Shown here: positions 1 through 64,000 of the stretch, piece by piece | Numbering within the stretch: position 1 is the first letter of the stretch | Layout of the letters: every line of letters begins with the position of its first letter | Source: an uncultured Candidatus Saccharibacteria bacterium | Lineage (GTDB): Bacteria; Patescibacteriota; Minisyncoccia; Phycocordibacterales; UBA6899 | Assembly: GCA_964515375.1 (NCBI GenBank) | Contig: CAZERF010000002.1 | Location: forward strand, 93,164-157,163 | Direction: 5' to 3' | DNA: 64,000 bases | Program-made: the position numbers and the translations under genes | Notes under the pieces: generated by a model | What the model was told of the DNA's origin: nothing | Database searches by the model: none | What the model saw: only the letters and a program-made list of their open reading frames with translations

Positions 1-1701
1 GTCTGTGCCCGAACGCGCTGTTCCGTTGGCTGTTGCATAATCTACTGTTGTACTTTTCGAGAGGTCGCCACTGCGTCGCACGGTGAGTGTGATGGAGGTA
101 CTTTCTTCTTTTGTTGTGTAGCTTGATGTGGCAAAAGAATATGCTGGAGCCGTAATGTTTGATTCGCTGAGACATTGCCCCTCACGGAGAAGTATTGCTC
201 CAGGGTGAAATATACTGTTTCCTTCGTCAAGATAGAGACCCCCCGTATAGTCGCCGTTAAACTTGATATTTAAATAGTAAATATCACGCGAAACATCAAT
301 GACACAACGAAGCGCTCCTGTCCCTATTGAAATGGTCGGATTTATTGTTCCTGAGGTTCCACAGCGTGGTAGATCGGGATTCATATCCCCCGGCGTTGGT
401 GTTAAGGTCATCTTGACACCCGCTCCGCCTATCGCTCCTCCGGTGAGACTCTTGAGGTTAAAGCCCCCCGCGTTTGTACTTAGTGTTTTTGAGTGATCCA
501 CAAAGTAGCGAATACTTAAGATGTGCCCCGGAGTATTCTTAATGCTCACCGTTTTTCCTTCAAAAGCTCCATTATAGACTCCAGAAACAACACACGGTTC
601 ATTGGTTGAATCGACTGACCCTCCATTTACACACCCGCTTACCGCTGTCCATGTTGCCGGTCTCCCATTGACCGTACTCTGGTCGACGACATAGATGGGC
701 GTGATCGCGTTGATGTCCGGACTCCATAATCCGAAACCTGGGTCACGCAGAAGGCAGGATTCTGATGCCCCCGCATTTCCATTTTGACTGTCGATCGTTC
801 GTGTCGCAAGTGTTGTTCCTTCCGTTGCTGTCCAGAAATTAAACGCACATGATGTTAAATCGGAACAGATTGTGTTAGTTGTTCCTTTCTCGATATTTGC
901 AATATTGATGTAGTAGCGAGTGTTGGGTTTGAGGATACAATATTCATCAGGATCTGATGTGTTGTCCATTGAGTATTTGATCACACTTGCCCCGTTGTTT
1001 TGCGCCACACAGGCTGGAGGTTTGGCAAATGCATTTGTGTCACCGGCGATCTCTGAAAGAATGATGAGTTTGCCGAGAGCTGTTGTGTCAGCAATGCTTG
1101 CATTGATAATGCCCTTGAATGCTCCTGAACCGGGAGAAGAGAAGCCAAAAGCGGTAACTTGCGTGGGGTCAGAAGAGAATGATTCCGGCGCTATTTGTTG
1201 GGTGGGAAATTCTGTCATAACACAACCCAACGTGTCTGATGCTGTGCATGAGAATCCGTCGTTCTTTTGATTTGGGACAAAGGTTGTGTTTGAGATCATT
1301 GCCTGTGTTGCACTAGGGGATGATGGTGGAGAAATTGCAATTTTTGCTTTATTCCCGACAAGTTGAGGGTTGATCGTGTTGAGAATGACCCATGAACCAA
1401 TAGCTAAAAGGAGTCCAAAAATAGCATTTGTGATACATTGTCGTGCCTCACTTTTTCCTTGCGCTTCGCCGCTTCCCATTAATTTTATCCCACAGATCAC
1501 AAGCATAAGGACCGCCAAGATTCCTGCGATTCCGATTATGGTGACATAAATCCCGTTCAAATATTGAGAAAGAGTTACCTTCCCTGAAAGTGTTCCAATT
1601 GGCGTGATGAGTTCATAGGTCGGGTCGCCTGCAATGGCAAGCATTGGTGGTGTGGCTAATGCGGCGAGAATGGACAGAATGAGAAAAAAAGAGCGGCGCA
1701 T
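1..1701 (-). CDS. Large secreted/membrane-anchored surface protein, partial (C-terminus runs off the window start). The N-terminus has signal peptide + two TM helices in a VirB2/TrbC-pilin-like topology, followed by a long Ser/Thr/Gly/Asn-rich extracellular region.
   Basis: Open minus-strand frame from ATG at 1701 to position 1 with no stop. Absent from the ORF track because it is incomplete. N-term reads MRRSFFLILSILAALATPPMLAIA...GIYVTIIGIAGILAVLMLVICGI...NAIFGLLLAIGSWVILNTI. Sits 25 nt downstream of the ruvA stop. Confidence 0.6.
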   Translation of the reverse strand, partial: MRRSFFLILSILAALATPPMLAIAGDPTYELITPIGTLSGKVTLSQYLNGIYVTIIGIAGILAVLMLVICGIKLMGSGEAQGKSEARQCITNAIFGLLLAIGSWVILNTINPQLVGNKAKIAISPPSSPSATQAMISNTTFVPNQKNDGFSCTASDTLGCVMTEFPTQQIAPESFSSDPTQVTAFGFSSPGSGAFKGIINASIADTTALGKLIILSEIAGDTNAFAKPPACVAQNNGASVIKYSMDNTSDPDEYCILKPNTRYYINIANIEKGTTNTICSDLTSCAFNFWTATEGTTLATRTIDSQNGNAGASESCLLRDPGFGLWSPDINAITPIYVVDQSTVNGRPATWTAVSGCVNGGSVDSTNEPCVVSGVYNGAFEGKTVSIKNTPGHILSIRYFVDHSKTLSTNAGGFNLKSLTGGAIGGAGVKMTLTPTPGDMNPDLPRCGTSGTINPTISIGTGALRCVIDVSRDIYYLNIKFNGDYTGGLYLDEGNSIFHPGAILLREGQCLSESNITAPAYSFATSSYTTKEESTSITLTVRRSGDLSKSTTVDYATANGTARSGTD

Positions 1702-1726
1702 GTTAAATGGGTTAATGATTGCTAAG

Positions 1727-2305
1727 TTAAGAGGGCTTACCCCCGAGCGCTTGAAGCGCTTTGCGAATAATGGTTTGCGTGGAGTCTCCTTCTTCGATGA
1801 TCGAGCGGACGAGTTCGCGGACGTCGCGTGGCGGATATCCAAGTGCCTCGAGTGCCTCGAGTGCCTCTGTTTCCGCTTCGTGTGTGACGGTTGCCGTGTG
1901 GGGGATAAGCACGGTCTTGTCTTTGAGTTCAAGGACGATCTTCTGGCCAAGCTTTTTCCCAATTCCCGATACTTTGGTGAGGTAGTCACCGTTGCCGCTG
2001 TCGATGGCGTGAAGTAGCGTTGCGACATCCGCGAGTGAGAGAATGTTGAGCGCGCTTTTGGGTCCGATACCCGACACGCTGATCAAGAGTCGAAAAAGTT
2101 CGAGCTCGTTACGCTCGGTAAATCCGTAGAGATCGAGCGCGTCCTCGCGTACGGCAAGATGGGTCCAGAATTGGTGGATCTCGCCGACCCCGGACGCAAG
2201 CGCGGTCTGGGTGGTCACAAAAACGGTATATCCGACACCGCCAACTTTCACGATAAGCGTTCGTTCATTGTTGTAGACGACCATTCCTTCAAGTGTTCCG
2301 ATCAT
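1727..2305 (-). CDS. ruvA: Holliday junction branch-migration protein RuvA
   Basis: MIGTLEGMVV...ERTLIVKVGGVGYTVFV...ELELFRLLISVSGIGPKSALNILS is the RuvA OB fold plus HhH motifs. The start was moved to the internal ATG at 2305, which is where RuvA homology begins. Confidence 0.85.
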   Translation of the reverse strand: MIGTLEGMVVYNNERTLIVKVGGVGYTVFVTTQTALASGVGEIHQFWTHLAVREDALDLYGFTERNELELFRLLISVSGIGPKSALNILSLADVATLLHAIDSGNGDYLTKVSGIGKKLGQKIVLELKDKTVLIPHTATVTHEAETEALEALEALGYPPRDVRELVRSIIEEGDSTQTIIRKALQALGGKPS

Positions 2306-2448
2306 AGCTTCCAGTATAGCGTATTTCAGGGAAACAGATATGCTGTGGCGTGGACAACAAGAGACGACGCCCTGCATCGCCCTCCCCTCACCGTTTGAGG
2401 GACCGGAGACTTGCTTTTTTTGTCTCAATACGCTAGGATTTCCCCATT

Positions 2449-2727
2449 ATGGCAATAACTTCATCAGCGAAACGAGCGATCCGAACTTCGGCGCGCCAAC
2501 GCGTCTATAACGTGCGTCGGCTTGATACGATGCGCGAGGGCGTGAAAGACATCAAGAAGCTCGCGACCGCGAAGAATTTCGCCGAAGCGGAGAAAGCGCT
2601 CCCCTTCGTCTACAAGGCGATCGACAAGGCGGCTAAGCGTGGAGTGATCAAAAAGAACACGGCCGCCCGAAAGAAATCTCGCATTGTCGCGTTCTTGCGC
2701 AAGAAGCAGGACAAGGCACAGGCCTAA
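2449..2727 (+). CDS. rpsT: 30S ribosomal protein S20
   Basis: 92 aa, basic and all-alpha. MAITSSAKRAIRTSARQRVYNVRRL... fits the S20 N-terminus. A terminator follows. Confidence 0.8.
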   Translation: MAITSSAKRAIRTSARQRVYNVRRLDTMREGVKDIKKLATAKNFAEAEKALPFVYKAIDKAAKRGVIKKNTAARKKSRIVAFLRKKQDKAQA

Positions 2728-2730
2728 CAA

Positions 2731-2763
2731 AAAAAGAACACCCGACGGGTGTTCTTTTTTTAT
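2731..2763. terminator. Bidirectional intrinsic terminator between rpsT (+) and the response regulator (-)
   Basis: Hairpin gaacacccg-acg-ggtgttc with an A-run before and a T-run after. Confidence 0.7.
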
Positions 2764-2796
2764 CGCAGAGAACAGAAGTGTTAAGTATAAAAAGAG

Positions 2797-3180
2797 TTAT
2801 TTTCCGTTCGCTTCGATCTGACTTTGAACCATCTCGGCGACCTCATGGGGAAGGATGTTGGATTTGATGAGATAGGAACAGGCTCCAAGCGAGACACCAC
2901 GTTCGATCTCGTCGCGCCCTCCCAGATTTGAGAGAATGATGACGGGAATGTCTTGCGTCGCGGGGTCCCCTTTGAGTTGTTCGAGGATCTCAAATCCGCC
3001 CATGTCGGGAAGCATGATGTCGAGAAGAATAAGATGCGGGTGTTCTTGTCGTGCCTTGGCGAGCCCATCGGCTCCGGTCCCTGCAGTGAGAACAGAGAAA
3101 CCGCTCTCGATCAGCTTGCCCGAGACAAGACTCGAAAGAAATGCATCATCTTCGATTGAAAGAACCATCTTTGTTTCCAT
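2797..3180 (-). CDS. Single-domain response regulator (CheY-like receiver)
   Basis: 127 aa. Contains DD...LILLDIMLPDMGGFEIL...IPVIILS...K, the receiver-domain acidic pocket, phospho-Asp and conserved Lys. Confidence 0.8.
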   Translation of the reverse strand: METKMVLSIEDDAFLSSLVSGKLIESGFSVLTAGTGADGLAKARQEHPHLILLDIMLPDMGGFEILEQLKGDPATQDIPVIILSNLGGRDEIERGVSLGACSYLIKSNILPHEVAEMVQSQIEANGK

Positions 3181-3504
3181 GGTAAGTATGTCCTTCAGTA
3201 TAGCGGGGAATCGTCACTCCTGCAAAGTCTCTGGGGTGGAGGCGATCAGACCGATTTGTTGTTGTCTGAGAAAAGAAATTTACTTTTAGAGAGCAATGAC
3301 CTTGTCGGAGGATCCAATGAGTTCAATAAGTTCGCTCATGTTGGAGATGGGATACATTACGCTTTCGGGGATTCCGTATAATGAGAGGTAATTTCCGCTC
3401 ATATTTTTGCCGGAAAACAATGCCTAATCCTTCGCTTCCTGGGGGTGCCATGCGGTGCTTTTTCGTATAAGAAAAAACTCGGAATTGCTTCCGAGTTCTC
3501 CTTG

Positions 3505-3576
3505 TCCCCTCGCTAGGAATCGAACCTAGATTTTGAGTTCCGCAAACTCATGTCCTATCCATTGAACGACGAGGAG
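3505..3576 (-). tRNA. tRNA-Arg (anticodon GCG, read by eye)
   Basis: Cloverleaf folded by hand. Acceptor CTCCTCG/CGAGGGG with one G-U pair; D-stem GTTC/GGAC; anticodon stem TGAGT/ACTCA with loop TTGCGGA; T-arm CTAGG-TTCGATT-CCTAG. A hairpin with a T-run follows downstream on the minus strand. Confidence 0.6.
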
Positions 3577-3662
3577 AGATATATCCGTATTGGTGATGCG
3601 GATAGGGACACACTACCATAACCGCTCTCTTCGGTCAAAGGAACGCGAAACAGAAAGACCGG

Positions 3663-4121
3663 CTAGAAGCCGATCTTTTCCATGAGGACTTGAACGAAGG
3701 ATTCGTGGAGTTCTTTCTCGGGAAGATATTGTGCGAGTTCTGCGCGGAGTTCTTCGGTATCAAGGTCGTCGGGGAGGTGGATGACGATGTGCGGCATCAG
3801 TTTTCTGTTCGAGTCGAGAATCAGACGGTTGTCATTCATGTAGTCAATGATCGCAAATCCTTCGAGGCTGCTGTAGGGGTAAAGTGATTTCCCGAATCGA
3901 ATACCGCTCTTGCGGATCTCTGCTGTCACAATATCCGGGCGACGGGCGGCGGTGAGAATGAAGGTGAGTGCTCCGATAAAGATGAGCGCCATCACAAGAT
4001 AACTGCGTGCCATGAACGCGACAACAAGGAGCGCTCCGGCGATGATGATGACCGAGGCATACCAGTCGTTCGTCTTTTCAAAATAGATGTGTTCGGGTGT
4101 TTCCCATTGCATAGTGGTCAT
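3663..4121 (-). CDS. Hypothetical small membrane protein (2 TM)
   Basis: 152-aa ORF with two hydrophobic helices. No recognisable domain. Confidence 0.45.
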   Translation of the reverse strand: MTTMQWETPEHIYFEKTNDWYASVIIIAGALLVVAFMARSYLVMALIFIGALTFILTAARRPDIVTAEIRKSGIRFGKSLYPYSSLEGFAIIDYMNDNRLILDSNRKLMPHIVIHLPDDLDTEELRAELAQYLPEKELHESFVQVLMEKIGF

Positions 4122-4216
4122 ATTGTATCACGCTTCAAATAGGGTAGGGAAGGAAAGTTGTGCAGTGTTTGCGGAATCCCGCGGTTTTTTGTAGCATGTG
4201 TGGATAGTTTGAGTAG

Positions 4217-4306
4217 GGAGGAGTGGCCGAGTGGTTTAAGGCAACGGACTTGAAATCCGTCGTTCGCGAAAGTGAACCGTGAGTTCGAATCTCACCTCCT
4301 CCGCCA
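4217..4306 (+). tRNA. tRNA-Ser (anticodon TGA)
   Basis: Acceptor GGAGGAG/CTCCTCC; anticodon stem ACGGA/TCCGT with loop CTTGAAA; long variable arm; T-arm GTGAG-TTCGAAT-CTCAC; CCA is encoded. Confidence 0.85.
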
Positions 4307-4441
4307 GTTGGGAAAATGCAAATTTGGAGAAGACGGCTCGCGGCGCGAGACGCGCCGCTCGCACAGAATTTGAAAGGGCTTTTTTGGCGAAAAGGAAAAG
4401 GATTTATCAAGAAGGGCAAAAGAAATTTTTTCATAAATGCG

Positions 4442-5599
4442 ATGCGAGTTACTAAAAAGAAATTTTTCATAAGTTTAGGAATTTTATTCCTACTTCTTTT
4501 AATCATTGGTTCTAAAGATAAATCGGAAAAATCGGTAATTCCAGAAAACACTGGAAATACTACCAAGGTTGAAGCAACAGCCAGGAAATTTTACATGGGT
4601 TTTACACCGTGGCCACCAGATTTTTCTGATCAAGCAGTTAAAGGTTCGTATAAATTTATTGATGATCATGCTGATATTATTGCTCATCATCTAGACAATG
4701 GTATACCTTGGCAAGAAAGTCTTGAAGGAAAAGAATTTTCTAAACATCTTCGTGACCAATGGGCGCTAAGAAAATCCAATACCACAAATGATCATAAGGT
4801 TTATCTTGCTATTACTCCCATTAATACCGATAGGAATGGTTTAGCTCCATACTGGGGAGAAACTGATAATATTCCCTTATCTGAACCTTGGAAATCATAT
4901 GGCTTCAATGATGAAAGAGTCAAAAAAGCTTATCTTAACTATGCAATTCGAGCGATAGATTATTTCAAACCGGACTATATTGCCACTGGTATCGAATCGA
5001 ACATTTTAATTTCCAAGGCTCTGAGTAAATGGAATGATTATTTGGAATTAAATGAATATATCTACAAAGAACTAAAGAAAAAATATCCTAAACTATTAAT
5101 TTTTAATACGATCCAATACGAACATTTAAGAGCAATCGAGAATGATGCAAAACCAAACAGACATTTACAAATTCCTGAAGTAAAAAAGTTAATGCAGAAT
5201 AGCGATCTATTTGCTATAAGCACTTATCACTTTGGAACCGCTCATAATCCAGCAAATTCAAATTACTTTGGGCCTGCTCTATCATTCGGCAAACCTTTAG
5301 CTGTAGGAGAAATGGGTGCGATGTCGAAAGATATAACTATCTTTGGCAACAAAATTCATGCTAACGAGCAAGACCAATCAGAATTTATTAATTTCATATT
5401 AAGTGAAGCTAATAAAAATAATTTTCTTTTCGTCATAAATTTCGTGAATATTGATTATGATAAATTGCTCGGAAAACTTCCAAACGAAGTCAAGGAAGTT
5501 GCAAAAGCTTGGGTTAATACCGGATTAGTCCGCTCGGACTATTCTCCTAAACCAGCTCTTTCGGTGTGGGACGCCTATTATCATCTTCCACGTCGTTAA
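4442..5599 (+). CDS. Secreted hypothetical protein, possibly a TIM-barrel glycoside-hydrolase-like enzyme. The gene is AT-rich.
   Basis: Signal peptide MRVTKKKFFISLGILFLLLLIIGS. GC content is far below that of the flanks. Lies immediately downstream of tRNA-Ser. The start was moved to the ATG at 4442. Confidence 0.55.
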   Translation: MRVTKKKFFISLGILFLLLLIIGSKDKSEKSVIPENTGNTTKVEATARKFYMGFTPWPPDFSDQAVKGSYKFIDDHADIIAHHLDNGIPWQESLEGKEFSKHLRDQWALRKSNTTNDHKVYLAITPINTDRNGLAPYWGETDNIPLSEPWKSYGFNDERVKKAYLNYAIRAIDYFKPDYIATGIESNILISKALSKWNDYLELNEYIYKELKKKYPKLLIFNTIQYEHLRAIENDAKPNRHLQIPEVKKLMQNSDLFAISTYHFGTAHNPANSNYFGPALSFGKPLAVGEMGAMSKDITIFGNKIHANEQDQSEFINFILSEANKNNFLFVINFVNIDYDKLLGKLPNEVKEVAKAWVNTGLVRSDYSPKPALSVWDAYYHLPRR

Positions 5600-5902
5600 G
5601 AGCGAGAATTTGCCATTTTTCGGTTGCACGACATCTTACTCCGGAACTTTTCCGTGACGCGTGGGATCATCTCTCGAACCTCCCGACTCCGGTGTTTCAT
5701 TCAACGTTTGATAACCTCACGTTGTGTGTCCTTGAGCATGAAGTGTGGAGACCAAAGCGCGCGTTTGTGTTACCTTCGTAGCGTCCGAGGAGTATCACGG
5801 AGTTACTCGAGATACCTTCACGTTATGTCGTAATTGTGGTACGGTGCATATGATGCGTGCATGTTTTGAGAACACACGGCGTTGTCGTAATTTCCCATTT
5901 TC

Positions 5903-8116
5903 ATGAAACGACGCGCCATTATATTCTCACTCCTCGTTGTTACACTCTTTGGAGGGATTTTTTATGTACAGACATTTTCTCGCGTCGAGCATGTGCGCCT
6001 GAATTTCTTTGCCGACCTATCGTATCGTTCGGATATCCTCTCGCAACAGATCATCGAGAAGATATCAGAAAAGGAGTCGGATATTTCCTTCATCGGACAG
6101 ATTCTCGAAAAGATCGCGCAATATGCCAAGGTCATTGATATTGCGTATTACGATCGCACGGGAGCACTTGCTGCGTACAAGAAAAACCCCCTTTTTGAAG
6201 GAACTGGTCATGTTCCTTCCGTCGAAGAGAACATGCTTCAGCAAGAGACCCTCCCCGTTGCGGAATTCGCAAAGGGGTATGCGCGATTTCTGTATCCTGT
6301 TTCGAATGAACGCGGTGAGATTTTTGGTTACCTGTTATTCACACAAGATACTACCTATATTGATGAGCACATTCGTGGTACGTGGCGTGACCGAAGTATC
6401 ATTTTCTTCTCACTTATCATCGGTCTCTTCGCCTTCGCCTACTTTCTTTTTTATGTTTATGTTATGCGATCGTCCTCGGTGGCGGTCGCTTTGCTTCGGG
6501 ATGTGAGAAAGAGTGTTGATCATTCCGGAGAGATTCCTCGAAATGTTTTCCCTTTTTCGCCTGAATTGAATAGTGAGATCGCGCTTACGGTGCAGAGTTT
6601 CTTGCGTGCGCGACAAGGCGCGCGAGAAGAAGCGGATCTGCGTTACAAGATCATTGACTCTCCTTGGACATTCTCGCGTTTGCAGCGCTTTTTTGCGAAC
6701 CGTATGCCAGAACGCAAATTGATCAATGTGTCGAATCGTCAACCTTATGTCCACACCGAGTCGGGAGGAAAGACTGTTGTCGTGCAGCCTGCGCACGGAC
6801 TCATTGCGTCGTTGGATGAGATGATGAAAGCCTGTGGTGGAACGTGGATCGCGCATGGTGCGGGGAGTAGGGATAAAGATGCGGTTGATCATGATGACAA
6901 GATCGCCGTCCCACCCGACGAGCCAAAATATTTTTTGAAGCGTGTCTGGCTTTCTGAAGATGAAGTGCGGGGTCATTATGTCGGTTTCTCAAACGAGGCG
7001 CTGTATCCTCTTTGTCTTATGACACACAACAGACCGATCTTTCGAACAGACGATTGGAATGCGTATAAGGCGGTCAATGAAAAGTTCGCGTCTGCTGTAA
7101 TTGCAGAGATCGCTGACGAGCGGGACCCGATCATTTTTATCCATGATCTCCATTTTGCTCTTTTGCCGCAGCTCATCAAGAAAGAACGTCCCGATGCGGG
7201 AGTGATTCTTTTTTGGCATCATCCGTGGCCGTCAGCGGAGCAGTTTAGCATCCTTCCTTGGAAGAAGGAGGTTTTGACCGGACTCTTGTCCGCGGACGTG
7301 CTTTGTTTCCATGTGCATCATTTTTGCAACAACTTCACCGAAACGGTCAAGAAGGAGCTTGAGGCAAAGATCGATACTGAGAATTCCGCAGTTTCTCTTG
7401 ATGGGAAAGAAACACTGGTGAAGCATTTTCCCATTTCGATTCCCTTCACGAATCTTCATTCTGATACACCACACGATCAGAAGAGAGTTGACCGTATTGC
7501 GGGGGAAGATCTAGGTGGCCTCCGCGTTATACTCGGTGTTGATCGAATGGATTACACAAAGGGGTTGATCGAACGTCTGAAGGGTGTCGAGCTTTTCTAC
7601 GAAACGTATCCTGAGTTCAAGAAGACCTCGGTATTTGTGCAGGTGGCGGCGCCAAGCAGAGAAGCTGTTTTGAAATATCGACAATACGCGGAACAGGTGC
7701 TTGCGGAAGTTGATCGCATTAACAAGAAGCTCCAGACCAACACGTGGAAACCAATCATCTTTTTGCACAAACAGGTTCCGCAACGTGACCTTGTTCACCT
7801 CTATCGCAAGGCCGAGATCTGTCTCGTGACCTCGCTTCATGATGGGATGAATCTTGTTGCAAAGGAATATGTTGCGCAGCATACCGATGAAGGAGTGCTC
7901 ATTTTGAGTGAGTTCACCGGAGCTGCTCGTGAGTTACATACGGCCATCAAGATCAATCCCTATTCGACATCTGACATTGTCGAGGCAATCCATTCAGCGT
8001 TTTTGATGGAAGGACATGAACGAAGGACACGATTGGATGCAATGCGTAGCAAGATCGCGCAGTATAATGTTTTTCGTTGGGCGGCGGATATCTTTGATGC
8101 GTTCTTAAATAAATAA
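5903..8116 (+). CDS. otsA: Alpha,alpha-trehalose-phosphate synthase (GT20, OtsA-like) fused to an N-terminal TM - periplasmic domain - TM - linker sensor-like module
   Basis: C-terminal ~480 aa carries GT20 motifs: VSNRQP, WIAHGAG, IIFIHDLHFALLP, ILFWHHPWPS, ILGVDRMDYTKGL, FVQVAAPSR, HDGMNLVAKEY, LILSEFTGAA, INPYS. N-terminal ~250 aa has TM helices at about residues 5-22 and 167-187, with a predicted periplasmic domain between them. Confidence 0.85.
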   Translation: MKRRAIIFSLLVVTLFGGIFYVQTFSRVEHVRLNFFADLSYRSDILSQQIIEKISEKESDISFIGQILEKIAQYAKVIDIAYYDRTGALAAYKKNPLFEGTGHVPSVEENMLQQETLPVAEFAKGYARFLYPVSNERGEIFGYLLFTQDTTYIDEHIRGTWRDRSIIFFSLIIGLFAFAYFLFYVYVMRSSSVAVALLRDVRKSVDHSGEIPRNVFPFSPELNSEIALTVQSFLRARQGAREEADLRYKIIDSPWTFSRLQRFFANRMPERKLINVSNRQPYVHTESGGKTVVVQPAHGLIASLDEMMKACGGTWIAHGAGSRDKDAVDHDDKIAVPPDEPKYFLKRVWLSEDEVRGHYVGFSNEALYPLCLMTHNRPIFRTDDWNAYKAVNEKFASAVIAEIADERDPIIFIHDLHFALLPQLIKKERPDAGVILFWHHPWPSAEQFSILPWKKEVLTGLLSADVLCFHVHHFCNNFTETVKKELEAKIDTENSAVSLDGKETLVKHFPISIPFTNLHSDTPHDQKRVDRIAGEDLGGLRVILGVDRMDYTKGLIERLKGVELFYETYPEFKKTSVFVQVAAPSREAVLKYRQYAEQVLAEVDRINKKLQTNTWKPIIFLHKQVPQRDLVHLYRKAEICLVTSLHDGMNLVAKEYVAQHTDEGVLILSEFTGAARELHTAIKINPYSTSDIVEAIHSAFLMEGHERRTRLDAMRSKIAQYNVFRWAADIFDAFLNK

Positions 8117-8117
8117 C

Positions 8118-9278
8118 ATGAAGATCTTTACGAATGCGCAAGATAAGGCGGTTGGAGGAATCGTAAGAATGATGCATACGTTCGTTTCGGGGGCACTGCG
8201 TTCCGATCCGTCACTTTCTTTTCACTTTGCGATCGTTTCAAGCAGTGCAGAGCTTCACGGAAAAGACGAGCAACGCTCTTTTGGTGTGCATGAGGGGTTT
8301 CCCGCCGATCGGATGATCTTGCCTAGTACTTATTATACAGAGGTTGTCACGCCCGCGAGTTCTCTCTTCGAGCTTTCCGACGGGATTGCGGGGTTGATCG
8401 ATTTCTATGCTGAAAGCATCCGCCGTGCGCGCCCTGACGTAGTGTTGATAAACGGAACATATTATCGACCGTGGGCACTGCTTCAGGCTGCACGGCGCAC
8501 GGCCACGCCTTATGTCGTCTTTGTGCATGGATCGGTCGTTGAGGAAGCAAAGGGTTCGCCCGAACCCTTGCTTAAACTTGTGAGCGCAATGGAGCGAGAT
8601 TTCTTCGATCCGTCCGCATCGTACATTTTTCCTTCACGAGTTGCTCTTGAGCGAACCTCGTTCGGAGAACAGGCTGACCAAGGGAGGTTCCATGTCATTA
8701 GTAATGCATTGGATGAGACATTTTTCATCTCGGGACATTCTCCGGTCGGAGACCCGATCCGTGTCGGCTTCGTGTTGCGCTGGGAAGAGGTAAAGAACAC
8801 GAAGTTCATTCTTGATTTTATTGATCATAATGAGCGCGCATCTCACTCGTACTCCGTTGTTGTGGTGTCGGATATTGATGCGTCTCGTGCTGATCAGTAT
8901 CGACGCTCTCATGCATTTTTTGCCCCGCCAAAGACAAAAGAGGAAATGGTGCGTTTTTATAAAGAAATCGATATCATCGTGAACCCTTCTTATTTTGAGA
9001 CGTTCGGATATGTGCCCGCTGAAGCGGTTGCAACAGGAACTCCGGCACTTGTCTCTCTTCGTCAGGGTATTTCAGAAGTGTTTCTGCGCTCTGGCTTGGA
9101 GCGTTTGGTTGTCGATCTTGACGAAGTGGCGCAAGTTTACGAGATCATCCCGCGCCTTGCGCGCGAGAGTGTGACTCCCGCGGAGATCGATCGGTTGCAT
9201 GCCGCACTCGACCCGCTCCACATCTCACAAGCGATCATTATGGTCTTGAAAGACGCATGCACAGAGTGTCAAGCATGA
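8118..9278 (+). CDS. Glycosyltransferase family 4 (GT-B fold)
   Basis: NPSYFETFGYVPAEAVATGTPALVS is the GT4 E-x7-E region. Start lies 2 nt after the otsA stop, indicating an operon. Confidence 0.7.
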   Translation: MKIFTNAQDKAVGGIVRMMHTFVSGALRSDPSLSFHFAIVSSSAELHGKDEQRSFGVHEGFPADRMILPSTYYTEVVTPASSLFELSDGIAGLIDFYAESIRRARPDVVLINGTYYRPWALLQAARRTATPYVVFVHGSVVEEAKGSPEPLLKLVSAMERDFFDPSASYIFPSRVALERTSFGEQADQGRFHVISNALDETFFISGHSPVGDPIRVGFVLRWEEVKNTKFILDFIDHNERASHSYSVVVVSDIDASRADQYRRSHAFFAPPKTKEEMVRFYKEIDIIVNPSYFETFGYVPAEAVATGTPALVSLRQGISEVFLRSGLERLVVDLDEVAQVYEIIPRLARESVTPAEIDRLHAALDPLHISQAIIMVLKDACTECQA

Positions 9279-9316
9279 CCTCTTCGTGTTAGTATGATGG
9301 ATACTTAAATTATTTT

Positions 9317-10159
9317 ATGCCCCCAAAATACCCTTCTCCTCGTCGCACGCTTCTTATTAGGATCATCGCTTTCGCGGGTTTTGTTTGGATCATCTTTTCT
9401 TTGTTGCGTGCGGAGGGTATTCTTCCTCCTTCCGACGGAGGGGTGGTCGCGTGTCCTGCGGATGTGATGATCTGCCCTGACGGTTCGGGAGTCGGACGTG
9501 TGGCTCCGTCGTGTGCGTTCGCGCCATGTCCCGCGGGAAGCAATGCGATCACTCCATTCAAAAACCCGCTCATTGCGAACGCGATCGAGCAATATCTCCT
9601 CACGCAAATTCGTTTCAGTTGGGAGACGCGTCCTGATAGTTATCGACAATGTGCCGTTTTCCCGCTTGATCATACTGAAGCACTGTTCCCGATCTCGGTC
9701 TGGGTGGTGTGCGGCGAATATGTGTTCGAGGGAGACACTGCACGTATGGTATCCGGCTCTTCCGGTCCGGCACTTGTCGCGTATCCGAACGAGCTTTCCT
9801 TTTATGACCCCGCGCGTTTTACTCACGAAGCCCCGCGAGACGGAGCATTCTACGACGAGGATATTGCGCGTATCTTTTCTCCTGTGGCACAAGAGGGAAT
9901 CGTGACGCTTGACCGCGCGTCCGTCACCGCGACGGCAGGGCTACGAGCGGAAGAAGCGTTCCGTGCGTGGAATGCGGTCGTTGTTGCGATCAAAAATTGC
10001 GAGGTTGAATCTGTGATGCAAGCGCATAGCAGGGAAGTGTCGGCGAGGCTCAAGGACGGGAGCACTCTTCGTGCGATCGAGCCTCGTATTGACGACATCA
10101 TAGACGTTGCGGATGTTGCTTCCGCTTCGTGCGGAAAGATCAGAATGGCGACGGAGTGA
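9317..10159 (+). CDS. Hypothetical membrane-anchored Cys-rich extracytoplasmic protein
   Basis: 280-aa ORF with N-terminal TM helix (IIAFAGFVWIIFSLL) followed by multiple Cys residues. Confidence 0.5.
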   Translation: MPPKYPSPRRTLLIRIIAFAGFVWIIFSLLRAEGILPPSDGGVVACPADVMICPDGSGVGRVAPSCAFAPCPAGSNAITPFKNPLIANAIEQYLLTQIRFSWETRPDSYRQCAVFPLDHTEALFPISVWVVCGEYVFEGDTARMVSGSSGPALVAYPNELSFYDPARFTHEAPRDGAFYDEDIARIFSPVAQEGIVTLDRASVTATAGLRAEEAFRAWNAVVVAIKNCEVESVMQAHSREVSARLKDGSTLRAIEPRIDDIIDVADVASASCGKIRMATE

Positions 10160-10264
10160 TCATCCTGAGTCTCGTTGCGCTTTTGTTCGCTTCGTGATAG
10201 TAGAACAGTACGTCATTTCTGACGGATTGTTCATTTTTGTTACAAAAAAGTAAGGAGAGATCAC

Positions 10265-10543
10265 ATGTGCGCTCCCGAATCCTATGTCAACGAACATCGT
10301 CCTTCGATCGAAGAAGCATTGGCGCTTGAAGGGAAGGAGACTGTTGCCGCCGCGATGCGCTCGCTCGAAGAGAAGGGGTACTTCACCCCGAAGCCTCGTC
10401 CGTGGTGTCTTGGGTTCTGTGAATGCGGTCGCGGTCATCGCTCCTACGCGATTCTCGATCACTTCGGCGATCTGGTCATGGAGGCCCCCGACAAGGCGAC
10501 CGCCGAACTCATCATCGCTGCGGTCAACGCGTACGCAGCGTAG
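10265..10543 (+). CDS. Hypothetical small protein
   Basis: 92-aa ORF with a good RBS (aaggagagatcacATG). A terminator follows at 10567-10592. Confidence 0.55.
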   Translation: MCAPESYVNEHRPSIEEALALEGKETVAAAMRSLEEKGYFTPKPRPWCLGFCECGRGHRSYAILDHFGDLVMEAPDKATAELIIAAVNAYAA

Positions 10544-10606
10544 CCACTCCTTCCTATTTCCCATCACCCGCCGCCACGGCGGGTTTTCTTTTCCTTCCCC
10601 ATCGTC

Positions 10607-11254
10607 ATGCTACAATACTCCCACATGGAACTGATCGACTTCATTATTCACATCGACGTGTATCTCGAGCGCATTGTCGCGTTCGCGGGGATGTGGACCT
10701 ATGTCGTTCTCTTTGCGATCATCTTTGTTGAGACGGGACTCGTGGTGATGCCGTTTTTGCCCGGGGACTCGCTCCTCTTTGCGGTCGGTGCGCTTGCGGG
10801 TAGTGGGTTCTTGGATGTGTGGATCGCGTATGTGACGATGCTTGCGGCGGCGATCTTGGGCGACACGGTCAATTATTCCATCGGACGCTTTGCTGGAATG
10901 AAACTTTTTGCGCGCTCCGACTCCCGTGTGTTCAATCGTACACACCTTGCCAAGACGGAAGCCTTTTACGCAAAGTACGGTGGCAAGACGATCATCATTG
11001 CACGCTTTGTGCCGATCGTGCGCACGTTCGCACCTTTTGTTGCAGGAATGGCCCACATGCGCTATTCGACCTTCATTCTTTTTAATATTACCGGGGCTTT
11101 TCTCTGGGTTACATCGTTGCTCTTCGCGGGATATTTCTTCGGTGGGCTCCCGTTTGTGCAGGAGAATTTTGAATATGTGGTCTTTGGGATCATTGGCGTC
11201 TCGGTCCTCCCGATGGTGTTCGAGTATGTGAAACATAAGCGCGCGCAACGATGA
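10607..11254 (+). CDS. DedA family membrane protein
   Basis: VETGLVVMPFLPGDSLLFAVGALAG...IIARFVPIVRTFAPFVAGM is the DedA/TVP38 signature. An alternative start is the ATG at 10625. Confidence 0.85.
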   Translation: MLQYSHMELIDFIIHIDVYLERIVAFAGMWTYVVLFAIIFVETGLVVMPFLPGDSLLFAVGALAGSGFLDVWIAYVTMLAAAILGDTVNYSIGRFAGMKLFARSDSRVFNRTHLAKTEAFYAKYGGKTIIIARFVPIVRTFAPFVAGMAHMRYSTFILFNITGAFLWVTSLLFAGYFFGGLPFVQENFEYVVFGIIGVSVLPMVFEYVKHKRAQR

Positions 11255-11679
11255 CAATTATTGAAGAAGTACGCACCCTCAATATTCCTCAGGGCCAGTA
11301 CTGCGTGATTGGAAGTGGTGTCATGTCGGCACATGGAATACGTGAACATCGTGATATTGATCTTCTTGTGACACGCAACCTCTTTGATGATCTCGTTGAA
11401 CGCGGGTGGAAGATTCGTCGTGTCAATTTGGCACTTGTGGTTGCTGAATGGGGGAGTGTTGAGGCAAGTCCGGACATGGTGACATTGCCGAATTATCAGC
11501 CCGACACTACCGCGATTATTGCTCGATCGAATATTTGTGACGGTATTGCATTTATGACTCTTTCCGACCTTATCGCATTTAAAACCGCATTGGGTCGCGC
11601 GAAGGACGTTAGCGACCTCGCGCTCATTGCCTCGCATCAGTTGTCTCCCTGCTCCATGTGCGGTAGTGTGAAGCAATGA
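11251..11679 (+). CDS. Putative minimal nucleotidyltransferase-fold protein
   Basis: GSGVMSAHGIREHRDIDLLV resembles the G[SG]...DxD NTase motif. Overlaps the dedA stop and the ruvX start by ATGA. Confidence 0.45.
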   Translation: MTIIEEVRTLNIPQGQYCVIGSGVMSAHGIREHRDIDLLVTRNLFDDLVERGWKIRRVNLALVVAEWGSVEASPDMVTLPNYQPDTTAIIARSNICDGIAFMTLSDLIAFKTALGRAKDVSDLALIASHQLSPCSMCGSVKQ

Positions 11680-12092
11680 AATATCTCGGTATTGATTATG
11701 GAACGAAGCGCGTGGGTATCGCCACCTCCGACGATAGTGGGCGGATGGCCTTTCCTTGCTGCGTCCTTCCAAACACAAAAACGCTCGTCGAAGATATTGC
11801 GGCACTTTGCGCGAAGGAGCGCATTCAGGCGATCGTGGTCGGGGATTCGCGTGATAATCGCAATCAGGCCAATCCGATCATGTCCGTTGTGATCCCTTTT
11901 TCCGAAGAGTTGAAGCGCGTGACCGGGCTCCCGCTTTCCTTCATGAACGAAGCATTCTCCTCGCGCGAAGCAATGCATGTGCAGGGCGACAACGCGCACA
12001 ACGATGCCTCCGCCGCCGCGATCGTCCTCCAAAGCTTTCTCGATCGCGTCAATCCGTCGACCTTCATCGACAACGATGACGAGACGCTCTGA
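11676..12092 (+). CDS. ruvX: Holliday junction resolvase-like RuvX/YqgF
   Basis: MKYLGIDYGTKRVGIATSD... is the YqgF RNase H-like N-terminal motif. Confidence 0.8.
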   Translation: MKYLGIDYGTKRVGIATSDDSGRMAFPCCVLPNTKTLVEDIAALCAKERIQAIVVGDSRDNRNQANPIMSVVIPFSEELKRVTGLPLSFMNEAFSSREAMHVQGDNAHNDASAAAIVLQSFLDRVNPSTFIDNDDETL

Positions 12093-12142
12093 TGTGCTAG
12101 AATGGTGGTGTTTCTTTACTCAAATTCCATTACATTACGCTT

Positions 12143-12556
12143 ATGATCACTGTTGATGAATTCCATGCTGTTGAAATGAAGGTCGGGACGATCCTTGTCG
12201 CCGAATATATCGAAGGTGCGGACAAGCTCCTTCGTCTTGAGGTGGACTTTGGTCCGAAGCCGCGTGCGGTCGACGTTGCTCAAGAACGTGTTGATCCCAC
12301 CGAAGAGACCACCCCTTCTGCTCAAGCGGACAATATTTCCGAAGAGCGTGATATTCGCCAGATCCTCTCGGGGATCCGCGCGTACTACGAACCCGTGGAC
12401 CTGATCGGCAAGCAATGCCCCTTTGTGGTGAACCTCGCTCCGCGAACGATGCGCGGACTCGAGAGTCACGGTATGATTCTTGCGGTTGGTGTCGGCCCCG
12501 AAGCAGTCCTCCTCCACCCCGACAAACCTGTCCCCCCGGGAAGCGCGTTGCGCTGA
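12143..12556 (+). CDS. tRNA-binding domain protein (CsaA/Trbp111/EMAP-like OB fold)
   Basis: VGTILVAEYIEGADKLLRLEVDFG...QILSGIRAYYEPVDLIGKQCPFVVNLAPRTMRGLESHGMIL. Carries a ~25-aa acidic insertion. Confidence 0.7.
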   Translation: MITVDEFHAVEMKVGTILVAEYIEGADKLLRLEVDFGPKPRAVDVAQERVDPTEETTPSAQADNISEERDIRQILSGIRAYYEPVDLIGKQCPFVVNLAPRTMRGLESHGMILAVGVGPEAVLLHPDKPVPPGSALR

Positions 12557-12632
12557 CTCTTTTTGTGATAGGTCTCGTGTTCTGTGCAGAACAGAGGTGC
12601 GCGTTCGGTGTTTTTTGCGTATACTAGAGGTG

Positions 12633-13700
12633 ATGTCCTTGTTTTCCGCACCGAAATTCCTTGCGATGCCCGCAATCGGGCTTGATATCTCGATGGACGC
12701 GATCCGCTTCATTGAGCTTGCCCACAAGGGTGACAAACTTATCGTCTCACGTTTTGCGGGGCGACAATTCCCCATGGGGACAGTCGCGGAAGGACGCTCG
12801 AGCGACAAGAAGAAACTCCAAGACGTGATCGGCTCCTTGGCCCACGAATTCAAACTTGGCTTTGCAAATGTCTCACTTCCTGAAGAGCAGGCTTATCTTG
12901 CGAATATGCAGGTCCCTCGTGTGTCCGGAGGAGAGCTTCGTGACGCGATCGAGCTTCACCTTGAGGAATATGTCCCCATCTCCGGACCCGATGCGATATT
13001 TGATTATGTGATCGTTGGAGACGGAGGTCGACGCAAGGATACGATCGATGTGGTCGTGTCGGTGATGCCACGCGCGATCATCGATGAGTATCTCGAGATC
13101 TTTCACGGAACCGGCGTAACCCCCAAGGCGTTCGAACTCGAATCACAAGCGATGGCGCGTTCGATCATTCCGCGTGGAGACAACGGTACGTTCCTTGTGG
13201 TCGATATTGGCAAGATGGTCACGGATATCTTTGTTGCCGCGCACGGGGTGGTGCAATTCTCCGCGTCGCTTGATGTGGGAGGACACAACTTCACTCAAGC
13301 GATCGCCAAAGCACTCGGGGTCACGTATGAAGAAGCAGAAGCACTCAAGGGAAAGCACGGACTGGTCGGGGGAGGGAAGGATGCGGATCTGCGTGCGGTG
13401 CTTGCTCCCGCCGTATCTGATTTTCGCACGCGTATCATGCAACACTATATGTACTGGCAAACACATCACGGCGAGAAGGTCGGAGGCAACATCGAGGCGG
13501 TTTACCTTACGGGTGGTGGCGCAAATCTCAAAGGCATCGCGGAATTCCTCGCGACGGGAGTGGACGTGCAGGTCAAGATCGCGAACCCGTGGGTGAACGT
13601 ATGCTCCTTCGAGGAATACATTCCTCCGCTTCCCATGCGACAGTCGCACGGATTTTCCGCGGCGATCGGACTTGCCTTGCGGGACTCCTTTTCCGCATAA
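12633..13700 (+). CDS. pilM: Type IV pilus assembly protein PilM (actin-like ATPase)
   Basis: MSLFSAP...AIGLDISMDAIRFIEL... Actin-fold ATPase with Gly-rich loops, located immediately upstream of pilN/pilO. The start was moved to the ATG at 12633, which has an agagg RBS. Confidence 0.75.
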   Translation: MSLFSAPKFLAMPAIGLDISMDAIRFIELAHKGDKLIVSRFAGRQFPMGTVAEGRSSDKKKLQDVIGSLAHEFKLGFANVSLPEEQAYLANMQVPRVSGGELRDAIELHLEEYVPISGPDAIFDYVIVGDGGRRKDTIDVVVSVMPRAIIDEYLEIFHGTGVTPKAFELESQAMARSIIPRGDNGTFLVVDIGKMVTDIFVAAHGVVQFSASLDVGGHNFTQAIAKALGVTYEEAEALKGKHGLVGGGKDADLRAVLAPAVSDFRTRIMQHYMYWQTHHGEKVGGNIEAVYLTGGGANLKGIAEFLATGVDVQVKIANPWVNVCSFEEYIPPLPMRQSHGFSAAIGLALRDSFSA

Positions 13701-13712
13701 TCAGAACAGATC

Positions 13713-14255
13713 ATGATCAACCTCCTCTCTCCATCCGAAAAAAAGAAGATCCTTCACGAGTACTATGTGCGTCTCGGCGTGCTTGTCGCGCTCGGCGTGT
13801 TCCTCATTGAGCTCGCTACATTTGCAATGTTGATTCCTTCGTACGCGGCGATCACGACCGAGGTCGACGCGCTTTCGACCGAGCTCAACGAACGCAAGAG
13901 CGCCGTGCTTCCGGGGGACGAAGAGGCGCAGCAAGAATTGAACACGATCAAGGAAAAGGTTGCCCTGCTCAAACCGTCCTCCGCCACCTCGGATCGAACT
14001 CCGTCGTCGGTACTTGCGGAGATGCTTCGCGACAAACCGCGCGGGCTTGATATCTCCTCCTTTACCTACGGTCGCTCCGGCGCCGAGGTGCTTCTTCAGG
14101 TGGGTGGGATCGCGCGCACGCGCGAAGATCTGCTCGCCTTTCAGCGCTCTCTGCTTCGGGAGGACAGCATCTTTACCGACGTGCGCTATTCCGAGAATTT
14201 CTTGACCAAAAAAGAAGACATTAATTTTCAGATCACAATAAAGCTCAAGCCGTAA
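13713..14255 (+). CDS. pilN: Type IV pilus assembly protein PilN
   Basis: N-terminal LLPSEKKK motif, a single TM helix, a coiled-coil and a C-terminal beta domain. Confidence 0.7.
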   Translation: MINLLSPSEKKKILHEYYVRLGVLVALGVFLIELATFAMLIPSYAAITTEVDALSTELNERKSAVLPGDEEAQQELNTIKEKVALLKPSSATSDRTPSSVLAEMLRDKPRGLDISSFTYGRSGAEVLLQVGGIARTREDLLAFQRSLLREDSIFTDVRYSENFLTKKEDINFQITIKLKP

Positions 14256-14265
14256 TCTTTTTATC

Positions 14266-14805
14266 ATGCGCCGCACACTACACATCCTCATACTGCTCGT
14301 TCTGCTCGACCTTCTCGGAGCGGGTGCGTTGTGGTACGGGTATTCCTTCATGCACGACAAGAAGACCGGCGCGGGAGGGCTCACTCAGGAGCTTGTTCTC
14401 GAGAAGCAGCGCGGGGAACGCCTCTCCGCTCTTCGTGGCGCGCTTGAGTCCTCCCGTGAAGACCACCTTGCGATCGAGGAATACTTGTTTGATCCGAGCG
14501 AAGAAAATCAGATCGCGTTCCTTTCGATATTGGAGGGGATGGGCACTCCGACCACCGGAGCGACTATCGCAGTGACCTCTTTCGAATTGACCAAGGATGC
14601 ACCACGCAAGATCCGTGCCGACATGACCGTCACCGGAACATGGGGGCAACAATTTCACGTACTTCGACTGATCGAAAGCCTTCCCACTCGCACGGCGGTC
14701 GAACGTTTTGGTATTCGCCGCGTGCAAACGACACCGAATGCCCCGGATGCGTGGCAGGGTAATATTGCGTTCGAGATATTAAGTATCGCGTCAACTCCCA
14801 ACTGA
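14266..14805 (+). CDS. pilO: Type IV pilus assembly protein PilO-like
   Basis: 179 aa with N-terminal TM helix and coiled-coil. Operon position follows pilN. Confidence 0.6.
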   Translation: MRRTLHILILLVLLDLLGAGALWYGYSFMHDKKTGAGGLTQELVLEKQRGERLSALRGALESSREDHLAIEEYLFDPSEENQIAFLSILEGMGTPTTGATIAVTSFELTKDAPRKIRADMTVTGTWGQQFHVLRLIESLPTRTAVERFGIRRVQTTPNAPDAWQGNIAFEILSIASTPN

Positions 14806-14806
14806 T

Positions 14807-15244
14807 ATGGAAGGCACACGTTTTACATTTTCAAAATTCCGTCTGCATTCCTCGTTCCGACTCTTTGACGGAACGAGTTCCGGTGCTCGTTCAGTGTGGC
14901 ACATGTATCTCATTCTCCTTGTCGCGGGAATGGTCGGGGTCGGCGTCTTTGCCTACCTCACGTACCTCTGGGCGATAACAGATGACTCTTTTGTCCCTCC
15001 CTCGTCTCCCTCTCGTGACACGCAGACTATCGCTGAGTTGCGTTCGGTTGTCGAGCTTTATGAGGATCGTGCACGAGAACATGCGGAGCTTCGCGCAAAG
15101 GCGCCCGCCGCACCACTCTATCTTCAGGGTACTGGTGCTTCTGTTCTCCCTGTTTCGGCGGGAGAGACGGCGCTCCCTGCTGAAGTTCCTCTCGTGGAGA
15201 CCTCAACAACAACAGGAACTACAACTTCTTCCGCTCGGGAATAG
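14807..15244 (+). CDS. Hypothetical membrane protein, possibly a pilus-assembly accessory component
   Basis: Translationally coupled to the pilO-like gene. One TM helix and a Thr-rich tail. A terminator follows. Confidence 0.45.
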   Translation: MEGTRFTFSKFRLHSSFRLFDGTSSGARSVWHMYLILLVAGMVGVGVFAYLTYLWAITDDSFVPPSSPSRDTQTIAELRSVVELYEDRAREHAELRAKAPAAPLYLQGTGASVLPVSAGETALPAEVPLVETSTTTGTTTSSARE

Positions 15245-15275
15245 TGAACTTTTGAACCTTCAATGTTTAACGTCA

Positions 15276-15299
15276 AAACCGCCCCTGGGCGGTTTTTTT
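15276..15299 (+). terminator. Intrinsic terminator after the pil cluster
   Basis: aaaaccgcccctgggcggttttttt. Confidence 0.7.
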
Positions 15300-15303
15300 G
15301 TAG

Positions 15304-15357
15304 TGGGCGATAGAGGACTCGAACCTCTGACCTTCGCAGTGTAAATGCGTTGCTCTA
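15304..15357 (-). repeat. Partial duplicate of tRNA-Val covering tRNA positions ~22-76 (the 3' 54 nt)
   Basis: Exact 54-nt identity with 15489-15542. Lies on the same strand 185 bp away from the complete gene. Confidence 0.8.
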
Positions 15358-15488
15358 TTCGAGATCGGCTTCGGAGTGAAACGAAGAAGGCGAGTGGTGA
15401 CCGGCGTCCGCGGCGGCGGACACCTTGTCGAAAAAGCCGGCCCGGTGCCGAGGCCTTGCGAGGACCGGCTTACCAACTGAGCTTGATG

Positions 15489-15561
15489 TGGGCGATAGAG
15501 GACTCGAACCTCTGACCTTCGCAGTGTAAATGCGTTGCTCTACCAACTGAGCTAATCGCCC
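15489..15561 (-). tRNA. tRNA-Val (anticodon TAC)
   Basis: Reverse complement reads GGGCGATTAGCTCAGTTGGTAGAGCAACGCATTTACACTGCGAAGGTCAGAGGTTCGAGTCCTCTATCGCCCA, a canonical cloverleaf. Confidence 0.9.
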
Positions 15562-15680
15562 TTCTTTTTTATCGCCCGCCAAACAACTCTTGACGCGCAA
15601 TGATCTGCATTCATTGAACCTTTCAAAGGATAGTCTATTTTTTGTGACTCCGCAATCGCGCATCCGGTACTCCAACCCGG

Positions 15681-15752
15681 TGCCCCCGCCAAGAATCGAA
15701 CTTGGATCCGCTGCTTAGAAGGCAGCTGTTCTATCCATTGAACTACGGGGAC
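15681..15752 (-). tRNA. tRNA-Arg (anticodon TCT)
   Basis: Acceptor GTCCCCG/CGGGGGC; D-arm GTTC-AATGGATA-GAAC; anticodon loop CTTCTAA; T-arm with TTCGATTC loop. Confidence 0.8.
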
Positions 15753-16063
15753 GATGACCCTCCGGCGTGCGAGAGACACTGCACAGCTTACCGCACTTTA
15801 TGGCGAAAAAAAAGTATGCTCACCGAGTAATGGTGAGCATGATGTTGGATGCGGCGTGACCCTGCCTTGGGCCCGGTGACGTTTCTGGTGCACCTCCCCT
15901 CCTTTGAAAGGGGGCTAAAAGCTGCTGCTCCGCCGCAATCATCACGCGCATATTCATGTGTGCGACGATCGCGGAAGAGCACTCATGCTTATACTTTTAT
16001 TATACTCCTCTTTTAATTTTTTGTCAATATGTTTCCGCAGTCTCCATCTTATACAATAGTGCA

Positions 16064-16342
16064 ATGAAAAAACGCCTCGAATGCAAGGTTTTTGGGCGGG
16101 TGCAAATGGTGATGTTTCGCGACTTCATTCAACGCAATGCGTCCGCGCTCGGTCTTGTGGGTGAGGTCAAAAATTGCGAGGACGGATCCGTCTCTTTCAT
16201 CGCTGAAGGAGAGGAGGATGCTCTTCGTGAGTTGCTCTCATTTGCGCGGAAAGGGTCACTCCTCTCGCATGTAGAGTCTGTCGAGGAGGTGTGGAGTGAG
16301 CCGTCGGGAGTGTATGAGAAATTCCGCATCGCGTATCGGTGA
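16064..16342 (+). CDS. acyP: Acylphosphatase
   Basis: VFGRVQMVMFRDFIQRNASALGLVGEVKNCEDGSVSFIAEGEE carries the AcyP V-x-G-x-V-Q-G-V-x-F-R and GxVxN motifs. The start was moved to the ATG at 16064. Confidence 0.8.
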   Translation: MKKRLECKVFGRVQMVMFRDFIQRNASALGLVGEVKNCEDGSVSFIAEGEEDALRELLSFARKGSLLSHVESVEEVWSEPSGVYEKFRIAYR

Positions 16343-16373
16343 CCTTTTTCTTTTAACCGCGTTATCAAAGAAC

Positions 16374-17060
16374 ATGACACAACACGAACTTCCTTATTCG
16401 ATCGGGATCATCATGGACGGCAACCGACGTTGGGCAAAAGAGCGCGGACTCCCGACATTCGAGGGTCATCGCAAGGGGTACGACAAATTGACCGAGGTGT
16501 TGGATTGGTGTCGAGAGATGGGGGTCAAAGAGCTCACTGTCTTCGCGTTTTCGACCGAAAATTGGAATCGGACACAAGAGGAGGTGGGCTATCTCATGGA
16601 TCTTTTCCGTACAATGATCGCAACCGTCGAGCGCGACGCGATTGCCAATGACACCCGCCTCATCTTTCTCGGCGAACGCTCGCGCTTTTCTTCCGATATT
16701 CTCACCGCGATCGAGCATGCGGAAGCGGTGACGGCATCGTGCGCGTCCTTTCGTTTTGGCATCGCGCTTTCGTATGGAGGGCGCGCGGAGATCGTGGATG
16801 CGATCCATCGTATTCCGCCCGAGCATCTCCCGGATATTACCGAAGAGGAATTCGCGGCGCTCTTGTGGTCGCATGAGTTGCGCGATCCCGACCTGATCAT
16901 TCGTACGAGCGGCGAGCAGCGTCTCTCCGGATTTCTCACATGGGGAAGTGTCTACAGCGAACTCGCTTTCACTGATACATATTGGCCGGCCTTTACAAAA
17001 GAAGAGTTCACCACCATGCTTGCTGATTATGCGGCGCGGGGGAGGCGCTTTGGAAAATAA
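16374..17060 (+). CDS. uppS: Undecaprenyl-diphosphate synthase (cis-isoprenyl transferase)
   Basis: IGIIMDGNRRWAKERGL...FSTENWNR...IRTSGEQRLSGFLTWG...YSELAFTDTYWPAF are the classic UppS motifs. Confidence 0.9.
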   Translation: MTQHELPYSIGIIMDGNRRWAKERGLPTFEGHRKGYDKLTEVLDWCREMGVKELTVFAFSTENWNRTQEEVGYLMDLFRTMIATVERDAIANDTRLIFLGERSRFSSDILTAIEHAEAVTASCASFRFGIALSYGGRAEIVDAIHRIPPEHLPDITEEEFAALLWSHELRDPDLIIRTSGEQRLSGFLTWGSVYSELAFTDTYWPAFTKEEFTTMLADYAARGRRFGK

Positions 17061-17063
17061 CGC

Positions 17064-17798
17064 TTGACGTGTATTGTAGGGAGAATGGAACCGATCATCC
17101 TCTATGAAGACAACGACATGCTCGTGCTCGACAAGCCGAGCGGTCTTGTGGTGCATTCCGATGGTCGCACTGAAGAACGCACGCTTTCTGAATGGGTCGC
17201 CGCACACTATCCGGTACTTCATGAAGTAGGAGGCCTTCACACACTCGATTCGGGGCGGTATGCGCCGCGTATGGGTATTGTGCATCGTCTCGATCGCGCG
17301 ACCTCCGGAATCGTTCTTGTCGCGAAGCATGACGACGCGTTCTACTTTCTTCAACGTCAATTTCTTGATCGCTCGATCGTGAAATCGTATCGCGCGTTCG
17401 TGCATGGGGTCCCCGAAGCGAAAGAGGGGGTCATTGATCGCGCGATCGGGCGCAGTCGGAGTGATTTTCGCAAATGGGCGACGGAAGAGGACGCGCGCGG
17501 GACACTCCGGCCCGCGATCTCCCACCATGAGACGCTCGAAGACAACGGACACTATGCTTTTCTCGCGCTTTCTCCCAAGACGGGGCGTACCCATCAATTG
17601 CGCGTCCATCTTTCGGCGATCGGGCACCCGATCCTCTGCGATGGGCGGTACGGGGGAGCATGCGGGCTTCGTCTGTCTCGCCTTGCGCTCCATGCGGACG
17701 CGCTGACGGTTCGCCTCCTGAACGGCGAAACACGCACTTTTGCTGCGCCGCTTCCCGAGGAGTTCGTCACGGCGCTTGCCCTTTTGCGTGAGGGGTAG
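17064..17798 (+). CDS. RluA-family pseudouridine synthase
   Basis: [15 protein letters not shown], the catalytic-Asp motif, plus a GRTHQLRVH region. Confidence 0.8.
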
Positions 17799-17825
17799 TG
17801 TGTTTCCGGAACAAAACCCTTTTTC

Positions 17826-17854
17826 TTGCAAAAAAACGGGGCGTGTGATAGATT
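17826..17854 (+). promoter_or_regulatory. Sigma70-like promoter upstream of rplS
   Basis: TTGCAA, then a 17-nt spacer, then TAGATT. Sits 12 nt upstream of the rplS ATG region. Confidence 0.5.
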
Positions 17855-17865
17855 GCGTGCTACCT

Positions 17866-18315
17866 ATGAACACGCAATTGATCAACAAATTCACGCTTTC
17901 TCCGGTGGACACGGAGGCGCGCAAGAAGCTTGGCGTCAGTACGGGCGATACGGTCCGTGTCTGGGTCAAGGTGCTCGAGGATGCCGAGAAGAAGAAGTTT
18001 CGTCTCCAGGCGTTCGAGGGTCTGGTCCTCGCGCGCAAGCACGGTTCCGAGCCGGGCGCGACCATTACGGTCCGCAAGGTTGCGAGCGGTGTCGGTGTTG
18101 AGCGTATCTTCCCGCTTTACTCGCCTATGATCGACAAGATCGAGATCGTCAAGAACTCGACCGTCCGCCGTGCGAAGCTCTACTACGTTCGCGAGCGTGC
18201 CGTGCGCGATGTGCGCCGCAAGATGAAGCAGACCCGAATGTCCGGTGCTTCGACCAAGGACTTCGAGTCGGCACCTGTCTCCGCCGAGGCGACTCCCGAG
18301 GTTGCGGCAGAATAA
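17866..18315 (+). CDS. rplS: 50S ribosomal protein L19 with a C-terminal extension
   Basis: [10 protein letters not shown]...[15 protein letters not shown]...[29 protein letters not shown]...[12 protein letters not shown]. An intrinsic terminator follows at 18334-18366. Confidence 0.85.
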
Positions 18316-18411
18316 TTCTCATGAATGTCCGAAACACCCGTCACCCCGACGGGTGTTTCTTTTTTGGGACTTGATAATTTTTCGTGGATTGACTATAGTA
18401 TGAACACTCAA

Positions 18412-18498
18412 GTCCGGGTGGCGAAATTGGTAGACGCACTACCTTGAGGTGGTAGCGCCCGTTAGGGCATGGAGGTTCAAGTCCTCTCCCGGACACCA
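18412..18498 (+). tRNA. tRNA-Leu (anticodon GAG)
   Basis: Acceptor GTCCGGG/CCCGGAC; anticodon loop TTGAGGT; long variable arm; T-arm GGAGG-TTCAAGT-CCTCT; CCA is encoded. A bidirectional terminator follows. Confidence 0.85.
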
Positions 18499-18640
18499 TA
18501 CAAAAAAAAGCGTCTTTGACGCTTTTTTTTGTATGGTGTCTGGAGCAAGACAACTGCTTGTCTTGCGCGAGAGGACTTGAAGACCCCGCCGTTGTTTCGG
18601 CTTTGCGAAACCGCCGGGGTGTACAGCGTCGGTAAGACGA

Positions 18641-18659
18641 AAGTCCTCTCCCGGACACC
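18641..18659 (+). repeat. 19-nt direct repeat of the tRNA-Leu(GAG) 3' end (att-core-like scar)
   Basis: aagtcctctcccggacacc is identical to 18479-18497. An inverted T-arm fragment cgagaggacttgaa lies at 18568-18581. Confidence 0.7.
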
Positions 18660-18755
18660 TATTGGCTTTTGTGAGCAATGCGAAGCAAAAGACTTAGTGA
18701 CTTGTGACCAAGTCCGTGGCACACAAAGACACCACGGTGAAGCGATAGTTTTGCC

Positions 18756-20174
18756 GTGGTTTTGTCTGTGTCACCTTTTCTCGCCATTCTTGTTATCAAG
18801 AGTACTATGCAACCATTACTTCATTCTCCCGGCGTGAAATTCATTGTCGTCGGCGTGCTCTCCCTTTTACTCATGATCCCGATGGGCTTTGTTTCTTCAC
18901 TCGTGAACGAGCGTGAATCTCGTTATCAGGAGGTGGAACGGTCGATCGCTGTCGAATGGGGTGCACGACAGTATTTTGCGGGACCCATGCTTCTGCTTCC
19001 GGTGACCGAGACTGTTCGGACGAAAGAGGGAAGCGAAGAGGTAGAGCGACTCCATGTCGTGCTCCCTGACACGTATCACGTTGATGTGAATCTTGACCCA
19101 ACGACCAAGCATCGAGGACTCTTTGCTGTCGGCGTGTACGCCGCGCAAGTCTCGGGGCGCGCGTCCTTTGCAACCGACGAGGCGCTTCGCGAGGCACGAG
19201 TTCCGCTTGCGCGGGTCGCATGGGATCGGGCACAACTCGTTTTTCCGATCGCGGATACTCGTTCGATCGCACCTTCGTCCGTACTTTCCGTGAACGGAGA
19301 GAGTATCGCCTTGCTTCCCGGGAATCCCGGACTTGTTGGTGGTACGGGTGTGCACGCGATGATTCCCGCCACGCGCGCCCATGCGCTTGATATCGATTTC
19401 TCCTTTGCGGTGAACGGTTCTTCGGGGCTTTCGCTCCTTCCTGTCGGCAATACGACCAACGCGACCATTGCGTCGTCCGCGCTCGCCCCATCCTTCGTGG
19501 GCGGATACCTTCCGAGCGCTTCGACCATGAGTGAGAAAGGTTTTCGCGGGGAATGGACCGTTTCCGCGTTGGGACGTTCATTTCCTCAGGTGGGGACAGA
19601 CCTTGGTATCATGAGTGCCAAGGATACCCCTGTCTATCAAGACAAGTTTGCTCCGTATGAAACAAAACTCGCAACAGAGGGCGGGCACGGCGTCGCGATC
19701 TTTGGTGTCTCGCTCGTGACGGCGACCGATTTCTATGCAAGTGTTGCGCGGTCGACCAAATACGCGCTCCTCTTCATTGGGCTCACCTTCCTTGCATTTC
19801 TCTTGATCGAGATCCTCATGCGCGCGCGGATACACCCTATTCAATATCTTTTGGTCGGTGCGGCGCTCGCACTCTTCTATCTACTCCTCCTTTCTCTTTC
19901 GGAGCATCTTGGCTTTGCGTGGGCGTATCTTCTCGCGACATTCATGATCGTCGGATTGGTGGGTGCGTATGTCCGCACAGTCTTTCGTTCGGGGCGCTTT
20001 GCACTCTTGATCGGGGCCTTGCTCGCGCTTCTCTACGGCTACCTCTACGCAGTGCTCCGCATGGATGATTACGCGCTCCTCTTTGGAACGATTCTCCTTT
20101 TCCTTGTGCTTGCGGGGGTCATGTTTGCGACCCGTCGCGTCGACTGGTATGCGCGCGACAAGGTGGGAGAGTGA
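18756..20174 (+). CDS. creD: Inner membrane protein CreD (cell envelope integrity / colicin E2 tolerance family)
   Basis: N-terminal TM helix, a large periplasmic domain, then four or five C-terminal TM helices. VNERESRYQEVERSIAVEWGARQYFAGPMLLLP fits CreD. The true start is possibly the ATG near 18807. Confidence 0.65.
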   Translation: MVLSVSPFLAILVIKSTMQPLLHSPGVKFIVVGVLSLLLMIPMGFVSSLVNERESRYQEVERSIAVEWGARQYFAGPMLLLPVTETVRTKEGSEEVERLHVVLPDTYHVDVNLDPTTKHRGLFAVGVYAAQVSGRASFATDEALREARVPLARVAWDRAQLVFPIADTRSIAPSSVLSVNGESIALLPGNPGLVGGTGVHAMIPATRAHALDIDFSFAVNGSSGLSLLPVGNTTNATIASSALAPSFVGGYLPSASTMSEKGFRGEWTVSALGRSFPQVGTDLGIMSAKDTPVYQDKFAPYETKLATEGGHGVAIFGVSLVTATDFYASVARSTKYALLFIGLTFLAFLLIEILMRARIHPIQYLLVGAALALFYLLLLSLSEHLGFAWAYLLATFMIVGLVGAYVRTVFRSGRFALLIGALLALLYGYLYAVLRMDDYALLFGTILLFLVLAGVMFATRRVDWYARDKVGE

Positions 20175-20271
20175 ACGCGGGAATCCCTCCCGTGGAGGGA
20201 CTCTCCTCACTAAGGAAAAAGCACAGGCCATTGCGACCTGTGCTTTTCTTTTGCCCTCATTCGAGGACTCA

Positions 20272-20408
20272 TGGTGGGCACGGGGAGACTTGAACATTAC
20301 ATGTTCCGTACAGGACCGCGCGTCGTACTCGTCTTCAGAAAGACTCCGTGCGACATGCTCGTCCTTTCAAGTTCTCCCACACAGGCAAGCAGTTGCCTGT
20401 TCGTGCCC
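20272..20408 (-). pseudogene. tRNA-like pseudo-element of 137 nt: an intact tRNA-Leu acceptor 5' strand and D-arm, ~80 nt of unrelated sequence, then a T-loop/acceptor 3' end with CCA
   Basis: Reverse complement begins GGGCACGAACAGGCAACTGCTTGCCTG and ends GTTCAAGTCTCCCCGTGCCCACCA. It cannot be folded as a cloverleaf. Shares its ends with the adjacent tRNA-Leu(CAG). Confidence 0.6.
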
Positions 20409-20423
20409 TCATTCGAGGACTCA

Positions 20424-20508
20424 TGGTGGGCACGGGGAGACTTGAACTCCCAAGGGTTTCCCCATACGCTTCTGAGACGTACGCGTATACCAGTTCCGCC
20501 ACGTGCCC
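20424..20508 (-). tRNA. tRNA-Leu (anticodon CAG)
   Basis: Reverse complement reads GGGCACGTGGCGGAACTGGTATACGCGTACGTCTCAGAAGCGTATGGGGAAACCCTTGGGAGTTCAAGTCTCCCCGTGCCCACCA. Acceptor, anticodon arm (loop CTCAGAA), long variable arm and T-arm all pair. Confidence 0.8.
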
Positions 20509-20910
20509 GTATAATAATATTTATAAAACTTCTGAGACGTACGCGACTGCATGTTTTTCGCAGTTCCGCTACGTGCCCTTTGTCTATTTTTTTACAGAAC
20601 CGTTGAGGTCGTGCGGGAGTTCATTATCTATCCAGCAGTTCCGCCACGCGCTCACTTGTTCCGTTGTTTGTTTGACCGTCCAAGTCTAGCAGACTTCCGA
20701 CCTTTTTTCTATATCCCGATCTCGTTTCTCTCGAGGATGGGGGGGCGAGGAGTTCAATACTCTAGAATACATTTGACAAAGTGTCAATCTTTACGACATT
20801 CTCTCGAATGCTAGTGTAAAAAAGGAAGTCTGTTGTTTGTCAGTAAGGGAAAGTATGCGTTTGTTACGCCCCGCTTTCCCTCCTCAACCCTCAACACAAG
20901 GAGGAACATC

Positions 20911-22833
20911 ATGTCCATCTTTCGTGCGTATCAAAATCGTTACGCGGAAGCTCAGGAAGAAGAGATGTCCGTTCAGGACTACCTCGAACTCTGCAAGAAG
21001 GATCCGCTCGCTTACGCGACGTCCGCCGAGCGTATGCTCGCGGCCATCGGCGAACCGGAATATGTTGACACTCGGGTTGACCCGCGTCTCTCGCGTATCT
21101 TTGCGAACAAGGTGCTCAAGGTCTACCCGGCCTTTCGTGATTTTTACGGCATGGAGGAAGCGATCGAGAACATCGTCGCGTACTTCCGTCACGCGGCGCA
21201 AGGTCTTGAAGAGAAGAAGCAAGTCCTCTACCTCCTCGGTCCTGTCGGCGGCGGCAAGTCGTCGCTCGCTGAAAAGCTGAAGAGCTTGATCGAGAAGAGG
21301 CCATTCTACGCGATCAAAGGTTCGCCGGTGCACGAGTCTCCGCTCGGACTGTTCAATGCCGCGGAAGACGGCGCGATTCTCGAAGAAGAATTCGGGATCC
21401 CCCGTCGCTACCTCACGACCATCATGAGCCCCTGGGCGGTGAAGCGTCTCCATGAATTTGGCGGCGACATCACCAGGTTCCGTGTCGTGAAGTTGAATCC
21501 GTCGGTGCTGCGCCAGGTCGCGGTCGCCAAGACCGAGCCGGGCGACGAGAACAACCAAGACATCTCGTCTTTGGTCGGCAAGATCGACATCCGCAAACTC
21601 GAGCAGTACTCACAGGACGATCCGGACGCGTATAGCTATGCCGGCGGCCTGTGTCTCGCGAACCGGGGCCTCCTCGAATTCGTCGAGATGTTCAAGGCGC
21701 CGATCAAGGTGCTCCATCCGCTACTCACTGCAACACAGGAGGGTAACTACAAGGGCACCGAAGGGTTCGGCGCTATTCCGTTCGACGGGGTCATCCTGGC
21801 GCACTCGAACGAGTCCGAATGGACTACGTTCAAGAGCAACAAGAACAACGAGGCCTTCCTCGACCGCATCTACACGGTCAAGGTCCCGTATTGTCTGCGC
21901 GTCTCCGACGAGATCCATATCTACGAGAAGCTTCTGGCGAACAGTTCGCTGTCGGAAGCGCCGTGTGCGCCTGATACACTCAAGATGCTGGCGCAGTTCG
22001 CGGTCCTGTCCCGAATGAAGGAGCCCGAAAATTCGAGCATCTTCTCCAAGATGCGCGTGTATGACGGCGAGAATCTGAAGGATACCGACCCGAAGGCCAA
22101 GAGTCACCAGGAGTACAGCGATTATGCGGGCGTTGACGAAGGGATGACCGGACTCTCGACCCGTTTCGCGTTCAAGGTGCTCTCCAAGGTGTTCAACTTT
22201 GACCACCGCGAGGTCGCCGCCAACCCGGTGCATCTCATGTATGTTCTCGAGCAGCAGATCGAGGCCGAGCAGTATCCGGCTGAAACCGAAGCGCGCTTCA
22301 TGGGGTACATCAAGGAGTACCTGGCGCCCAAGTATGCCGAGTTTATCGGCAAGGAGATCCAGACCGCGTACCTCGAAAGCTACAGTGAGTACGGTCAGAA
22401 CATTTTCGATCGTTATGTCACGTATGCCGACTTCTGGATCCAGGACCAGGAATTCCGCGACCCGAACACCGGCGAGATCCTCGACCGGAAGGCGCTCAAC
22501 GAGGAACTGGAGAAGATCGAGAAGCCGGCCGGAATCAGCAACCCGAAAGACTTCCGCAACGAGGTGGTCAACTTCGTACTCCGCGCTCGCGCGAGGCATG
22601 AAGGAGCGAATCCTCCGTGGACGTCCTACGAAAAGCTGCGCGCGGTGATCGAGAAGAAGATGTTCGCGAATACCGAGGACCTGCTGCCGGTTATCAGCTT
22701 CAATGCCAAGGCATCGGCCGATGAGCAGAAGAAGCACCAGGACTTCGTCGATCGCATGGGCGAAAAGGGCTACACCGAGAAACAAGTGCGACTCTTGTGC
22801 GAGTGGTATCTGCGCGTGCGCAAGTCGTCGTGA
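20911..22833 (+). CDS. prkA: PrkA family serine protein kinase (YeaG-like)
   Basis: 640 aa. Walker A LLGPVGGGKSSLAE. Near-collinear similarity to enterobacterial YeaG along its whole length. Strong RBS aaggagg. The start was moved to the ATG at 20911. Confidence 0.9.
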   Translation: MSIFRAYQNRYAEAQEEEMSVQDYLELCKKDPLAYATSAERMLAAIGEPEYVDTRVDPRLSRIFANKVLKVYPAFRDFYGMEEAIENIVAYFRHAAQGLEEKKQVLYLLGPVGGGKSSLAEKLKSLIEKRPFYAIKGSPVHESPLGLFNAAEDGAILEEEFGIPRRYLTTIMSPWAVKRLHEFGGDITRFRVVKLNPSVLRQVAVAKTEPGDENNQDISSLVGKIDIRKLEQYSQDDPDAYSYAGGLCLANRGLLEFVEMFKAPIKVLHPLLTATQEGNYKGTEGFGAIPFDGVILAHSNESEWTTFKSNKNNEAFLDRIYTVKVPYCLRVSDEIHIYEKLLANSSLSEAPCAPDTLKMLAQFAVLSRMKEPENSSIFSKMRVYDGENLKDTDPKAKSHQEYSDYAGVDEGMTGLSTRFAFKVLSKVFNFDHREVAANPVHLMYVLEQQIEAEQYPAETEARFMGYIKEYLAPKYAEFIGKEIQTAYLESYSEYGQNIFDRYVTYADFWIQDQEFRDPNTGEILDRKALNEELEKIEKPAGISNPKDFRNEVVNFVLRARARHEGANPPWTSYEKLRAVIEKKMFANTEDLLPVISFNAKASADEQKKHQDFVDRMGEKGYTEKQVRLLCEWYLRVRKSS

Positions 22834-22888
22834 TCATTTGAACCACAGGGGTGCGCAATCGCGCACCCCTTTCTTTTTGGAGAGTACC

Positions 22889-24163
22889 ATGTCCGTACGT
22901 ATCGTTGATCGACGGTTCGACAGCAAGGGAAAGAGTACGGTGAATCGTCAGCGCTTCATGCGTCGTTTCAAGACACAGATCAAGAAGGCGGTCGCGGACG
23001 CGATCTCCGGTCGATCGGTAAAAGACCTTGAGAGCGGTGAAAGTGTTTCTATTCCGGCTCGCGATCTCAATGAGCCCAATTTCCGACACGATAAAGGCGG
23101 TATCTGGGAGCAAGTTTTCACCGGGAATGATCGTTACACTCAGGGAGACGAGATCGGTCGTCCGAGCGGTGGAGGCGGTGGAGGCGGTGGTGGTCAAGCG
23201 AGTGATAGTGGAGAGCATGAGGATGATTTCACGTTCTCGCTCTCCCGAGAAGAGTTCATGGACCTGTTCTTTGAGGACATGGAACTTCCGCGTTTGATCC
23301 GCAAGCAACTCGGCAAGGCGAAAGAGTACAAGATGGAGCATGCGGGCATCGTCACCGACGGAACCCCGTCGAATCTTCGTTTGGTACGAACTCGCCAGGT
23401 GGGAATCGGGCGCAAGATCGGCATGACCGCGGAGAGTCGCAAGGCGCTTCAGGATGCGCAACATGAACTTGAGGTCGCGATCGAATGTGAAGGGGAGGAA
23501 AGCGATGATGTCGCGGCAATCCGCTTTGCGATCGATCAGCTTCGCGCCAAGATCGCTCGTGTACCGTTCATCGACACCTTCGACCTGCGCTTTAATGCGC
23601 ACAAGCAAGTCCCCAAGCCGACAACGCAAGCCGTCATGTTCTGTGTGATGGACGTGTCCGGTTCGATGGACGAGGAGCGCAAGGATATCGCAAAACGTTT
23701 CTTCATGTTGTTGTACCTCTTCCTCACTCGGCAGTATGAGAATGTCGAAGTGGTCTTTATCCGCCATCATACGGCAGCGAAGGAGGTCGACGAGGAAGAA
23801 TTCTTCCACTCGCGCGAGTCGGGTGGAACGGTTGTTTCAAGTGCGCTCGAACTCATGCGGACGATCATCAAGGAACGTTATGCCAACGGACAGTGGAACA
23901 TCTACGGCGCGCAGGCATCCGACGGAGACAACTGGGACAATGACTCGCCCGGTTGCAGGAAATTGCTTTCGGAAGCCGGAGGCATATTGAGCTGGTGTCA
24001 ATACTTCGCGTATATCGAGATCGCCGACACTCCTCAGGGTCTGTGGAAGAACTACGAACAGGTCGCCGAGGCATTCCAAGGAAAATTCGCGATGCGTCGC
24101 GTCAAAGAGCGTGCTGATGTCTATCCGGTGCTCCACGATCTTTTCAAGAAGGAGGCAGTATGA
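22889..24163 (+). CDS. yeaH: YeaH/YhbH family protein (DUF444, UPF0229)
   Basis: MSVRIVDRRFDSKGKSTVNRQRFMRRFKTQIKKAV...SGESVSIP...poly-Gly...DFTFSLSREEFMDLFFEDMELP matches YeaH. The start was moved to the ATG at 22889. Confidence 0.85.
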   Translation: MSVRIVDRRFDSKGKSTVNRQRFMRRFKTQIKKAVADAISGRSVKDLESGESVSIPARDLNEPNFRHDKGGIWEQVFTGNDRYTQGDEIGRPSGGGGGGGGGQASDSGEHEDDFTFSLSREEFMDLFFEDMELPRLIRKQLGKAKEYKMEHAGIVTDGTPSNLRLVRTRQVGIGRKIGMTAESRKALQDAQHELEVAIECEGEESDDVAAIRFAIDQLRAKIARVPFIDTFDLRFNAHKQVPKPTTQAVMFCVMDVSGSMDEERKDIAKRFFMLLYLFLTRQYENVEVVFIRHHTAAKEVDEEEFFHSRESGGTVVSSALELMRTIIKERYANGQWNIYGAQASDGDNWDNDSPGCRKLLSEAGGILSWCQYFAYIEIADTPQGLWKNYEQVAEAFQGKFAMRRVKERADVYPVLHDLFKKEAV

Positions 24164-25710
24164 ACGCAAGAAAACGTAGTGGAGTGTCGCGAGGAAGGAA
24201 AACTCGTGAGCTCCCTTGGACGCCTGATTGGACGTTTGATTCCATTGAGCGTTATCACGAGGAGATCGCGCGCGTCGCGCGAGGGTATGGTCTCGATACG
24301 TATCCGATACAGATCGAGGTCATCACCGCCGAGCAGATGATGGACGCCTACGCCTCTGTGGGCATGCCGGTCAACTACCATCATTGGTCGTTCGGGAAGC
24401 ACTTCCTTTCGACCGAGAAAGGGTATCGACGCGGTCAGATGGGCTTGGCCTACGAGATCGTCATCAATTCCGATCCGTGTATCGCCTACCTCATGGAGGA
24501 GAACACGCTCACAATGCAAGGACTCGTGATCGCGCATGCGGCCTACGGCCACAACAGCTTCTTCAAGGGCAACTACCTCTTCCGGCAGTGGACCCATGCG
24601 GACGCGATCATCGACTACCTCATCTTCGCCCGCAACTACATCACCAAGTGTGAGGAGAAGTATGGCGAGGAAGAGGTCGAGAAGCTCCTTGATTCCTGTC
24701 ACGCGCTCATGAACTTGGGAGTGGACAAGTATAAGCGTCCCTCCAAATTGAGCGCCGAGGACGAAAAACATCGTCAGCAGGAACGGCAGGAGTATCTACA
24801 ATCTCAGGTCAATGAACTATGGAGGAAAAGTGACGGATGGTTTGAGTCGTATGATGAAAAGGATTCGACCCAAGCTCGCTTCCCGGAAGAGCCGCAGGAG
24901 AACCTGCTGTACTTCATCGAGAAGAATGCTCCGCTCTTGGAACCCTGGCAGCGTGAGATCGTGCGGATCGTGCGTAAGATCGCGCAGTATTTCTTCCCCC
25001 AGCGTCAGACGCAAGTCATGAACGAAGGGTGGGCGACGTATTGGCACTATACGATCTTAAACACGCTTTACGACGAAGGGCTACTTGCGGACGGTTTCAT
25101 GCTCGAGTTTCTCCAGTCTCACACCGGAGTGGTCGCGCAACCGCCGTACAATAGTAGGTGGTACAACGGAGTCAATCCGTACGCACTCGGCTTCGCGATG
25201 TGGCGAGATATTCGTCGCATTTGCGAAAACCCCGACGACGAGGACCGAGAATGGTTCCCGGAGATCGCGGGGAGTGATTGGCGCGAGACGTTCGACTTCG
25301 CGATGCGCAACTTCAAGGATGAGAGCTTCATTGCGCAGTATCTGTCGCCCAAGGTCATGCGGGAATTTCGCATGTTTGCGATCCTCGACGATGACGAGGA
25401 GGCGAAACTCAAGGTCTCCGCGATCCACGACGGATCCGGATATCGAGATGTTCGGCGAGTGCTTTCCGAGCAATACAACCTCGGGAACCGCGAGCCTGAC
25501 ATTCAGGTCTGGAACGTCAACGTGAAGGGAAACCGGGCGCTCACCTTGCGCCACACGCAGTTCAATCGTCGTCCACTCCACGAATCCTCTCTTGAGGTCA
25601 TGAAGCATATCGCTCGGCTTTGGGGGTTTGCGGTTCGACTGGAGATGTGCGACGCGGACGGAAAGTGTTCGATCGTGCACGAGGAGCGCAAGGAAAAGCG
25701 CAATCCCTGA
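24160..25710 (+). CDS. spoVR: SpoVR family protein (YcgB-like)
   Basis: 516 aa. Third gene of the conserved prkA-yeaH-spoVR triad, overlapping the yeaH stop. WSFGKHF and GLVIAHAAYGHNSFFKGN regions are present. Confidence 0.8.
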   Translation: MNARKRSGVSRGRKTRELPWTPDWTFDSIERYHEEIARVARGYGLDTYPIQIEVITAEQMMDAYASVGMPVNYHHWSFGKHFLSTEKGYRRGQMGLAYEIVINSDPCIAYLMEENTLTMQGLVIAHAAYGHNSFFKGNYLFRQWTHADAIIDYLIFARNYITKCEEKYGEEEVEKLLDSCHALMNLGVDKYKRPSKLSAEDEKHRQQERQEYLQSQVNELWRKSDGWFESYDEKDSTQARFPEEPQENLLYFIEKNAPLLEPWQREIVRIVRKIAQYFFPQRQTQVMNEGWATYWHYTILNTLYDEGLLADGFMLEFLQSHTGVVAQPPYNSRWYNGVNPYALGFAMWRDIRRICENPDDEDREWFPEIAGSDWRETFDFAMRNFKDESFIAQYLSPKVMREFRMFAILDDDEEAKLKVSAIHDGSGYRDVRRVLSEQYNLGNREPDIQVWNVNVKGNRALTLRHTQFNRRPLHESSLEVMKHIARLWGFAVRLEMCDADGKCSIVHEERKEKRNP

Positions 25711-25794
25711 ATCAGTTCTTTGTTCGTTCTTTACTTGACCCCTCTTTGGAGGGGTCTTTTTTTGCACCGCAATACCCGTGTTATACTTTTTCGT

Positions 25795-26355
25795 ATGTTG
25801 TATACAGGAAAGGGTGACGACGGGAAGACAAAGCTTTTTGCGTGTGACCAGCGTATTGCAAAGAGTGCCGCGATCGCGGAGGCGCTCGGAACCGTCGACG
25901 AACTGAACGCACTTTTGGGTGCGCTCAAAATTGAAGGGGAAGAAACCTTTGCTGTCGGTGGTCTCTCGTATCACGATCTTCTTGCGGATGTGCAGCAGGA
26001 CCTCTTCATTATTCAGGCGGAGTTGGCCGGAGCGGACATGTCGATCGCACGGGATCGGGTCGTCAAATTGGAAACATGGGTGAACACGATCGAGCGCGAA
26101 CTTCCGCCGATCACGACATTCTTTGTCTCCGGTGGAACAAAGCTCGCGGCATGGTGCGATGTTGCTCGCACACTCGCGCGCCGCGCGGAGCGTCGAGTCG
26201 TCGTTAGTGTTGAAGAGGTCGCCGATGCTCCCTCTGGAGCAAGGGATAATGCGGCGCTCCTGGCGTATATGAACCGTCTCTCCTCACTCCTCTATGCGCT
26301 CGCACGCCTTGCGAATCATCGTGCTGGAGTCGTCGAAGAAAAACCTCACTATTGA
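25795..26355 (+). CDS. ATP:cob(I)alamin adenosyltransferase, PduO/MMAB type
   Basis: MLYTGKGDDGKTKLFACDQRIAKSAAIAEALGTVDELNALLG is the PduO N-terminal signature. Confidence 0.8.
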   Translation: MLYTGKGDDGKTKLFACDQRIAKSAAIAEALGTVDELNALLGALKIEGEETFAVGGLSYHDLLADVQQDLFIIQAELAGADMSIARDRVVKLETWVNTIERELPPITTFFVSGGTKLAAWCDVARTLARRAERRVVVSVEEVADAPSGARDNAALLAYMNRLSSLLYALARLANHRAGVVEEKPHY

Positions 26356-26399
26356 CTATTGCTTGACCCCCGCAAGTCAGATGTTAGATTGAAAGGGCT

Positions 26400-27041
26400 A
26401 TGCTGATAGACCCGAAAACCTCGGATATTCTGAAGAAGATCGAAGAACTGAACGATGCGCTTCGTCGCGAGCAGGCGCGGTTGGCGGAGAAGTACGGATT
26501 TTCCCTGCGCAAACACAAGGTCATTTTTCTCGACGTTTTCCGCGCGCGTAACAAGGCCTTTCGTATTCCCGCCTGGCGCTATGTCATTCCCAAGCGGTTG
26601 CGCCATCTTCTTTCGCTTCCATTCATTTACGCGATGCTGATCCCGACACTCATTCTTGATGTCTTTCTCTTTGTTTATCAGTCCGTCGCCTTCCCGCTCT
26701 ATGGGATCCCCAAGGTATGTCGTCGCGATTTTTTCGTCTACGATCGACGGTTTCTCGATTACCTGAATATCATACAGAAGGTGCACTGTTTGTATTGCAG
26801 TTATGTGAACGGTGTTTTTGGTTATGCGGTCGAGGTTGCCGCTCGTACCGAACGTTATTGGTGTCCCGTTAAGGCGGCAGCGCATCCCAAGTATTATCAC
26901 GGATGGTACAAGGAGTTCGCGGATTATGGTGATCCGGAAGGGTGGGGAGAGAAGTTCAATGATCATCATGCGTTTCGAAAAGCAGAGCTGAGTACGAAAG
27001 GCGAAGGAGAGGGTGTCTGTGACACGAGTCTTCGTGTGTAG
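26400..27041 (+). CDS. Hypothetical protein with a central TM region and Cys/His-rich C-terminus
   Basis: 213-aa ORF. No recognisable domain. Confidence 0.5.
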   Translation: MLIDPKTSDILKKIEELNDALRREQARLAEKYGFSLRKHKVIFLDVFRARNKAFRIPAWRYVIPKRLRHLLSLPFIYAMLIPTLILDVFLFVYQSVAFPLYGIPKVCRRDFFVYDRRFLDYLNIIQKVHCLYCSYVNGVFGYAVEVAARTERYWCPVKAAAHPKYYHGWYKEFADYGDPEGWGEKFNDHHAFRKAELSTKGEGEGVCDTSLRV

Positions 27042-27089
27042 AAAGGATAAAAAAATTGCCGGGATCAGTGAGATCCCGGCAGGGTACGG

Positions 27090-27410
27090 TCAACGAAGGT
27101 AGAGGTAGCCACTTCCTCCAATTGGTACGACCAATTGCACTGCACCGGGGTAGTAGTACCAGGGTGTTGGTTCGTAATACGATGGGTAGTATCGTGACTG
27201 GGGTATGTAGACGACACGCGGTGATATTGCGCGGGTTACATGCTGAGGCTGTGCCGTGTATGCACGATGCGTGACAGGCGACGGCGCGGGGCGGTGCGCT
27301 TTTGCAACGTGTGCGTGGTGGTGGTGCGGCCTGCCTATGTCATGGGCATTCGCACAACCGGCAGCAGTGAGCAGCAGTCCAGCAAGGACGGTGAGTAGTG
27401 CGGTCTTCAT
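27090..27410 (-). CDS. Small secreted lipoprotein-like protein, His-rich and Tyr/Pro-rich
   Basis: Signal peptide MKTALLTVLAGLLLTAAGC with an aggag RBS. Contains an HHHHAH run and a YYPSYYEPTPWYYYP C-terminal region. The start was moved to the ATG at 27410. Confidence 0.6.
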   Translation of the reverse strand: MKTALLTVLAGLLLTAAGCANAHDIGRPHHHHAHVAKAHRPAPSPVTHRAYTAQPQHVTRAISPRVVYIPQSRYYPSYYEPTPWYYYPGAVQLVVPIGGSGYLYLR

Positions 27411-27569
27411 CTCTTTCTCCTTCAAGGGACAACGCGGGAACCATTCCCGGATCTTTTGCATTCTGGCATTTTTTGACTCATTCGTCAATTCTTTGCCCGG
27501 TTGATTTTATTCTTTTTTCTGGTACTATTTCTTTATTGCACCACCGTGGTGCAATTTTGTTCGATATCA

Positions 27570-27643
27570 TGGTGCCTATGGTGTAATGGTTAGCACTGAG
27601 GTTTGTGGAACCTCCAGCCAGGGTTCGAATCCCTGTAGGCACC
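27570..27643 (+). tRNA. tRNA-His (anticodon GTG), with encoded G-1
   Basis: GGTGCCTATGGTGTAATGGTTAGCACTGAGGTTTGTGGAACCTCCAGCCAGGGTTCGAATCCCTGTAGGCACCC. Anticodon loop TTGTGGA. Confidence 0.85.
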
Positions 27644-27722
27644 CCCGACAGAGAGACCCAAGAGGCGACCGAGAAGGGTCGCTTTTTGGTAAAGAAAGTT
27701 CTAGACTCAGTAGGTCAAAAAC

Positions 27723-28703
27723 ATGAATATCGAGGAAAGAAAAATTCTCAAAGCACTCACTGATGATAGGAGGGGGTTACTGTCCCCAGCAGATTTCGTA
27801 AACGGAATTGCGCAACACGATCGGCGGGCAGTAGAAAACCTTGTCACGGGTGGCTATGTCGAGGAGGTACCACAAGATGTTAATGGAGGTCATCGGGGAA
27901 CATATTCTATAAATTTTTATAGAGCAACAGAAAAGGGTCGAAATGTCTTTTCTCCATGGAGACAAAAAGTTTGGTTTAATCTTAAGACGGAAACCTCACT
28001 TTGGGTAGGAATCTCCTCGATCATGATTGGAGTTCTTTCAATACTTATTTCTAGCGCCGTGGCTTTTGGTGTTCCTTGGTATCAAAATGTATCAAATGAA
28101 CAAAAAGAAATTGAGGCAATTTATAAAAATCTCATTACGAATGAGGATATTCTCATATCGAACTCAAATAATGCCAGATTTCTTTTAACTGCAACAAGTG
28201 TCACTGCATTGCCGGAGTCATACCTGGAAGATGAGATCAAAGGTGATATTGGAAAAATACTTCAGGATAAGTTTGGTTTAATTCAATACAGATTTTTCGT
28301 TTATTACTTGCAGCAGATTGAACTTTTCAACTTGGAAATAGAAGAAATGAGGAACGCACTCGTTGTCGGGGGTTCAACATCAACAGCATATCTAAGTGCC
28401 CAAAAGGCGTATCTTTCAACTGTAGACGAAATAAGCAAGGAGGGGATGGATGCAAGGTTTAGTCACATAAGAGATGTTGAATGCCTTACACATTTATTTG
28501 AGCGCAATTTTGAGTATTTATCTATTGATCCGCGCGGCAAAATAGAAAAATGTTCAAATGAATCCCTTAATCGAATTTATTATAATTTTGGCTTTCTCGA
28601 GGCGGCAACACCAAGGTGGATGCTACCAGCATACAGAGACGCGCTAAATGAAAGAAGGGCGGGTTTCGGTGACACAATAATTAACATCGCCGGAGGTTAT
28701 TAG
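27723..28703 (+). CDS. Hypothetical membrane protein with an N-terminal winged-helix-like domain. AT-rich island cargo.
   Basis: ILKALTDDRRGLLSPADFVNGIAQHDRRAVENLVTGGYVEEV (wHTH-like), then the TM helix LWVGISSIMIGVLSILISSAVAFGV, then a ~200-aa C-terminal domain. Confidence 0.55.
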   Translation: MNIEERKILKALTDDRRGLLSPADFVNGIAQHDRRAVENLVTGGYVEEVPQDVNGGHRGTYSINFYRATEKGRNVFSPWRQKVWFNLKTETSLWVGISSIMIGVLSILISSAVAFGVPWYQNVSNEQKEIEAIYKNLITNEDILISNSNNARFLLTATSVTALPESYLEDEIKGDIGKILQDKFGLIQYRFFVYYLQQIELFNLEIEEMRNALVVGGSTSTAYLSAQKAYLSTVDEISKEGMDARFSHIRDVECLTHLFERNFEYLSIDPRGKIEKCSNESLNRIYYNFGFLEAATPRWMLPAYRDALNERRAGFGDTIINIAGGY

Positions 28704-28711
28704 CTACTTTC

Positions 28712-29815
28712 ATGCCTCGCTTACATAAAGTAATTTCATGGCCAAGACGCAAGTTCATTGCTTTCGTCCTCCGAAAAAGAATCGGAAAAAATAAGTGGTC
28801 TGCTCACTTGATATTTGGCTTGCTCAGCATTTTAGATTTACTTGAATTTTTGTATATAAATACACAGGACACGGGAAATTACGACCACTATATTCCAAAA
28901 TTTCTTCTTCGCCGATTTCGAATTTCCGAAAAAGGCGCACACAGTAATTCACTGTTTACCTACACACTTAAATCAAAACTTGTAGAAAGGAAAAGCATCG
29001 ACGACGTTGCGGGGGAAATTGATTTTGACGTCTCAAAAGCTAGCGGCATTCCAAGTGACTTTGTAAACAAAAAAATATTTGCTGAATTTCTTGAGCCGAT
29101 AGCATCAAGAATAATAAAGCATATAAACACTGGAAATAATGATTTAACATATCTTGAGGCTAACACCCTTGCTGTTTATATGGGCCATCAAATCACCCGA
29201 GTGCCAGCATTCAGATCGTTGCTTCTAAAAATTTTCTCGATAGGAATAAGTGATGGGCGGATACTCTATTCTGAATTTGGAGATAAGAAAGCACTCCGCG
29301 AAAAAATCGCCTTCAATTCTATTCTAATTACTTATGATCAGATTTTACGCACCAAACCACCCATTAAAGTCGATGGAGGTAAGCCGCAAGCGATAATGAT
29401 TTCTCTGCTAATTGCGCCTATTATTTCGGAAAAAATATACCGAAATAATAGTATGCATGTTATCGATATTCCTCAGGATAGTGGCAAGGAGTTTGTCATT
29501 TCAGACAACCCAGTAGTATTTATTGATTTCGAAAGAGCGACAGTTCTTCCGTTTGTTCCTTGGTGGGAAATAGGAACCCGCGATTTTTTAATAGCAATGC
29601 CAGTCTCAAGGAACAAGGCAATCATATATAGCAGAGTTAGTAGAAAACCGACAGAAACCGAACAGAACTCAATTGCCGAATTAATAAACTTTGCGCAATA
29701 TGCCTGTTCGAGAAAAGAGGTCTATTCTAACAACGAGAAAACGATATTGCTCCACCTAAATAAATACAAAACAGAGCTCGAAAAATTTCGGTTAATGTTT
29801 AGTTCTGAAGACTGA
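28712..29815 (+). CDS. DUF4238-like protein (candidate single-gene anti-phage / abortive-infection-type protein)
   Basis: The N-terminal motif NYDHYIPKFLLRRF resembles the DUF4238 HYxPQFYLRxF signature. AT-rich. Lies within the island. Confidence 0.5.
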   Translation: MPRLHKVISWPRRKFIAFVLRKRIGKNKWSAHLIFGLLSILDLLEFLYINTQDTGNYDHYIPKFLLRRFRISEKGAHSNSLFTYTLKSKLVERKSIDDVAGEIDFDVSKASGIPSDFVNKKIFAEFLEPIASRIIKHINTGNNDLTYLEANTLAVYMGHQITRVPAFRSLLLKIFSIGISDGRILYSEFGDKKALREKIAFNSILITYDQILRTKPPIKVDGGKPQAIMISLLIAPIISEKIYRNNSMHVIDIPQDSGKEFVISDNPVVFIDFERATVLPFVPWWEIGTRDFLIAMPVSRNKAIIYSRVSRKPTETEQNSIAELINFAQYACSRKEVYSNNEKTILLHLNKYKTELEKFRLMFSSED

Positions 29816-30025
29816 TTTTCTTGTCTTTGAGCACTGTCTTGTTTTTTCATGCACCCAGGAAGCCATCGCTTCTCGAGCGTCATTCCTTTTTTGAGCATGT
29901 ACCCGCCATACGTGTGTACACATTACCAGAGGGGCTTGCAATATATAGATATATGTGTGATTATAGAATCACTTTTATTAACACCGTTTCTTTATTGGAG
30001 GAAGGGAGTAGCATTGAGATTACTT

Positions 30026-32593
30026 ATGGAAACCAAACTTTTTACGACTAAGTTCGTGCGCATATTTTTTATATTAATTAGTGGTGTTTTACTCTCCTCC
30101 CAGACAGCGCTTGCTGCCGTCAGTTATAGCCAAACGGTGACACTCCAGCCCGGATGGAATATCGTTTCAACCCCACGCATTCTTGAGTCGCATAACTTCT
30201 CCATGCCAGAGACGTCTACAAATCTCAGTGTGTTCATGCTGGACGCATCGGATCCAAGTGGGTGGGCACCAATGTCTGGTGAGTTTGCGCCACTCTACGG
30301 ATATTTCATCAATAACAAGACCGCAACATCGCAGACGCTCACCTTTAATTTCAAGGCAAGCACAACCCCGAACGAGCGACTGTTCGATCGGTCATTTGCT
30401 ACTTCCGGCTGGTACTCAATTGGCGTTGCAAATCCCACTTACGCAGATCGCCAAGGTGAGGCGAACGTAGACGAGAACAATCCCTCCCAAGTATTTGATT
30501 CTGTTATTGCTTCGACAGATTTAGTCGTGGACTTTACCGATGCAGACTCGGTATTTAGCCCTGCGAGTGTTGCACTTGCTGATCCTTGGGGAGCTGCGAT
30601 TGCCACTGACGTGAACACCCTTGCTGATATTCGTGACACCAAGGGTTATGCGATCTATATAAATACTTCCGGATCACATTACATTGGATTTCAGAACGAG
30701 AGTGACGATGGTGGCACGGGTTCGGTCCCAACATATACGCCAGGCACACTAAGCATCACCAAGGCAGCAGATTCTCCTTCAGGAAATGTTATCCAGAATG
30801 GCTCAGGGGTAACACTTGGAAAATTCACATTCCAGGCGCAAGGAGAGAGACTGAAGGTTGAAAACCTCAAAGTTGCGCTAACCTCATCCGACACATCTTG
30901 GGGGAGTATTCGCAACGGCGCACTGTTTGCGAATGGTGTACAGGTAGGATCGACGAACAATATTCTTACCGCAACAGGAACGCAGTTCAATCTTGGTAGC
31001 TCCCTCATCATTGATGCTGGTCAAAGTGTCACCATCGAAGTACGCGGTGATATTTATGACAATGATGGCACTAATGATTCTTCTTCCGGAGACACCATAA
31101 AAGTCCAGTTGCTTGCCGGAACATCCAATGTCTATCGACTTACAACACTTGATTATATTTCAAGCGAGAGTAAATCTGCCAACATCGTGACAGTAGCAGA
31201 AGCGACACTTGCCCTTGCGAAATATGCGAGCTATGCAAACCAGACCATCATTGTTCCACAAACCGCATTTAAGATCGGCGAATACCGCCTTACTGCCGGA
31301 GCAGACGAGGGGGTAAATCTCGATACAATCACGCTCGCACTTGGGGGGTCGGCGACAGTTACACACCTCACCAATCTTTACGTGGTGTATGGCTCAAAGA
31401 CCTCGACCGTAAAGGCAACAGGAGCAACATCTCAGCAGTGGTCCATCAATGAGGCACTGTCGGCGAATGGCACGATGAGCATTGCGGTCTATGCAGATAT
31501 GAGCGGAAGCATTTTAAGTGCCTCGACTACGATAACCACACTGACTCTTTCGGGTACCGGACAAGGTTCTGGTAGCCCAGTCACATCGCCCGCTGTTACT
31601 GGACAAACGATCACTGCTGGCGAAGGCGTGCTCACTGGAACAGTGGATTCCTCGACCCCCATTTCTGCACTCCTTGTGGGCAACTCAATGCCAAAGGTAG
31701 CATCATTTAAATTTACCGCATCAAATGATTCTTTCACGATTACCGAACTCGCAGTAACAGCGAAAAGCGTAGCTGATGCGAGTGCAGTTACTGAGCTAGT
31801 GTTCAAAGACGGAGCGACAGAGATCAGACGTGTTTCTTACAATGGAGCTGTTGCCACTGCCACTGGTCTTAGTGTCGTGGCACAGTTCAATGCGACTAAG
31901 GTTATTGATGTGTATGCGAATCTCGGTTCTATCGGCACAGGATTTGTGGACACAGGTGCCAATGTGGGAATTACACTCACGAGTTTCAAGGCGCAAAATT
32001 CAAACGGCGTAAACACGACTCACTCAGTTAGTCTTGCAAGCAACGATTTCTACGCACACAAGACAAAACCAACACTCACAAACGTTGCGCTTCCGACCTC
32101 CGTACTATCTTCGGGCACAGTGACGATTGCAAAGGTAAACGTTACAGCAGACGCAGGAGGTACACTCGCGTGGAGGAAAATAGTATGGAATGTCGCCACA
32201 TCTTCTCCTGGAACGTTTACCGTCGGTTCTCCTGCAGTCTACGATGCAGCAAATGAGTCAACACCGCTTGCCAATGTCACCACGTCGATTGATCCGAGCA
32301 CTGGTGTTATTACCGTTACCTCAACAGTCGACCAAGAGGTGAGTGGTTCAAAGACCTATGTGCTCAAGGCAACTATTGGCGGATCGGTTCAGACTGGTGC
32401 ATCTGTTTCTACGAGCATTGCAGGAGGAGTCACATCACACAGTGTGCCAACCACGTATGCAGGGGCAGCATCGAACTCGTCCTTTGTGTGGTCCGATGAA
32501 TCAGTTGTGGGACACAGTGATACAACCACTGACTGGATGGATAACTATCTCGTGAAAAATCTTCCAACAGATTCACAGACACTCACAAAATAA
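30026..32593 (+). CDS. Large secreted Thr/Ser/Gly-rich beta-repeat surface protein (adhesin or S-layer-like)
   Basis: Signal peptide METKLFTTKFVRIFFILISGVLLSSQTALAAV. 855 aa of low-complexity repeats. The start was moved to the ATG at 30026. Confidence 0.65.
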   Translation: METKLFTTKFVRIFFILISGVLLSSQTALAAVSYSQTVTLQPGWNIVSTPRILESHNFSMPETSTNLSVFMLDASDPSGWAPMSGEFAPLYGYFINNKTATSQTLTFNFKASTTPNERLFDRSFATSGWYSIGVANPTYADRQGEANVDENNPSQVFDSVIASTDLVVDFTDADSVFSPASVALADPWGAAIATDVNTLADIRDTKGYAIYINTSGSHYIGFQNESDDGGTGSVPTYTPGTLSITKAADSPSGNVIQNGSGVTLGKFTFQAQGERLKVENLKVALTSSDTSWGSIRNGALFANGVQVGSTNNILTATGTQFNLGSSLIIDAGQSVTIEVRGDIYDNDGTNDSSSGDTIKVQLLAGTSNVYRLTTLDYISSESKSANIVTVAEATLALAKYASYANQTIIVPQTAFKIGEYRLTAGADEGVNLDTITLALGGSATVTHLTNLYVVYGSKTSTVKATGATSQQWSINEALSANGTMSIAVYADMSGSILSASTTITTLTLSGTGQGSGSPVTSPAVTGQTITAGEGVLTGTVDSSTPISALLVGNSMPKVASFKFTASNDSFTITELAVTAKSVADASAVTELVFKDGATEIRRVSYNGAVATATGLSVVAQFNATKVIDVYANLGSIGTGFVDTGANVGITLTSFKAQNSNGVNTTHSVSLASNDFYAHKTKPTLTNVALPTSVLSSGTVTIAKVNVTADAGGTLAWRKIVWNVATSSPGTFTVGSPAVYDAANESTPLANVTTSIDPSTGVITVTSTVDQEVSGSKTYVLKATIGGSVQTGASVSTSIAGGVTSHSVPTTYAGAASNSSFVWSDESVVGHSDTTTDWMDNYLVKNLPTDSQTLTK

Positions 32594-32594
32594 T

Positions 32595-33590
32595 ATGAAA
32601 AAACTCATCCTCTCTATACTTCTCATCCTTCCGCTCAGTGCATTTGCCGCACTGCCAGCATTTCCGATGTCGTTTTATGGGACTGCAACGATTAATGGCA
32701 CCCCTGCACCAGTTGGGACAATCGTTCGTGCATATTACGGAACGACACTTGCGGGGCAGGTGAGTATGAGCGAGGTCGGCATCTATGGTTACGATAATCC
32801 CACCAAACAACAGCTTCTTATCGGCGAGGGTGCCACAGCGATCCGTTTTACTGTTCAATCAAGCACTATAAATAGTGGGACTGAAACTGAAGGAACAGCA
32901 TCGCAATCACACCCCTCGTTTGTATCAGGCGATGTAGTCTCAAAAAATCTCACCTTTACATGGAGTGCTCCTGTTCCAGCACCTACGCCTGCACCATCAG
33001 GTGGCGGGGGTGGAGGTGGTGGCGGAGGGGGAGGAGGGGGCGGTGGAGGTGGATCCGCAACACTGTACGGCTGTATGGATAAAAAAGCGGTAAATTATAG
33101 CCCCATTGCTACTGTCGATAATAAAGCATGCGTTTACCCATCTGGGGTGACTGCAAGTACGACAGCACCGACACCTGCTCCAGTCACGCAGACAAGCACA
33201 GTAAAACCCGTCGGAGAGGTTGCGGGTGCATCGACCTTTATGTTCACTCGTAATCTCAATGTGGGTTCAACGGGAAACGACGTAACCGAATTACAGAAGC
33301 GACTAACTGCGGAAGGATACTATGTTGGTCCAATTACTGGGTACTTCGGTCCGCTCACTGGTGCTGGGGTGAAGAAGTATCAATCAGCACACGGACTAGA
33401 GCAGGTGGGGAACGTTGGGCCAAAGACTCGATCAATACTGAATCAGGGTGGGAGTGTGCTTGGAGCAAGCACTGTATCAACATCGGTCACGGTATTAACA
33501 CCGGAGGCTCGTGCAACGCTCATCAAGCAATTGCTCGCAATGATCATTGAGCTTCAGAAGCAACTTGCAGCACTCAAGGCGCAACAATAG
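32595..33590 (+). CDS. Secreted protein with an 18-residue poly-Gly linker and a C-terminal peptidoglycan-binding domain (PG_binding_1)
   Basis: Signal peptide MKKLILSILLILPLSAFA. The stretch FTRNLNVGSTGNDVTELQKRLTAEGYYVGPITGYFGPLTGAGVKKYQ is a canonical PGBD1. Start lies 2 nt after the previous stop. Confidence 0.7.
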   Translation: MKKLILSILLILPLSAFAALPAFPMSFYGTATINGTPAPVGTIVRAYYGTTLAGQVSMSEVGIYGYDNPTKQQLLIGEGATAIRFTVQSSTINSGTETEGTASQSHPSFVSGDVVSKNLTFTWSAPVPAPTPAPSGGGGGGGGGGGGGGGGGGSATLYGCMDKKAVNYSPIATVDNKACVYPSGVTASTTAPTPAPVTQTSTVKPVGEVAGASTFMFTRNLNVGSTGNDVTELQKRLTAEGYYVGPITGYFGPLTGAGVKKYQSAHGLEQVGNVGPKTRSILNQGGSVLGASTVSTSVTVLTPEARATLIKQLLAMIIELQKQLAALKAQQ

Positions 33591-33605
33591 AGGAGTGGTT
33601 TGCCA

Positions 33606-34925
33606 TCATTTTTCTAACGTTATCGTTTTATCCTTCAGAACGATTCGGTTTTTTAGACACCCGAGGAGTTCACGCTTCTCAATCATCGTGCCTTCTTTGA
33701 GCATATATTTTGCGTAGTTGCGCACGTCGACATCGAGGGCTTTATCGTTCTCCTTTGCTCCAAGTAGCTTCGCGCGGATTTTGTTGTATCGCGCAACCTC
33801 TCTTTCGATAATGTGGCGTGTTCCGAGTTCATCGATATCAATCTTGTCGAAAATCTCGTCGATTTGCTTGAGTAATTCCTCTTCTCGAATGAATGGGTTC
33901 TTACAGAAGTGATCTTTGTTCCTTGTGCAGTTGTAGTAGATGTAACTCCGCACTGTGCCGTCTTTGAGATTCTTGTCTTTTTCCTGTGCCGTAATTCCTG
34001 ATCCGCAGTACCCACATAGCATGAGATTGGTGAAGGTGAATTCCTGATACTGCTTTTTCGAACGGAGTTCCTCGGTGAGCTTGAGTTGAACTTTCTCGAA
34101 CAATTCCTTCGAAACAAGTGCTTCATGTTGTCCTTTGTACCAGTTTCCACTTCCGCCGGGGTATTCGAATGTCCCTGAGTATAGCGGTTGCCGCAAGATA
34201 CGATAGATAGTACTGAGCGTTAGCGATTTCCTTCCTTTTCGTACGCTCGCAAATCTGCCTTCTTTTTCCATCCAGTGATAGACCTTCCGTCCGCTCCATC
34301 GTTCGTTGCCGACCTTTTCGAACATCTGTTTGATAATCGGCCCGCGCAGGGGGTCAACGAGAATGTATCCTGCACGCCCGGGCATGCGGTCGTTGATATA
34401 TCCGGTCGGTGCGACACACGGCCACAGTCCCATCTCAACTTTTGCCCGAAGCCCGCGCTTCACATTCACGCCCTTGTTATCATTCTCGAGTTTTGCCTGT
34501 GAACACAAAATCATGAGAAGAAATTTCTCGCTCGGGCTGTTGGTGAACTTTTGACCGAACGTTCGTACTTCAATCAGTCTATGCTCGTCCATTAGGTCAA
34601 CAATTGCTCCTAGGTCACCCGCATTTCTACTTAAGCGATCTGGGTGCCACGCAAGGATGGCATTGAATTTTCCTGCCTTGAGGTCGTTAATCAACTCATT
34701 GAAGACGGGTCGTTGCCCGGTACTTTTTGCCGAGTGTGACTCACGCTTGATGTCGACCACATCGAGCCCCTCCCGTTGTGCCAACTGTAGCATCTCTTTG
34801 GCTTGGGAATCGATTGAAAGGGCTTGCTGTTCGTCCGATTCCGACGATTTTCTAGCGTATAAACAGTATCTAATCTTTGGCTCGTCAGAGCCCTCTAGCG
34901 GGTTCGAATTTTTCATACACACCAA
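33606..34925 (-). CDS. Large serine recombinase (resolvase-type catalytic domain + recombinase domain + Zn-ribbon)
   Basis: IRYCLYARKSSESDEQQALSIDSQ carries the catalytic Ser. C-terminal CGYCGS...C...C Zn-ribbon. 439 aa. Confidence 0.85.
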   Translation of the reverse strand: MVCMKNSNPLEGSDEPKIRYCLYARKSSESDEQQALSIDSQAKEMLQLAQREGLDVVDIKRESHSAKSTGQRPVFNELINDLKAGKFNAILAWHPDRLSRNAGDLGAIVDLMDEHRLIEVRTFGQKFTNSPSEKFLLMILCSQAKLENDNKGVNVKRGLRAKVEMGLWPCVAPTGYINDRMPGRAGYILVDPLRGPIIKQMFEKVGNERWSGRKVYHWMEKEGRFASVRKGRKSLTLSTIYRILRQPLYSGTFEYPGGSGNWYKGQHEALVSKELFEKVQLKLTEELRSKKQYQEFTFTNLMLCGYCGSGITAQEKDKNLKDGTVRSYIYYNCTRNKDHFCKNPFIREEELLKQIDEIFDKIDIDELGTRHIIEREVARYNKIRAKLLGAKENDKALDVDVRNYAKYMLKEGTMIEKRELLGCLKNRIVLKDKTITLEK

Positions 34926-35065
34926 TGAATGACGCTACCCTCCCAGGGAGTCCAGGAATGGCAGATAGTACGCAATAAGGGTAAATATAGTCAAAAATAT
35001 CAATCCTTGCGTAAGGATTGACAATCCTTACATAGGAGAATAGTATTTACGCATAAACAAAAACC

Positions 35066-35284
35066 ATGAAACAAGAAGAAAAGCGCGAAAGATTTAAGAG
35101 GCTCGGGACGCAACGTACAAACGCGGTGCTCCAGAAGATCAAAGTGCTCAGCAATTGTGCGAATCGGAGCGCGTATGAGTATACGGAAGAGGAGGTGAAT
35201 AAGATTTTTTCAGAGATTGAACGGCGGGTACGCGAGGCGAAGGCGAAATTCCATTTCCCGAAGACGAAAGAATTTAAACTATAA
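35066..35284 (+). CDS. Small basic hypothetical protein, first gene of the GHKL/Type III operon
   Basis: 72 aa, Lys/Arg/Glu-rich helical protein. Lies 4 nt upstream of the GHKL ATPase gene. Confidence 0.45.
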   Translation: MKQEEKRERFKRLGTQRTNAVLQKIKVLSNCANRSAYEYTEEEVNKIFSEIERRVREAKAKFHFPKTKEFKL

Positions 35285-35288
35285 AAAT

Positions 35289-37043
35289 ATGTCCATCCAT
35301 CCCAAAATTTCCCCACGCATCATCAACTCCATTGCGACACTCTATAACGATGTGAACCGCATCTTCATGGAGTACATTGATAATGCAATTGATAGCGCAG
35401 ACCAGAATTGGTTTGATCGTCCCCGCAATGCATACTCCCGTCCTGTTGAGGTCACTGTCCATATCAAGGGGCACAGTCATAAAGACGCAGAAGTCGTCAT
35501 TACTGACAACTGCTTTGGCATCACAAATTTCACCAAAGTCGTAGAGAGTATCGGGGACTCAGACAAGAAAGCACAAGGATTCACTAATGGACAATTTGGT
35601 TTTGGTATCTATTCCTTTATGGCGGCGTGCTCGGATCTTGAGCTCACTTCAAAAGAAGAGGGAAAGAGCGCACTTCGTCTCGTGCTTAACCGTGAACAGT
35701 TTGATAAGAAGTCAGTTGAGGAGGTTAGCATCCCCAGCCCCAAAGAAACCAAGCATTTTCCTCATGATTCGGGCACCCAAATCCGGCTTCATGGGTTTGA
35801 TAAGGACGCATGGAAAAATGTTGTTGCCAAAACGCTCAAGGAGGAGATAGAAAAACACTTTGAGCTCATTCTTCGTCGCGGGAATCTCACGGTGAAAATT
35901 ATTGATGAAACGTCGGAGCAAGAAATACTCTGTGAAGCCTTTGATTATGACAATTTTGATGGGGAGGTATACGAGGACCACATTGAACACTTTGATCTTG
36001 AGAGCGGTCGTCGCCACAAGGTGACGGAAAAGTGGGAATTGAAAGACCCGGTGCATATATTCCTGAAAATGACGAAGGGTCAGGTACTCAACAAGCCCCC
36101 AGTGTTCGTCTCAAAAGGAAGACGAATTTGTGAGATCAAGGATGTGAAGTCATTCAAGTCAGCACACAAGAGCGACATCTGGGGACACGCAAATGTCACG
36201 GGGTACATTGACCTCAAGGATCTGCTCGGGCCAACAATTGCACGCAACGACTTCAAGAGCGACAAAAACTCACGCGCTCTTTTTGCGGAACTTGTAGAGC
36301 TCGAGGATCTGATTCTTGATTATGTGAGACGTGCAAATGAGCATACTGACGAAAAACATTATCAGCAGCTTGAAGACGCGCTCAATCGCGCCCTCTCAAA
36401 GCTTGCGCGCGTTGATGCAATGAATTTCCGTACCTCTTTTCTCAAGGGTGGCGAGAAGAATCTATCTGGTGGATCTGCCGGGACGGAGTATGTAGAGGGC
36501 GTTGGGGCGCATGATTTTGGTGATGGTGAAATTGAGAATCCAGGAGAAGGAGTTGGGGAGGACGAGGGTGAGGGACTCGGGACTCACGAGGGTGGCGACG
36601 ATCTTCCGGGCGGGGCAACCTCAGGCGAACAAGCAAAGAACGAAGAACTTTTTGCTGACAGTGAATTCAAGGGCAAAGAGCGCAAGAAGAGTGGTTTCAA
36701 TATTCACATTTCTGATGCAGAGCCCCAGGTGGATGCCGAGACGGGGAAGCAACTGCGCTCACTCCTTTCGGGTGAACAAATTGTGATCTTTAAGAAGCAC
36801 GCAGATTTCCAGGCTCGCTTGAGCCACACTCGCCAAGGTGGATCAAAGATCACCGACAGACTCCTTGCGTACATTGCGGGGGAGATCACCGTGCACTACA
36901 AAGATGAGTTCTACAACAAGCGCCAGAATGGTCAGCCAGAATACAGCAAGAATATGTTCGTGAGCATGGCAGAGTTCATTTATCAACTTGAGGATGCCCT
37001 TTCCGCGCTTTCCGGGAAGAACCTCTCAGAACTCTCCTCATGA
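35289..37043 (+). CDS. GHKL-superfamily ATPase, MORC/MutL-like (HATPase_c_3-like), with an acidic low-complexity C-terminal region
   Basis: N-terminal Bergerat-fold motifs: YIDNAIDSA (N-box), DNCFGI (G1-like) and GQFGFGIYSF (G2). 584 aa. Overlaps the next gene by ATGA. Confidence 0.65.
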   Translation: MSIHPKISPRIINSIATLYNDVNRIFMEYIDNAIDSADQNWFDRPRNAYSRPVEVTVHIKGHSHKDAEVVITDNCFGITNFTKVVESIGDSDKKAQGFTNGQFGFGIYSFMAACSDLELTSKEEGKSALRLVLNREQFDKKSVEEVSIPSPKETKHFPHDSGTQIRLHGFDKDAWKNVVAKTLKEEIEKHFELILRRGNLTVKIIDETSEQEILCEAFDYDNFDGEVYEDHIEHFDLESGRRHKVTEKWELKDPVHIFLKMTKGQVLNKPPVFVSKGRRICEIKDVKSFKSAHKSDIWGHANVTGYIDLKDLLGPTIARNDFKSDKNSRALFAELVELEDLILDYVRRANEHTDEKHYQQLEDALNRALSKLARVDAMNFRTSFLKGGEKNLSGGSAGTEYVEGVGAHDFGDGEIENPGEGVGEDEGEGLGTHEGGDDLPGGATSGEQAKNEELFADSEFKGKERKKSGFNIHISDAEPQVDAETGKQLRSLLSGEQIVIFKKHADFQARLSHTRQGGSKITDRLLAYIAGEITVHYKDEFYNKRQNGQPEYSKNMFVSMAEFIYQLEDALSALSGKNLSELSS

Positions 37044-37906
37044 GCACTCAAGTCCTCATAGAAGCCATCACGCCTTCATATAATGCCTACCAGAAGGGTC
37101 AGGGTACCCTCACGCCAACCGAGCTCATTATGCTCATGTGGGACATTGGCGCAGCGATTGAGAGGCATGTGAATGAACACAAAATCCCCCCACATGCGCT
37201 GTATCGCCAGGTATATGGCAAGAGTGAGGGTACGCAAAACATCAAACAGCGCAGTTATATTGCGCGTGAGTTTTTAAGTAGAAGCTATCGCGTGAAGCGC
37301 ATATTCAAGACGAAGAGTGAGATCAAAAAGCAACTTCCGAAACTTTCCGCGATCAATCACTTTCGTGAGGCGATGCCATTTTTTGATAATCCAAAGTATG
37401 TACTTGGGGCAAAAGAAAAGCAGGAGCTCCTTCGTGTGATCAATGGTCCGCTCTCCAACAAAGAGAAAGAGAACTACATCCAGAAACTTCAATCAAAGAA
37501 AATCGGGATCAAGAATCCGCGTACACAAAATCTGAATCTCCTTGATGAGGATAAGTTGGTGTTTGTGAAGCTCTATAACGATGTGTTCAACGCACTGAAG
37601 CTTGAGAACTATGACAAGGCAAAGAAAGCCCTCTCTCTCCCGTCACCAAAATTTCTTGCGATACTTTCACTCAACTGTGGAGCTATTTCTGCCGATGGGC
37701 TCATGATGGAAAAATTTGAACCGCCGAAGGATCTCAGTGCGAAGTGGAAGGCGTTTGTCGGGGTGATACAAAAGCTCATCAAAGATGAAAACCCGAAAGA
37801 ACGTAGACGCTTCCGGAGACTCATCCCACCAGAGCGCATGATCCGACTCTCCGAAATGCTCTACGCATTGACCACTCCGGAGAAATATAAGAGCTTCAAG
37901 ATATAA
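37040..37906 (+). CDS. Hypothetical all-alpha protein co-transcribed between the GHKL ATPase and Mod
   Basis: 288 aa with no recognisable domain. Translationally coupled upstream; 16-nt gap to mod. Confidence 0.5.
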   Translation: MSTQVLIEAITPSYNAYQKGQGTLTPTELIMLMWDIGAAIERHVNEHKIPPHALYRQVYGKSEGTQNIKQRSYIAREFLSRSYRVKRIFKTKSEIKKQLPKLSAINHFREAMPFFDNPKYVLGAKEKQELLRVINGPLSNKEKENYIQKLQSKKIGIKNPRTQNLNLLDEDKLVFVKLYNDVFNALKLENYDKAKKALSLPSPKFLAILSLNCGAISADGLMMEKFEPPKDLSAKWKAFVGVIQKLIKDENPKERRRFRRLIPPERMIRLSEMLYALTTPEKYKSFKI

Positions 37907-37922
37907 TCACAAGATAAACAGC

Positions 37923-39818
37923 ATGAACAAATTTGACCCCACATCACACAACATCACGGAGGAGCAGAGAGCCCAACTGAAGGAATCGTTTCCAGAAGCA
38001 TTTACTGAGCAGGGAATAGATTTTGAGTGTCTCAAGACACTTCTCGGGGAAACGGTTGAAACAGGACCCGAGCGCTATTCCTTCACCTGGCCAGGGAAGA
38101 CTGAGGCGATTCGTGCCGCACAAGCATCAAGTATGGGCACGCTCGTTCCAGACAAAGCATCGTCAGTGGATTGGGACACCACAGAGAATCTGTATCTTGA
38201 GGGAGACAACTTGGAGATTTTGAAGCTCCTTCAGAAGTCCTACGCCGGAAAAGTGAAGATGATCTATATTGACCCTCCATACAACACTGGAAAGGACTTT
38301 GTGTACCCCGACAAGTATGGTGAGGGCCTGAAGACATACCTGGAATATACGGGGCAAATAGATGGCGAGGGAAAGAAGCTGACGACAAACACCGAAACAG
38401 ACGGTCGCTACCACTCAAAGTGGCTTAACATGATGTACCCACGACTGATGCTCGCACGGAATCTGCTCAAGGATGATGGGGTGATCTTCGTCTCAATTGA
38501 TGATCATGAGGTCCACAATCTGCGGAAGATTATGGACGAGGTTTTTGGAGCAGAGAATTTTATAGCAGTATTTACATGGGTGCGCAAAAAGAAAGGTTCA
38601 TTCTTGTCTGACAAAACAAGAAAAATGACGGAATATATAGTCTGCTACCAAAAAAATATTTCTGAAAAATTGGAGTTTTATGGAGAGGATGCATACGCGG
38701 ACAAATGGCAGCCCATCGTGAAGCGTACAAATTCAGAAAAAGAACTATCAATCCCAGAAAATGTTGTTGAAACAACACTGGAAGATGGAGAATATGAGGG
38801 TGGATTCCGAGGCAACGAAGGAACCGGTATAAATTTTCAAAACAACTTTAAAGTTGAAGATGGTCTTGTAAAAAACAGGATTATCGTACGTGGAAACTTT
38901 GTTTGGACACAAGATTTTTTAGATCGCGAACTTGTTAGTGGCACCAGGATTTCTCTCTCAACAAAATTTGGTTTTAATGTCTTGAGGCACGATCAAGAAG
39001 AAAAAACAAAAACACCGTCAACCCTAATTAATAGTGACAATGATGTTGGAACGAATGAGGATGCCACCGCTGAGGTAATCAGCCTATTTGATGGAAAGAA
39101 AGTTTTTGATTATCCAAAACCCGTATCACTACTTTCTTATTTAGTGAAAATGGTTACTTCCGAAAATGATATTGTATTAGATTTCTTTTCCGGATCAGGA
39201 ACCACCGCACATGCGCTGATGGAAATAAATGCTAAAGATGGGGGAGGGAAAAAATTTATATTAACCCAGCTTCAGGAAACAGTACCTAACGATAGTGAAG
39301 CGCAAAAATCTGGATTCCAAAATATCTCAGAACTTGGACGCGAGAGAATCAAGCGCGCCGGAAAGAAAATTCGCGAGGAACTTGCCGAGAATATCACCAC
39401 AAGAGAAACCCCACTGGACACAGGATTTAAGGTATTTCGCCTTGCTCCAAGTACGTTCAATGTTTGGGATGTGAAAGGAGAAGATGATCTTCAAGTGAAA
39501 CTCGTTGACGCCACTTCCTTGATCAAGGGGGATGCAAAAGAGGAGGACATTCTCACTGAGCTCATTTTGAAGAGTGGCTACGGACTCACAGAGAAAGTTG
39601 AGCAGATCACACTCTCCGAGAAGAAGTTTTATTCGGTCGCAGGTGGGAAGCTCATTGTTTCGCTTGAGTCAGGACTTACGCTAGAGCATGTACGGGCAAT
39701 TGCCGAGAAGAAACCGGAACAGTTTGTTGCGCAGGAGCATGGCTTTGCAAGCAACGATGTGTTGACCAACACTGCGCAGATTATGAAAGATAAGGGAATT
39801 GATTTCCGCGTACTCTAG
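37923..39818 (+). CDS. mod: Type III restriction-modification methyltransferase (Mod), N6-adenine, beta class
   Basis: IYIDPPYNTG (motif IV, DPPY), then a central variable TRD, then VLDFFSGSGTTAHA (motif I FxGxG). 631 aa. Confidence 0.85.
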   Translation: MNKFDPTSHNITEEQRAQLKESFPEAFTEQGIDFECLKTLLGETVETGPERYSFTWPGKTEAIRAAQASSMGTLVPDKASSVDWDTTENLYLEGDNLEILKLLQKSYAGKVKMIYIDPPYNTGKDFVYPDKYGEGLKTYLEYTGQIDGEGKKLTTNTETDGRYHSKWLNMMYPRLMLARNLLKDDGVIFVSIDDHEVHNLRKIMDEVFGAENFIAVFTWVRKKKGSFLSDKTRKMTEYIVCYQKNISEKLEFYGEDAYADKWQPIVKRTNSEKELSIPENVVETTLEDGEYEGGFRGNEGTGINFQNNFKVEDGLVKNRIIVRGNFVWTQDFLDRELVSGTRISLSTKFGFNVLRHDQEEKTKTPSTLINSDNDVGTNEDATAEVISLFDGKKVFDYPKPVSLLSYLVKMVTSENDIVLDFFSGSGTTAHALMEINAKDGGGKKFILTQLQETVPNDSEAQKSGFQNISELGRERIKRAGKKIREELAENITTRETPLDTGFKVFRLAPSTFNVWDVKGEDDLQVKLVDATSLIKGDAKEEDILTELILKSGYGLTEKVEQITLSEKKFYSVAGGKLIVSLESGLTLEHVRAIAEKKPEQFVAQEHGFASNDVLTNTAQIMKDKGIDFRVL

Positions 39819-39820
39819 TC

Positions 39821-42766
39821 ATGAAGCTGCAATTTGATCCAAACCAGGAGTACCAGATGGATGCGGTTCGTGCATCGGTAGATCTCTTTGAGGGGCTACC
39901 GATTGAGGAGGACAGTTTTTCCGTTTCTGTGGCAAAAGAAAATTTGCCAGGGATGTTTGAGGCGCAAACTGAAGATGTGCTCGCATTTGGAAACCACACC
40001 ACTCTCCCCGACGATGAATTATTGAAGAATCTTCAGTCTGTGCAAGAACGAAATGGGATTGAGGTCACTGAGACACTTCAGAAAACAATGGGGTATCCGC
40101 AATTCTCTGTTGAGATGGAAACTGGGACAGGAAAGACCTATGTGTATCTACGCACGATCCACGAGCTCCATGCGAAGTATGGATACAGCAAGTTTGTGAT
40201 CGTGGTTCCCGGTAAGGCAATTCGCGAGGGAACACTCAAGAATTTGGAGATCACGGGAGATCACTTCCAGACTCTCTATGGAAACACGCCATTTTCGTAT
40301 GCAGTGTATGACTCAAAAAACATGAGTACTGTGCGTGACTTTGCTGTATCGCGCGGGCTCTCAATTTTGATCATCAACATTGAGGCATTTCGTAAGGATT
40401 TTGATGATGAGAATATGGATCCCGAGAGAGGTGTGCTTTTTCATCGTCCGAGCGAGAAGCTCTCCGGTCGTTCACCGCGCGAATTCTTGCAAGCAGTCCA
40501 TCCGATTGTGATTATTGATGAACCGCAGAGTGTAGACAATACTCCGATAGCAAAGAAGTCCATCTCACTCCTTAATCCTTTATTCACCCTCCGCTATTCT
40601 GCAACGCACCGTAATCCGTACAATCTCATTTATCGCCTAGATCCCATTCGTGCGTATGAGATGCGACTCGTGAAGAAGGTCGCTGTGGCCGAAGTTCTTG
40701 GATCACAAGAATCGGGGGCAGGTGCGTATATAAAACTCATTTCAGTTACCAATGATGGAGGAATTAAGGCACAGATTGAGATTGATGAGGATAACGAAAG
40801 CGGTCCGAAGCGAAAGAAGATCAAAGTGAAGGGTGGTGACGACTTGTTTGTGAAATCCAAACATAGAGATGCTTATCAGAATGGTTTTCTGGTCGGCGAG
40901 ATTGGCGCCGAACAAGGGAAGGAGTTTATTTCTTTTGAACCAAGTGGAATCACGCTCCATATTGGCGAGGCACTCGGTGGTGACGATGAGGCTATTAAGC
41001 GCCTCCAGATCAGGAAAACGATTGAAGAACATTTTGAAAAGGAACTAGAGCTTGAAGGGCGCGGAATCAAAGTGCTCTCGCTTTTCTTTCTGGATCGTGT
41101 AGCAAACTATCGTCTCTATCCCGAAGAAGGGGAAGCTGAGAAGGGTCAGTACGCCAAGTGGTTTGAGGAAGAGTATGAGCGTCTGCGTCAGACTGAGAAA
41201 TATAAGACACTGAAGCAGCCACCAGTTGAAAAGGTGCATGATGGTTATTTTGCTGAAGACAAGAGCGGCAAACTCAAAGATTCTCGCGGTGAGGGCGATA
41301 CCGCCGACGATGAATCTGCTTACAACAAGATCATGAAAGAGAAGGAGCGCCTGCTCTCTTTTGAGGAGCCCCTCAAGTTCATTTTCTCTCACTCAGCATT
41401 GCGTGAAGGATGGGACAATCCGAATGTGTTTCAGATTTGCACACTCAATCAGGCACATAACGCGATCAAAAAGCGCCAGGAAATTGGGCGTGGGATGCGC
41501 CTCCCCGTGGATCAGAGTGGGGTCCGCGTATTTGATGAGTCAATTAACAAACTCGTTGTTGTTGCGAATGAGAGTTATAAGGATTTTGCACGAAAACTCC
41601 AGACTGAATATGAAGAAGATTGTGGGGTAACATTCGGAAAGATTACTGAGAAGACATTTGTGGGACTCACATATGAAAAAGATGGCGCAGAGGTGTTGCT
41701 AAATGAAGCAACGATTGCGACAATCATCCAAACACTTCGGACATTAGGCATGATTGATGAGAATGGCAAACTCACGGATGCTTTTGATCCTACACAAGTA
41801 GGATTCACCCTGGGGCTCATGGGAGACTTGAAGGAGATTGAACTGGAGATCATTGATCGGATCAAAGAATACCAACTTGAGCGCCATATTGTGCGTCACC
41901 AAGCGAAAGGGCGCGTTAAGATCAACAAAGAAGTATTCTTGAGCCCCGATTTTGCTGAGTTGTGGAATCGTATTAAGGCAAGAACTACCTATGCGGTGAA
42001 GTTTTCCGACGACCTACTGATAACGACAATTTCGGATCGCCTGCGTGCAATGCCCGCGATCACGCTCCCTAAGGTGCAGTATGTGAAGGCTGAGTTCTCG
42101 CTGGATGATCGTGGGGTGACAACACGCGAGGTGCGAAATAGAACCGAGGAGGTGAAGCAGGACAATGCGCAGCTTCCGGACATCCTCTCGTATCTCCAAC
42201 GAGCAACGCATCTTCGGAGGAAGACGCTCGTAGATGTACTTACGCGCTCGGGGAGGCTCGCTGATTTCGCGAAAAACCCTCAAAAATTCATGGATGTGGT
42301 GGCCGAGACAATCCGCGCTGAGCTTCGCCGTCTTTCTGTTGAGGGTATTCAGTATGAGCGTGTGGCAGGCGAGGAGTATGAAATGACCCTTTTTGAGGAT
42401 CACGAGTTTTCTGCATATTTGAGCGATCTTCTCCCGTCTAAGAAGTCGGTGTACGAACGCGTTTCCTATGACTCTGATATTGAGCGTCGCTTCGCCTTGG
42501 AGTTAGAGAAGAAGGATCAGGTCAAACTCTATGTCAAACTTCCATCATGGTTTACCGTTGAGACTCCGGTGGGCAAATACAATCCCGATTGGGCGATAGT
42601 GAAGCACGGAGACGAGAAGGTGTACTTGGTCCGAGAGACGAAAGGTTCACTTGAAGCAAGCGCGCTCCGAATTTCAGAAGATCAGAAGATCAAGTGCGGC
42701 AAGAAGCACTTCGCCTCCATCGGCATGGACAACTTTGAGGTGGTAAAAGATGCGAGTGAGATATAG
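39821..42766 (+). CDS. res: Type III restriction enzyme Res subunit (SF2 helicase + C-terminal PD-(D/E)xK nuclease)
   Basis: METGTGKTYVYLRTI (Walker A), VIIDEPQ (motif II), QxxGRGxR-like region HNAIKKRQEIGRGMRL. 981 aa. Starts 3 nt after the mod stop. Confidence 0.85.
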   Translation: MKLQFDPNQEYQMDAVRASVDLFEGLPIEEDSFSVSVAKENLPGMFEAQTEDVLAFGNHTTLPDDELLKNLQSVQERNGIEVTETLQKTMGYPQFSVEMETGTGKTYVYLRTIHELHAKYGYSKFVIVVPGKAIREGTLKNLEITGDHFQTLYGNTPFSYAVYDSKNMSTVRDFAVSRGLSILIINIEAFRKDFDDENMDPERGVLFHRPSEKLSGRSPREFLQAVHPIVIIDEPQSVDNTPIAKKSISLLNPLFTLRYSATHRNPYNLIYRLDPIRAYEMRLVKKVAVAEVLGSQESGAGAYIKLISVTNDGGIKAQIEIDEDNESGPKRKKIKVKGGDDLFVKSKHRDAYQNGFLVGEIGAEQGKEFISFEPSGITLHIGEALGGDDEAIKRLQIRKTIEEHFEKELELEGRGIKVLSLFFLDRVANYRLYPEEGEAEKGQYAKWFEEEYERLRQTEKYKTLKQPPVEKVHDGYFAEDKSGKLKDSRGEGDTADDESAYNKIMKEKERLLSFEEPLKFIFSHSALREGWDNPNVFQICTLNQAHNAIKKRQEIGRGMRLPVDQSGVRVFDESINKLVVVANESYKDFARKLQTEYEEDCGVTFGKITEKTFVGLTYEKDGAEVLLNEATIATIIQTLRTLGMIDENGKLTDAFDPTQVGFTLGLMGDLKEIELEIIDRIKEYQLERHIVRHQAKGRVKINKEVFLSPDFAELWNRIKARTTYAVKFSDDLLITTISDRLRAMPAITLPKVQYVKAEFSLDDRGVTTREVRNRTEEVKQDNAQLPDILSYLQRATHLRRKTLVDVLTRSGRLADFAKNPQKFMDVVAETIRAELRRLSVEGIQYERVAGEEYEMTLFEDHEFSAYLSDLLPSKKSVYERVSYDSDIERRFALELEKKDQVKLYVKLPSWFTVETPVGKYNPDWAIVKHGDEKVYLVRETKGSLEASALRISEDQKIKCGKKHFASIGMDNFEVVKDASEI

Positions 42767-42782
42767 CACAACAACAAACACC

Positions 42783-43316
42783 CTACGTGGGGTGTTTGTT
42801 GTTCTCGCCACTCTTTTGTTTCGCCTCTTCACATTTTCTGATTTCCTCTTCCAACTTAAATACACCTGCGAGGCCGGCGTTGTGGAGCGCTCTTGATATC
42901 TCCTCCAACATATAGTCTGGAAGACGATTCTCCAGCGGGTTACTCTCATCAGTGTATCTCCATCGAGAATCGGCATAGGTGCCATGGTGATGCTTGAGCC
43001 AGAAGACAATTGCAGTCATTGCGCCATCTTTGATTTTCTTAATGAGTTGAGACTCGGCCATATCGTTGACGAGAGTTCGTCCTTCGCTGATCGCGACCGC
43101 GCTTTCCTCGGCGAAGTGCTTATCCGAATTCATCCACTTGTAGTATGTTGCACGGGCGACCCCAGCTCGCTCGCAAGCAAGCTGGATGATCGAACTCTTG
43201 CGCAGGTGCTCAAGTACTTCCTGCTTCATTTGTGCGGTGCGCTTCTCTGTCGCACCACTTGGTTGGGACACTACTTTCTTCGGTCCCCGCTTTGGTGTGT
43301 GCGGTGACCGGGTCAT
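42783..43316 (-). CDS. HTH DNA-binding protein (terminase-small-subunit / transposase-OrfA-like HTH)
   Basis: IIQLACERAGVARATYYKWMNSDKHFAE is a typical phage/IS HTH_23-type motif. Confidence 0.55.
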   Translation of the reverse strand: MTRSPHTPKRGPKKVVSQPSGATEKRTAQMKQEVLEHLRKSSIIQLACERAGVARATYYKWMNSDKHFAEESAVAISEGRTLVNDMAESQLIKKIKDGAMTAIVFWLKHHHGTYADSRWRYTDESNPLENRLPDYMLEEISRALHNAGLAGVFKLEEEIRKCEEAKQKSGENNKHPT

Positions 43317-43325
43317 ACGAGCGAA

Positions 43326-44666
43326 TTAGTTGATCTTCTTTGCCCGCACCCCGGCTGTTTTCTCCCACCGACGCAGAATCACCTCGGCATAGACGGGGGA
43401 CTTTTCCATGAGAAAGCACCGTCGTCCAAGCTTGAGTGAGGCGATGAGGGTACTTCCGCTTCCGCCAAAGGGCTCAAGAACGAGGTCTCCGCGTTTGGTG
43501 AGCACCTTGATGTATGGGATGAGGATCTCGGTCGGCTTTGTCCCAAAGATGACCCCTTGTCCTGATGACTTCTCGTCCGCGGCGATATACTCAACGAAGT
43601 CGGTCGGACAGACCTTCTTTCCTTTCTCGTACCCCTCCCACTGGGGTTTACCACTTGTCGCATAGAGGGCATTCTCGTATTCATTCTGGAAGAGACCTTC
43701 TTCTTCCTCGAGGTTGAGTCCGACATTTCCGATTGACCCCACCAATGCAATATCTTGCTTATTGAAGAACTTATACTTTGAACTAAAGCCCTGCATTCTA
43801 TTAGGGAGATGCCAAGTGATGGTATTGCGGTACTTCCAATGCTTCTCGAGCTCGTTCCATATAGTGCGGAGATTCTTTGGGTGCTCGAAGATCATGATTG
43901 AGAAATCCTCTTTCTGCACCTTCGCGACATTTGCCATCCATTTCTCGGTAAAGTCTGGTGGAAGGACGTCGGTCTCGAGGTATCGACGGTTCTTCTTCGC
44001 CCCGAATCCAGTTGTGACACCATCCTTCTGCTTCGTTTTGCCCTTTAAATAATCAAGGATATACGGAGGATCCGTCATGGTCATGTCCACTCGCTCATCG
44101 CCCATGAGGGTGAGCATGTTCGCTTCGATGGTCGAGTCCCCACACATGAGCCGGGAGCCGTTGCATTCATAGATGTCACCCTTCTGCACTTTCACTTCTG
44201 TAATCGAGAGTTTCTCGAGTTCTTTCTTGAGATCGAATTGTTCCGGCGCAGAATCAACATCGAAGATGCTATCGAGGTCTTCCGTGGTGAAGCCAATGTC
44301 TTTCAAGAAATCCTCTCCGAAATCTGCGAGCATCTTGAAGTCGAACTCCCCGAGATTCTTATTCAGTCGCACATTAAGCTCCTTCTCCTTCGCGAGGTCT
44401 GCAATCGTGATGTACACCACGGGGACTTGTTCAACGCCAAGCTCGGTCGCTGCCTTGAGTCGGAAGTGACCGCCAATGACGATGTTCTCTCGTCCGGGCG
44501 CATCGTTTGCCACGAGCGGATCTACAAAACCGAAACGCCTGATGCTCTCCTTGAGTGCGCTCATCTGCTCCGCATTCCACGTGCGCGGGTTGTATTCGCT
44601 TGGCTTGAGGCTGGTAATCGATACATAGCTGATAGATAACTTGTTCATAACAAAATAGCTAACCAT
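43326..44666 (-). CDS. ParB-like nuclease domain fused to a DNA methyltransferase (phage-type orphan N6/N4 MTase)
   Basis: N-terminal ParBc region ISITSLKPSEYNPRTWNAEQMSALKESIRRFGFVDPLV. MTase motifs DPPY (TMTDPPYILDY) and EPFGGSGSTLIA. Confidence 0.75.
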   Translation of the reverse strand: MVSYFVMNKLSISYVSITSLKPSEYNPRTWNAEQMSALKESIRRFGFVDPLVANDAPGRENIVIGGHFRLKAATELGVEQVPVVYITIADLAKEKELNVRLNKNLGEFDFKMLADFGEDFLKDIGFTTEDLDSIFDVDSAPEQFDLKKELEKLSITEVKVQKGDIYECNGSRLMCGDSTIEANMLTLMGDERVDMTMTDPPYILDYLKGKTKQKDGVTTGFGAKKNRRYLETDVLPPDFTEKWMANVAKVQKEDFSIMIFEHPKNLRTIWNELEKHWKYRNTITWHLPNRMQGFSSKYKFFNKQDIALVGSIGNVGLNLEEEEGLFQNEYENALYATSGKPQWEGYEKGKKVCPTDFVEYIAADEKSSGQGVIFGTKPTEILIPYIKVLTKRGDLVLEPFGGSGSTLIASLKLGRRCFLMEKSPVYAEVILRRWEKTAGVRAKKIN

Positions 44667-44940
44667 TAATCAATTTGGTTTCGATTTGGGGTTGAAGCGC
44701 AAACGCTATTTGGTGAGAAACAAAAAACTCCGCGACCGCGAATGACATTCTGTGCGAGCAATGCATTCGTTACTACTTGGGAGTTCTACTTAGTGAAAAA
44801 CCTATTTGGGATACTGTTTGGTTATCTTTATGGTATGCCTTTGACGCTTTTTCGCAATGGATAGTTATCCACTATTACGCTATTCGCACCGTTGTCGGTT
44901 GGAGTATGTGGAACAAGTATGTTGGCGGTACAATATAGTG

Positions 44941-45492
44941 ATGGAAGATTTACAAGCAGAATATAGAACTGCTTACCAAAACGGTGAGTATGAAAAGTGT
45001 CTCGAGCTAACAAACGTGGTACTTACCGACGATCCTATTAATTTTGACGCACTGGCTCAGAAGGGTGCGACATTAATGCGTTTAAATAGGAACAAAGATG
45101 CAATCGAAGTATTTTCCGAATCCATCAAGGTGAACAATACTGCTTACCATGTTTGGGTATTCAGGGGAGATTGTCATTACGCGTTGGCTGATTATGAAAA
45201 AGCCTTCAGTGATTATTGGGTTTCCTTACAACTTGAACCTGACAATGGTGCAGCAGTTGATAGATGTGCTCGCTGTTTGTTTCATATGGGGGACACAAAA
45301 GAAGCATTGAAATATATAAGGAAGGCAGCCGGAATAGCAGAGTCTTCAGAGCCAATGCTGGTAATGATTCACATGTTGAAACTAATGGGATTTCCAAGTT
45401 ACGCAAAGGAAGTCTATCGAATGGGTCTTAAGAAATTTCCTGAAGAAAGCGAGAGGTTCCGTGTATTTCTAGACAGAGAAATAGAAAAATAG
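44941..45492 (+). CDS. TPR-repeat protein
   Basis: Three or four TPR-like helical repeats (AYQNGEYEKCLE..., ALADYEKAFSDY...). The start was moved to the ATG at 44941. Confidence 0.5.
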   Translation: MEDLQAEYRTAYQNGEYEKCLELTNVVLTDDPINFDALAQKGATLMRLNRNKDAIEVFSESIKVNNTAYHVWVFRGDCHYALADYEKAFSDYWVSLQLEPDNGAAVDRCARCLFHMGDTKEALKYIRKAAGIAESSEPMLVMIHMLKLMGFPSYAKEVYRMGLKKFPEESERFRVFLDREIEK

Positions 45493-45823
45493 GCACAATG
45501 CGACGGTGTGTCTACTTTGTCTACTCAATTTGGTTCGAGTCCGAGTAGGGGGGGCTGATGAAGAGTCGAACTTTTTTATGAAACCCAGGTGGTGCTTGTG
45601 GGGTCTCATGAAGTGCGAGAATCGTCAGAATGAGGAGGCGGAGGCAAGAGAGGGGGTGATGATGGGGAAGTGATCTTTTGACCCCGACCGGATAGCCTCC
45701 TGTCTACTTGAAGAAGGAGCTCAAAGAACCTTGTCAGGGCCTCGCCCCCAAAGGTCGTGACTGGATTGGCACCCAACATCACAAAAGCAGAGCGTAAGCT
45801 CTGCTTTTGTTTTGATGTTGGAG

Positions 45824-45844
45824 TGCCTACAGGGATTCGAAAGA
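45824..45844 (-). repeat. Inverted copy of the tRNA-His 3'-end core (inverted att-core fragment)
   Basis: Reverse complement ctttcgaatccctgtaggcac has 19 nt matching tRNA-His 27622-27640. It sits 214 bp before attR. Confidence 0.7.
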
Positions 45845-46057
45845 CGGAGCCGGTACACAAGACGAGCGAAGCGAGTACTTGTCGGCGAGTCGGGGTCGAC
45901 AGCACTTATGAGCGAAGCGAATTAGTGACTGGTGACCGAATCCCCCTTGCATGTTTCCGTCAGGGATTCGAAGACCGCAGTGATGTTTCGTCAGCAGACG
46001 AAACCACGAGGGGCGGGCTGCGAGCTTGTCGCGCGGGGGCGAGACAAGACTTGTTGC

Positions 46058-46076
46058 CGAATCCCTGTAGGCACCC
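46058..46076 (+). repeat. attR: 19-bp direct repeat of the tRNA-His 3' end
   Basis: cgaatccctgtaggcaccc is identical to 27625-27643. Confidence 0.8.
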
Positions 46077-46137
46077 AAAATTGCACATATTTCTTAATAT
46101 GGTATACTTAAAAAATCACAATAAACCATATTAGGAT

Positions 46138-47079
46138 ATGTCAGTACTTGAAGCAAAACTCAAAAAAAGAATTGAACAAAAAAGAGAAGCACTGAACAAT
46201 CTCCGCCCACTTTCCACAACTGCGGTCAAAAAACTTCGAGAACAATTCGAGCTCGAAATGATCTATAACTCAAATGCGATCGAGGGGAATACGTTGACCC
46301 TAAAAGAAACATTCCTCGTATTATCTGAGGGCATTACCATAAAAGGAAAGCCGCTCAAGGATCACTTGGAGGCAAAGAATCACGCAGAAGCACTCACGTA
46401 CCTGTTTGACTTGGTAGACAAGGACAAGAAACATTCGTTTTCAGAGCATCTCATCCGCACTCTTCATCAGTTGGTTGTTCTGGATACAGAGAAAGAATCG
46501 GCCGGGAAATATCGCACGAGCGGCGTACTCATTACCGGCACCACTCATCGCCCCCCAGATGCTTTTGAGGTTCCGCAATTGATGCATGAACTCATTGGAT
46601 GGGTCCGTGCGCAAAGAACGAAACTATATCCAGTGGAGCTCGCGGCGATCCTGCACCACAAGATCGTTCATATCCATCCATTCTTCGATGGGAACGGGAG
46701 AACAGCGCGCCTCGCAATGAACGTCATTTTGCTCCAGGCGGGGTTTCCGTTGGTTGTCATTCTAAAAAATGATCGCAAAAAATATTATCGCGTACTTGCC
46801 CTTGCTGATAAAGGGAACTATACCCAGCTTGTGAAATTTGTAGTTCAGGCGGTTGAGCGGTCACTCGATATGTACGTGAAGGTACTTACTCCAAAAGAGA
46901 AAAAGAGTGAAAAATTTTTTACTCTCACAGAGTTAAGCAGAGGAACCTCATATTCCGCAAAATACCTCAATTTACTTGTTCGATCAGGAAAACTCGAGGC
47001 CCACAAAGAGGGGAGGAATTGGCTCGCTTCAAAAGAGGCACTGGCTAGATATATCTCTACCCGCGAAAGAAAAAGATAA
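46138..47079 (+). CDS. Fic family protein (AMPylator) with an N-terminal inhibitory helix motif and a C-terminal winged helix
   Basis: HPFFDGNGRTARL is the Fic motif HPFx[DE]GNGR. SNAIEGN matches the class II [ST]xxxE[GN] inhibitory motif. Confidence 0.85.
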   Translation: MSVLEAKLKKRIEQKREALNNLRPLSTTAVKKLREQFELEMIYNSNAIEGNTLTLKETFLVLSEGITIKGKPLKDHLEAKNHAEALTYLFDLVDKDKKHSFSEHLIRTLHQLVVLDTEKESAGKYRTSGVLITGTTHRPPDAFEVPQLMHELIGWVRAQRTKLYPVELAAILHHKIVHIHPFFDGNGRTARLAMNVILLQAGFPLVVILKNDRKKYYRVLALADKGNYTQLVKFVVQAVERSLDMYVKVLTPKEKKSEKFFTLTELSRGTSYSAKYLNLLVRSGKLEAHKEGRNWLASKEALARYISTRERKR

Positions 47080-47344
47080 TTTCTCCAAATCCCCCTTGAT
47101 CTGTGGCCAATCAAGGGTTCTGAATACGTCCCGATGGTGGCCCAGCGAGCTTCTTGAGAAAACCCCAAAAGGGGTTTTCCCTTTTTCGCTGGGTGCCTAA
47201 GCAAGGTAACTGTTTGCCTTTTAGGGATGGAGCACAAAGACAATACCTTCCTTCTTGAGACACCACTCCTGCGGGTGAAAAATGAATAAATGCAGAAATT
47301 GGTCGCCCTTTTGTGGCGCGAACTTTTTATGGGATAGTTGAAGT

Positions 47345-47896
47345 ATGAACTATCTTGCAACTCTAAAAGATAAAGATGTCTTTCCCAACAAAACTTTCCC
47401 TGAAGTACTCGAGTGGTCGGAGCGTAAGACCGTGAAGGTCATTTTGAGAAACGAGAAAGGAGAGATCGCACTTGTGACCAATCCTATCCATAAATGCCAC
47501 CTCCTCCCCGGGGGAGGTGTCGATGAGGGTGAAGACATACTGCATGCTGGCGACCGAGAGTGTCGCGAAGAGGTGAAATATTCGATTGGCGTGGTGGAAG
47601 AAATCGGCGTTATTGAAGAGTATCATGCTCGGGATGGGAAGCATTACGAAACGCATGGGCTCATTGCGAATGCAAAAGATCACATTCCCGAAGACTTAAG
47701 GACGGAAGATGAAAAGAAGAACGAGCTTTCGGTCGAGTGGCATGCGCCAAAAGATGCTCTGGCACTGTTTGAGGCACAGAGAAAACGCCTCGAAGCGGGA
47801 GAGGTAGACTTTTACAATACTGGATTCAACATCATCAGAGACAAGCTATTTTTTGACCGCACAGTGGAAGCAGGACATATCATTCTCGGTTCATGA
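47345..47896 (+). CDS. NUDIX hydrolase
   Basis: LPGGGVDEGEDILHAGDRECREEVKYSIG is the Nudix box GX5EX7REUXEEXGU. Confidence 0.8.
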   Translation: MNYLATLKDKDVFPNKTFPEVLEWSERKTVKVILRNEKGEIALVTNPIHKCHLLPGGGVDEGEDILHAGDRECREEVKYSIGVVEEIGVIEEYHARDGKHYETHGLIANAKDHIPEDLRTEDEKKNELSVEWHAPKDALALFEAQRKRLEAGEVDFYNTGFNIIRDKLFFDRTVEAGHIILGS

Positions 47897-48108
47897 CCGG
47901 ATTGGTTCGAATCCCCTTACTCCACCCGATGCAGAGACCCAAGAAGTGACCTGGAAGAGTTGTTTTTTTTGGTAAGAAAATTTCTAAACCCCAGACTGGT
48001 TCTGTTCTGTGAATGCTATCTTTCCATCATTTACAAACGTGGCGAGGCACATACGCACACGCGAAGCAGCGAATGTGTTCTTTAATTTGGAACTGGTATA
48101 CTTAAAAG

Positions 48109-48585
48109 ATGAGAAAACGAACTACCTTTTTGGCCCTGCTATTTTTGTTGCTGATCTTTGCTGTATATTCTGCCTCACCGAGTGGTCGTTTGTGGATAAA
48201 GAATTTAGGACAAGAACGAACGGAATACAATTTTATTTATGCTTATGATTGGGAGTGGAACAATACGGGGAATTCTCCGTACAAGATAGAAGGTAATAAA
48301 ATTTTATATACATCATCTAGTACGCCTAATCCCTATCTCTTTAATGTTGCAAAAGAGGTAGGCAAGAGTATACCTGTTGACGCGATTCAAAGTCTCCGGA
48401 TTTCCGAGGATCTCGTTTCTCCTGATGGGTTTGTATTTATTCGTGAATATTTGCCCTGCGATCAAAATGGACAGTGCCCTCATATTTATTTACGGAATGT
48501 AGCTTCGGGAAATCAGCGAGAAATAGATTTACCCCCTATTGAGTTTATTGGCGGACCACACTTTGTAGGGTGGATTATTCCATAA
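48109..48585 (+). CDS. Secreted hypothetical protein (AT-rich)
   Basis: Signal peptide MRKRTTFLALLFLLLIFAVYSASP. 158 aa. Confidence 0.5.
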   Translation: MRKRTTFLALLFLLLIFAVYSASPSGRLWIKNLGQERTEYNFIYAYDWEWNNTGNSPYKIEGNKILYTSSSTPNPYLFNVAKEVGKSIPVDAIQSLRISEDLVSPDGFVFIREYLPCDQNGQCPHIYLRNVASGNQREIDLPPIEFIGGPHFVGWIIP

Positions 48586-48662
48586 TTATCGGGCACCGTT
48601 TCAGCCTCGTCCTGGCAGGTACCCCTGATGCAGAGACCTAAGAGGCAACCCGGAAGAGCTGA

Positions 48663-50654
48663 ATGCTCTTGAAAATCAACATGAAAAGAGAATATTATTC
48701 TGATTCGATTGCTAGTTTTTTAAGAACAGAATCAGATGTGATTCTTGGTATTTTGGTTAGAAATAATGATTTTAATCTAGAGCAGACACAGCGAGATTCA
48801 TGGCTCGAGGAAATAGTGATTCTCAAGAAAGCACTCGAGTGTTTTGAGGGCTCAATATATTTTGAATATTCTATCCCAAGAATGGGGAAACGAATTGATG
48901 TTGTATTGATTGTTGGAACAGCCGTATTTGTTCTCGAGTTTAAAATTGGAGAAAAGGAATATACATCGTACGCGATAGATCAGGTTTGGGATTATGCTCT
49001 CGACTTAAAAAACTTTCATAGTTCAAGCCATAAGCACTATATTGCTCCAATACTTATTGCTACAAACGCAAAATCAACTATACAAATCCCCGTTCTAACT
49101 CCTCAAAATGACAAGGTCTTGTTTCCAATAAAGACAAACGCAGATGGAATAAAAAATTCCATAGATAATGTGCTTGCTTTTTTAGATGGCGAGAACATAA
49201 AAAATGAGGAATGGGAAAAGGGTAGGTATTGTCCAACCCCCACAATCGTGGAGGCAGCAATGGCACTTTATCGTGGTCACTCGGTTGAAAATATTTCTCG
49301 AAGCGATGCTGGGGCAATAAATCTGACACAAACATCAAAAGTTGTATCGGAAATAATCGAGTTGTCAAAACAAACTCACAAAAAATCAATTTGTTTTGTG
49401 ACTGGAGTTCCAGGTGCAGGAAAAACATTAGTTGGGCTTAATATTGCGAATAAGCATATTGATAAAGACAATGATTTATATAGTGTATTTCTTTCTGGAA
49501 ACGGACCACTTGTTGCTATATTGCGAGAGGCACTCACGCGCGACAAAGTTGCTCATGAAAAAGAAAAGGGAAACAAAATTACCAAAGGTGAGGCAATGCG
49601 TGATGTAAAGTTGTTTATTCAGAATGTTCACAATTTTCGTGATGAGTGCCTTAACGATGAAAAGCCACCGCTTGAACACGTTGCACTTTTTGACGAAGCA
49701 CAGCGAGCTTGGAACATAGAGCAGACAGCAAACTTTATGTTAAGAAAAAGGCATAGACCAGGGTTTAGTCAATCAGAACCAGAATTCTTGATCTCTTGCC
49801 TGGATAGACATAATGATTGGGCTGCCGTGGTTTGTCTTGTTGGTGGGGGCCAAGAGATAAATACGGGTGAGGCGGGGATCGGTGAATGGATAGAATGTCT
49901 AAATCGTTCGTTCCCTGATTGGAATATTTATATATCATCCCGTCTCACCGACAGTGAGTATGGAGCGGGAAGGGTTTTAGGAGAAATTGCATCTCGCAAA
50001 AATGTTTTTACAAGGGATGAATTGCATCTATCCGTATCAATGCGCTCGTTTCGAGCAGAACATGTTTCTTTGTTGGTAAAACAGATTTTGGACATGGATG
50101 TCACAGGGGCGAAAAGTACCCTGAAAAAAGTTGAGGCGAGGTATCCCATAGTAATTACTCGAGATGTTTCTAAGGCAAAAGAGTGGCTCAAGAACCAGGC
50201 ACGAGGCTCAGAGCGATATGGAATGATGGTGTCGTCGCAAGCAGAAAGATTAAAGCCTTATGCGATATTTGTAAAATCAACAACAGACCCAATCCATTTG
50301 TTTTTGGATGAAAAAGATGACGTTCGGTCATCGTACTATCTTGAAGATGTTGCTACTGAGTTTGATATACAAGGCCTCGAGTTAGACTGGTCGTGCGTTG
50401 TTTGGGATGCTGATTTTAGATACACAAAAGATGGATGGGAGCATCGCTCATTTGTGGGTAGTAAATGGAACAAAATAAATAAGGTTGAGCGACAAATGTA
50501 CCTCAAGAACGCTTATCGTGTTTTACTTACGCGCGCCAGGCAGGGAATGGTAATAGTTGTACCGCTGGGTGACAAGGAAGATTCGACACGCAACCCAGAC
50601 TTCTATGATCCGACATTTCGGTATCTCAAGGAAATTGGACTAACGGAAATATAA
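48663..50654 (+). CDS. DUF2075-like P-loop NTPase / helicase-like protein with an N-terminal nuclease-like domain (defence-associated family). AT-rich.
   Basis: Walker [16 protein letters not shown]-terminal [26 protein letters not shown] looks like a PD-(D/E)xK-like core. 663 aa. The true start may be the ATG at 48681, because the conserved motif overlaps 48663. Confidence 0.6.
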
Positions 50655-50835
50655 CAATGCAACGAAACTTAACACCGACCGAGAAGCCCTTCTGTTTACG
50701 ATAAGCAGGAGCGCAAAGAACCTTTTCGAGCCGATTATATTCCTCCAATAGCGAAGGATATGCTTTTTCTATTGGAACGAACTATTCATTGTGACCGGTG
50801 GTCGTGGTGGTTGAGCGTACCAGATCACAAAAAAA

Positions 50836-50866
50836 AGACCGCTAGAGCGGTCTTTTTTATGGCATT
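50836..50866. terminator. Bidirectional intrinsic terminator between the DUF2075 gene (+) and hcp (-)
   Basis: aaaaaaaagaccgctagagcggtcttttttat. Confidence 0.7.
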
Positions 50867-50873
50867 TGTTCTC

Positions 50874-51410
50874 TTAGCTAAAGAGTCCCTTCATGAAGTC
50901 GAGGACCGCACGGACGGCCTTCTCTCCTGTCGAGCTCGACGTGTACTCGACGGTCATCTTTGTGAAGTTGAGTGAAACACTCTCGGTCGGTTCGTCCCCA
51001 CCCGCGGAGACCTCATAGCTCGTGCAACGTACACCCTCGAGTTTGTATGTAAGGTATTGTTCCGCACGATCTCCACTCGTTCGGCGCATTGTGATCACGG
51101 CGTCCTTGATGTGCTCTCCCGAAGCGCAGCGCTTCATGAGGAGAGGGGAGGACTTGTCGTATCGTTTGGTAAAGGAAAGGTCCTGCACATTGACCTTCCC
51201 GGCCCCGCCTCCGCTTCCGGTCGACATGGAGCTCGAATTGCTCATGCCCCAGCTCCACGAGGAGATCTCGATCTCGCCTTTGTGTTGTTCGTGAGTAGAT
51301 TCGCCCTCCACTCCGTTCATCTTGAGGAAATAATCCGATGCCGCGAGTGCAAACATCGGCGTTGCGAATAATGCCGCTCCGGAGAGCGCTGCAATGATAG
51401 CGTTGCGCAT
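50874..51410 (-). CDS. hcp: Hcp family protein (type VI secretion tube protein fold) carrying an N-terminal Sec signal peptide
   Basis: EISSWSWGMSNSSSMSTGSGGGAGKVNVQDLSFTKRYDKSSPLLMKRCASG aligns closely with the canonical Hcp1 core AWSWGMSQSGSMHMGGGGGAGKVNVQDLSFTKYIDKSTPNLM. Preceded by MRNAIIAALSGAALFATPMFALAAS. Confidence 0.8.
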   Translation of the reverse strand: MRNAIIAALSGAALFATPMFALAASDYFLKMNGVEGESTHEQHKGEIEISSWSWGMSNSSSMSTGSGGGAGKVNVQDLSFTKRYDKSSPLLMKRCASGEHIKDAVITMRRTSGDRAEQYLTYKLEGVRCTSYEVSAGGDEPTESVSLNFTKMTVEYTSSSTGEKAVRAVLDFMKGLFS

Positions 51411-51561
51411 ATGATGATCTTCTAGAGATTCTAAATAATGAAAAACTTCGCGCGCCGAGCATGGCCCAGCCGTATATTCAGTATAGAACTGCCGAAAGTG
51501 GTGTCAATGTGGAATTTTTCATTGGTATTCCTTGTCTTCTGGGAATGGTATACTGACCCAT

Positions 51562-52287
51562 ATGCTCAATGTCACCCAACTTACCAAAACATTTGGAGCA
51601 AAGATCGCCGCGAGCGACGTTTCTTTCACGATCGCGCCGGGCGAGATCTTTGCGCTTATCGGCCCTAATAGCTCGGGAAAGACGACCATCGTGAAGTCGA
51701 TCCTCGGGATGCTTGCGTTTGAGAAAGGAACGATCACTGTCGACAATATCGACGTGGCCAAGAACCCTGTCGGAGCAAAGGCGCGAATCGGATATATTCC
51801 GGACGAACCTGTCGTGTGGAGCGGAATGACCGGGGAAGAATTCTTGCATTTCGTCAGTGCGCTTTATGATGTTTCACCGGCGACACGCGCCGAACGCATC
51901 GCGCGTATACTCCCCATCTTTCGTCTCGAAGGTATCGAAAAGGAATATTTTACCGCATACTCACGCGGTAATAAACAAAAATTCAGTATCCTTTCGGCGC
52001 TTGTCCATGAACCGAAACTTCTTCTTATTGACGAGCCGATCGTCGGACTTGACCCGGAAAGCGCGGCGATCGCGAAGGGCGAGTTTGTGCGCTTTGCGAA
52101 GGATGGAGGTGCTGTACTCCTCGTTACACACACGCTCTCCGTTGCAGAGGAGATCGCACATCGTATCGGTGTGCTCAAAGAAGGAAAACTTCTCGCGGTC
52201 GGAACATTCGCGGAGCTGCGCGATCTCGCCGGTCTTGGCACCAGCGCATCGCTTGAGGAGGTTTATACGCGTCTCACTACACGTTGA
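51562..52287 (+). CDS. ABC transporter ATP-binding protein
   Basis: Walker A GPNSSGKTT, ABC signature YSRGNKQKFSI and Walker B LLLIDEP. Confidence 0.85.
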   Translation: MLNVTQLTKTFGAKIAASDVSFTIAPGEIFALIGPNSSGKTTIVKSILGMLAFEKGTITVDNIDVAKNPVGAKARIGYIPDEPVVWSGMTGEEFLHFVSALYDVSPATRAERIARILPIFRLEGIEKEYFTAYSRGNKQKFSILSALVHEPKLLLIDEPIVGLDPESAAIAKGEFVRFAKDGGAVLLVTHTLSVAEEIAHRIGVLKEGKLLAVGTFAELRDLAGLGTSASLEEVYTRLTTR

Positions 52288-53936
52288 TCATGTTCTTTCG
52301 TGAATTTCTTTCATTTCGCGCGCGGGCGCTTCGACGCTCTTTTGCGGAGAACCGCACGGCGAAGATCCTCACGATCTTGGGGTTCGTCGGGGCGCTCGGC
52401 GTGCTGATGCGTATTGTCTACGAACTCTTTTGGTACGGTTTTCGCTATCTTGCCAAGGATCCGTTCTTCGGTGACGCGCTCACGCTCTATATCGTGGAGC
52501 TCTTTCTTCTTGTCTCCTTTGGTCTTGTGCTTCTTTCCGCGCTCGCAAGCGGTGCGTTCACGCTCTTTCGTGCTCCAGATGACGCGCTCATCATGGCTTC
52601 GCCCCATCACGCTTCTCGTGTCGGAATGGTGGCGGGACGTATGGTCCTCTCGTCGCTCTGGCCTTTGCTTGTAGTGATCATTCCCGCTCTGCTTGCGCTC
52701 GATCGCGTCTTCGGGATCTCGCTTGTTGGCTCTTTTCTTGCGCTCGCATCGGTCACGCTTCTCGTTGCGCTTGCGGTTGTCCTCGCGATTTTGTCGCTCT
52801 TTGTGGTCGGGATCTTGCTCGCGCGTATAGGACTCTTTTCATCACGTCGCGTTGCGTTCGCCACAGGGGGGCTCTTTGCCATCGCATCGCTTTTTGCGTG
52901 GGCACGGTTTCGCGCGCTTGACCTTGTGCAATTCTTTCAGGCGAGAATGATCGACCTTGCCGTTCCTGACCTTTCCCCGATCATACTCCAGTTTCGTGTC
53001 TTCCCTTCACATTTCACTGCGCAAACGATCATTGCGTCGATCGCTGAAGATCTTCCCGGCGCGCTCCTCCCGCTCTGCTTTCTCGCGCTCCTCTTCCTTG
53101 TGGCGTTTGTCGCGCTTACCCTCCTTCGTTCGCACTATCTGTCACTCTGGCAAAGAGGGGAGGAACGCAACTCGAACACTCGTTTTGCTTCGTTGCCCTT
53201 CGCGTCACTCATCCCCCTTGCACGCTCCGCTCGAGGCGCGCTCCTCAAGAAGGAAGTTGTCGCGTTCATTCGCAATACGCGCGGGATGTTGTGGTTCTGG
53301 TTCATTCTCTTTATTTGGCTCCTCCAGGTCGGGGCGAGTCGTGTCATGATCGCGGGCATTTCGAGTGAACCGGTCGCTGCGGGCGACATGCCTGCGATCG
53401 TCGGGGTGCTCCAGTTCATTTCCGTGCTCTACTTTGTCACAATGTTCGTTTTGCGTTTCGTCTTCCCGTCCTTCTCCGCGGAGCGTTCGACGTCCTGGAT
53501 CGCCGCAATGTCGCCGGTCGCCTTGCGCGAGATCTTTGTCGCGAAACTGGTCTTCTTTGGGGGCATCTTCACCTCCTTCGCGCTTTTCTTTGCACTCGTG
53601 AATGTGTGGGCGCTTGGACTTCCGCTCGAGGCTGATCTTCCTGTGCTCGCAATGATGATCATCGGAACACTCTTGATCACGACATTTGGACTGGCATTGT
53701 CGGCGATGTTTCCGAATACGGAGACTGATGATCCTGAACGCTTGAGCACAACACTTCCTGGTATCGGCTTCATGCTTGGCGCTCTTGTGCTGATCGGTGT
53801 CGGCGCCTTCTCTGTCCATCAGTATGTATCCGCCGTAAGTCCGCTCCCATACATCGCATTCCTCTTTGGAGGCATCGTTGCAATTCTTCTTTTGGTAGCA
53901 CGCGCGCGCGAGGCGCTTGATCGACCGATCATCTAG
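52284..53936 (+). CDS. ABC transporter permease (multi-TM, ABC-2/exporter type)
   Basis: 550 aa with at least 10 hydrophobic helices. Overlaps the ATPase stop by 4 nt. Confidence 0.7.
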   Translation: MIMFFREFLSFRARALRRSFAENRTAKILTILGFVGALGVLMRIVYELFWYGFRYLAKDPFFGDALTLYIVELFLLVSFGLVLLSALASGAFTLFRAPDDALIMASPHHASRVGMVAGRMVLSSLWPLLVVIIPALLALDRVFGISLVGSFLALASVTLLVALAVVLAILSLFVVGILLARIGLFSSRRVAFATGGLFAIASLFAWARFRALDLVQFFQARMIDLAVPDLSPIILQFRVFPSHFTAQTIIASIAEDLPGALLPLCFLALLFLVAFVALTLLRSHYLSLWQRGEERNSNTRFASLPFASLIPLARSARGALLKKEVVAFIRNTRGMLWFWFILFIWLLQVGASRVMIAGISSEPVAAGDMPAIVGVLQFISVLYFVTMFVLRFVFPSFSAERSTSWIAAMSPVALREIFVAKLVFFGGIFTSFALFFALVNVWALGLPLEADLPVLAMMIIGTLLITTFGLALSAMFPNTETDDPERLSTTLPGIGFMLGALVLIGVGAFSVHQYVSAVSPLPYIAFLFGGIVAILLLVARAREALDRPII

Positions 53937-53964
53937 TCCATTATTCTTTCATTCGTTCAATACC

Positions 53965-54771
53965 ATGAAAAAAGATATTGTGCTTGTTGGTTCATTTGGC
54001 GCATTGCTCATTGTTGCCGTTCTTGTTGCGGTATCGTGGGGTGGCTCGAATGCGCGCCCCGTTCCCCTCGCTCCTCTCGAGGAAGATCCGGCGCAAGCCC
54101 CCGGTGAGGTTATCGTGGACGACGGAAAGATGAGTCTTCCGCTCAGTAAGAGCGGTACTCTTGAGGGTATTACCCTCACCCCGATCTTGATCGAAGAAGA
54201 TAGTCGCTGTCCTTTGGGAGTGAATTGTATTCAGGCCGGAATCGTTCGCGTGCGCACTGTCGTCGAAGGCGCCTCAGGAGCGTATGAACATGTGTTTATG
54301 CTTGGTGAGCCGTTCATTGTGGAGGGCAGGGCGATCACACTGCTTGAAGTATCTCCCGAACCTCTCCCGGATAAGGGGATGATATTGAATGAGTATCGCT
54401 TTGTGTTTGGTGTCGAGTCACGCGCACTTTCGTATGAGAATGCGTCGGAGGACCTCATCAGGGTCTCGACTCCTACACCGGGCGCGGTGACCGGCAAGGA
54501 ATTTCTTGTGAAGGGTGAAGCGCGCGGAACGTGGTTCTTTGAAGCGTCGTTTCCCATCGAAGTGCTTGATCAGAACGGAGCGAGGATCGCGATCGCGATC
54601 GCGCAGGCGGAAGGGGATTGGATGACGACGGAGTTCGTGCCTTTTTCCGCGACAGTGCGCGTCCCTGAAACATATATTGGTCCCGCGATCATCGTTTTGC
54701 GCAAGGACAATCCTTCCGGACTTCCCGAACACGACGCCTCAGCATCCTCTCCGATCACGATCGAATACTAA
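53965..54771 (+). CDS. Gmad2 immunoglobulin-like domain protein (secreted, membrane-anchored)
   Basis: The C-terminal stretch VKGEARGTWFFEASFPIEVLDQNGARIAIAIAQAEGDWMTTEFVPFSATV matches the Gmad2/GerMN-type Ig-like domain. N-terminal TM anchor. A terminator follows at 54792-54818. Confidence 0.65.
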   Translation: MKKDIVLVGSFGALLIVAVLVAVSWGGSNARPVPLAPLEEDPAQAPGEVIVDDGKMSLPLSKSGTLEGITLTPILIEEDSRCPLGVNCIQAGIVRVRTVVEGASGAYEHVFMLGEPFIVEGRAITLLEVSPEPLPDKGMILNEYRFVFGVESRALSYENASEDLIRVSTPTPGAVTGKEFLVKGEARGTWFFEASFPIEVLDQNGARIAIAIAQAEGDWMTTEFVPFSATVRVPETYIGPAIIVLRKDNPSGLPEHDASASSPITIEY

Positions 54772-54893
54772 GACAACATTGGGCTCGCAAAAACACCCGC
54801 AGTCGCGGGTGTTTTTTTGTTCGAGCTTGTCACATAACCCATGATCCACTGCAATTTTATAGTTTCGTGAGGATCATGTTGTTGAACAGAATC

Positions 54894-55853
54894 TTAGAGC
54901 GTCTCGCGGGTGAGAAGGAGAATGAGGTAGAGTACATAGAGCGCGACCATGATCCCTCCTTGCCAGCGTTCGAGTTCAAAGCGTTTGCCGATGAACATGA
55001 TCGCGAAGAGAAGCGCCCCGGAGAGAAGGAGCATTCCTTCGTCCAAGAAGGATACCGTTCCGATGGGGATCGGTGCGATCAGTGCGGAGATTCCGAGCAC
55101 AAAGAAGACGTTGAATATATTCGATCCAATGATATTGCCGACCGCAATGTTGGCATTGCCACGATACGCTGCGACGCTTGAGGTGATGAGTTCGGGGAGC
55201 GACGTACCGATCGCGACAATAGTGAGACCAATGACGGTCTCGGAAAGTCCGAAGAGTTGCGCGACGTCAACTGCGCCACTGACAACAAGTTTGCCTCCGA
55301 GCACAAGCCCGACAAGTCCAAGGATGATCTCGATGATCGTTCTATTGAGCGGAAGTGTGTCGGAGAGCTCTCCTTCGGGAAATCCTGTTGTTTTGATCAT
55401 GGAAAAAACATACGAAAGAAAGATCGCAAAGAAGCAGAGCAGAACGATTCCGTCGACGCGATCGAGCATCGAGAATTCGTGACCGGAAAGTAGACGATCG
55501 CTCACCATTGCACTGAGCACTACACCAGCAAGAAATCCCATGGGAATCTCTTTCCAGACTGTTTGATGGGTGACCATGAGTGGTCGTATCATTGCGGAGA
55601 TTCCAAGGATGAGAAAGATGTTTGCGATATTCGATCCGACGATGTTGCCGAGGACGATCCCGGTATTGCCGGAGAATGAACCAAACACATTGACGGTGAG
55701 TTCCGGAAGAGAGGTTCCAAAGGCAACGACCGTGAGTCCGATCGCCATGTCGGAGATCTTGAGGCGTTTTCCAAGTGATGTCGCGCCGCGAATGAGCTTG
55801 TCCGCACCTTGAATGAGGAGGTAGAAACCTCCGATAATGAAAATGAATGGCAT
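54894..55853 (-). CDS. Ca2+/cation antiporter (CaCA family, YrbG-like)
   Basis: Two internal repeats, each with the GTSLPEL alpha-repeat motif. 319 aa and about 10 TM helices. Confidence 0.85.
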   Translation of the reverse strand: MPFIFIIGGFYLLIQGADKLIRGATSLGKRLKISDMAIGLTVVAFGTSLPELTVNVFGSFSGNTGIVLGNIVGSNIANIFLILGISAMIRPLMVTHQTVWKEIPMGFLAGVVLSAMVSDRLLSGHEFSMLDRVDGIVLLCFFAIFLSYVFSMIKTTGFPEGELSDTLPLNRTIIEIILGLVGLVLGGKLVVSGAVDVAQLFGLSETVIGLTIVAIGTSLPELITSSVAAYRGNANIAVGNIIGSNIFNVFFVLGISALIAPIPIGTVSFLDEGMLLLSGALLFAIMFIGKRFELERWQGGIMVALYVLYLILLLTRETL

Positions 55854-56011
55854 ACAGGGTTGAGTGTAGCATTTTTTACCCCTACTGCACGAGGTGTTTG
55901 AACAGGTCGGGAAGTGATGGACAAATATTCTATTTTGATGTATAATGTATATATAGATCGTTCTTCGTGTTTTTTACTCCTCCTCTTTGTATTTTTAATA
56001 ATTTCACTACC

Positions 56012-57127
56012 ATGCGTATGTTTTCACGCTTTTTGTTCGCGTTTCTTGCGACATTCATGTTTGTTGCGGCTCCCGCGTTCGCGCAGGTCGCCGAACCTGT
56101 GCCGCTTTTGGTATCCGTCACGGCGGATACCTCCTTCACTCGTTCGTATACATGGTCGATCGTGAAGGTGGTCACCCCTACCGCGCTCACTCTTTCTGTC
56201 GGCGAGACATGAGATGTTGAGTACGTTGTCACTGTTGACCGGGAGGACCAGGCGGAGACTTTGTTTGCAGTGAGCGGCACGGTGACGATCGTGAATCCAA
56301 ATCCGGTCGCGGCAAACGTAACCGCGATCACACTCACTCAGGGCACTCTTGTTTGCCCTGGGGAATTTTCGGACGGAACCGGATCTCTCGAACCGCAGGG
56401 AACGCTTGTGTGTACCTACACCGCAACCTTTTCTGACGCGACAACACAAACGATCCTTGCGAGCGTAATGACTCGTGGCGATATTACCGGAGCGAGCGGG
56501 TCGGCTACTGCCGTCTTTGGTCTACCGACAACGATCCGCAATGGGTCGGTTGCGGTCACCGATTCTCTCAAGGGTTTTTTGGGAACTGTTTCTGATGATC
56601 ATTCCTTCACGTATACATCTCAGGTCGGACCATATTTGTCCGCGGGAACATACCCGATCGACAACGTCGCGACATATACGACGAACACGAATGAGAAGAA
56701 GGGAAGCGCTTCCGCTCGCGTGACGGTGACGGTCGTCGCTCCCTCGGGACCGGGTTGCACGCTGACACAAGGGTACTGGAAGAATCATCTCACTCATTCC
56801 GCATGGAGTATGATCGGTCTTTCTCCGGCGTTCTATCAAAGCGGGCAGACCTCTCATGAAGTCATGCGCCCGCAAGGAAAGCAGGAGAGTGCGTACTACC
56901 AGCTTGCGCGGCAATACGTCGCCGCGCGATTGAATGAGGCGAGTGGCGCGGACGTGAGTGCTGTCGGCGGGACACTTGCCGATGCGCATGCGCTCTTCTC
57001 GCTCTATTCTCCGGCCACCTTTGTGAACAAAAAGGGAAGCGATCCGATTCGCGCGGAGTTTGTCACGCTTGCCGGCATCCTCGCATCGTGGAATGAAGGG
57101 GTGACCGGTCCCGGACACTGCGACTAA
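56012..57127 (+). pseudogene. Secreted protein gene interrupted by a single in-frame TGA at 56210-56212. It is a pseudogene, a recoded stop or a sequence error.
   Basis: Track ORFs 55967-56212 and 56261-57127 are in the same frame. The 48 nt between them are open in that frame. Signal peptide MRMFSRFLFAFLATFMFVAAPAFA. A terminator follows at 57146-57178. Confidence 0.6.
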
Positions 57128-57188
57128 TCGGTCCTTGTGCGCAAAAAACACACTCCCGTGGTGGAGTGTGTTTTTTTTGTGCTGAATT

Positions 57189-57560
57189 TTAGAGTGTGAA
57201 GTAGAGTGCGTAGGCCTCTTCGTCCGTGCTTGCGTGAGGAAGTTCGTCCGAAACACCTTCACCCCAGATGATCCCCTTGTCGGTGACCCACCAGTAGGCG
57301 TCTCCGATCGCGAATTTCCAAATGCGAATACCTTCATACGCGTTGCGTGTGAGCGAAAGCGTGTTGCCGTCTTCGAGAGAGAATTCCGATGCGGTCGCAG
57401 GGTCTTCTTCTGTCATGAGCGGGGCGGGGTGTTGCACACTCCGGATATTCTCATTCGTGAACTCGGTCGCAGCATACGCTGTCCCAGAGAGAAGGGAGCA
57501 GAACGCAAGTGTTGAACAAAATACCCCGAAGTGTCGGATGTGTTTTTGAAAATGGTCCAT
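57189..57560 (-). CDS. Small secreted hypothetical protein
   Basis: Signal peptide MDHFQKHIRHFGVFCSTLAFCSLLSGTAYA. The start was moved to the ATG at 57560. Confidence 0.5.
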   Translation of the reverse strand: MDHFQKHIRHFGVFCSTLAFCSLLSGTAYAATEFTNENIRSVQHPAPLMTEEDPATASEFSLEDGNTLSLTRNAYEGIRIWKFAIGDAYWWVTDKGIIWGEGVSDELPHASTDEEAYALYFTL

Positions 57561-57783
57561 GTTAACTATTTTTTGATAAAAGAGGAACAAGTGTTGTTTG
57601 TTCCGAGAAAAGAGGGACTTATTGCGGCCCCGTTGAGAGCATTGCTTTTCTTGTTCTACTCTTGTTTCACCGAAAGTCAAACAACGAAAACGCTTGCGTT
57701 GCGCTCTCTTTTTGGGCGAGATATAGTGAATGATAGTACTGCTCTCCCGTGTTTGGTTTGTTCTACTCGCTAACTATTTTCCT

Positions 57784-58239
57784 ATGGCAATGAAACTACG
57801 TGCATCAAAAGAGGTCGTTGTCGCCGCTCTTGTGACCGACAAGGAGGGGAGAGTGCTCATTGTGGAACCCGAGCATAAGGAAGGATGGATCTTTCCCGGC
57901 GGTAGTGTTGAACAAGGAGAGCCACCCTCCGAGGCGTGCGCGCGTGCGATCGAAGAAGAGTTGGGGGTGAGCATCGAGAGTCCAACACGCCTCCTGAGTG
58001 TCGACTATCGCGGATGCGACGGAGAGTACATCATGTTTATTTTCGATTGTGGTACGTTTGACGATGAGCTCGTCAAGACGATCACTCTTCCGGAGGGATT
58101 ACTCGCATATCGCTTTGCGACCGTTGATGAGGCGATGAAACTTCTTCGCCCCAACAGTGCGCGTCGCCTCAAGCCGACGCTCGCGGCGCGAAGCGGGATG
58201 AGTATCGCATATCTCGAACACCAAGAACTCTTTTCTTGA
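57784..58239 (+). CDS. NUDIX hydrolase
   Basis: FPGGSVEQGEPPSEACARAIEEELGV is the Nudix box. Confidence 0.75.
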   Translation: MAMKLRASKEVVVAALVTDKEGRVLIVEPEHKEGWIFPGGSVEQGEPPSEACARAIEEELGVSIESPTRLLSVDYRGCDGEYIMFIFDCGTFDDELVKTITLPEGLLAYRFATVDEAMKLLRPNSARRLKPTLAARSGMSIAYLEHQELFS

Positions 58240-58377
58240 ACTTTTTGCGAGAGAGGAGGAGGTCGGTCATTTGTTGTGCCCTGTCGCGGTGCATAACTCC
58301 TCTTTTCATGTGCGTCATAATATGTACAATGGTACCTTCCTTGCCGATTAGACGGGGAAGTCAAAAGAAGACATTTT

Positions 58378-59643
58378 ATGGCAACTATTGCGATCATTGT
58401 GTTCGTGCTCGGGTACATCCTGATCACGTTAGAACACCGTTTGAGTGTCAACAAATCGATCACTGCGACCGCCATTGGTGCGATCCTTTGGGTCATTATC
58501 GCGCTTAGCGGTGAACACGTTGAGGAAGCTATTCACGGTATTTCCGCAGAAACCTTCTCGCTTGTTGCGTTCTTGCTTGCGGCCATGACGCTGGTCGAGA
58601 TCCTTGTTCACTATCGTTTTTTTGATTATGTTCGTGTGCGACTCTATGAGCTGGGTCTCGATGATCGATCCCAGCTCTTTCTTATCTCCGGTATCGCTTT
58701 TACTCTCTCGGCGGTCATCGACAACCTGACCACAACGATCGTCATGATCCAGATCGCGCGGCGATTCTTCAAAGGAAAGAATCTGTTGATCGCCGGAGGG
58801 TCTATTGTTGTCGCCGCGAACGCGGGCGGAGCATTCTCTCCGATCGGAGATGTGACCACGATCATGATCTGGCTTGCGGGAAAGTTCACCGCGACGGAGA
58901 TCCTTCTTTGGGGATTCTTGCCCGCACTCGCATTGCTTGTTGTGAGCACCTTCCTTTTTGCACGACAACTTGAAGGGACAACGCCTGACGAGAAGCCGGC
59001 GACTTTTGAGGACCTGACCCTCTCTCGTTCAGAGAAAACGGTCATCACGCTTGCCTTTCTCTCTTTCTCCTTTCCGGTCATCGCGCACCTGATCGGACTA
59101 CCACCCTTCATGGGGCTTTTGCTTGGGGTCGGTATCGTCGGAGGGGTCATTGGGTTCTTTGCAAACGGTTTTTCAAAGCGTGAATCCCACCTTTCGCTCG
59201 ATATTCAAAAGATCATGGGCAAGGTCGACATCACGAGCCTCCTTTTCTTTATTGGTATTCTCTTTGCGGTCGGCGCGTTGGGGCATCTTGGCGTACTTGA
59301 GCGGATCTCTCACTCTCTCTTTGGTGCGGATCCTGAATCGTGGCGGCTCATTCTCGGAAGTATTTTCTTGGGCATGGTCTCGTCGGTGTTGGATAACATT
59401 CCTCTTACTGCGGCCGCGCTCGATATCTTGAAGACGACTGACCCGTCGATCTGGGTACTCTTGGCGCTCGCGGTCGGAACAGGGGGTTCGCTTCTCGTTA
59501 TTGGTTCGGCAGCCGGAGTCGTTGCGATGGGCATGGTCAAAGAACTGACCTTCAAAAATTATGTAACGATCGCGACCCTCCCCGCGCTCTCTGGTTATGT
59601 TGTGTGTATGCTGGTCTGGTATATACAGTACCTTATTTTCTGA
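58378..59643 (+). CDS. ArsB/NhaD-superfamily permease (NhaD-like Na+/H+ antiporter or anion permease)
   Basis: 421 aa with ~11 TM helices and two-fold internal repeat architecture. A terminator follows at 59665-59695. Confidence 0.7.
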   Translation: MATIAIIVFVLGYILITLEHRLSVNKSITATAIGAILWVIIALSGEHVEEAIHGISAETFSLVAFLLAAMTLVEILVHYRFFDYVRVRLYELGLDDRSQLFLISGIAFTLSAVIDNLTTTIVMIQIARRFFKGKNLLIAGGSIVVAANAGGAFSPIGDVTTIMIWLAGKFTATEILLWGFLPALALLVVSTFLFARQLEGTTPDEKPATFEDLTLSRSEKTVITLAFLSFSFPVIAHLIGLPPFMGLLLGVGIVGGVIGFFANGFSKRESHLSLDIQKIMGKVDITSLLFFIGILFAVGALGHLGVLERISHSLFGADPESWRLILGSIFLGMVSSVLDNIPLTAAALDILKTTDPSIWVLLALAVGTGGSLLVIGSAAGVVAMGMVKELTFKNYVTIATLPALSGYVVCMLVWYIQYLIF

Positions 59644-59703
59644 GTGAAATTTGTTGTGAGAGAAAAGAGTCGCCTTCCTCCGGCGACTCTTTTCTTTTGT
59701 TGG

Positions 59704-60153
59704 TCAACGAACAAGCGTCTTTCCCGATTTGGTCCACGCATTCGTTCCTCCATCCAACTCAACAATATTTTGAAATCTGAGCGCTCGCATTTCGTTCACC
59801 GCTGTCCTGCTCCTATTTCCGGAACGACAATAGACAAAATAGTATCCGTCCTTTGGGAGGGTCGCGATACGTGAGGTAAAGTCGGGAGCCGTTGCATCGA
59901 TCAGTGTCGCGCCCGCAATGTGCCCCTCCTTGAATTCTTCGGGCGTGCGAAGGTCGATGAGGGTTACATTGGAAGCATCGATATCCTTGCTCCACACAGA
60001 CACTGCCGCAAGATGAATCCCCGCTTTTGTATACAATTCATGAGAAGGGGAGTATCGCGCGAGAACGATGAGTAGTGCAATAAAGAGACCAGCAAGAATG
60101 ATCTTCTTTGCCGTAGAGAAGTGGAGCGTATGTTCCTTTGATCGTGTTGACAT
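59704..60153 (-). CDS. Membrane-anchored rhodanese-domain sulfurtransferase
   Basis: Active-site loop YCRSGNRS (CRxGxR). N-terminal TM helix. Confidence 0.8.
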   Translation of the reverse strand: MSTRSKEHTLHFSTAKKIILAGLFIALLIVLARYSPSHELYTKAGIHLAAVSVWSKDIDASNVTLIDLRTPEEFKEGHIAGATLIDATAPDFTSRIATLPKDGYYFVYCRSGNRSRTAVNEMRALRFQNIVELDGGTNAWTKSGKTLVR

Positions 60154-60595
60154 ATGAGAGGATGATACTCATTTGAAGTGGCTTCGACAAGCGTTTGACT
60201 TTGTTTTTGTATCGGCATAGAGTGTGAGCGGTTTGTTGCGAGTGTGTTTCATACGGAGGAAATAATGAGAAGCGCACATTTTGTCCTTTCCTTGCTACGC
60301 GCAAAGTTTTCTCGAGGAACCTTTCGTTCTCCTGTCGGAGAATTTATTGATCGTCTTTCCGATATGGTCAACGATTCGGCTCGGCTCAACCTCAAACAGG
60401 AGCAGATGCTTGCCGAGCAGATCGGTGCGATCGAGAACGACGGAGCGTTGACACCAATGAATATGACCATGCTTGCCGTATGGATAAATAGCTGCGGATA
60501 AGCAGCTCCTTCTTGGCCCGCGCACGTCAATCGCGCGGGTTTTGCTTATATTTCTCTTTTGTGTTATAATTAAAAAATAGTTTAATTTATTATCT

Positions 60596-60946
60596 ATGGA
60601 GCAGTTGAACAATGAGGAGCGATACGGACAAGCGCGAAACGCTGATCGTATGTATGGAGATGCCGGTGAGGAAGATCGGTCATATCAATATGAAGGGGGT
60701 ATTGATCCTTCTCCTGAACTAAAGGGTCCATATCAGGGTCTTTCTTCCTTTACAACAAATCTTGTTGTTGGCGAAAATTTGAAGACATCGACCGAGTCTA
60801 TTCTCGATCCTCATGAGCAGATGGCGCGTCTTTTGGAGATGAAAATTACCGCAACGTTGGAGGGTGACAAAGAGAGGGAGACGCAGCTCCAAAAGATGAT
60901 CGCTCTTCATGGGGAAAAGCACAATATTCCATATAATGATCGGTGA
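60596..60946 (+). CDS. Hypothetical acidic protein
   Basis: 116-aa ORF preceded by an AT-rich promoter-like region. No domain recognised. Confidence 0.4.
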   Translation: MEQLNNEERYGQARNADRMYGDAGEEDRSYQYEGGIDPSPELKGPYQGLSSFTTNLVVGENLKTSTESILDPHEQMARLLEMKITATLEGDKERETQLQKMIALHGEKHNIPYNDR

Positions 60947-61029
60947 TCTTGCCCCCCGTTTTGAGTGGCGTTGAGTGCCTCGTGATCACACCCTTAGGAT
61001 GCTTCTGTAACATTGAATCATTGTAAAAC

Positions 61030-61970
61030 TATCGTTTCATAGTCAACACCTTTGCATCACTTCCTGTGGTGTTTGATAATTGATTCCCATGTGTAATCGT
61101 TCCGTATTGTAATACGGAAGATATTTACTTATGGCGGCACGAAAGTCTTTCACGTTACGGGCAGTGTGATCCAGGCACTCTTCCTGAACTGTGCGATTAA
61201 ATCGCTCAACATGCGCATTGTCATTAGACTTCCGCACTCGAGAGTGTCGATGGGCGATCCCCATGGCAAGGAGTCGATGCGTGAAGCGGATGGTGAACTC
61301 CGGTCCGTTGCAACTCTGTACCATGACGAACGGAAAGGTCGTTTTTTTGTGCCGCATGCTTCAAGAACACTACACTTGCTTCCGCACCGATCTTCTCCAT
61401 CACCTCCGCATATGCCCATCGTGCATAGAGATCAATCAAGGTGTACAGGTATATCCGTGACCCGTCGGGAGCAAGGATGTGGATGGTGTCCACCTGTATC
61501 AGGGCTCCAGGAAAGGATGCTTCCGGTCTTGGAGCGGCATCATGTGGTCGTTTCCATGGACTACGTTTTTTGAGCAAGAAACTACGTTCCAGCGTGCGCT
61601 GTACTGAGGAAAGTGATACCTTCACACCATCGCGCAGAAGCAACTGATGGACCACTTGACCAGACCGATTGATCTCAGTGCGTTTCTTCACGATCGTCCG
61701 CACAATTTCCCGGAACAGGGCACGGGGACTCGTCTTCGGTCTCGAGGATCTGGTCGGAATCGCATCATATCCTCGTCGGGCCGCAATCTGTCCCCATCGT
61801 GCGATGGTACTTTGGTTGTATCCAAGATGTCGTGCCACATCTCTAGTACTCCATCCTTTTGCCAATAATACGACTGCATCACCCCTCCTCTTTGGCATCT
61901 TGGGGTTTGTGGTGTATGCCATATGTCTTCATGATAATCCACATGGTGATGCAAAGGTATTGAAACATTA
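61030..61970 (-). mobile_element. IS481-like insertion sequence (~940 bp) with a frameshifted, inactive transposase
   Basis: Imperfect terminal inverted repeats TCAACACCTTTGCATCAC (61043-61060) and GTGATGCAAAGGTATTGA (61946-61963). Minus-strand ORFs 61224-61922 (HTH + DDE start, IQVDTIHI...YLYTLIDLYARWAY) and 61043-61357 (DDE C-terminus, NGPEF...ERFNRT) overlap in different frames. Confidence 0.7.
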
Positions 61971-62039
61971 CGACTATTTGACTAGTACTCTATTTTTTGA
62001 TATAATGAAATAGGTCAGTACAAAGACAAGGAGATAGTC

Positions 62040-62576
62040 ATGGGTGATAATGCAAGACTCTTGTGCCTCGCGCAAAAAGAGAAGCCCCTGCTTTTGTCGA
62101 GGGGTGATTTTATTCCGAGGGCATGGAAGGTGTTGCGCCGGTTCTTCGCTGTGCATCATGATGAACCGGAGGTGATTTCGGCGCGTGAACGTGAAGGATA
62201 TTTTCTTCCTCGGGTCTTTGCCGGAACCACGATCCTTCTTTCATCGCTCCCTACCCTTCCAACCACACAGAGTGTTGTAACGACCGGATCGCTTTTTCTT
62301 TTAGAACCTGAACTACCGATCTTTTCGCTCGACGCGTCTTTTGCGTGGTTTCCTGAGGTGAGTTCTTTGGGGGGGTTGATCACGCGGGTCTATTCTGATA
62401 GGTCTCATTTCACTCAAGAGGGTATTCCTCCCGATGCGACGCGCGCGTTCACATTGCTCGCGCTCAATCATCCGGAGATCTTTGACGAGGAAGAGGAGTG
62501 GACTCCTCACGTGCTCTACTCTTTCTTGAGAATGTTGCAGAGGGACCGCGCGGCGCTTGAGGTGTTGGTGCGGTAA
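62040..62576 (+). CDS. Hypothetical protein
   Basis: 178-aa ORF with RBS aaggagatagtcATG. Confidence 0.5.
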   Translation: MGDNARLLCLAQKEKPLLLSRGDFIPRAWKVLRRFFAVHHDEPEVISAREREGYFLPRVFAGTTILLSSLPTLPTTQSVVTTGSLFLLEPELPIFSLDASFAWFPEVSSLGGLITRVYSDRSHFTQEGIPPDATRAFTLLALNHPEIFDEEEEWTPHVLYSFLRMLQRDRAALEVLVR

Positions 62577-62606
62577 TCTTGGATCTGTAAAATTTTGGAG
62601 GCACGA

Positions 62607-62852
62607 ATGAAGCAACATCTTGATCCGATCGAACCGGAGGGATTACGGCCGGGGTATGAAGGACTCGTTTCTTTCCCTCACTTTCAGGCGGAGACCACTC
62701 TTCCGGAGCCGTACAAGAAGAAGGGGCCGGAAGCGCTCCTTGCTCGGTTGCGTTCATCGCTTCTTGATGCGCGTGTCGAGGACAACACGGTCGAGATCTG
62801 TCGAATTGAGCGCATGATCGATCTCTTGTGTCGGCGTCACGGTCTTTCTTAG
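62607..62852 (+). CDS. Hypothetical small protein
   Basis: 81 aa. RBS ttggaggcacgaATG. A terminator follows at 62868-62896. Confidence 0.5.
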   Translation: MKQHLDPIEPEGLRPGYEGLVSFPHFQAETTLPEPYKKKGPEALLARLRSSLLDARVEDNTVEICRIERMIDLLCRRHGLS

Positions 62853-62914
62853 GTTTGAATATCCACGAACGGGGCAGATGCCCCGTTTTCTTTTTGTGTG
62901 TGTTGTGTATTCCC

Positions 62915-63397
62915 CTACTGCAGTTTTTTGTCTCGAACATCGCGAAAATTCACAAGAACATTCATTGAAAAATTCCACATGCCGGCCAAGAGCGCGATCG
63001 CGATGCGGGCGGTAAGGTAGTGGATCCCAAGTTTCTCAACCATAAAGTAAAGCCCTGCCGTGATGATCCCGAGTCCGACGAGCGCGATCAGGAGGAAGTA
63101 TGCGTACCCCGTCCATATTCCTCGTGTTGTCCCAAAAAAGACAAATCGTCTTGAGAGCATATAATTTCCGGTGATCGCAACAAGGAACGCGATGCTTGCG
63201 GAGAGGAGATAGTTGAGTCCGCCAAGTTCGGTAAGCAGAAAGAGGAGGAGAAGGTCAAGCGCGAAGGTTGCGGATGAGAATAAACTGTAACGCAAAAGTC
63301 TTCGGGAGAAAGATATTTCCGCGAGTCGTGTAATGATCCGCATACATAAAAAGTATAGCAAGAATAAAACACGGGACGAATGTCCCGTGTTTTCCAT
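62915..63397 (-). CDS. GtrA family membrane protein (polysaccharide-synthesis-associated)
   Basis: Four TM helices and the C-terminal NFSMNVLVNFRD motif typical of GtrA-like proteins. Confidence 0.65.
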   Translation of the reverse strand: MENTGHSSRVLFLLYFLCMRIITRLAEISFSRRLLRYSLFSSATFALDLLLLFLLTELGGLNYLLSASIAFLVAITGNYMLSRRFVFFGTTRGIWTGYAYFLLIALVGLGIITAGLYFMVEKLGIHYLTARIAIALLAGMWNFSMNVLVNFRDVRDKKLQ

Positions 63398-63415
63398 CCC
63401 ATGTTGGTGTTTGCG

Positions 63416-63997
63416 CTAGAAGGTCGGCGTGCACACGTAGATGAGTCTGTTTGTGTAGTCCGACGCCGCCGCTTGGAGTGCGGAGACCTGGATCTTGTAG
63501 CCTACGCGCGCCTTTCCGATGTTTTGTGTCGTTCCGTCCGCTGGTCCGGTATTTGAGAATACGGTGCGAGTTGTGGTTGCAAAGAAATTCCCGGCGTACT
63601 TGATAGCCGAACCCGAATAGAATTCGTTGCCATTCAAATCGGTATCGTTGCTCGTAAGGCCGATGTGTCCGTAAGTGGCGACATTGCCGAGGGTTGCACT
63701 TGGTGCTGCCCATGCGATCGGTGTGGCAACGCGCGCGCCGTCATTGAAAAGGTGAATGCGCGCACCGTTTCCGGACATGAGATCCTGGTCTTGGCGTACG
63801 GTTACGATGAAACCGTTTGCGGCATTCGTGGTGACCGAGAGATCCTGCGCCGCAAGGACCGGAGTTCCCGACGCGAGTGAACCGAAGCCGATCGCTGTCG
63901 CGGTGGTCGTGGTCGAGATCGTCTCGCCGTTGACGGTTTGCCCGCTTGCGACACCCGCGACGCTGAAGGTGAGTGTTGCGTCGACGGACGCGGTCAC
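63416..63997 (-). CDS. Thr/Ser/Gly/Ala-rich surface protein, C-terminal part (N-terminus at or beyond the window end)
   Basis: Open frame reaching the window edge. Low-complexity beta-rich composition similar to other surface proteins in the window. Confidence 0.5.
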   Translation of the reverse strand: MTASVDATLTFSVAGVASGQTVNGETISTTTTATAIGFGSLASGTPVLAAQDLSVTTNAANGFIVTVRQDQDLMSGNGARIHLFNDGARVATPIAWAAPSATLGNVATYGHIGLTSNDTDLNGNEFYSGSAIKYAGNFFATTTRTVFSNTGPADGTTQNIGKARVGYKIQVSALQAAASDYTNRLIYVCTPTF

Positions 63998-64000
63998 AGT

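What the first reader, a model, noticed from the sequence alone, without database searches (positions are those of the whole stretch)
27570..46076. 18.4-kb integrated island at tRNA-His bounded by an exact 19-bp direct repeat of the tRNA 3' end, carrying a large serine recombinase
cgaatccctgtaggcaccc occurs at 27625-27643 inside tRNA-His and again at 46058-46076. The interval holds a 439-aa serine recombinase at 33606-34925 (ARKSS catalytic motif, Zn-ribbon). It also holds strongly AT-rich genes at 27723-29815, two surface/PG-binding proteins, a Type III R-M cluster, an HTH protein, a ParB-MTase fusion and a TPR protein. This is the classic signature of a site-specifically integrated element. 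Using a serine rather than tyrosine recombinase for a tRNA-3' target is unusual. The attL-proximal end carries a conserved motif reused elsewhere (next finding).
Basis: seen in the sequence. Interest (0 to 1): 0.75.

Follow-up and report, generated by a model that had tools for sequence, protein, structure and literature searches.

The report
Serine-integrase defence island at tRNA-His

Summary
The 19-mer is real: exact copies at 27626-27644 and 46058-46076, plus an inverted copy at 45821-45839. It is not the island boundary.

A metagenome contig (L007) joins tRNA-His directly to window 45775. Another contig (L095) joins the island's right end to its left end at the same 7-bp core, GGCACCC. 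The mobile unit is therefore 27645-45774 (18,130 bp, GC 0.46 against about 0.53 in the flanks).

Its only recombinase is an intact 436-aa large serine recombinase (LSR). Copies 92-93% identical sit beside the orthologous tRNA-His in two diverged relatives. In 79 related loci, 51 tRNAs lie downstream of the LSR gene and 5 upstream. The nearest is convergent in 40 of 40 loci, and tRNA identity tracks LSR clade. This is a large, apparently Patescibacterial family of tRNA-end-targeting serine integrases with short cores.

The cargo is a Type III R-M system plus accessory genes.

The 19-mer belongs to a conserved, structured ~120-nt unit, present twice in tandem. The unit stays in the empty site and recurs after tRNA-Leu and after a tmRNA gene in another genome. 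It is probably a relic attP arm of related elements. Older relic junctions extend the hotspot to about 50.8 kb.

The parts
27571..27646 (+). tRNA-His(gtg). It is the integration target and stays intact after integration.
   Evidence: ARAGORN; Rfam RF00005 at 62.1 bits.
27638..27644 (+). Common core GGCACCC at attL. It covers the acceptor 3' strand, the discriminator base and one more base.
   Evidence: 7-nt overlap of the two blastn segments of empty-site contig L007. The same 7 nt overlap in L095. att tetrad.
27645..45774 (.). The mobile island itself: 18,130 bp, GC 0.464.
   Evidence: Absent from L007, which has 100% identity on both sides. Its ends are joined in L095. GC.
27645..27715 (+). 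P' arm (element left end): CCGACAGAGAGACCCAAGAGGCGACC..., including a terminator hairpin that now ends the tRNA transcript.
   Evidence: The same arm follows tRNA-His in L098 and L096 and follows the core in L095. Repeat family D2.
27723..29815 (+). Two AT-rich cargo genes: a 326-aa protein of unknown function and a 367-aa DUF4238 protein.
   Evidence: Pfam; GC 0.38. A homologue of the 326-aa gene lies between tRNA-His and the LSR in L096.
29813..29905 (-). Frameshifted remnant of the 3' end of a second LSR gene. It marks the island as a mosaic.
   Evidence: blastn/tblastx match to the LSR 3' end of L093. Translation YMLKKGMTLEKRWLPGCMKKQ..VLKDKKISLQN* compared with YMLKEGTMIEKRELLGCLKNRIVLKDKTITLEK*.
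30014..33590 (+). Cargo: a large protein with no Pfam match (the listed ORF starts at 29849, but the true start is probably near 30014-30026) and a 331-aa PG_binding_1 protein.
   Evidence: Pfam. L097 carries the same two genes plus the LSR at 89% nt identity.
33606..34916 (-). Large serine recombinase, 436 aa: the inferred integrase.
   Evidence: PF00239 7e-22, PF07508 2e-12, PF13408 2e-9. phrog_95 integrase 7e-69. SPbeta integrase structure E 2.8e-10. Family context.
35066..35284 (+). Conserved 72-aa gene, divergent from the LSR. Candidate regulator or directionality factor (inference only).
   Evidence: Also present next to the LSR or the cassette in L093, L094 and L175. No Pfam or PHROG family.
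35289..37906 (+). GHKL-type ATPase (HATPase_c_3) and a 288-aa protein of unknown function, conserved partners of the R-M genes.
   Evidence: Pfam. Same gene order in L094, L096 and L175. No PADLOC hit.
37923..42766 (+). Type III restriction-modification system: Mod at 37923-39818 and Res at 39821-42766.
   Evidence: PADLOC MTase_III 5.4e-194 and REase_III 5.6e-292; Pfam.
42783..44666 (-). HTH protein resembling a terminase small subunit (177 aa) and a ParB-N6/N4 methyltransferase fusion (446 aa).
   Evidence: Pfam; PHROGs.
44857..45492 (+). TPR protein.
   Evidence: Pfam.
45696..45774 (+). P arm (element right end) ending in ...GGTCGTGACTGGATT + core GGCACCC (45768-45774) = attR.
   Evidence: Aligns with the L095 P arm. 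The D14 repeat recurs at 50688-50727.
45775..45841 (+). Native tRNA-His trailer. The terminator hairpin extends into a long palindrome (22-nt tRNA part plus the roughly 19-nt trailer on each arm) with an inverted copy of the tRNA 3' end (45820-45841).
   Evidence: Retained in empty-site contig L007. Inverted repeats I13 and I16.
45826..46078 (+). Two tandem structured units (45826-45956, degenerate; 45957-46078). Each is an inverted T-arm copy, then a conserved scaffold, then a direct copy of the tRNA 3' end.
   Evidence: Covariance model R1: 136 bits and 18.6 bits. Structure with compensatory pairs. Homologous units lie after tRNA-Leu(gag) at 18566-18670 and after a tmRNA gene in L175.
46138..50654 (+). 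Older, non-polymorphic part of the hotspot: SoFic-like Fic/HTH gene, NUDIX, a 158-aa protein of unknown function and a PDC-S41 (Schlafen-type helicase) gene. GC 0.43.
   Evidence: Pfam, PADLOC, GC. Present in the empty-site contig.
47897..47990 (+). Relic P-core-P' junction: GACCGGATTG + a tRNA-like 3' end + the D2 P' motif.
48600..48667 (+). Second relic junction carrying the D2 P' motif.
50688..50818 (+). Relic P arm (D14 motif ... GGTCGTGGTGGTTGAGCGTACC), followed by a trailer and terminator resembling 45775-45808. Probable outer edge of the hotspot.
   Evidence: JGI contig L010 ends at window 50766.

Best explanation
Window 27645-45774 is an 18.1-kb integrative element carrying a Type III R-M system and accessory genes. 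Its own large serine recombinase inserted it at the extreme 3' end of tRNA-His. Recombination took place between an attP (P arm ...GACTGGATT, core GGCACCC, P' arm CCGAYRCAGAGACCC...) and an attB made of the tRNA acceptor end plus its trailer.

The core is the last 7 nt of the mature-tRNA-coding region, and the element brings its own terminator, so the tRNA gene survives.

Shown:
- the empty site;
- the attP-type junction;
- the 7-bp core;
- the same LSR clade and the same P' arm at tRNA-His in two diverged genomes;
- the family-wide, oriented LSR-tRNA linkage, with target identity tracking LSR clade.

Inferred:
- the LSR is the catalyst;
- the crossover dinucleotide lies inside GGCACCC;
- excision needs a directionality factor (the 72-aa gene is only a candidate);
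- cell-to-cell transfer is passive, since no phage or conjugation genes were found.

The 19-bp repeat at 46058 belongs to older relics of related elements, namely P arms with a longer tRNA-mimic core. Those relics form a decayed tandem array reaching about 50.8 kb.
For: - Empty site: L007 1-99 equals window 27546-27644, and L007 93-3384 equals window 45768-49059. Both are 100% identical, with a 7-nt overlap.
- attP-type junction: L095 5356-5431 equals window 27713-27638, abutting L095 5425-5674, which equals window 45774-45524. L095 carries a 95%-identical LSR and no tRNA.
- The att tetrad fits position for position.
- L098 and L096 have 92-93%-identical LSRs and the same P' arm at tRNA-His, next to SpoVR, PrkA and cobA-like orthologues that are only 66-78% identical. 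The element is therefore far more conserved than the chromosome.
- Family level, 79 loci: 51 tRNAs downstream of the LSR gene and 5 upstream. The nearest tRNA is convergent in 40 of 40 loci, and 11 lie within 76-213 nt of the LSR stop codon. Of the 27 loci with at least 6 kb of downstream sequence, 22 have a tRNA.
- Elements at Gln, Arg, Glu and Asn tRNAs share a conserved P' arm.
- The tRNA target tracks LSR clade.
- No other recombinase is present in the island.
- The 7-bp core matches the 5-8 bp cores of serine integrases (PMC8092301).
- GC is 0.464 in the island and 0.537/0.518 in the flanks.
Against: - No experiment and no read-level data. The empty site rests on one Logan contig and the attP-type junction on one JGI contig. 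That junction could come from a circle or from a tandem array.
- The LSR lies 6 kb from attL here, whereas it is within about 100 nt in many relatives.
- No dyad symmetry above chance was found around the core.
- No directionality factor was identified.
- The island is a mosaic, so it may no longer be mobile as a unit.
- Exact look-ups of the LSR and TPR proteins found no other contigs.
Confidence: 0.8

Rival explanations
1. One reading: the element is 27645-46057, about 18.4 kb, bounded by the 19-bp tRNA-fragment repeat. The crossover lies in or next to the T-loop, as in classical tyrosine-integrase tDNA islands.
For: There is an exact 19-mer at both positions, where none is expected by chance. 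The repeat starts in the T-loop, a classical crossover sublocation (PMC3146451 describes a 20-bp ssrA repeat of this kind).
Against: Empty-site contig L007 retains 45775-46076, including the 19-mer. The L095 junction is at GGCACCC. No tyrosine integrase is present in the island. The 19-mer is part of a conserved unit that also occurs after tRNA-Leu and after a tmRNA gene.
Confidence: 0.04
2. The island is moved by a recombinase acting in trans, such as a tyrosine integrase elsewhere in the genome or a helper element. The LSR is a passenger: a resolvase, an invertase, or a shuffler of defence cassettes.
For: The LSR is 6 kb from attL. The cassette 72aa-GHKL-288aa-Mod-Res occurs without an LSR in L175. 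LSR-adjacent cargo differs between relatives. Serine recombinases are known neighbours of defence genes (PMC13552941, for small ones).
Against: The oriented LSR-tRNA linkage across about 40 loci, and target identity tracking LSR clade, are hard to explain for a passenger. The LSR is the only recombinase on L095. The short core is serine-type.
Confidence: 0.08
3. The L007 allele is a spontaneous deletion across a 7-bp microhomology, not a pre-integration or excised site.
For: Seven bp of identity is enough for microhomology-mediated deletion. Only one such contig was recovered.
Against: An independent contig from another metagenome (L095) has the reciprocal P-core-P' junction at exactly the same 7 bp. 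The P' arm starts at the same base after tRNA-His in L096 and L098.
Confidence: 0.04
4. The 19-mer-bearing units (inverted T-arm copy, scaffold, direct copy) are not dead relics. They are functional structured elements: a folded single-strand recombination site (as in CTXphi attP or integron attC) or a small RNA tied to t(m)RNA 3' ends.
For: Between the tRNA-His and tmRNA copies the scaffold is 83% identical, while both flanking segments are rewritten to match the neighbouring gene. RNAalifold gives a closing stem plus two hairpins, with 6 pairs changed on both sides. Units are tandem in both genomes. In all three loci a long palindrome joins the t(m)RNA 3' end to its inverted copy.
Against: There are only 3 good and 2 weak copies, from two related genomes. 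The single-sequence z-score is only -2.45. There is no Rfam family. The motif GACT(G/T)G(A/T)T(T)G before the core is shared with the LSR-element P arm, which favours a relic-attP origin. Covariation could be inherited from once-functional attP arms.
Confidence: 0.2

Closest known systems
Dehalococcoides ssrA-specific genomic islands with the serine integrase DsiB (McMurdie et al. 2011, PMC3146451)
   Same: - A large serine recombinase on the reverse strand next to attL at the 3' end of a tRNA-like gene (tmRNA).
- Tandem arrays of islands and relic repeats downstream of the target.
- A ParB-domain gene and a DNA-modification gene in the element.
- No phage or conjugation genes.
- A related module here also sits at a tmRNA gene (L175).
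   Different: - The target here is a true tRNA, and across the family many different tRNAs.
- The core of the active element is 7 bp at the acceptor end, not a 20-bp repeat starting in the T-loop.
- No DsiA-like small partner recombinase was found.
- The LSR is about 436 aa against about 540 aa.
- Sequence relationship to DsiB was not tested.
Phage and ICE large serine integrases (Bxb1, phiC31, A118, TP901-1, SPbeta SprA)
   Same: The three-domain architecture, a short common core (7 bp), and an integrase carried by the element.
   Different: The characterised ones integrate inside protein-coding genes and disrupt them (PMC8092301, PMC5704250, PMC10083194). This one uses the last bases of a tRNA gene and preserves it. 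Similarity to SPbeta integrase is only distant (E 2.8e-10). IMG/VR viral contigs gave 1 hit against 229 in metagenome contigs.
Tyrosine-integrase tDNA islands (Islander-type; PMC4383910)
   Same: A target at a tRNA 3' end, restoration of the tRNA by element sequence, hotspot accretion, and defence cargo.
   Different: There is no tyrosine recombinase. The core is 7 bp rather than a tRNA fragment of tens of bp. Islander's authors state that serine integrases were not known to target tRNA genes. TIGER later found 14 of 297 S-Int elements at t(m)RNA genes and called for experimental proof (PMC7192596).
SCCmec / Ccr serine recombinases
   Same: An LSR located centrally in a cargo island, tandem accretion at one chromosomal site, and short flanking repeats.
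   Different: The SCCmec target is the 3' end of the protein gene rlmH, and it uses a CcrA/CcrB pair. Here there is a single LSR and tRNA targets.

Membership tests
Large serine recombinase (serine integrase) | N-terminal resolvase catalytic domain with a serine nucleophile. | tested here: met
   PF00239 E 7.2e-22 over residues 22-166; motif YARKSS.
Large serine recombinase (serine integrase) | Recombinase domain plus a zinc-ribbon domain C-terminal to the catalytic domain. | tested here: met
   PF07508 1.9e-12 and PF13408 2.3e-9. Aligns to SPbeta integrase residues 26-406. phrog_95 integrase 7e-69.
Large serine recombinase (serine integrase) | Short common core between attB and attP (2 bp crossover, usually 3-12 bp of identity). 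| tested here: met
   7-bp GGCACCC shared by attB (L007), the attP-type junction (L095), attL and attR.
Large serine recombinase (serine integrase) | Minimal att sites of about 40-50 bp with imperfect dyad symmetry around the crossover. | tested here: inconclusive
   The best dyad score at the core is not above that of shuffles. The P arm of related elements mimics a tRNA 3' half.
Large serine recombinase (serine integrase) | Catalyses attP x attB integration; excision needs a directionality factor. | not testable with these tools
   Only natural-variation evidence is available: an empty site, an attP-type junction and occupied sites in three genomes.
Tyrosine-integrase tDNA island | A tyrosine recombinase gene on the island. 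| tested here: not met
   No Phage_integrase hit in any of the ORFs of 80 aa or more (plus the 72-aa gene) scanned between 27.7 and 54 kb.
Tyrosine-integrase tDNA island | A displaced tRNA fragment, forming a long direct repeat, marks the distal island end. | tested here: not met
   The 19-mer exists but lies 284 bp beyond the polymorphic boundary and is retained in the empty site.
Dehalococcoides ssrA-GI type element | A serine integrase gene on the reverse strand abutting attL at a t(m)RNA gene. | tested here: inconclusive
   True for many relatives, at 76-213 nt. In the window the LSR is 6 kb from attL, with cargo in between. Homology to DsiB was not tested.
Dehalococcoides ssrA-GI type element | A 20-bp direct repeat of the target 3' end, and a DsiA partner recombinase. 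| tested here: not met
   The active element has a 7-bp core. No second serine recombinase is present in the island. The relic units do carry 18-19-bp repeats.
Type III restriction-modification system (cargo) | A Mod methyltransferase next to a Res helicase-nuclease. | tested here: met
   PADLOC MTase_III 5.4e-194 and REase_III 5.6e-292; Pfam N6_N4_Mtase, ResIII and RE_endonuc.

The most novel reading that the evidence does not exclude
This LSR is one member of a very large, essentially undescribed clade: thousands of proteins at 56-66% identity, with the named relatives in Patescibacteria. The clade is dedicated to the 3' ends of tRNA and tmRNA genes.

Its attP carries a mimic of the tRNA 3' half next to a conserved P' arm, and that mimic is re-written when the target tRNA changes. 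On this reading the conserved structured units (inverted T-arm copy, scaffold, direct copy) found after tRNA-His, tRNA-Leu and tmRNA are working parts of the system. They could be a folded recombination site or a site that masks or marks the target, rather than debris.

That would give serine integrases a tRNA-targeting mode previously credited only to tyrosine integrases, and a partly programmable one.
Probability: 0.3. Interest if true: 0.8.

Novelty: new variant of a known kind. Interest (0 to 1): 0.62.

Why it matters
Textbook and database practice ties tRNA-gene integration to tyrosine integrases. Islander excludes serine integrases for that reason (PMC4383910), and the 14 S-Int cases found by TIGER were flagged as needing proof (PMC7192596).

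Here natural variation supplies all four att forms for one element. About 80 related loci show the same oriented tRNA linkage, with target identity following integrase phylogeny. That makes tRNA targeting by a whole serine-integrase clade directly testable with a two-plasmid assay.

It also identifies what may be the main vehicle for restriction and defence genes in small Patescibacterial genomes. For genome engineering, it offers compact (about 436 aa) integrases whose natural targets are short, highly conserved tRNA sequences.

Tried and rejected
- The genome-contig scan with SpoVR found only 67-80% relatives (Thauera, Massilia and others). It gave no close genome and no usable empty site.
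- Exact look-ups of the TPR protein and of the LSR from the MKNSN start found nothing.
- Contigs carrying the left-flank protein all stop at 27156-27542, before the tRNA, so they say nothing about occupancy.
- A search for long direct repeats of the tRNA 3' end in relatives' loci gave only chance-length matches in the 7 loci reached before the script failed (8-10 nt, apart from one 14-nt internal repeat). This fits short cores but could not define their attR.
- A dyad-symmetry scan of attP and attB found nothing above shuffles at the core.
- A multiple alignment of the four tRNA-downstream duplications was poor. Pairwise local alignment found almost nothing. The covariance model hit only the His and Leu(gag) units. 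The tRNA-Val and tRNA-Leu(cag) duplications are therefore a different kind of relic.
- Rfam at a permissive threshold found no known RNA family in the modules.
- Considered and rejected: target-site duplication by a DDE transposase (no transposase, no terminal inverted repeats); an IS110-type bridge-RNA system (no DEDD/IS110 recombinase); a prophage (no structural genes, and only 1 LSR hit in IMG/VR).

Full report
**Observation**

ARAGORN and Rfam place tRNA-His(gtg) at 27571-27646 (+). No match was expected in shuffles. A third copy, inverted with one mismatch, lies at 45821-45839.

- two AT-rich genes, one of them DUF4238;
- a large protein of unknown function and a PG_binding protein;
- a three-domain large serine recombinase (LSR) at 33606-34925(-), with the likely start MKNSN at 34916;
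- a GHKL ATPase and a 288-aa protein;
- Type III Mod (PADLOC 5e-194) and Res (6e-292);
- an HTH protein, a ParB-methyltransferase fusion and a TPR protein.

GC is 0.464 in the island against 0.537 and 0.518 in the flanks. It stays low (0.433) out to about 50.8 kb, well past the 19-mer.

**True boundaries**

Exact-protein look-ups recovered near-identical contigs from several metagenomes.

One of them, L007 (Logan SRR35539484), is an empty site. Its bases 1-99 equal window 27546-27644 and its bases 93-3384 equal window 45768-49059. Both segments are 100% identical and overlap by 7 nt, GGCACCC. A de Bruijn assembly with k well above 7 cannot create such a join by accident, so the junction was probably present in the reads.

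The island's first gene was found only in two other samples, SRR28045312 and SRR28045314. This fits occupancy polymorphism between samples.

Independently, a search for LSR relatives in metagenome contigs returned L095, whose LSR is 95% identical. In L095 the homologue of the island's left end (window 27713-27638, 87%) abuts the homologue of its right end (window 45774-45524, 70%) across the same 7 nt. L095 has no tRNA.

Laid side by side, attB, attL, attR and this P-core-P' junction form a clean tetrad around GGCACCC. The mobile unit is therefore 27645-45774 (18,130 bp).

The L095 junction could come from a circular form or from a tandem array. Either way it shows that these are the element's termini.

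**The enzyme**

The island holds no tyrosine recombinase or transposase. The LSR is full length, carries the catalytic YARKSS motif, matches the PHROG integrase family (7e-69) and aligns distantly to SPbeta integrase.

Two contigs from diverged relatives, L098 (a 250-kb contig) and L096, carry LSRs 92-93% identical to the window's. Both also carry the same P' arm immediately after the orthologous tRNA-His. Their neighbouring SpoVR, PrkA and cobA-like genes are only 66-78% identical to the window's. The element is much younger than the chromosomes it sits in.

Family-level evidence comes from 79 loci with 56-95% relatives:
- ARAGORN finds 51 tRNAs downstream of the LSR stop codon (47 of them convergent) and 5 upstream, in comparable amounts of sequence.
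- The nearest downstream tRNA is convergent in 40 of 40 loci.
- In 11 loci it lies 76-213 nt from the stop codon.
- Of the 27 loci with at least 6 kb of downstream sequence, 22 have one.

Elements at Gln, Arg, Glu and Asn tRNAs share a conserved arm, CATATGCTAAGTCAGGTGACTGAGACGCAT, directly after the tRNA. Some loci show relic junctions made of a tRNA-like fragment plus this arm. In a neighbour-joining tree the target tRNA follows LSR clade, with distinct His, Ser, Gln and Asn groups.

This is the behaviour of a site-specific integrase family, not of a passenger gene. A 7-bp core is typical of serine integrases, whereas tyrosine integrases at tRNAs use 25-76 bp (PMC8092301).

**Host and element type**

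Named relatives of the LSR, and of the window's RuvA, are Patescibacteria. IMG/VR viral contigs gave 1 hit against 229 in metagenome contigs. No capsid, tail or conjugation genes are present.

The LSR with its divergent 72-aa gene is linked to different R-M cargo in different contigs. The element is best described as an integrative, non-phage defence island.

It is also a mosaic. A frameshifted 3' remnant of a second LSR gene lies at 29813-29905. L096 has a simpler layout: tRNA-His, the 326-aa gene, the LSR, then the R-M cassette.

**What the 19-mer is**

The segment 45775-46076 stays in the empty site. It begins with the tRNA trailer, whose terminator hairpin extends into a long palindrome containing an inverted copy of the tRNA 3' end.

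After that come two tandem units (45826-45956 and 45957-46078). Each unit consists of an inverted copy of the T-loop and T-stem, a conserved scaffold, and a direct copy of the tRNA 3' end.

The same scaffold, 83% identical, occurs twice in tandem after a tmRNA gene (Rfam 72.9 bits) in another genome, L175. There both flanking segments match the tmRNA instead. It also occurs once after tRNA-Leu(gag) at 18566-18670, where the flanking segments match that tRNA.

RNAalifold predicts a closing stem plus two hairpins, with six pairs changed on both sides. There is no Rfam match.

The short motif GACT(G/T)G(A/T)T(T)G precedes the tRNA-derived core in these units. It also precedes the core in the LSR element's P arm and in a relic junction at 47897-47924 that carries a 23-nt tRNA-like core. 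I therefore read the units as P-arm-plus-core relics of related elements that carry a longer tRNA mimic. A functional role, as a folded recombination site or an RNA, is not excluded.

**The wider hotspot**

Downstream of the units lie a SoFic-like gene, NUDIX, a 158-aa gene and a PDC-S41 helicase, all on the + strand. They are separated by two further P-core-P' relics at 47897-47990 and 48600-48667. The array closes with a relic P arm at 50688-50818, followed by a trailer like the one at 45775.

This is the tandem-accretion pattern described for Dehalococcoides ssrA islands (PMC3146451). The 18.1-kb island is the newest arrival.

**Comparison with what is known**

The Islander authors state that serine integrases are not known to target tRNA genes (PMC4383910). 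TIGER later found 14 of 297 S-Int elements at t(m)RNA genes and asked for experimental proof (PMC7192596). Characterised serine integrases and serine-recombinase IMEs integrate within protein-coding genes (PMC8092301, PMC5704250). The large LSR survey does not mention tRNA at all (PMC10083194).

The closest analogue is DsiB at the Dehalococcoides tmRNA gene (PMC3146451). Full-text searches found nothing on such elements in Patescibacteria.

**Verdict**

The finding is a new variant of a known kind. Its main value is that it exposes a large tRNA-targeting serine-integrase clade with all four att forms in hand.

Confidence in the main model is 0.8. The main weaknesses are reliance on single contigs for the empty site and for the attP-type junction, and the lack of any functional test.

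Noticed in passing
window 18412-18720: tRNA-Leu(gag) is followed by a 26-nt-arm palindrome that includes its 3' end (18489-18543). Next comes a scaffold unit (18566-18670, 74.5 bits with model R1) ending in an exact 19-nt repeat of the tRNA 3' end (18641-18659). After that comes another GTGACTTGTGACC + AAGTCC fragment.
   Followed up: partly
window 15298-15357 and 15483-15542: A 60-nt direct repeat (97%) duplicates the last 55 nt of tRNA-Val(tac) 185 bp downstream of the gene, just before a terminator. It does not match the scaffold model. It looks like a displaced tDNA fragment from a mostly deleted island of another type.
   Followed up: partly
window 20252-20295 and 20404-20447: An exact 44-nt direct repeat covers the last 24 nt of tRNA-Leu(cag) plus 20 nt of trailer, with a 152-bp period. 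An inverted T-arm-like copy lies between the two copies. The covariance model does not hit it.
   Followed up: partly
L175 5343-15850 (NCBI GCA_964622275.1, CAZUMX010000008.1): The same 72aa-GHKL-288aa-Mod-Res cassette (79-81% nt) lies in an island next to a tmRNA gene, with two scaffold units and no LSR gene. The defence cassette therefore travels between t(m)RNA hotspots.
   Followed up: partly
window 29813-29905 (-): A frameshifted remnant of the last ~35 codons of a second LSR gene overlaps the nominal start of the 914-aa ORF, so that ORF's real start is probably near 30014-30026.
   Followed up: yes
window 46077-50820: Single defence-type genes (Fic, NUDIX, 158 aa, PDC-S41), all on the + strand, are separated by att-like relic junctions at 47897-47990 and 48600-48667. 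The layout resembles a cassette array.
   Followed up: partly
window 20833-25710; loci L013-L092: The PrkA-YeaH-SpoVR operon is 70-80% identical at protein level to Betaproteobacteria (Thauera, Massilia). RuvA and the LSR family point to a Patescibacterial host. This suggests either inter-phylum transfer of the operon or an unusual host. An Hcp (T6SS) gene at 50874-51410 is also unexpected for that phylum.
   Followed up: no
window 4217-5999: tRNA-Ser(tga) is followed directly by a low-GC stretch (0.39-0.41) holding a 427-aa ORF with no Pfam match (4316-5599). This may be another small island at a tRNA.
   Followed up: no
L132 16350-16520; L135 6240 and 7900; L145 3790; L165 4145: In distant relatives the conserved P' arm GCTAAGTCAGGTGACTGA also follows tRNA-like fragments that are not genes. 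In L132 this leaves a 135-nt mini-remnant between the tRNA-Gln and a second junction. The family's attP P arm appears to mimic a tRNA 3' half.
   Followed up: partly
window 27532-27546, 45845, 50766: Several independent metagenome contigs end at or near the island and hotspot boundaries: L001 and L002 at 27532 and 27542, L006 at 45845, and JGI L010 at 50766. This fits assembly-graph branching caused by strain variation at these sites.
   Followed up: no

Follow-up and report, generated by a model that had tools for sequence, protein, structure and literature searches.

A conserved motif beside tRNA-His genes as the probable attachment arm of serially inserted defense islands in Patescibacteria

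A conserved motif of about 60 nucleotides begins at the 3′ end of the tRNA-His(GTG) gene in the 64,000-nucleotide stretch of DNA analyzed here (the window), and it recurs twice more within the low-GC island that follows this gene. Our preferred reading, to which we assign a probability of roughly 60%, is that the motif is the P′ arm of an integrating element at the tRNA-His 3′ end, that it also supplies a replacement intrinsic terminator, and that motif copies 2 and 3 are fossil junctions left by former insertions. The evidence for this comes from the repeats themselves, from the restriction of the motif to one locus in one clade, from a graded set of locus states, from the association of a large serine recombinase (LSR) with tRNA genes, from the position of a GACC feature, and from a conservation of the motif that is anomalous when compared with its tRNA. 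Serial insertion as the source of the copies is well supported.

The process that we envision can be described as follows. Islands of a family found in CPR/Patescibacteria would insert at the 3′ terminus of a tRNA gene to create a junction consisting of tRNA, motif, and cargo. The tRNA end would stay intact and therefore would be usable again as a target. Each newcomer would then insert between the tRNA and the previous arm, and the old junction, made of the tRNA-3′-like P arm of the newer element plus the older motif, would be pushed downstream to decay there. Copy 1 would represent the live junction (tRNA arm, crossover, element arm), whereas copies 2 and 3 would be two clear fossil junctions that, together with weaker scars, delimit four tandem islets. 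The halves of the site would be the T-loop sequence GGTTCGA on the tRNA side and a mirrored GACC in the motif.

Motif copies in the window

An earlier note on this DNA had placed three direct copies of the motif at positions 27645-27706, 47927-47989, and 48625-48680, with the first directly after tRNA-His, and these coordinates were confirmed (Table 1). A 20-mer from copy 1 that is allowed up to three mismatches finds only these three sites, and it finds nothing in 100 dinucleotide shuffles (0/100). Copies 2 and 3, which were grouped with copy 1 in repeat family D2, are 77% and 66% identical to it over 44 nucleotides. The similarity does not collapse upon proper alignment and is retained in HMM searches, in which nhmmer returned E-values of 4.5e-32, 1.4e-24, and 1.5e-21 for the three copies (1e-31, 3.2e-24, and 3.2e-21 with a larger locus set). 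Furthermore, the conserved block extends beyond the limits that were first noted, since in relatives it spans about 75 nucleotides and ends at GTTCTAGACnnnGTAGGTC (27645-27717 in the window).

The pseudo-sites resembling tRNA 3′ ends that had been reported before copies 2 and 3 are likewise present, and they occupy positions 47904-47927 and ~48613-48626. Copy 2 is preceded by GGTTCGAATCCC (47904-47915), which is a 12-nucleotide exact match to the T-arm of tRNA-His, and copy 3 is preceded by GCAGGTACCCC, for which the tRNA-His counterpart is GTAGGCACCCC. The description of these sequences as degenerate copies of the tRNA-His core stands as far as their likeness to a tRNA 3′ end is concerned, but their derivation from tRNA-His is less secure because they may instead be element P arms that mimic such an end. 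Copy 2 retains a spacing of 48 nucleotides from GGTTC to GACC and has lost the hairpin that is formed by copy 1. Copy 3 is the most degenerate of the three; it has also lost the hairpin, and its 3′ part overlaps the start of the next gene.

Weaker traces of related sequence are also evident. A tentative fourth scar matches the tRNA 3′ end at 15 of 18 positions, and an equal score is reached in 7 of 300 shuffles. A second repeat type (family D15), present in two copies, is related to the GACCGAGAAG part of the motif, and its local alignment score of 49 is reached by none of 300 shuffles. The exact sequence GACCGAGAAG is found in the window only in copy 1 and at 50677-50686, within the second copy of this repeat type, which is the probable distal end of the island array.

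Other tRNA genes in the window carry 3′-end duplicates of their own, located 150-185 nucleotides downstream. These involve tRNA-Val-tac (15298-15357/15483-15542), tRNA-Leu-cag (20252-20295/20404-20447), and tRNA-Leu-gag (18479-18497/18641-18659). Two of the duplicates are exact and one is 97% identical, the enclosed inserts are ~100-145 nucleotides in length, and inspection by eye reveals that an inverted degenerate T-arm is also present in the Leu inserts. These arrangements resemble very small or collapsed scars left by the integration of a different element family.

Composition of the island array

The GC content of the window drops from ~0.54 to 0.38-0.50 across the interval from 27.7 to ~51 kb and returns to ~0.52-0.56 past 51 kb. 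Between 27.7 and 50.7 kb lie genes for a type III restriction-modification (R-M) system, PDC-S41, Fic, and NUDIX proteins, along with phage remnants. Because motif-related sequences form the boundaries, we consider this region to be a 23-kb array of four islets (Table 1). The NUDIX protein of islet 2 is 56% identical to the product of the last cargo gene in the insert of a related locus (L004, described below), and both genes are located just before a pseudo unit. The helicase encoded by islet 4 matches Pfam PF09848 (3e-80) and PADLOC PDC-S41 (1e-286).

Several additional features of the region were observed. The 326- and 914-aa open reading frames (ORFs) that match no family are both situated between the proposed att arm and the LSR gene. 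A clear gene for Hcp, the type VI secretion tube protein (PF05638, 4e-45), is present at the edge of the array (50874-51410, minus strand) in this apparently CPR genome. A second low-GC patch (0.39-0.41) at window positions 4000-6000, directly downstream of tRNA-Ser(tga) (4217-4306), may be another island; the trailer of this tRNA lacks the GACC feature discussed below.

Table 1. Features of the tRNA-His locus and the adjoining island array (window coordinates)
Feature	Position	Strand	Basis or content
tRNA-His(GTG)	27571-27646 (ARAGORN), 27572-27643 (Rfam)	+	RF00005, 62 bits
Motif copy 1, canonical unit	27645..27720	+	Repeat search, nhmmer, fold
Copy 1, proposed element-side half-site	27646-27670	+	CGACAGAGAGACCCAAGAGGCGACC
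Copy 1, terminator hairpin	27658-27670 paired with 27677-27689	+	CCAAGAGGCGACC/GGTCGCTTTTTGG
Copy 1, T-arm-like box	27698-27716	+	GTTCTAGACTCAGTAGGTC
Islet 1, ~18 kb, low GC	27723..45492		Pfam, PADLOC, PHROGs
Islet 1, 326-aa ORF	27723-28703		Directly after copy 1; no Pfam/PADLOC/PHROGs match
Islet 1, DUF4238 gene	Between 326-aa and 914-aa ORFs		Pfam/PADLOC/PHROGs
Islet 1, 914-aa ORF	29849-32593		No Pfam/PADLOC/PHROGs match
Islet 1, peptidoglycan-binding protein	Between 914-aa ORF and LSR		
Islet 1, LSR, candidate integrase	33606..34925	-	Resolvase + Recombinase + Zn_ribbon_recom; C-terminus faces tRNA-His
Islet 1, HATPase_c_3 (GHKL-type ATPase)	Between LSR and 288-aa ORF		
Islet 1, 288-aa ORF	37040-37906		No Pfam/PADLOC/PHROGs match
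Islet 1, type III R-M Mod + Res	37923-42766		Complete pair
Islet 1, TerS-like (small-terminase-like) HTH	42783-43316	-	
Islet 1, ParB-N6/N4 methylase	43326-44666	-	
Islet 1, TPR protein	After ParB-methylase gene		
Weak fourth scar, tentative	45528..45570 (core 45531-45549)	+	GGTTCGAGTCCGAGTAGGGGGGGCTGATGAAGAG; pseudo tRNA 3′ end, then motif start
Second repeat type, copy 1	45677..45737	+	Starts CCGACCGGATAGCC; repeat family D15; related to GACCGAGAAG part of motif
Islet 2	45757..47896	+	125-aa ORF, Fic/DOC + HTH, NUDIX; Pfam
Motif copy 2	47888..47989	+	GGTTCATGACCGGATT, pseudo tRNA 3′ end 47904-47927, motif 47928-47989
Islet 3	48109..48585	+	Single 158-aa ORF; no Pfam/PADLOC/PHROGs match
Motif copy 3	48606..48680	+	GCAGGTACCCC (acceptor-like 3′ strand), then CTGATGCAGAGACCTAAGAGGCAACC
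Islet 4	48663..50654	+	Schlafen-group-3/DUF2075-type helicase; full-length match to candidate defense protein PDC-S41
Second repeat type, copy 2	50668..50727	+	Contains exact GACCGAGAAG

Distribution of the motif and states of the locus

A degenerate pattern was derived from the columns that are invariant in the three copies and was used to scan one genome per species (596 Gb) as well as JGI metagenomes. This yielded 10 matches in the species-representative genomes and 11 in the metagenomes, and a scan of viral contigs for the motif yielded none. The true matches are found only in contigs of Candidatus Lloydbacteria (CPR/Parcubacteria) or unclassified relatives, and they always follow a tRNA-His gene or a pseudo 3′ end. 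The remaining matches are isolated, have no nearby tRNA, attain only weak model scores, and are read as chance. All true-match loci share the genes upstream of tRNA-His, and the tRNA order at locus L020 (Arg, Val, Leu, Leu, His) is that of the window. Thus, these tRNA-His loci are orthologous, and the genome that contains the window is Lloydbacteria-like.

One concern was that the motif might be a generic REP-like or terminator repeat, or perhaps a small RNA gene, that has no connection to mobile DNA. Such a repeat could account for the stable hairpin of copy 1, and for this alone. There are just three copies in 64 kb, all within one island, and public matches are confined to the tRNA-His loci of one clade. 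Furthermore, the motif has no Rfam match, copies 2 and 3 fold no better than shuffled sequences, and there is no covariation. Because the motif is not dispersed and is found only at tRNA-His genes or pseudo 3′ ends, this concern is removed as a refutation, and we regard the explanation as very improbable.

The orthologous loci differ in the number of units that follow the tRNA. In L003 and L010, tRNA-His is followed directly by the motif (one unit). Locus L020 carries tRNA-His, a variant trailer, ~190 nucleotides of intervening sequence, a pseudo 3′ end, and then the canonical motif. In L006, the tRNA-His gene is of a different kind, and a variant trailer and 1.4 kb of cargo (a third ORF and what by eye is a HicAB-like pair) separate it from the pseudo 3′ end and motif. 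L004 has the same different tRNA-His as L006, a variant trailer, and 2.5 kb of cargo, followed by two stacked units, of which the first is a pseudo 3′ end with an L020-type trailer and the second is a pseudo 3′ end with the canonical motif. The flank downstream of this stack is the downstream flank of L003, such that L003 and L004 share flanks without and with an insert of 2.8 kb. These states form a nested series, with each new stretch of DNA placed beside the tRNA and earlier units shifted outward. The proposal that tandem or nested integration of related elements gave rise to the copies therefore finds support in the gradation from L003 and L010 through L020 and L006 to L004 and the window.

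A second case of presence/absence polymorphism at one site comes from an unrelated CPR population. Contigs L028 and L029 share 99.98% identity as far as a breakpoint located at the 3′ terminus of a tRNA-like gene, and L029 carries a second element with its own LSR exactly between the tRNA 3′ terminus and the trailer of the older element. The tRNA-like gene that serves as the insertion target (L028, ~12170-12520, minus strand) has its 5′ and 3′ halves ~270-300 nucleotides apart, with a clear T-arm and acceptor. ARAGORN makes no call on it, probably owing to an intron or intervening sequence.

An intact tRNA at one end and a partial 3′ copy at the other are observed in the window, L004, L006, and L020. 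Among the loci compared, no fully empty tRNA-His site (one without the motif) was found, and look-ups of flanking genes by exact protein identity gave no strain-level empty sites, as every contig ends either at the tRNA or within the island. These contig breaks at the tRNA-His locus in same-strain assemblies are among the observations that would be expected if the islands were exchanged by homologous recombination after DNA uptake, with tRNA-His plus the motif and other blocks serving as anchors and with no current site-specific recombination. It would also be in keeping with this explanation that each genome has different cargo directly behind a nearly identical motif, and that islets 2-4 have no recombinase. 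However, such exchange would replace units rather than stack them, and it leaves unexplained the pseudo 3′ ends before each copy, the fixed spacing from GGTTC to GACC in the pseudo units, and the precise breakpoint at the tRNA 3′ terminus that distinguishes L028 from L029. We therefore consider homologous exchange to be quite unlikely, and serial site-specific insertion remains our preferred reading.

Certain details of these loci are not predicted by a simple crossover at the 3′ terminus, namely the tRNA-His 5′ pseudo-halves in L004 and L010 and the replaced tRNA-His in L004. The tRNA-His genes of L004 (3194-3266) and L006 (3178-3250) are identical to each other, and both strands of their acceptor stems differ from the type found in L003, L010, and L020. 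A remnant of an L003-type tRNA-His gene is retained upstream in L004, and it seems that the incoming segment replaced the whole tRNA-His gene in L004 and L006. In L010 (1811-2034, minus strand), two to three degenerate tRNA-His 5′ halves, two from an HMM search and the third by eye, are stacked at a spacing of ~75 nucleotides immediately upstream of the intact gene. A leader follows each of them, and two of these leaders are nearly identical. L004 has one such degenerate half (3117-3160). All of these halves share an anticodon region that is 5-7 nucleotides shorter than that of the real tRNA, and thus they may be copies of each other.

A large serine recombinase and its tRNA neighbors

The LSR of islet 1 is the sole recombinase found in the window array. 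Its domains PF00239 (7e-22), PF07508 (2e-12), and PF13408 (2e-9) occur in this order, which is the LSR architecture, and the protein also matches the phrog_95 integrase family. The catalytic residues R25-K26-S27 are invariant in 41 homologues, the enzyme is intact, and translation probably starts at the ATG at 34916. The closest solved structures are those of SPbeta SprA/YokA and the TP901-1 integrase. A conserved block upstream of the gene ends at ~34958. Beyond it, on the LSR promoter side toward the next gene, the nested perfect inverted repeats TCAATCCTT GCGT AAGGATTGA and a third half-site (35000-35031) look like an operator.

Two facts do not sit easily with a role for this enzyme: its gene lies 6 kb from tRNA-His, with four genes and no scar in between, and no recombinase was found in islets 2-4. 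The L004 and L006 inserts likewise have none. No Pfam match to a tyrosine integrase (PF00589) was obtained for the main island ORFs of the window or for the ORFs tested in L003, L004, and L020. The LSR is 91% identical to a copy in L003 that has the same place and orientation downstream of tRNA-His, whereas the core proteins flanking tRNA-His in the window and L003 are only ~58-67% identical, which suggests recent spread of the LSR. The LSR of islet 1 appears to be the most likely recombinase behind the insertions, and an enzyme of this kind rather than a tyrosine integrase would have carried them out.

Homologues of the LSR are abundant in Patescibacteria, where more than 8000 matches were found. 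The best 120 of these are ~58-66% identical to the window protein, except for three at 86-93%. The homologues recur beside genes for a ParB-methylase, a small protein, and the large terminase (TerL), which form a backbone in L027-L030, and a degraded form of this ParB-MTase/small protein/TerL/LSR backbone is retained in the window. Wherever a locus has a tRNA beyond the LSR stop codon, the nearest one is on the opposite strand and is thus convergent with the LSR gene (21 of 76 viral-contig loci have a downstream tRNA, to which L022, L023, L026, L027, the window, and L003 are added). Minimal gaps between the LSR and the tRNA are 117-146 nucleotides, and at least 10 tRNA identities are represented, including Asp, Ser, Gln, Glu, Asn, Trp, Arg, Gly, and His. 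In the L022 and L023 elements, the tRNA end or trailer is not repeated at the distal end, as is expected for serine recombinases.

Some contigs carry two LSR homologues 10-35 kb apart (L045/L082, L052/L053, L065/L068, L067/L073, L078/L084, L104/L105, and L029), often with restriction-modification, Fic, TOTE, or SMODS genes in between. Given that many contigs have this arrangement, stacked LSR-associated defense islands seem to be common in CPR genomes. Contig L044, considered as a free phage genome with an attP site, proved to be another chromosomal defense-island stretch, and several IMG/VR "viral" contigs with paired LSRs likewise look like islands rather than phages.

A GACC feature and the proposed attachment site

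If the motif is an att arm, some part of it might recur beside other tRNAs that neighbor LSR genes, and this is observed for the tetranucleotide GACC. The comparison used other tRNAs in the same loci as controls, and the Lloydbacteria His loci were left out because including them would be circular. GACC occurs within the first 60 nucleotides of the trailer for 15 of 22 LSR-proximal tRNAs versus 1 of 26 controls (Fisher p = 2e-6), a statistic that draws on a small control set and on IMG/VR proviruses, for which the placement of boundaries may favor tRNAs. The feature is absent from the other LSR-proximal trailers (7/22). When GACC followed by C or G is considered, the counts are 14/22 and 0/26, respectively. 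GACC starts 17-23 nucleotides past the tRNA end, except in the two tRNA-Gly trailers, which have their first GACC at +10. In addition, CAGAGACCC is common to the His motif and the tRNA-Gly trailers beside LSR homologues.

Counted from the first base of the T-loop GGTTC to the last base of GACC, the distance is 47-49 nucleotides in 13 of 17 cases, and because of this spacing the two can be viewed as an imperfect inverted repeat centered on the tRNA 3′ terminus. In the window, the quasi-palindrome covers 27622-27670 (48-49 nucleotides) with its center at ~27646/27647 and the mirrored GACC at 27667-27670. The composite pattern was observed 48 times versus 13.9 expected in 2.4 Mb (both strands), and pseudo units carry it as well, among them window copy 2 (47904-47951) and those stacked in L004 and L020.

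Serine integrases are known to use quasi-palindromic sites of ~50 bp. By analogy, we infer that the LSR site is a quasi-palindrome of ~50 bp with the form GGTTC-N38-GACC that is centered on the tRNA 3′ end, with the crossover presumably occurring at the tRNA terminus. The segment of tRNA-His from the T-arm to the 3′ end (27622-27646) is proposed to be the chromosomal half (B arm) of the att site. Since no excised circle, empty attB, or attP was observed, both the crossover point and the enzyme are deduced from indirect evidence. The pseudo 3′ ends in L006 and L007 are 5 nucleotides longer than the real tRNA end, which hints at the difference in register between attP and attB that serine integrases show, although this excess is inconsistent across loci. 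The equal spacing of the half-sites is not obviously a good fit to the register difference between attB and attP of characterized LSRs.

It is tempting to extend this model to a CPR-wide LSR family that uses the tRNA 3′ terminus as its att site, with the universally conserved T-loop GGTTCGA and the mirrored GACC of the element as half-site determinants. We offer this extension tentatively, and rate its chances as somewhat below even. If true, it would explain the spread of the LSR family over at least 10 tRNA identities as well as the reusability of the site.

A terminator hairpin within a conserved arm

Copy 1 is predicted to form a hairpin of 13 bp with a U tract behind it (dG -25.5 kcal/mol, z -3.5), and its sequence features (GGCGACC-GAGAAG-GGTCGC, then TTTTT) are those of a Rho-independent terminator. 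A consensus terminator scanner makes no call on this copy because the T run falls inside the extended stem. Copies 2 and 3 lack the terminator features and fold no better than shuffles (z -0.17 and 0.14). The folding check that had been proposed for the motif thus gives a stable structure for copy 1 and none for the other two. The alternative that the motif is a tRNA-trailer or terminator module also holds for copy 1, where the arm contains the terminator hairpin of the tRNA, and it is compatible with the att-arm reading. We take the hairpin to be a terminator brought along by the arm, where it would terminate transcription. A terminator would be needed because insertion of the element moves the native downstream DNA away from the tRNA, and also because the LSR and tRNA genes converge.

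The hairpin exhibits no covariation, as the motif sequence is invariant, and Rfam searches of the motif at gathering or permissive thresholds (E up to 10) returned no family, with only the tRNA model being hit. A structured RNA and a degenerate second tRNA were both rejected as the identity of the trailer, given the lack of covariation and the failure of copies 2 and 3 to fold. In L007, in the variant trailer of L004, and in window copy 2, the GACCGAGAAG side is retained and its hairpin partner is replaced. Because this side is kept when its pairing partner is replaced, and because there is no covariation, the left part of the motif appears to be conserved as sequence, which fits a protein-binding arm.

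The conservation of the motif also exceeds that of the tRNA it adjoins. Among Lloydbacteria genomes, the canonical 60-nucleotide motif is 87-98% identical, whereas their tRNA-His genes are 80-86% identical to that of the window. Between L010 and the window, there is an abrupt shift from 84% identity in the tRNA to 97% just past it, and unrelated cargo lies beyond. This pattern and the recurrence of GACC beside other LSR-adjacent tRNA species agree with the original suggestion that the motif is an att arm.

These same data bear on the rival view that the motif has no role in recombination and is simply the trailer and terminator native to the tRNA-His gene of the host. In that case, T-loop crossovers by a tyrosine or other integrase that has since been lost would each have duplicated the 3′ part of the tRNA and carried the host trailer to the far end. 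Pseudo units that begin at the T-arm GGTTCGA are what a T-loop crossover would be expected to produce, and copy 1 does form a good terminator hairpin. In addition, the best-conserved motif is the most distal one, beside the conserved flank, in L004, L006, and L020, and other tRNAs in the window have 3′-end duplications of 19-60 nucleotides that are typical of classical att repeats. However, a host terminator should neither exceed its tRNA in conservation nor keep its 5′ arm once the hairpin can no longer form, and the pseudo 3′ ends have diverged from the tRNA to a far greater extent than the adjoining motif has diverged. Likewise, a GACC at a fixed offset that is shared with the trailers of LSR-adjacent Ser, Gln, Trp, Asp, and Gly tRNAs would be unexpected, and the tested island ORFs (window, L003, L004, and L020) have no Pfam match to a tyrosine integrase. 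On balance, a host trailer seems unlikely, and the interpretation of the motif as an arm delivered by the element accommodates these observations better.

Comparison with known systems

The arrangement resembles the tRNA-targeted tandem islands and prophages of the Islander/TIGER class in that insertion is at the 3′ end of a tRNA that is left intact and reusable, repeats derived from att sites flank the elements, successive elements pile up while older junctions decay, and defense and phage cargo has a GC content below that of the flanks. Williams, in 2002, is said to have described sublocation classes for integration at tRNA genes, and targeting of tRNAs is classically a property of tyrosine integrases, which counts against an LSR as the enzyme here. 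Tandem arrays targeted to tRNAs are common in mycobacterial prophages, and overlap with the tRNA has been described for Int-Y sites (PMC8092301). Unlike this class, the islands described here are associated with a serine recombinase, and no tyrosine integrase was found. Moreover, the repeat runs ~60-75 nucleotides past the tRNA and its tRNA-derived part is poorly conserved, whereas the classical repeat is an identical core inside the tRNA.

The protein itself is similar to known LSRs (SPbeta SprA, TP901-1, Bxb1, and phiC31) in its Resolvase, Recombinase, and zinc ribbon domains and in the location of its gene at the edge of phage-like modules. The proposed site is also similar, being ~50 bp in length and quasi-palindromic with a central crossover and having no long identical core between junctions. 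Characterized LSRs mostly target protein-coding genes or intergenic sites. The present system would differ from them in that it pairs with the 3′ ends of tRNAs that span many identities, in that the element supplies a terminator, and in the proposed use of the T-loop as a half-site. A literature search for integration at tRNA genes in CPR bacteria or by serine recombinases found nothing specific, which is weak evidence of absence.

There is also a superficial likeness to integron cassette arrays, with co-directional cargo units, a recurring structured site of ~60-120 nucleotides, and a recombinase gene within the array. Unlike integrons, the array has no tyrosine IntI and no attI/attC signature, and its units are anchored on a tRNA gene. 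An integron-like cassette array was rejected because there is no IntI and because the sites are not maintained but become more degenerate with distance.

Stacked att scars at a tRNA gene represent ordinary island accretion, and therefore the motif itself is explained. Such accretion is well known. What appears to set the present case apart is that the recombinase is of the serine type, that the att arm is external to the tRNA, and that the universal T-loop serves as a half-site.

Implications

If the LSR family does target tRNA 3′ ends across Patescibacteria, this would constitute a distinct route to a landing site that is safe, conserved, and reusable. Recombinases of this type would be compact integrases with predictable sites of ~50 bp on a universal tRNA feature, and perhaps would be useful in genome engineering. 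Knowledge of the site would also help to delimit mobile DNA in CPR metagenome bins. Furthermore, the LSR family would account for much of the flexible gene content, including defense genes, of these reduced genomes. It would follow that ultra-small genomes can build stacked arrays of defense islands at tRNA genes without tyrosine integrases.

Follow-up and report, generated by a model that had tools for sequence, protein, structure and literature searches.

The two AT-rich genes at positions 27723-29815 of the window (the whole 64,000-nucleotide stretch of DNA analyzed here) are probably two separate parts of a serine-recombinase element integrated at a tRNA-His gene. Gene 1 would be a backbone gene or regulator of this element, and gene 2, which encodes a DUF4238 protein, would be a stand-alone defence gene within the cargo of a variable slot. 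The preliminary description of this DNA had proposed that the two genes may form a sensor/effector abortive-infection pair. This candidate new two-gene defence system is struck off, and a divergent member of a validated single-gene family takes its place.

Both open reading frames lie on the plus strand, gene 1 at 27723-28703 (326 aa) and gene 2 at 28712-29815 (367 aa), and the spacing of 8 nt reported for them was found between the TAG stop codon of gene 1 (28701-28703) and the ATG of gene 2 (28712). That they are genuine genes and did not arise as ORFs by chance follows from the conserved homologues of each. They were also rightly described as far more AT-rich than the host: the GC content is 0.396 for gene 1 (GC3 0.34) and 0.377 for gene 2 (GC3 0.36), compared with 0.465 for the whole element and 0.52-0.55 for host DNA, and the adjacent host PrkA and SpoVR genes have a GC3 of 0.71-0.77. 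The host genes include PrkA/YeaH/SpoVR and a T6SS Hcp. A promoter and terminator scan recognised no promoter upstream of gene 1 or gene 2, with nothing above shuffled expectation. The two genes may be co-transcribed. Their placement at the left end of an island agrees with the tRNA-His gene found at 27571-27646, 76 nt beyond which gene 1 begins. The features of the region are the following.

27571-27646, plus strand: tRNA-His (GTG), the integration target, whose 3' 19 nt (27626-27644) are the attL core (ARAGORN; Rfam tRNA, 62.1 bits; exact repeat search)
27723-28703, plus strand: gene 1, 326 aa, putative att-proximal backbone gene, with a predicted winged helix (residues 3-74), TM helix (93-118) and all-alpha C-terminal domain, and Cys 254 and 277
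28712-29815, plus strand: gene 2, N-terminally extended DUF4238 protein (PF14022) of 367 aa, variable cargo and candidate stand-alone defence gene (Pfam, alignment, AF2, hhalign)
29849-32593, plus strand: secreted-looking or surface-like protein of 914 aa, co-cargo in the slot (92% amino acid identity in L001)
32595-33590, plus strand: protein of 331 aa with a poly-Gly linker and PG_binding_1 domain (Pfam, E 2.7e-16), co-cargo in the slot (95% amino acid identity in L001)
33606-34925, minus strand: large serine recombinase (Resolvase, Recombinase and Zn_ribbon_recom; Pfam), right border of the slot
35217-45492: remaining element genes, beginning with a HATPase_c_3 protein and a 288-aa ORF
37923-39818 and 39821-42766: Mod and Res of a type III RM system
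42783-43316, minus strand: small-terminase-like HTH
43326-44666, minus strand: ParB-methylase
44857-45492: TPR protein
45821-45839, minus strand: inverted copy of the tRNA-His 3' end, with one mismatch
46058-46076, plus strand: attR core, CGAATCCCTGTAGGCACCC, an exact direct copy (19 nt) of the tRNA-His 3' end

The repeat search found two exact copies of CGAATCCCTGTAGGCACCC in direct orientation, one at 27626-27644 and the other at 46058-46076, with 0 chance matches in 100 shuffles. These two exact 19-nt att repeats thus delimit an integrated element of ~18.4 kb, at about 27645-46076, which is bounded by direct repeats of a tRNA 3' end and has a recombinase inside, as tRNA-targeting elements do. 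Serine recombinases need no long identical att cores, so the recombinase is assigned to the att sites by its position alone. The inverted copy at 45821-45839 and the attR core form the closing stem of a structured non-coding region of ~260 nt, in which no known RNA family was found. In the related locus L002, sequence like that of the window at ~45.76-45.95 kb leads directly into the equivalent of window positions 27625-27714 and then into a gene-1 homologue. This junction looks as an attP should look and may come from a related element, unintegrated or differently placed. Between the window and locus L001 the element DNA is 89% identical, compared with 67-70% for the flanking host genes, which indicates that the element is mobile between diverged hosts. 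The defence genes found in the element and the adjacent island are the type III RM system, a SoFic-like gene and PDC-S41, the last two forming a second defence islet. We also considered whether gene 1 could be a host gene disrupted at the integration site; this was ruled out by its location inside the att repeats, its AT-richness and its travel with the element.

Inside the attL or attP core, gene 1 invariably comes first. The slot between it and the recombinase was compared in related elements, with the following content.

L002: empty; a broken recombinase gene follows 3 nt on, tail to tail with gene 1
L006: empty; the recombinase follows 27 nt on, and the gene-1 relative differs in its C-terminal domain
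L030: one unrelated 278-aa gene, at the same site as in the window (cobalamin adenosyltransferase, tRNA-His)
Window and L001: DUF4238 protein, 914-aa protein and 331-aa PG_binding_1 protein

The gene order in L030 is cobalamin adenosyltransferase, tRNA-His, gene-1 homologue, 278-aa ORF, recombinase and HATPase. The recombinase is 92.6% identical to that of the window at the amino acid level in L030, 91% in L001 and 54% in L006. The 914-aa co-cargo gene is absent from L030 and L002, and the 331-aa gene from L030. Since the content differs among L002/L006, L030 and window/L001, the slot is variable and the DUF4238 gene is cargo. By this comparison the DUF4238 protein and the two secreted-looking proteins appear to be swappable cargo and gene 1 appears to belong to the element backbone. 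In this respect the slot resembles the defence hotspots of P2, P4 and other integrative elements: gene 1 and the recombinase are its conserved flanks, sister elements at one chromosomal site contain different and unrelated cargo, and further defence genes are present elsewhere in the tRNA-His element. It differs from them by its large serine recombinase, ParB-methylase, small-terminase-like gene and tRNA-His target, and three slot states have been seen. We regard the slot as a candidate hotspot, not described before, of a tRNA-His integrative element, and it could be mined for more cargo such as the 278-aa gene of L030.

To verify the assignment of gene 2, for which the preliminary description had relied on an N-terminal motif, a profile search was run. 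Gene 2 matched PF14022 (DUF4238) with an E value of 6e-22 and 78.8 bits, above the gathering cut-off of 27 bits, and the match (residues 57-342) covers essentially the whole profile (positions 1-280 of 281). The NYDHYIPKFLLRRF segment corresponds to the start, that is the first motif, of the DUF4238 domain. An alignment of 25 sequences of the gene-2 subfamily contains 32 invariant positions, among them H59/Y60/P62, Q160/R163/P165 and S264/D265/N266/P267. The invariant set of His, Asp, Glu, Asn, Gln and Arg residues (H59, D116, E128, E149, Q160/R163, S264-D265-N266, D272 and N326/Q329) suggests catalysis, so that gene 2 may encode an enzyme. Ahead of the Pfam domain lies an N-terminal extension of ~55 residues, conserved subfamily-wide and made of a basic stretch and a marginally hydrophobic helix (residues 31-49, Kyte-Doolittle 1.83); its conservation supports the ATG at 28712. 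The AlphaFold (AF2) model of gene 2 has a pLDDT of 88.3 and a pTM of 0.87. A Foldseek search of the PDB with this model gave no meaningful match (the best was NurA, E 0.037, TM 0.15), and a profile search of the PDB sequences found no relatives.

The closest relatives of gene 2 are ~50% identical, and the great majority belong to CPR/Patescibacteria MAGs (Portnoybacteria, Nomurabacteria, Paceibacterota, Azambacteria, Saccharibacteria and Falkowbacteria); outside CPR we found one Gammaproteobacteria MAG and one Chloroherpetonaceae MAG. A tblastn search of 50,697 phage records gave no match for gene 2, and scans of IMG/VR gave none for either the gene-1 or the gene-2 family. The neighbours of subfamily members are often RM or defence genes, including an AlwI REase with a D12 MTase, several N6_N4 MTases and a UvrD-like helicase; several CPR homologues adjoin the housekeeping genes MnmA or RsgA. 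In one locus (L019) the relative of gene 2 stands in tandem with a canonical DUF4238 that matches the PADLOC model.

DUF4238 had been put forward as a family catalogued among candidate anti-phage genes, and one member is indeed validated: a lone DUF4238 gene from a P2-prophage hotspot of E. coli protects against T7 (Rousset et al. 2022, PMC9122126). We therefore compared gene 2 with this protein (pFR101, WP_001515549), the sequence of which was taken from the supplement of PMC9122126. A profile of the gene-2 subfamily aligned with it over 271 columns at 21% identity (hhalign, E 3e-5), with the HHFLSQCYLKGF, AIRTPAQR and FITSDNPV segments of the E. coli protein opposite the motifs of gene 2. 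The PADLOC model PDLC03000 recognises the validated protein at 2.5e-217; at E<=1 the PADLOC search returned no match for gene 2, nor a PDLC03000 match for its CPR homologues. The narrow DUF4238 model of PADLOC thus misses a whole subfamily common in CPR bacteria. Like Rst_DUF4238 ('DUF4238-Pers' in PADLOC), gene 2 matches PF14022 over the whole domain, aligns at the three signature motifs (H-x-x-P...L..F, R-x-P and F-x-x-SDNPV), belongs to a subfamily without a conserved partner gene (from the genomics of 16 loci) and lies as cargo in a variable slot, flanked by conserved backbone genes, within an integrated mobile element. Unlike Rst_DUF4238, it is missed by the PADLOC model at its 21% identity, its defence role is a predicted one, and its relatives come mostly from CPR/Patescibacteria MAGs with none on phage records. 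The conserved basic and hydrophobic N-terminal extension also sets it apart from the E. coli protein. In all, the sequence comparisons indicate that gene 2 is a genuine yet distant member of the DUF4238 family.

Gene 2 is most likely a stand-alone anti-phage gene. We infer this role from its homology to a validated single-gene system together with the lack of a conserved partner, from the frequent RM and defence neighbours in CPR genomes, and from its position in the variable slot of a defence-laden element, near a second defence islet; it is by comparison that the subfamily is linked to defence. Alternatively, gene 2 could merely share a fold with the E. coli defence protein and serve the CPR cell or the element in some other way, for example as a toxin or addiction module or as an envelope-linked enzyme that cooperates with the pair of secreted proteins encoded downstream. 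The distance from the validated protein, the missing PADLOC match and the homologues beside housekeeping genes would agree with such a role, and so would the hydrophobic N-terminal helix and the secreted-looking or peptidoglycan-binding proteins with which gene 2 travels in the window. However, the 914-aa and 331-aa genes are found beside none of the 16 other subfamily loci, where RM genes are recurrent neighbours. The tandem with a canonical DUF4238 in L019 and the location in the variable slot of a defence-laden mobile element also speak against it, and we regard a role outside defence as unlikely.

Next to be considered is whether genes 1 and 2 form a conserved pair, as expected if DUF4238 had a recurrent wHTH-TM partner. 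Starting from DUF4238, we scanned one genome for each GTDB species, which yielded the 16 loci of the gene-2 subfamily, and tblastn with all gene-1 family members detected a gene-1 relative in 0 of them. The genes directly upstream of the subfamily DUF4238 are heterogeneous and include a second DUF4238 paralogue, DUF5655, divergent N6_N4 methylases and unrelated unknowns. Genes of ~300-340 aa lie tightly upstream of DUF4238 in L008, L010, L017, L019 and L021; as remote analogues of gene 1 they were rejected, one being a second DUF4238, one a DUF5655 and the rest unrelated unknowns. On the gene-1 side, DUF4238 is absent beside the gene-1 relatives of L002-4, L005, L006, L007, L025, L026, L027, L028, L030, L031 and L032/33, which amount to eleven distinct contexts. 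Gene 1 and DUF4238 occur together only in the window, L001/L029, L024 and L034/35. All of these loci represent a single element lineage, with 88-89% identity at the DNA level and 94-95% identity of the DUF4238 protein, so the co-occurrences are not independent.

The partner gene is consequently not conserved next to DUF4238 homologues, and a conserved two-gene system is not supported by these neighbourhoods. That gene 1 as a membrane wHTH sensor and gene 2 as its effector form a dedicated abortive-infection system, at least in this lineage, seems quite improbable to us. Such a system would account for the same-strand 8-nt junction, which is kept wherever the pair occurs, and for the two genes being the most AT-rich of the element; the N-terminal helix of gene 2 could also bring it to the membrane by gene 1. 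However, the extension that contains this helix is conserved in genomes without gene 1, in L030 the slot of the same backbone is filled by another gene, and the validated DUF4238 acts on its own (PMC9122126). Because of the retained junction, a functional coupling of the two genes within this one lineage is possible.

Profile searches of gene 1 against Pfam, NCBIfam, PHROGs and PADLOC gave nothing significant. Weak similarities to ZorB/MotB (E 0.017 and 0.44) concerned the TM helix region only and were dismissed as compositional. The preliminary description had outlined gene 1 as a wHTH-like segment, one TM helix and an uncharacterised C-terminal domain, and the AlphaFold model (pLDDT 85.5) bears this architecture out, with a confidently predicted, canonical winged helix (residues 3-74, H-H-H-beta-beta), a long helix (79-149) that encloses the TM segment (93-118, Kyte-Doolittle 2.24) and a C-terminal domain made up of alpha helices throughout. 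Foldseek searches of the PDB and BFVD matched the winged helix alone; the matches were TFIIE and, with prob ~1 and TM up to 0.66, PadR/MarR and small phage wHTH regulators, and neither these searches nor the profile libraries gave a family annotation or solved homologue for the C-terminal domain. The charges flanking the TM helix (+3/-1 on the N side, +1/-3 on the C side) and the only two Cys of the protein (254 and 277), both invariant and both in the C-terminal domain, fit an N-in/C-out topology with an external domain that may be disulfide-bonded. In overall logic gene 1 may resemble membrane-bound one-component regulators of the ToxR/CadC/TcpP type, with a putative cytoplasmic winged helix at the N-terminus, a single predicted TM helix and a predicted external domain. 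Unlike ToxR and CadC, its winged helix resembles PadR/MarR/phage wHTH and not the OmpR type, with no Trans_reg_C match; it also differs from ToxR/CadC/TcpP in a C-terminal domain without known relative, and its DNA binding and signal sensing are predictions.

When 1.84 billion representatives were searched exhaustively with HMMER, the gene-1 family proved to be very rare (104 proteins) and modular: ~80 of the 104 have the wHTH+TM module only, many of them as stand-alone proteins of ~110 aa, ~23 have the TM helix and C-terminal domain, and just 3-4 combine both modules. Element variants have swapped their wHTH segments: the block of identity between the window and L001 begins only at 27926, and in P0003 and P0005 the recognition-helix region differs from that of gene 1. 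Such swapping is reminiscent of immunity-type determinants. Gene 1 could then be a functional unit in itself, as a membrane-anchored superinfection-exclusion, immunity or excision-control protein independent of the cargo, and we view this as a tentative possibility. It is favoured by the constant att-proximal position of gene 1, with the recombinase nearby in L002, L006 and L030, by the RepSA-type Rep genes near it in L002 and L027, and by the ~80 clusters in which the wHTH-TM module stands alone or is fused differently, in addition to the swapped wHTH region. Against it, the relatives in L005, L007, L026 and L028 have ordinary chromosomal genes as neighbours, free of mobile-element markers, the C-terminal domain is an orphan, and any activity of gene 1 is a prediction. 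Judging from the structural model, gene 1 is most likely a membrane-tethered winged-helix regulator of the element.

In the reading that we prefer, an integrative element of ~18.4 kb in the 3' end of tRNA-His would carry the regulator gene 1 and the cargo gene 2 as neighbours. Gene 2 would act alone against phage, as the single-gene DUF4238 of E. coli P2 prophages does. Gene 1 would expose an extracytoplasmic, probably disulfide-bonded, sensor-like domain with its winged helix on the inside, and may also supply transcription for the downstream slot cargo. A bolder proposal is that gene 1 is an envelope-sensing 'slot regulator', which would sense an envelope signal and switch on whichever cargo lies downstream, that the extended CPR-type DUF4238 proteins are a class of membrane-associated anti-phage effectors overlooked by present defence finders, and that the whole module moved on a tRNA-His serine-recombinase element from a Patescibacteria-like source to an unrelated T6SS-bearing host; we hold this combination to be rather far-fetched. 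The least ordinary features are a DUF4238 subfamily that PADLOC does not see, a wHTH-TM protein that is both orphan and modular, and the occurrence of an element with CPR-like affinities in a host with PrkA/YeaH/SpoVR and a T6SS Hcp. Of note, the CPR-like affinities of the element genes together with a host that does not look like CPR hint at gene flow between episymbionts and other bacteria.

The closest relatives of the genes of the integrative element at tRNA-His (27645-46076) were found in CPR/Patescibacteria MAGs, whereas the host flanks encode PrkA/DUF444/SpoVR and the T6SS protein Hcp and have a GC3 above 0.7. When the window was compared with L001, a locus bearing the same element lineage, the element DNA was 89% identical whereas the flanking genes of the two hosts shared only 67-70% identity. 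Taken together, the CPR-type relatives and this difference in identity suggest, from sequence comparison, that the element has moved across lineages.

The space between gene 1 (winged-helix and TM protein) and the large serine recombinase differs in content between related elements. The genes encoding a 914-aa and a 331-aa protein (29849-33590) accompany the DUF4238 gene in L001 as well (92-95% amino acid identity) and are missing in L030, L002 (related elements without DUF4238) and every other DUF4238 locus. The 914-aa protein lacks Pfam domains and begins with a hydrophobic N-terminal segment; in the 331-aa protein a run of 18 glycines is combined with PG_binding_1. In the sister element L030 the slot is filled by a 278-aa gene (L030 6989-7825) that replaces DUF4238. 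Its product contains an RNNSVH motif (Rx4H, HEPN-like) and gave no match in Pfam and PADLOC searches; the gene may represent cargo or a defence gene of an unknown type.

Gene 1 itself is mosaic among element variants in its winged-helix part (27723-27925): the 89% nucleotide identity between the window and L001 begins only at 27926, and the recognition-helix region differs in the family members P0003 and P0005. Directly after tRNA-His and about 35 nt ahead of the gene-1 ATG, a GC-rich 6-bp hairpin (27664-27687; GCGACC/GGTCGC with a 6-nt loop, followed by TTTTT) was read by eye. It is not among the sites listed by the terminator scan, and the equivalent spacers of L001 and L002 are without it.

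Two further features lie within the element:
35217-37906, 608-aa HATPase_c_3 protein and overlapping 288-aa ORF, followed immediately by the type III RM genes
45815-46080, non-coding stretch of about 260 nt just inside attR

Neither protein of the pair matched a PADLOC model, and L030 also encodes a HATPase_c_3 protein (57% identity to that of the window); the pair may act as an accessory or form a defence module in its own right. The non-coding stretch is closed by two copies of the tRNA-His 3' end, one inverted (45821-45839) and one direct (46058-46076), and contains repeated CAGGGATTCGAA-type motifs. Its folding energy is -125.6 kcal/mol (z = -6.65 against shuffles), it is 80% conserved in L002 and an Rfam search matched no family. 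Its architecture may serve recombinase binding, or it may be a structured RNA.

Directly past attR we observed a second AT-rich islet (46077-50800), apparently a case of islands having accreted in tandem at this tRNA. It encodes:
46138-47079, SoFic-like Fic protein
47345-47896, NUDIX protein
48109-48585, 158-aa unknown protein
48663-50654, PDC-S41 / Schlafen-group-3 helicase (PADLOC, 1e-286)

Elsewhere, a Paceibacterota MAG (L019, 4982-7026) carries two DUF4238 paralogues in tandem, adjoined by an AlwI REase and a D12 methylase. The first is of the canonical 322-aa form and matches the PADLOC DUF4238 model (5e-20); the second, directly after it, is of the extended window-type form and does not match this model. 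In an Azambacteria MAG (L011) the DUF4238 gene adjoins, in divergent orientation, a gene (4034-5896, minus strand) whose 620-aa product fuses the DNA-binding domain of LexA with a Peptidase_S24 domain and an N6_N4 DNA methylase.

Follow-up and report, generated by a model that had tools for sequence, protein, structure and literature searches.

A three-gene module encoding a MORC-like GHKL ATPase shares an operon with Type III mod and res genes on a tRNA-His island

The window, a 64,000-nucleotide stretch of DNA from an uncultured Candidatus Saccharibacteria bacterium, carries an operon of five genes, g1, g2, g3, mod, and res, on an integrated island. In our best reading, based on sequence comparisons, the conserved unit is the g1-g2-g3 module (the trio) rather than the five genes together, and the trio is not intrinsically an accessory of restriction-modification (R-M). 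We propose that a Type III system in one clade acquired an autonomous MORC-like module as its accessory ATPase, an explanation over which our confidence is evenly divided.

Results

A five-gene operon on an integrated island

Five co-oriented, tightly packed open reading frames (ORFs) are present at 35066-42766. They and the elements around them are as follows.

27571-27646, + strand: tRNA-His (ARAGORN); its 3' end (27626-27644) forms the island's left att-like repeat
33606-34925, - strand: large serine recombinase, divergent from the operon (Pfam Resolvase, Recombinase, and Zn_ribbon_recom)
35000-35046, + strand: element upstream of g1 with the promoter-like site TTGACA-17-TAGTAT at 35018-35046
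35066-35284, + strand: g1, 72-aa basic protein (pI 9.9) without family assignment, first gene of the conserved trio
35289-37043, + strand: g2, 584-aa GHKL ATPase (HATPase_c_3 match)
37040-37906, + strand: g3, 288-aa basic all-alpha protein of orphan fold, obligate neighbor of g2
37923-39818, + strand: Mod, N6/N4 DNA methyltransferase (PADLOC MTase_III, 5.4e-194; Pfam N6_N4_Mtase, 1.7e-38)
39821-42766, + strand: Res, SF2 helicase with a C-terminal PD...ExK endonuclease (PADLOC REase_III, 5.6e-292; Pfam ResIII and RE_endonuc)
42770-42803, no strand: perfect-loop inverted repeat between res and a convergent gene (17-nt arms, 94% complementary, 0 nt between the arms)
46058-46076, + strand: right att-like repeat, identical to the 3' end of tRNA-His, giving an island of ~18.4 kb

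The g1-g2 gap is 4 nt, g2 and g3 overlap by ATGA at 37040-37043, and gaps of 16 and 2 nt separate g3 from mod and mod from res. The only strong + strand promoter match of the operon is that at 35018-35046, and a TTGACA promoter-like site occupies the equivalent position upstream of g1 in several related loci (e.g., L002, L005, L017, L019, L027, and L031). The hairpin at 42770-42803 is likely a bidirectional terminator that marks the operon end, and no credible internal terminator was found within the five genes. The single promoter-like site, the lack of a credible internal terminator, and the overlapping or nearly abutting genes indicate that the five genes form one operon, from promoter to hairpin.

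A 19-nt exact direct repeat pairs 27626-27644 with 46058-46076 and brackets the serine recombinase and the operon; an inverted copy of it is found at 45820-45841. The initial annotation had proposed a five-gene operon inside an integrated island next to a serine recombinase. ORF and junction checks confirmed its coordinates, junctions, and co-orientation, and the tRNA-His repeat and the Pfam domains of the recombinase confirmed the island. A backbone composed of the recombinase and a ParB_N-methyltransferase recurs in L124 and L083.

Analysis of the region upstream of g1 also revealed a palindrome, TCAATCCTT-gcgt-AAGGATTGA, at 35000-35021, which overlaps the -35 element and is followed by a third half-site at 35022-35030. 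Its overlap with the promoter-like site makes it a possible operator. The palindrome was not conserved upstream of g1 in related loci, a weak negative given that the scan dropped equal-span matches. As the promoter is kept across related loci and the palindrome is not, we dropped the idea of a conserved operator.

The Type III pair appears intact

The PADLOC MTase_III model covers residues 2 to 629 of Mod, with DPPY at residue 117 and FSGSG at residue 422, and REase_III covers residues 1 to 979 of Res, which contains the motifs GTGKT, DEPQ, and PD..ETK. The two proteins are thus a beta-class methyltransferase and an SF2 helicase joined to a PD-(D/E)xK endonuclease, as expected of Type III enzymes and as initially annotated. 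Strong PADLOC matches of both were to R-M models only; marginal Res matches, with E values of 4e-4 to 0.01, were to Cas3b, type IV DinG, and PbeA models. With its DPPY, FxGxG, Walker A, DEPQ, and PD..ExK motifs intact, the pair looks functional as judged from its sequence. Res scored 327 bits against the NCBIfam equivalog PRK15483, below the 564-bit cutoff, and therefore belongs to a distinct subfamily.

The hallmarks of Type III systems are hemimethylation of asymmetric sites and ATP-dependent cleavage, for which two sites in inverse orientation are required. Canonical systems work with mod and res alone, and an accessory is therefore not strictly required. The window locus shares with canonical, EcoP15I-like Mod2Res systems the end-to-end profile matches, the order of mod before res, and all catalytic motifs. 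It differs from them by three additional co-transcribed genes upstream and by its Res subfamily, sampled relatives of which usually have an SNF2 gene upstream.

g2 is a MORC-type GHKL ATPase

The match of g2 to Pfam HATPase_c_3 (E=2.6e-10, 40.9 bits) lies above the 25-bit cutoff. The signatures of the GHKL superfamily, i.e., the N-box (ExxxN; E28/N32/D35), G1 (DxGxG; D73..G77), and G2 (GxxGxG; G101-x-F-G104-x-G106), are invariant across 65 g2 homologues. A Bergerat fold and a transducer-like domain (residues ~1-325) are followed by a long helix (326-375), an acidic, Gly-rich disordered linker (~379-468), and a conserved C-terminal domain (~469-584). The succession of a GHKL domain and an S5-fold transducer domain is the MORC/paraMORC architecture of Iyer et al. 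(2008). In the C-terminal domain, H504, E532, H536, and D539 are invariant; the ExxxH pair E532/H536 is located there and not in the S5 domain, the paraMORC2 site. A profile of the C-terminal domain found no match among PDB sequences.

By its fold, g2 is best read as a GHKL ATPase of the MORC/SMCHD1/Hsp90 branch with an overall layout like that of MutL. The HATPase_c_3 match, the invariant motifs, and the fold agree with the earlier description of a MORC-like ATPase with N-box, G1, and G2. The initial annotation had also raised the prospect of an ordinary histidine kinase or a MutL fragment, which Pfam, NCBIfam, and fold ranking ruled out. Thus, g2 matches neither MutL family models nor a MutL-type C-terminal dimerization/endonuclease domain, and it has neither the DHp/HisKA or STAS partner nor the kinase-type HATPase_c of sensor histidine kinases and anti-sigma kinases, CapK included. 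Membership in the HEF_HK/Response_reg_2 family, a paraMORC-related, two-component-like group (PMC8011034), was rejected because the architecture differs.

The ATPase modules of SMCHD1 and MORC2/3 share the ATP-binding motifs of g2, but identity is merely 13-18%, and g2 lacks their CW, hinge, and chromatin-reader domains. The bacterial operon context and the C-terminal half, with its long helix, acidic linker, and small conserved domain, also set g2 apart from these proteins. Its ATPase fold points to an action on DNA or chromatin and matches no known integration, replication, or partition machinery.

g3 and g1 are basic proteins

g3 (pI 9.9, net charge +23) represents a small family of orphan fold with an invariant RRxRR motif at residues 256-260. 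It matched nothing in Pfam, NCBIfam, PADLOC, or PDB sequences, in line with the initial description of a partner without a recognizable fold. None of g1, g2, and g3 had a match in PADLOC-DB v2 at E<=0.1, and Pfam detected no STAS or HTH domain in them. Comparison of the divergence of each g2 domain with that of g3 gave the highest correlation for the g2 C-terminal domain (r of 0.84, versus about 0.7 for the others). We discarded this co-variation as evidence of a contact: L031 does not follow the pattern, and the proximity of the genes on the DNA accounts for the correlation just as well.

The trio is widespread and mostly found without mod and res

Of 79 dereplicated lineages from many phyla, 74 have a GHKL gene immediately upstream of g3, a pairing that holds in L121, the remotest g3 homologue tested. 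g1 is highly conserved among related loci and was found upstream of the GHKL gene in 34 of the 46 lineages with enough upstream DNA. mod and res follow directly in 14 of the 74 lineages, where 11-43 nt separate g3 from mod. These 14 lineages form one clade, which includes the window locus, in the g2 tree as well as in the g3 tree, both of them simple neighbor-joining trees without support values. The question raised earlier, whether homologues of the 288-aa protein recur with GHKL and Type III genes, was thus answered in the affirmative.

The initial annotation had reasoned that homologues occurring only without mod and res would mean chance adjacency. Most trios (about 80% of lineages) do lack adjoining mod-res genes, but 14 of 74 lineages have them, and the split follows the clades. 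Given this majority, the trio must have a function independent of the Type III enzymes. The view of the five genes as one composite system therefore stands as regards their stable linkage within a clade, but the conserved unit is a three-gene module mostly found without R-M.

Housekeeping genes flank the trio at L012, L010, L062, and L096; another trio clade carries a gene for a multi-HTH protein, and others carry nothing. Neighbors elsewhere include Shedu SduA_C, ABC-3C components, MNT/HepT, Fic, an AAA_15 ATPase, a pPIWI-associated nuclease, NYN, and trypsin-like proteases. The trio is widespread in uncultured bacteria of many phyla, Patescibacteria included, and rides small integrative islands and defense-gene neighborhoods. 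Its components are mosaic between loci, which fits loosely coupled modules and a tight complex equally well.

The trio might serve the mobile element itself, e.g., in its maintenance, in DNA compaction, or in the exclusion of competing elements, with mod-res as cargo. The operon is indeed part of a tRNA-His island, in divergent orientation to a serine recombinase gene, and recombinase homologues adjoin the trio in 7 of the 30 dereplicated lineages whose upstream DNA extends for at least 4.5 kb (e.g., L007, L014, L015, L027, and L044), frequently in the clade with the multi-HTH gene; the recurring recombinase and ParB_N-methyltransferase backbone points the same way. However, the other 23 of these 30 loci with long flanks have no recombinase, and the fold of g2 is unlike that of known mobile-element machineries. 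Moreover, searches of 72,556 plasmids with g2 and of 50,697 phage records with g3 gave no match, and the trio was present on 1 of 2.9 million viral contigs. A role in the island backbone is therefore improbable.

The cargo downstream of the trio varies (mod-res, a multi-HTH protein, a kinase, or a protease), as it would for a signal-responsive controller of the downstream operon akin to CapK/CapS, CapW, BrxR, or C-proteins, with g1 and/or g3 as the DNA-binding proteins and the ATPase as the sensor. The basic character of g1 and g3, the palindrome over the -35 element, and the precedent of GHKL-based controllers of immune operons (PMC13373217) also agree with such a function. We nevertheless consider it very doubtful, as many trios are followed by housekeeping genes or by no co-oriented cargo, gaps of 11-43 nt between g3 and mod are too short for a regulated promoter, g1 to g3 have no STAS or HTH domain, and related loci do not conserve the palindrome. 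Like the trio, CapK/CapS (PMC13373217) combines a GHKL protein with a partner upstream of variable immune operons, sometimes adjoining R-M. Nevertheless, CapK is an HTH-STAS-kinase-type GHKL protein and CapS a STAS-wHTH protein, whereas g2 is of the MORC type without STAS and g3 is all-alpha; this domain content ruled out that the trio is a CapK/CapS pair.

The trio occupies an SNF2 slot

The closest Res homologues (at least 55% identity) lie on contigs whose sizes match those of trio contigs. The trio was absent from all five sister Res loci sampled, at 51-59% identity. The order SNF2, Mod, Res is clear in four of them (L115, L116, L118, and L123), with AAA_13 or OLD+UvrD in addition to SNF2 in some. 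In the fifth, L122, the contig begins within the upstream region, and no Pfam match is recorded for the fragment that remains. The trio thus occupies the slot held in sister mod-res operons by an SNF2 helicase, sometimes together with ABC- or OLD-type ATPases. Its adjacency to mod-res is not due to chance, because it recurs in a stable clade and the sampled sisters have no trio and have SNF2 wherever the upstream region is readable.

These data bear on whether two independent systems are merely stacked, i.e., whether the trio is a self-sufficient defense or DNA surveillance system, its output perhaps delivered by the g2 C-terminal domain, and the Type III pair is co-transcribed without biochemical cooperation. 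The trio is autonomous in most lineages, its defense-type neighbors form a shifting set (SduA_C, ABC-3C, MNT/HepT, Fic, and others), and the g2 C-terminal domain has invariant His, Glu, and Asp residues. Against this, YbeY/zincin matches are only putatively placed in that domain, its profile finds nothing in PDB sequences, and the mod-res linkage is stable throughout the clade, with gaps of 11-43 nt that leave no space for an intergenic promoter. Stable linkage and the presence of SNF2 in the same position argue for functional replacement over random stacking, and we regard independent stacking as rather unlikely.

Discussion

The recruitment model would make the locus a composite of a three-gene module and a canonical Type III mod-res pair, joined in one transcription unit in one clade. 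By analogy with other ATPases with a GHKL domain and a transducer, g2 would dimerize upon ATP binding and act as a DNA clamp or conformational switch. Basic g3 may bring g2 to DNA or to the Mod2Res complex, with specificity perhaps determined by the variable segments of g3; g1 may bind DNA as a small regulator of the operon promoter. The module would then modulate Type III activity, either by loading or licensing Mod/Res or by letting distant sites communicate. We infer the physical interaction, the DNA binding, and the effect on restriction or methylation alike.

A tentative possibility is that the trio is a self-contained, hitherto unnamed DNA-surveillance system, built around a bacterial MORC/SMCHD1-like ATP-dependent DNA clamp that the fast-evolving basic g3 aims at foreign DNA. 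It would be modular, one clade having taken mod-res in place of SNF2, with methylation and/or restriction gated by ATP in the spirit of MANTIS, and another having taken the multi-HTH protein. If so, the MORC/SMCHD1 silencing machines would have in the trio their first prokaryotic counterpart amenable to experiments.

The locus offers a clean test: it is compact, its mod-res genes seem intact, and its accessory module is sharply delimited. Natural comparators exist in the SNF2-bearing sister operons and in trios without R-M. An effect of the trio on Type III methylation or cutting would extend ATPase-licensed, methylation-based defense (BREX, MANTIS) and illuminate the bacterial roots of the MORC/SMCHD1 chromatin silencers. 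Should the trio act alone, it would be a candidate new defense system common in Patescibacteria and other uncultured lineages.

MANTIS, in which an ATPase and a small basic co-regulator are required to load a hemimethylating methyltransferase (bioRxiv 10.64898/2026.09.23.753747), follows a similar operon logic. MANTIS/Gao_RL comprises an ATPase, a small basic co-regulator without recognizable fold, a hemimethylating adenine methyltransferase, and a helicase-nuclease effector. However, its families (DUF499 AAA+ ATPase, DUF3870 protein, BREX-type methyltransferase, and PLD-helicase) are unrelated to those of the window, and the likeness is one of analogy, not homology. Signatures of catalogued defense systems in PADLOC-DB v2 (DUF499, DUF3870, PglZ, and DrmA/B) were not found at the locus. 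Identification of the trio with MANTIS (Gao_RL), BREX, DISARM, or any other PADLOC system was rejected, as g1 to g3 have no PADLOC matches.

As the initial annotation stated, surveys have predicted MORC-type GHKL ATPases in R-M operons: Iyer, Abhiman, and Aravind predicted in 2008 that MORC/paraMORC ATPases work with Type III-like helicase-nucleases (PMC2292703, here and below in its available sections). Those operons and that of the window have in common a GHKL protein with a transducer-like domain, a sporadic, laterally mobile distribution, and the presence in one operon of a methyltransferase and a Type III-type (Rad25-like) SF2 helicase with a restriction-endonuclease-fold nuclease. The available sections of PMC2292703 place GHKL genes beside helicase, nuclease, and methylase genes and do not describe a trio with a 288-aa all-alpha partner and a 72-aa protein. 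In the systems they present, the GHKL protein accompanies an SF2 helicase, whereas the window module replaces the extra SF2 (SNF2) helicase; most members of the trio family have no adjoining R-M genes, unlike those predictions. The prediction of 2008 could be tested at this locus.

The literature searched on bacterial MORC, HATPase_c_3, or Bergerat-fold defense modules and on SNF2-associated Type III operons yielded no description of the trio and no experiment on it or on any GHKL gene that shares an operon with Type III genes. The earlier remark that no such ATPase had been functionally characterized thus stands, within this search, for these two but not for GHKL proteins in general, as a paraMORC3-type GHKL-Shedu fusion, VcSduA, was tested in 2025 and requires its ATPase activity for defense (PMC12137116). 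VcSduA and g2 both have an N-terminal GHKL ATPase, but VcSduA combines it in one polypeptide with a DUF4263 PD-(D/E)xK nuclease, a domain that g2 lacks, and g2 is encoded with other partner genes.

Organization of the locus

An ORF listing matched the five co-oriented ORFs of the initial annotation, as well as their junctions: g1 and g2 lie 4 nt apart, g2 overlaps g3 by ATGA, and 16 nt separate g3 from mod. The mod and res genes are separated by 2 nt.

Genes of the operon (all co-oriented)
35066-35284, g1, small basic protein, 72 aa
35289-37043, g2, GHKL ATPase, 584 aa
37040-37906, g3, 288 aa
37923-39818, mod, Type III methyltransferase, 631 aa
39821-42766, res, Type III restriction protein, 981 aa

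The + strand has a single strong sigma-70-like match, TTGACA-17-TAGTAT (35018-35046), just 5′ of g1, and a tight inverted repeat (42770-42803) directly follows res. Given abutting co-oriented ORFs, a lone promoter-like site and an inverted repeat at the end, g1-g2-g3-mod-res looks like a single operon.

A 9+9-nt palindrome at 35000-35021 overlaps the promoter-like site. It reads TCAATCCTT-gcgt-AAGGATTGA (35000-35030 region), overlaps the -35 hexamer and is accompanied by a third half-site, direct, CAATCCTTA, within the promoter spacer. These elements may constitute a candidate operator, and g1 would perhaps autoregulate the promoter. That the whole g1-g2-g3 trio is a regulatory module is a distinctly improbable reading; the CapK/CapS GHKL-kinase controllers (PMC13373217) are analogues of the trio, not homologues. 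ATCCTTA-like motifs occur near the promoters of four homologous loci (L002, L005, L014, and L017), at differing positions.

Over its full length, Mod fits the PADLOC Type III methyltransferase model (5.4e-194), and Res matched the Type III restriction model (5.6e-292), with Pfam domains N6_N4_Mtase in Mod and ResIII plus RE_endonuc in Res. The R-M motifs are intact: Mod has DPPY and FSGSG, and Res has GTGKT, DEPQ, and PD...ETK. Res scored 327 bits against an NCBIfam equivalog cutoff of 564, which sets it apart, by profile score, from the subfamily of the enterobacterial prototypes.

The g1, g2, and g3 proteins

The g2 protein scored above the Pfam HATPase_c_3 threshold, and in searches of Pfam, NCBIfam, and PADLOC none of the PADLOC, MutL, or histidine-kinase models matched it. 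Its N-box, G1, and G2 residues do not vary among 65 homologues. In an AlphaFold2 model (pLDDT 76.6), a Bergerat fold is followed by a beta-rich middle domain and a long helix (326-375); a disordered linker rich in Gly and acidic residues (~379-468; pI 4.4) then leads to a small, conserved C-terminal domain. This layout of N-terminal ATPase module, flexible linker, and C-terminal domain is MutL-like overall. Among solved proteins, a sequence-profile search placed HtpG/Hsp90 N-domains closest (3e-7).

Fold comparison of the g2 model (the two values for each match)
SMCHD1 ATPase module: 22.2, 299
MORC3: 19.2, 278
TRAP1: 19.0, 314
MORC2: 18.8, 290
ParE, TopoVI-B, MutL: ~16.4-16.5, 262-317
Histidine kinases, SpoIIAB: 5-6, 94-110

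With SMCHD1 and MORC3 at the top, the MORC-like GHKL assignment made initially is supported at the fold level, in addition to the HATPase_c_3 match, and g2 is predicted to be an ATPase-competent MORC/SMCHD1-like protein. Profile searches and fold comparison ruled out an ordinary histidine kinase or a MutL fragment, the outcome named initially as a refutation.

Searches with g3 in Pfam, NCBIfam, PADLOC, and PDB sequences returned no family or PDB sequence match, in line with its earlier description as lacking a recognised fold. Its confident model (pLDDT 88) is all-alpha, with 17 helices. The protein is strongly basic (pI 9.9, net +23) and carries an invariant RRxRR motif; segments ~51-100 and 251-288 are conserved, and 1-50 and 101-250 are variable. 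When 1.84 billion representatives were searched exhaustively with a profile, just 178 family members emerged, nearly all of 280-300 aa and unfused, the most distant of them without a Pfam domain. The g1 protein is likewise basic (pI 9.9) and highly conserved, and family searches gave no assignment.

The trio is the conserved unit

Scans with a g3 profile collected 31 genome, 80 metagenome, and 1 viral loci, dereplicated to 89 lineages. Among the named sources are many Patescibacteria, Bdellovibrionales, Gastranaerophilales, Brocadiaceae, deltaproteobacteria, Thermodesulfovibrionales, Bacteroidota, a Planctomycetaceae MAG, and Neomarinimicrobiota; the locus nearest to the window, L002, is labelled Candidatus Saccharibacteria. 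A GHKL gene lies directly 5′ of g3 in 74 of 79 dereplicated lineages, and the most distant g3 relative checked (L121) adjoins a 580-aa HATPase_c_3 gene. What is conserved is thus the trio or, at the least, g2 together with g3. The g1 gene was detected in 34/46 lineages by tblastn at 1e-5, which undercounts divergent copies, and a serine recombinase homologue in 7 of the 30 lineages with long upstream flanks.

The five-gene unit proposed initially thus holds in part: the trio or g2-g3 pair is kept across lineages, but a Type III mod follows directly 3′ in only 14/74 (19%). Many metagenome contigs in the survey are short. Two contigs of one Falkowbacteria MAG, L017 (ending 82 nt past g3) and L124 (beginning with mod), probably join as one trio-mod-res operon, so that short contigs make the survey undercount this linkage. 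Three loci with few long ORFs under translation table 11 (L021, L026, and L028) seem to use an alternative genetic code and were poorly parsed in the survey; tblastn still finds g2 and g3 in them, and their lineages of origin have probably reassigned a stop codon.

Type III linkage and sister operons

In neighbor-joining trees of g2 and g3 (60 loci, computed without support values), the trios linked to mod-res fall into essentially a single clade, with a g3-mod gap of always 11-43 nt. Type III linkage, whose recurrence among homologues had been proposed as a check initially, is therefore meaningful and stable within this clade but absent from most lineages. One reading is that trio and mod-res are stacked, independent systems, which we regard as unlikely though credible.

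A second clade has as its fixed fourth gene a multi-HTH protein of 410-530 aa (DnaA_C, sigma-70 region 4, and RNAP alpha-CTD-like HTH), which abuts g3 at 14 loci, often with a serine recombinase alongside; it directly follows g3 in L011, L015, L023, L074, L077, L081-L084, and L086. The remaining trios are unlinked. Trio neighbours include a Ser/Thr kinase, trypsin-like peptidases, an MNT/HepT toxin-antitoxin pair, Shedu SduA_C, ABC-3C components, an NYN protein, a pPIWI-associated nuclease, an AAA_15 ATPase, and a Fic protein, as well as housekeeping genes: pdxA and tyrS (L012), glmS (L010), formate-tetrahydrofolate ligase (L062), and thiF (L096). In L041, of the mod-res-linked clade, another gene (2480-3232) takes mod's place; by eye, its N-terminus looks AlbA_2/Schlafen-like.

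The Res family is very large, with at least 7,999 members at E ≤ 1e-50 (7,999 of 8,000 scored candidates), and the contigs of the closest homologues (≥55% identity) have the same sizes as trio contigs. The trio was found in none of five sampled sister Res loci (51-59% identity), one of which has no readable upstream sequence.

Sister Res loci
L115 (1105-10335), SNF2-Mod-Res, FokI-cleavage-domain gene after res
L123, SNF2-Mod-Res
L116 (1-9922), SNF2-Mod-OLD-UvrD-Res, with OLD-like AAA_15+TOPRIM plus UvrD, Gabija-like, between mod and res
L118 (1-9940), SNF2-AAA_13-Mod-Res, AAA_13/SMC_N ATPase upstream of mod
L122 (5-8451), AAA_13-Mod-Res as in L118, cut at contig start, upstream fragment without recorded Pfam match

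As these sisters lack the trio and carry the SNF2 helicase gene upstream where readable, the trio fills the accessory-ATPase slot of this Type III subfamily and is equivalent to SNF2 in position. The Mod-Res subfamily seems to serve as a gathering point for accessory modules. Trio versus SNF2 fits non-orthologous displacement, which Iyer et al. (PMC2292703) argued for paraMORCs.

Components are exchangeable between loci. Relative to the window, L044 shares 93% identity in the recombinase, 89% in g1, and 85% in Res; its g2 and g3 are at 57% and 47%. L002 has a breakpoint inside g2 (N-terminal half ~69%, C-terminal domain 98%) and a g3 at 91%, and L031 is at 71-92% throughout g2 and only 24-66% in g3. 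The fastest-changing part is g3, a pattern compatible with a role in specificity or target contact.

A possible role in Type III restriction

MutL, topoisomerase II, Hsp90, MORC, and SMCHD1 dimerise on ATP and serve as clamps or switches. This behaviour of GHKL+transducer ATPases, together with the precedent of MANTIS, suggests that g2 would act as an ATP-gated clamp or switch, that g3 would carry it to DNA or to Mod/Res, and that the trio would modulate the loading or licensing of the Type III system or communication between its sites. In MANTIS, an analogue and not a homologue of the trio, an ATPase and a basic co-regulator load a hemimethylating methyltransferase (bioRxiv 10.64898/2026.09.23.753747). 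The analysis shows one apparent operon with its R-M motifs intact, two partners that are basic, linkage that is stable within a clade, and slot equivalence with SNF2; by analogy, we give the clamp or switch proposal roughly an even chance. Most family members have no R-M linkage. A small probability remains for explanations outside those named here.

The general idea of MORC-type GHKL ATPases embedded in R-M operons, those with Type III-like helicase-nucleases among them, dates from 2008 (PMC2292703), in line with the surveys mentioned initially. The accompanying view that none had been functionally characterised no longer stands for GHKL proteins in general, since a paraMORC3-type GHKL-Shedu fusion has been tested (PMC12137116). 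Pfam, NCBIfam, PADLOC v2, PHROGs, and the literature searched yielded no description of the trio, of g3, or of how the clades divide into Type III-linked, multi-HTH-linked, and stand-alone trios. The locus renders the long-standing GHKL/R-M prediction directly testable.

The surrounding island

The last 19 nt of tRNA-His have an exact second copy at 46058-46076, and the 3′ end of the tRNA also occurs inverted at 45820-45841; the repeats bracket a ~18.4-kb segment containing the operon. With the recombinase domains, they bear out the initial description of an integrated island beside a serine recombinase.

Features around the operon
27571-27646, tRNA-His
29849-32593, 914-aa surface-type protein
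32595-33590, 331-aa secreted protein
33606-34925, minus strand, large serine recombinase (Resolvase, Recombinase, Zn_ribbon_recom)
42783-43316, minus strand, terminase-small-subunit-like HTH protein, convergent to res
43326-44666, minus strand, ParB_N-DNA methyltransferase fusion, convergent to res

The two surface-type proteins of the island bear no relation to the operon; the 331-aa one has a long poly-Gly run (encoded ~32999-33052) and a peptidoglycan-binding-like C-terminus. A similar pair of serine recombinase and ParB_N-methyltransferase lies beside trio/mod-res in L124 and L083, which suggests a common island backbone. That the trio itself serves an island backbone function has little probability.

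A 44-mer just past tRNA-His (region 27571-27687) has degenerate copies at 47925-47968 and 48624-48667. Together, the exact, inverted, and degenerate copies suggest tandem islets integrated at tRNA-His. A Fic/HTH gene (46138-47079) lies in the second of these islets.
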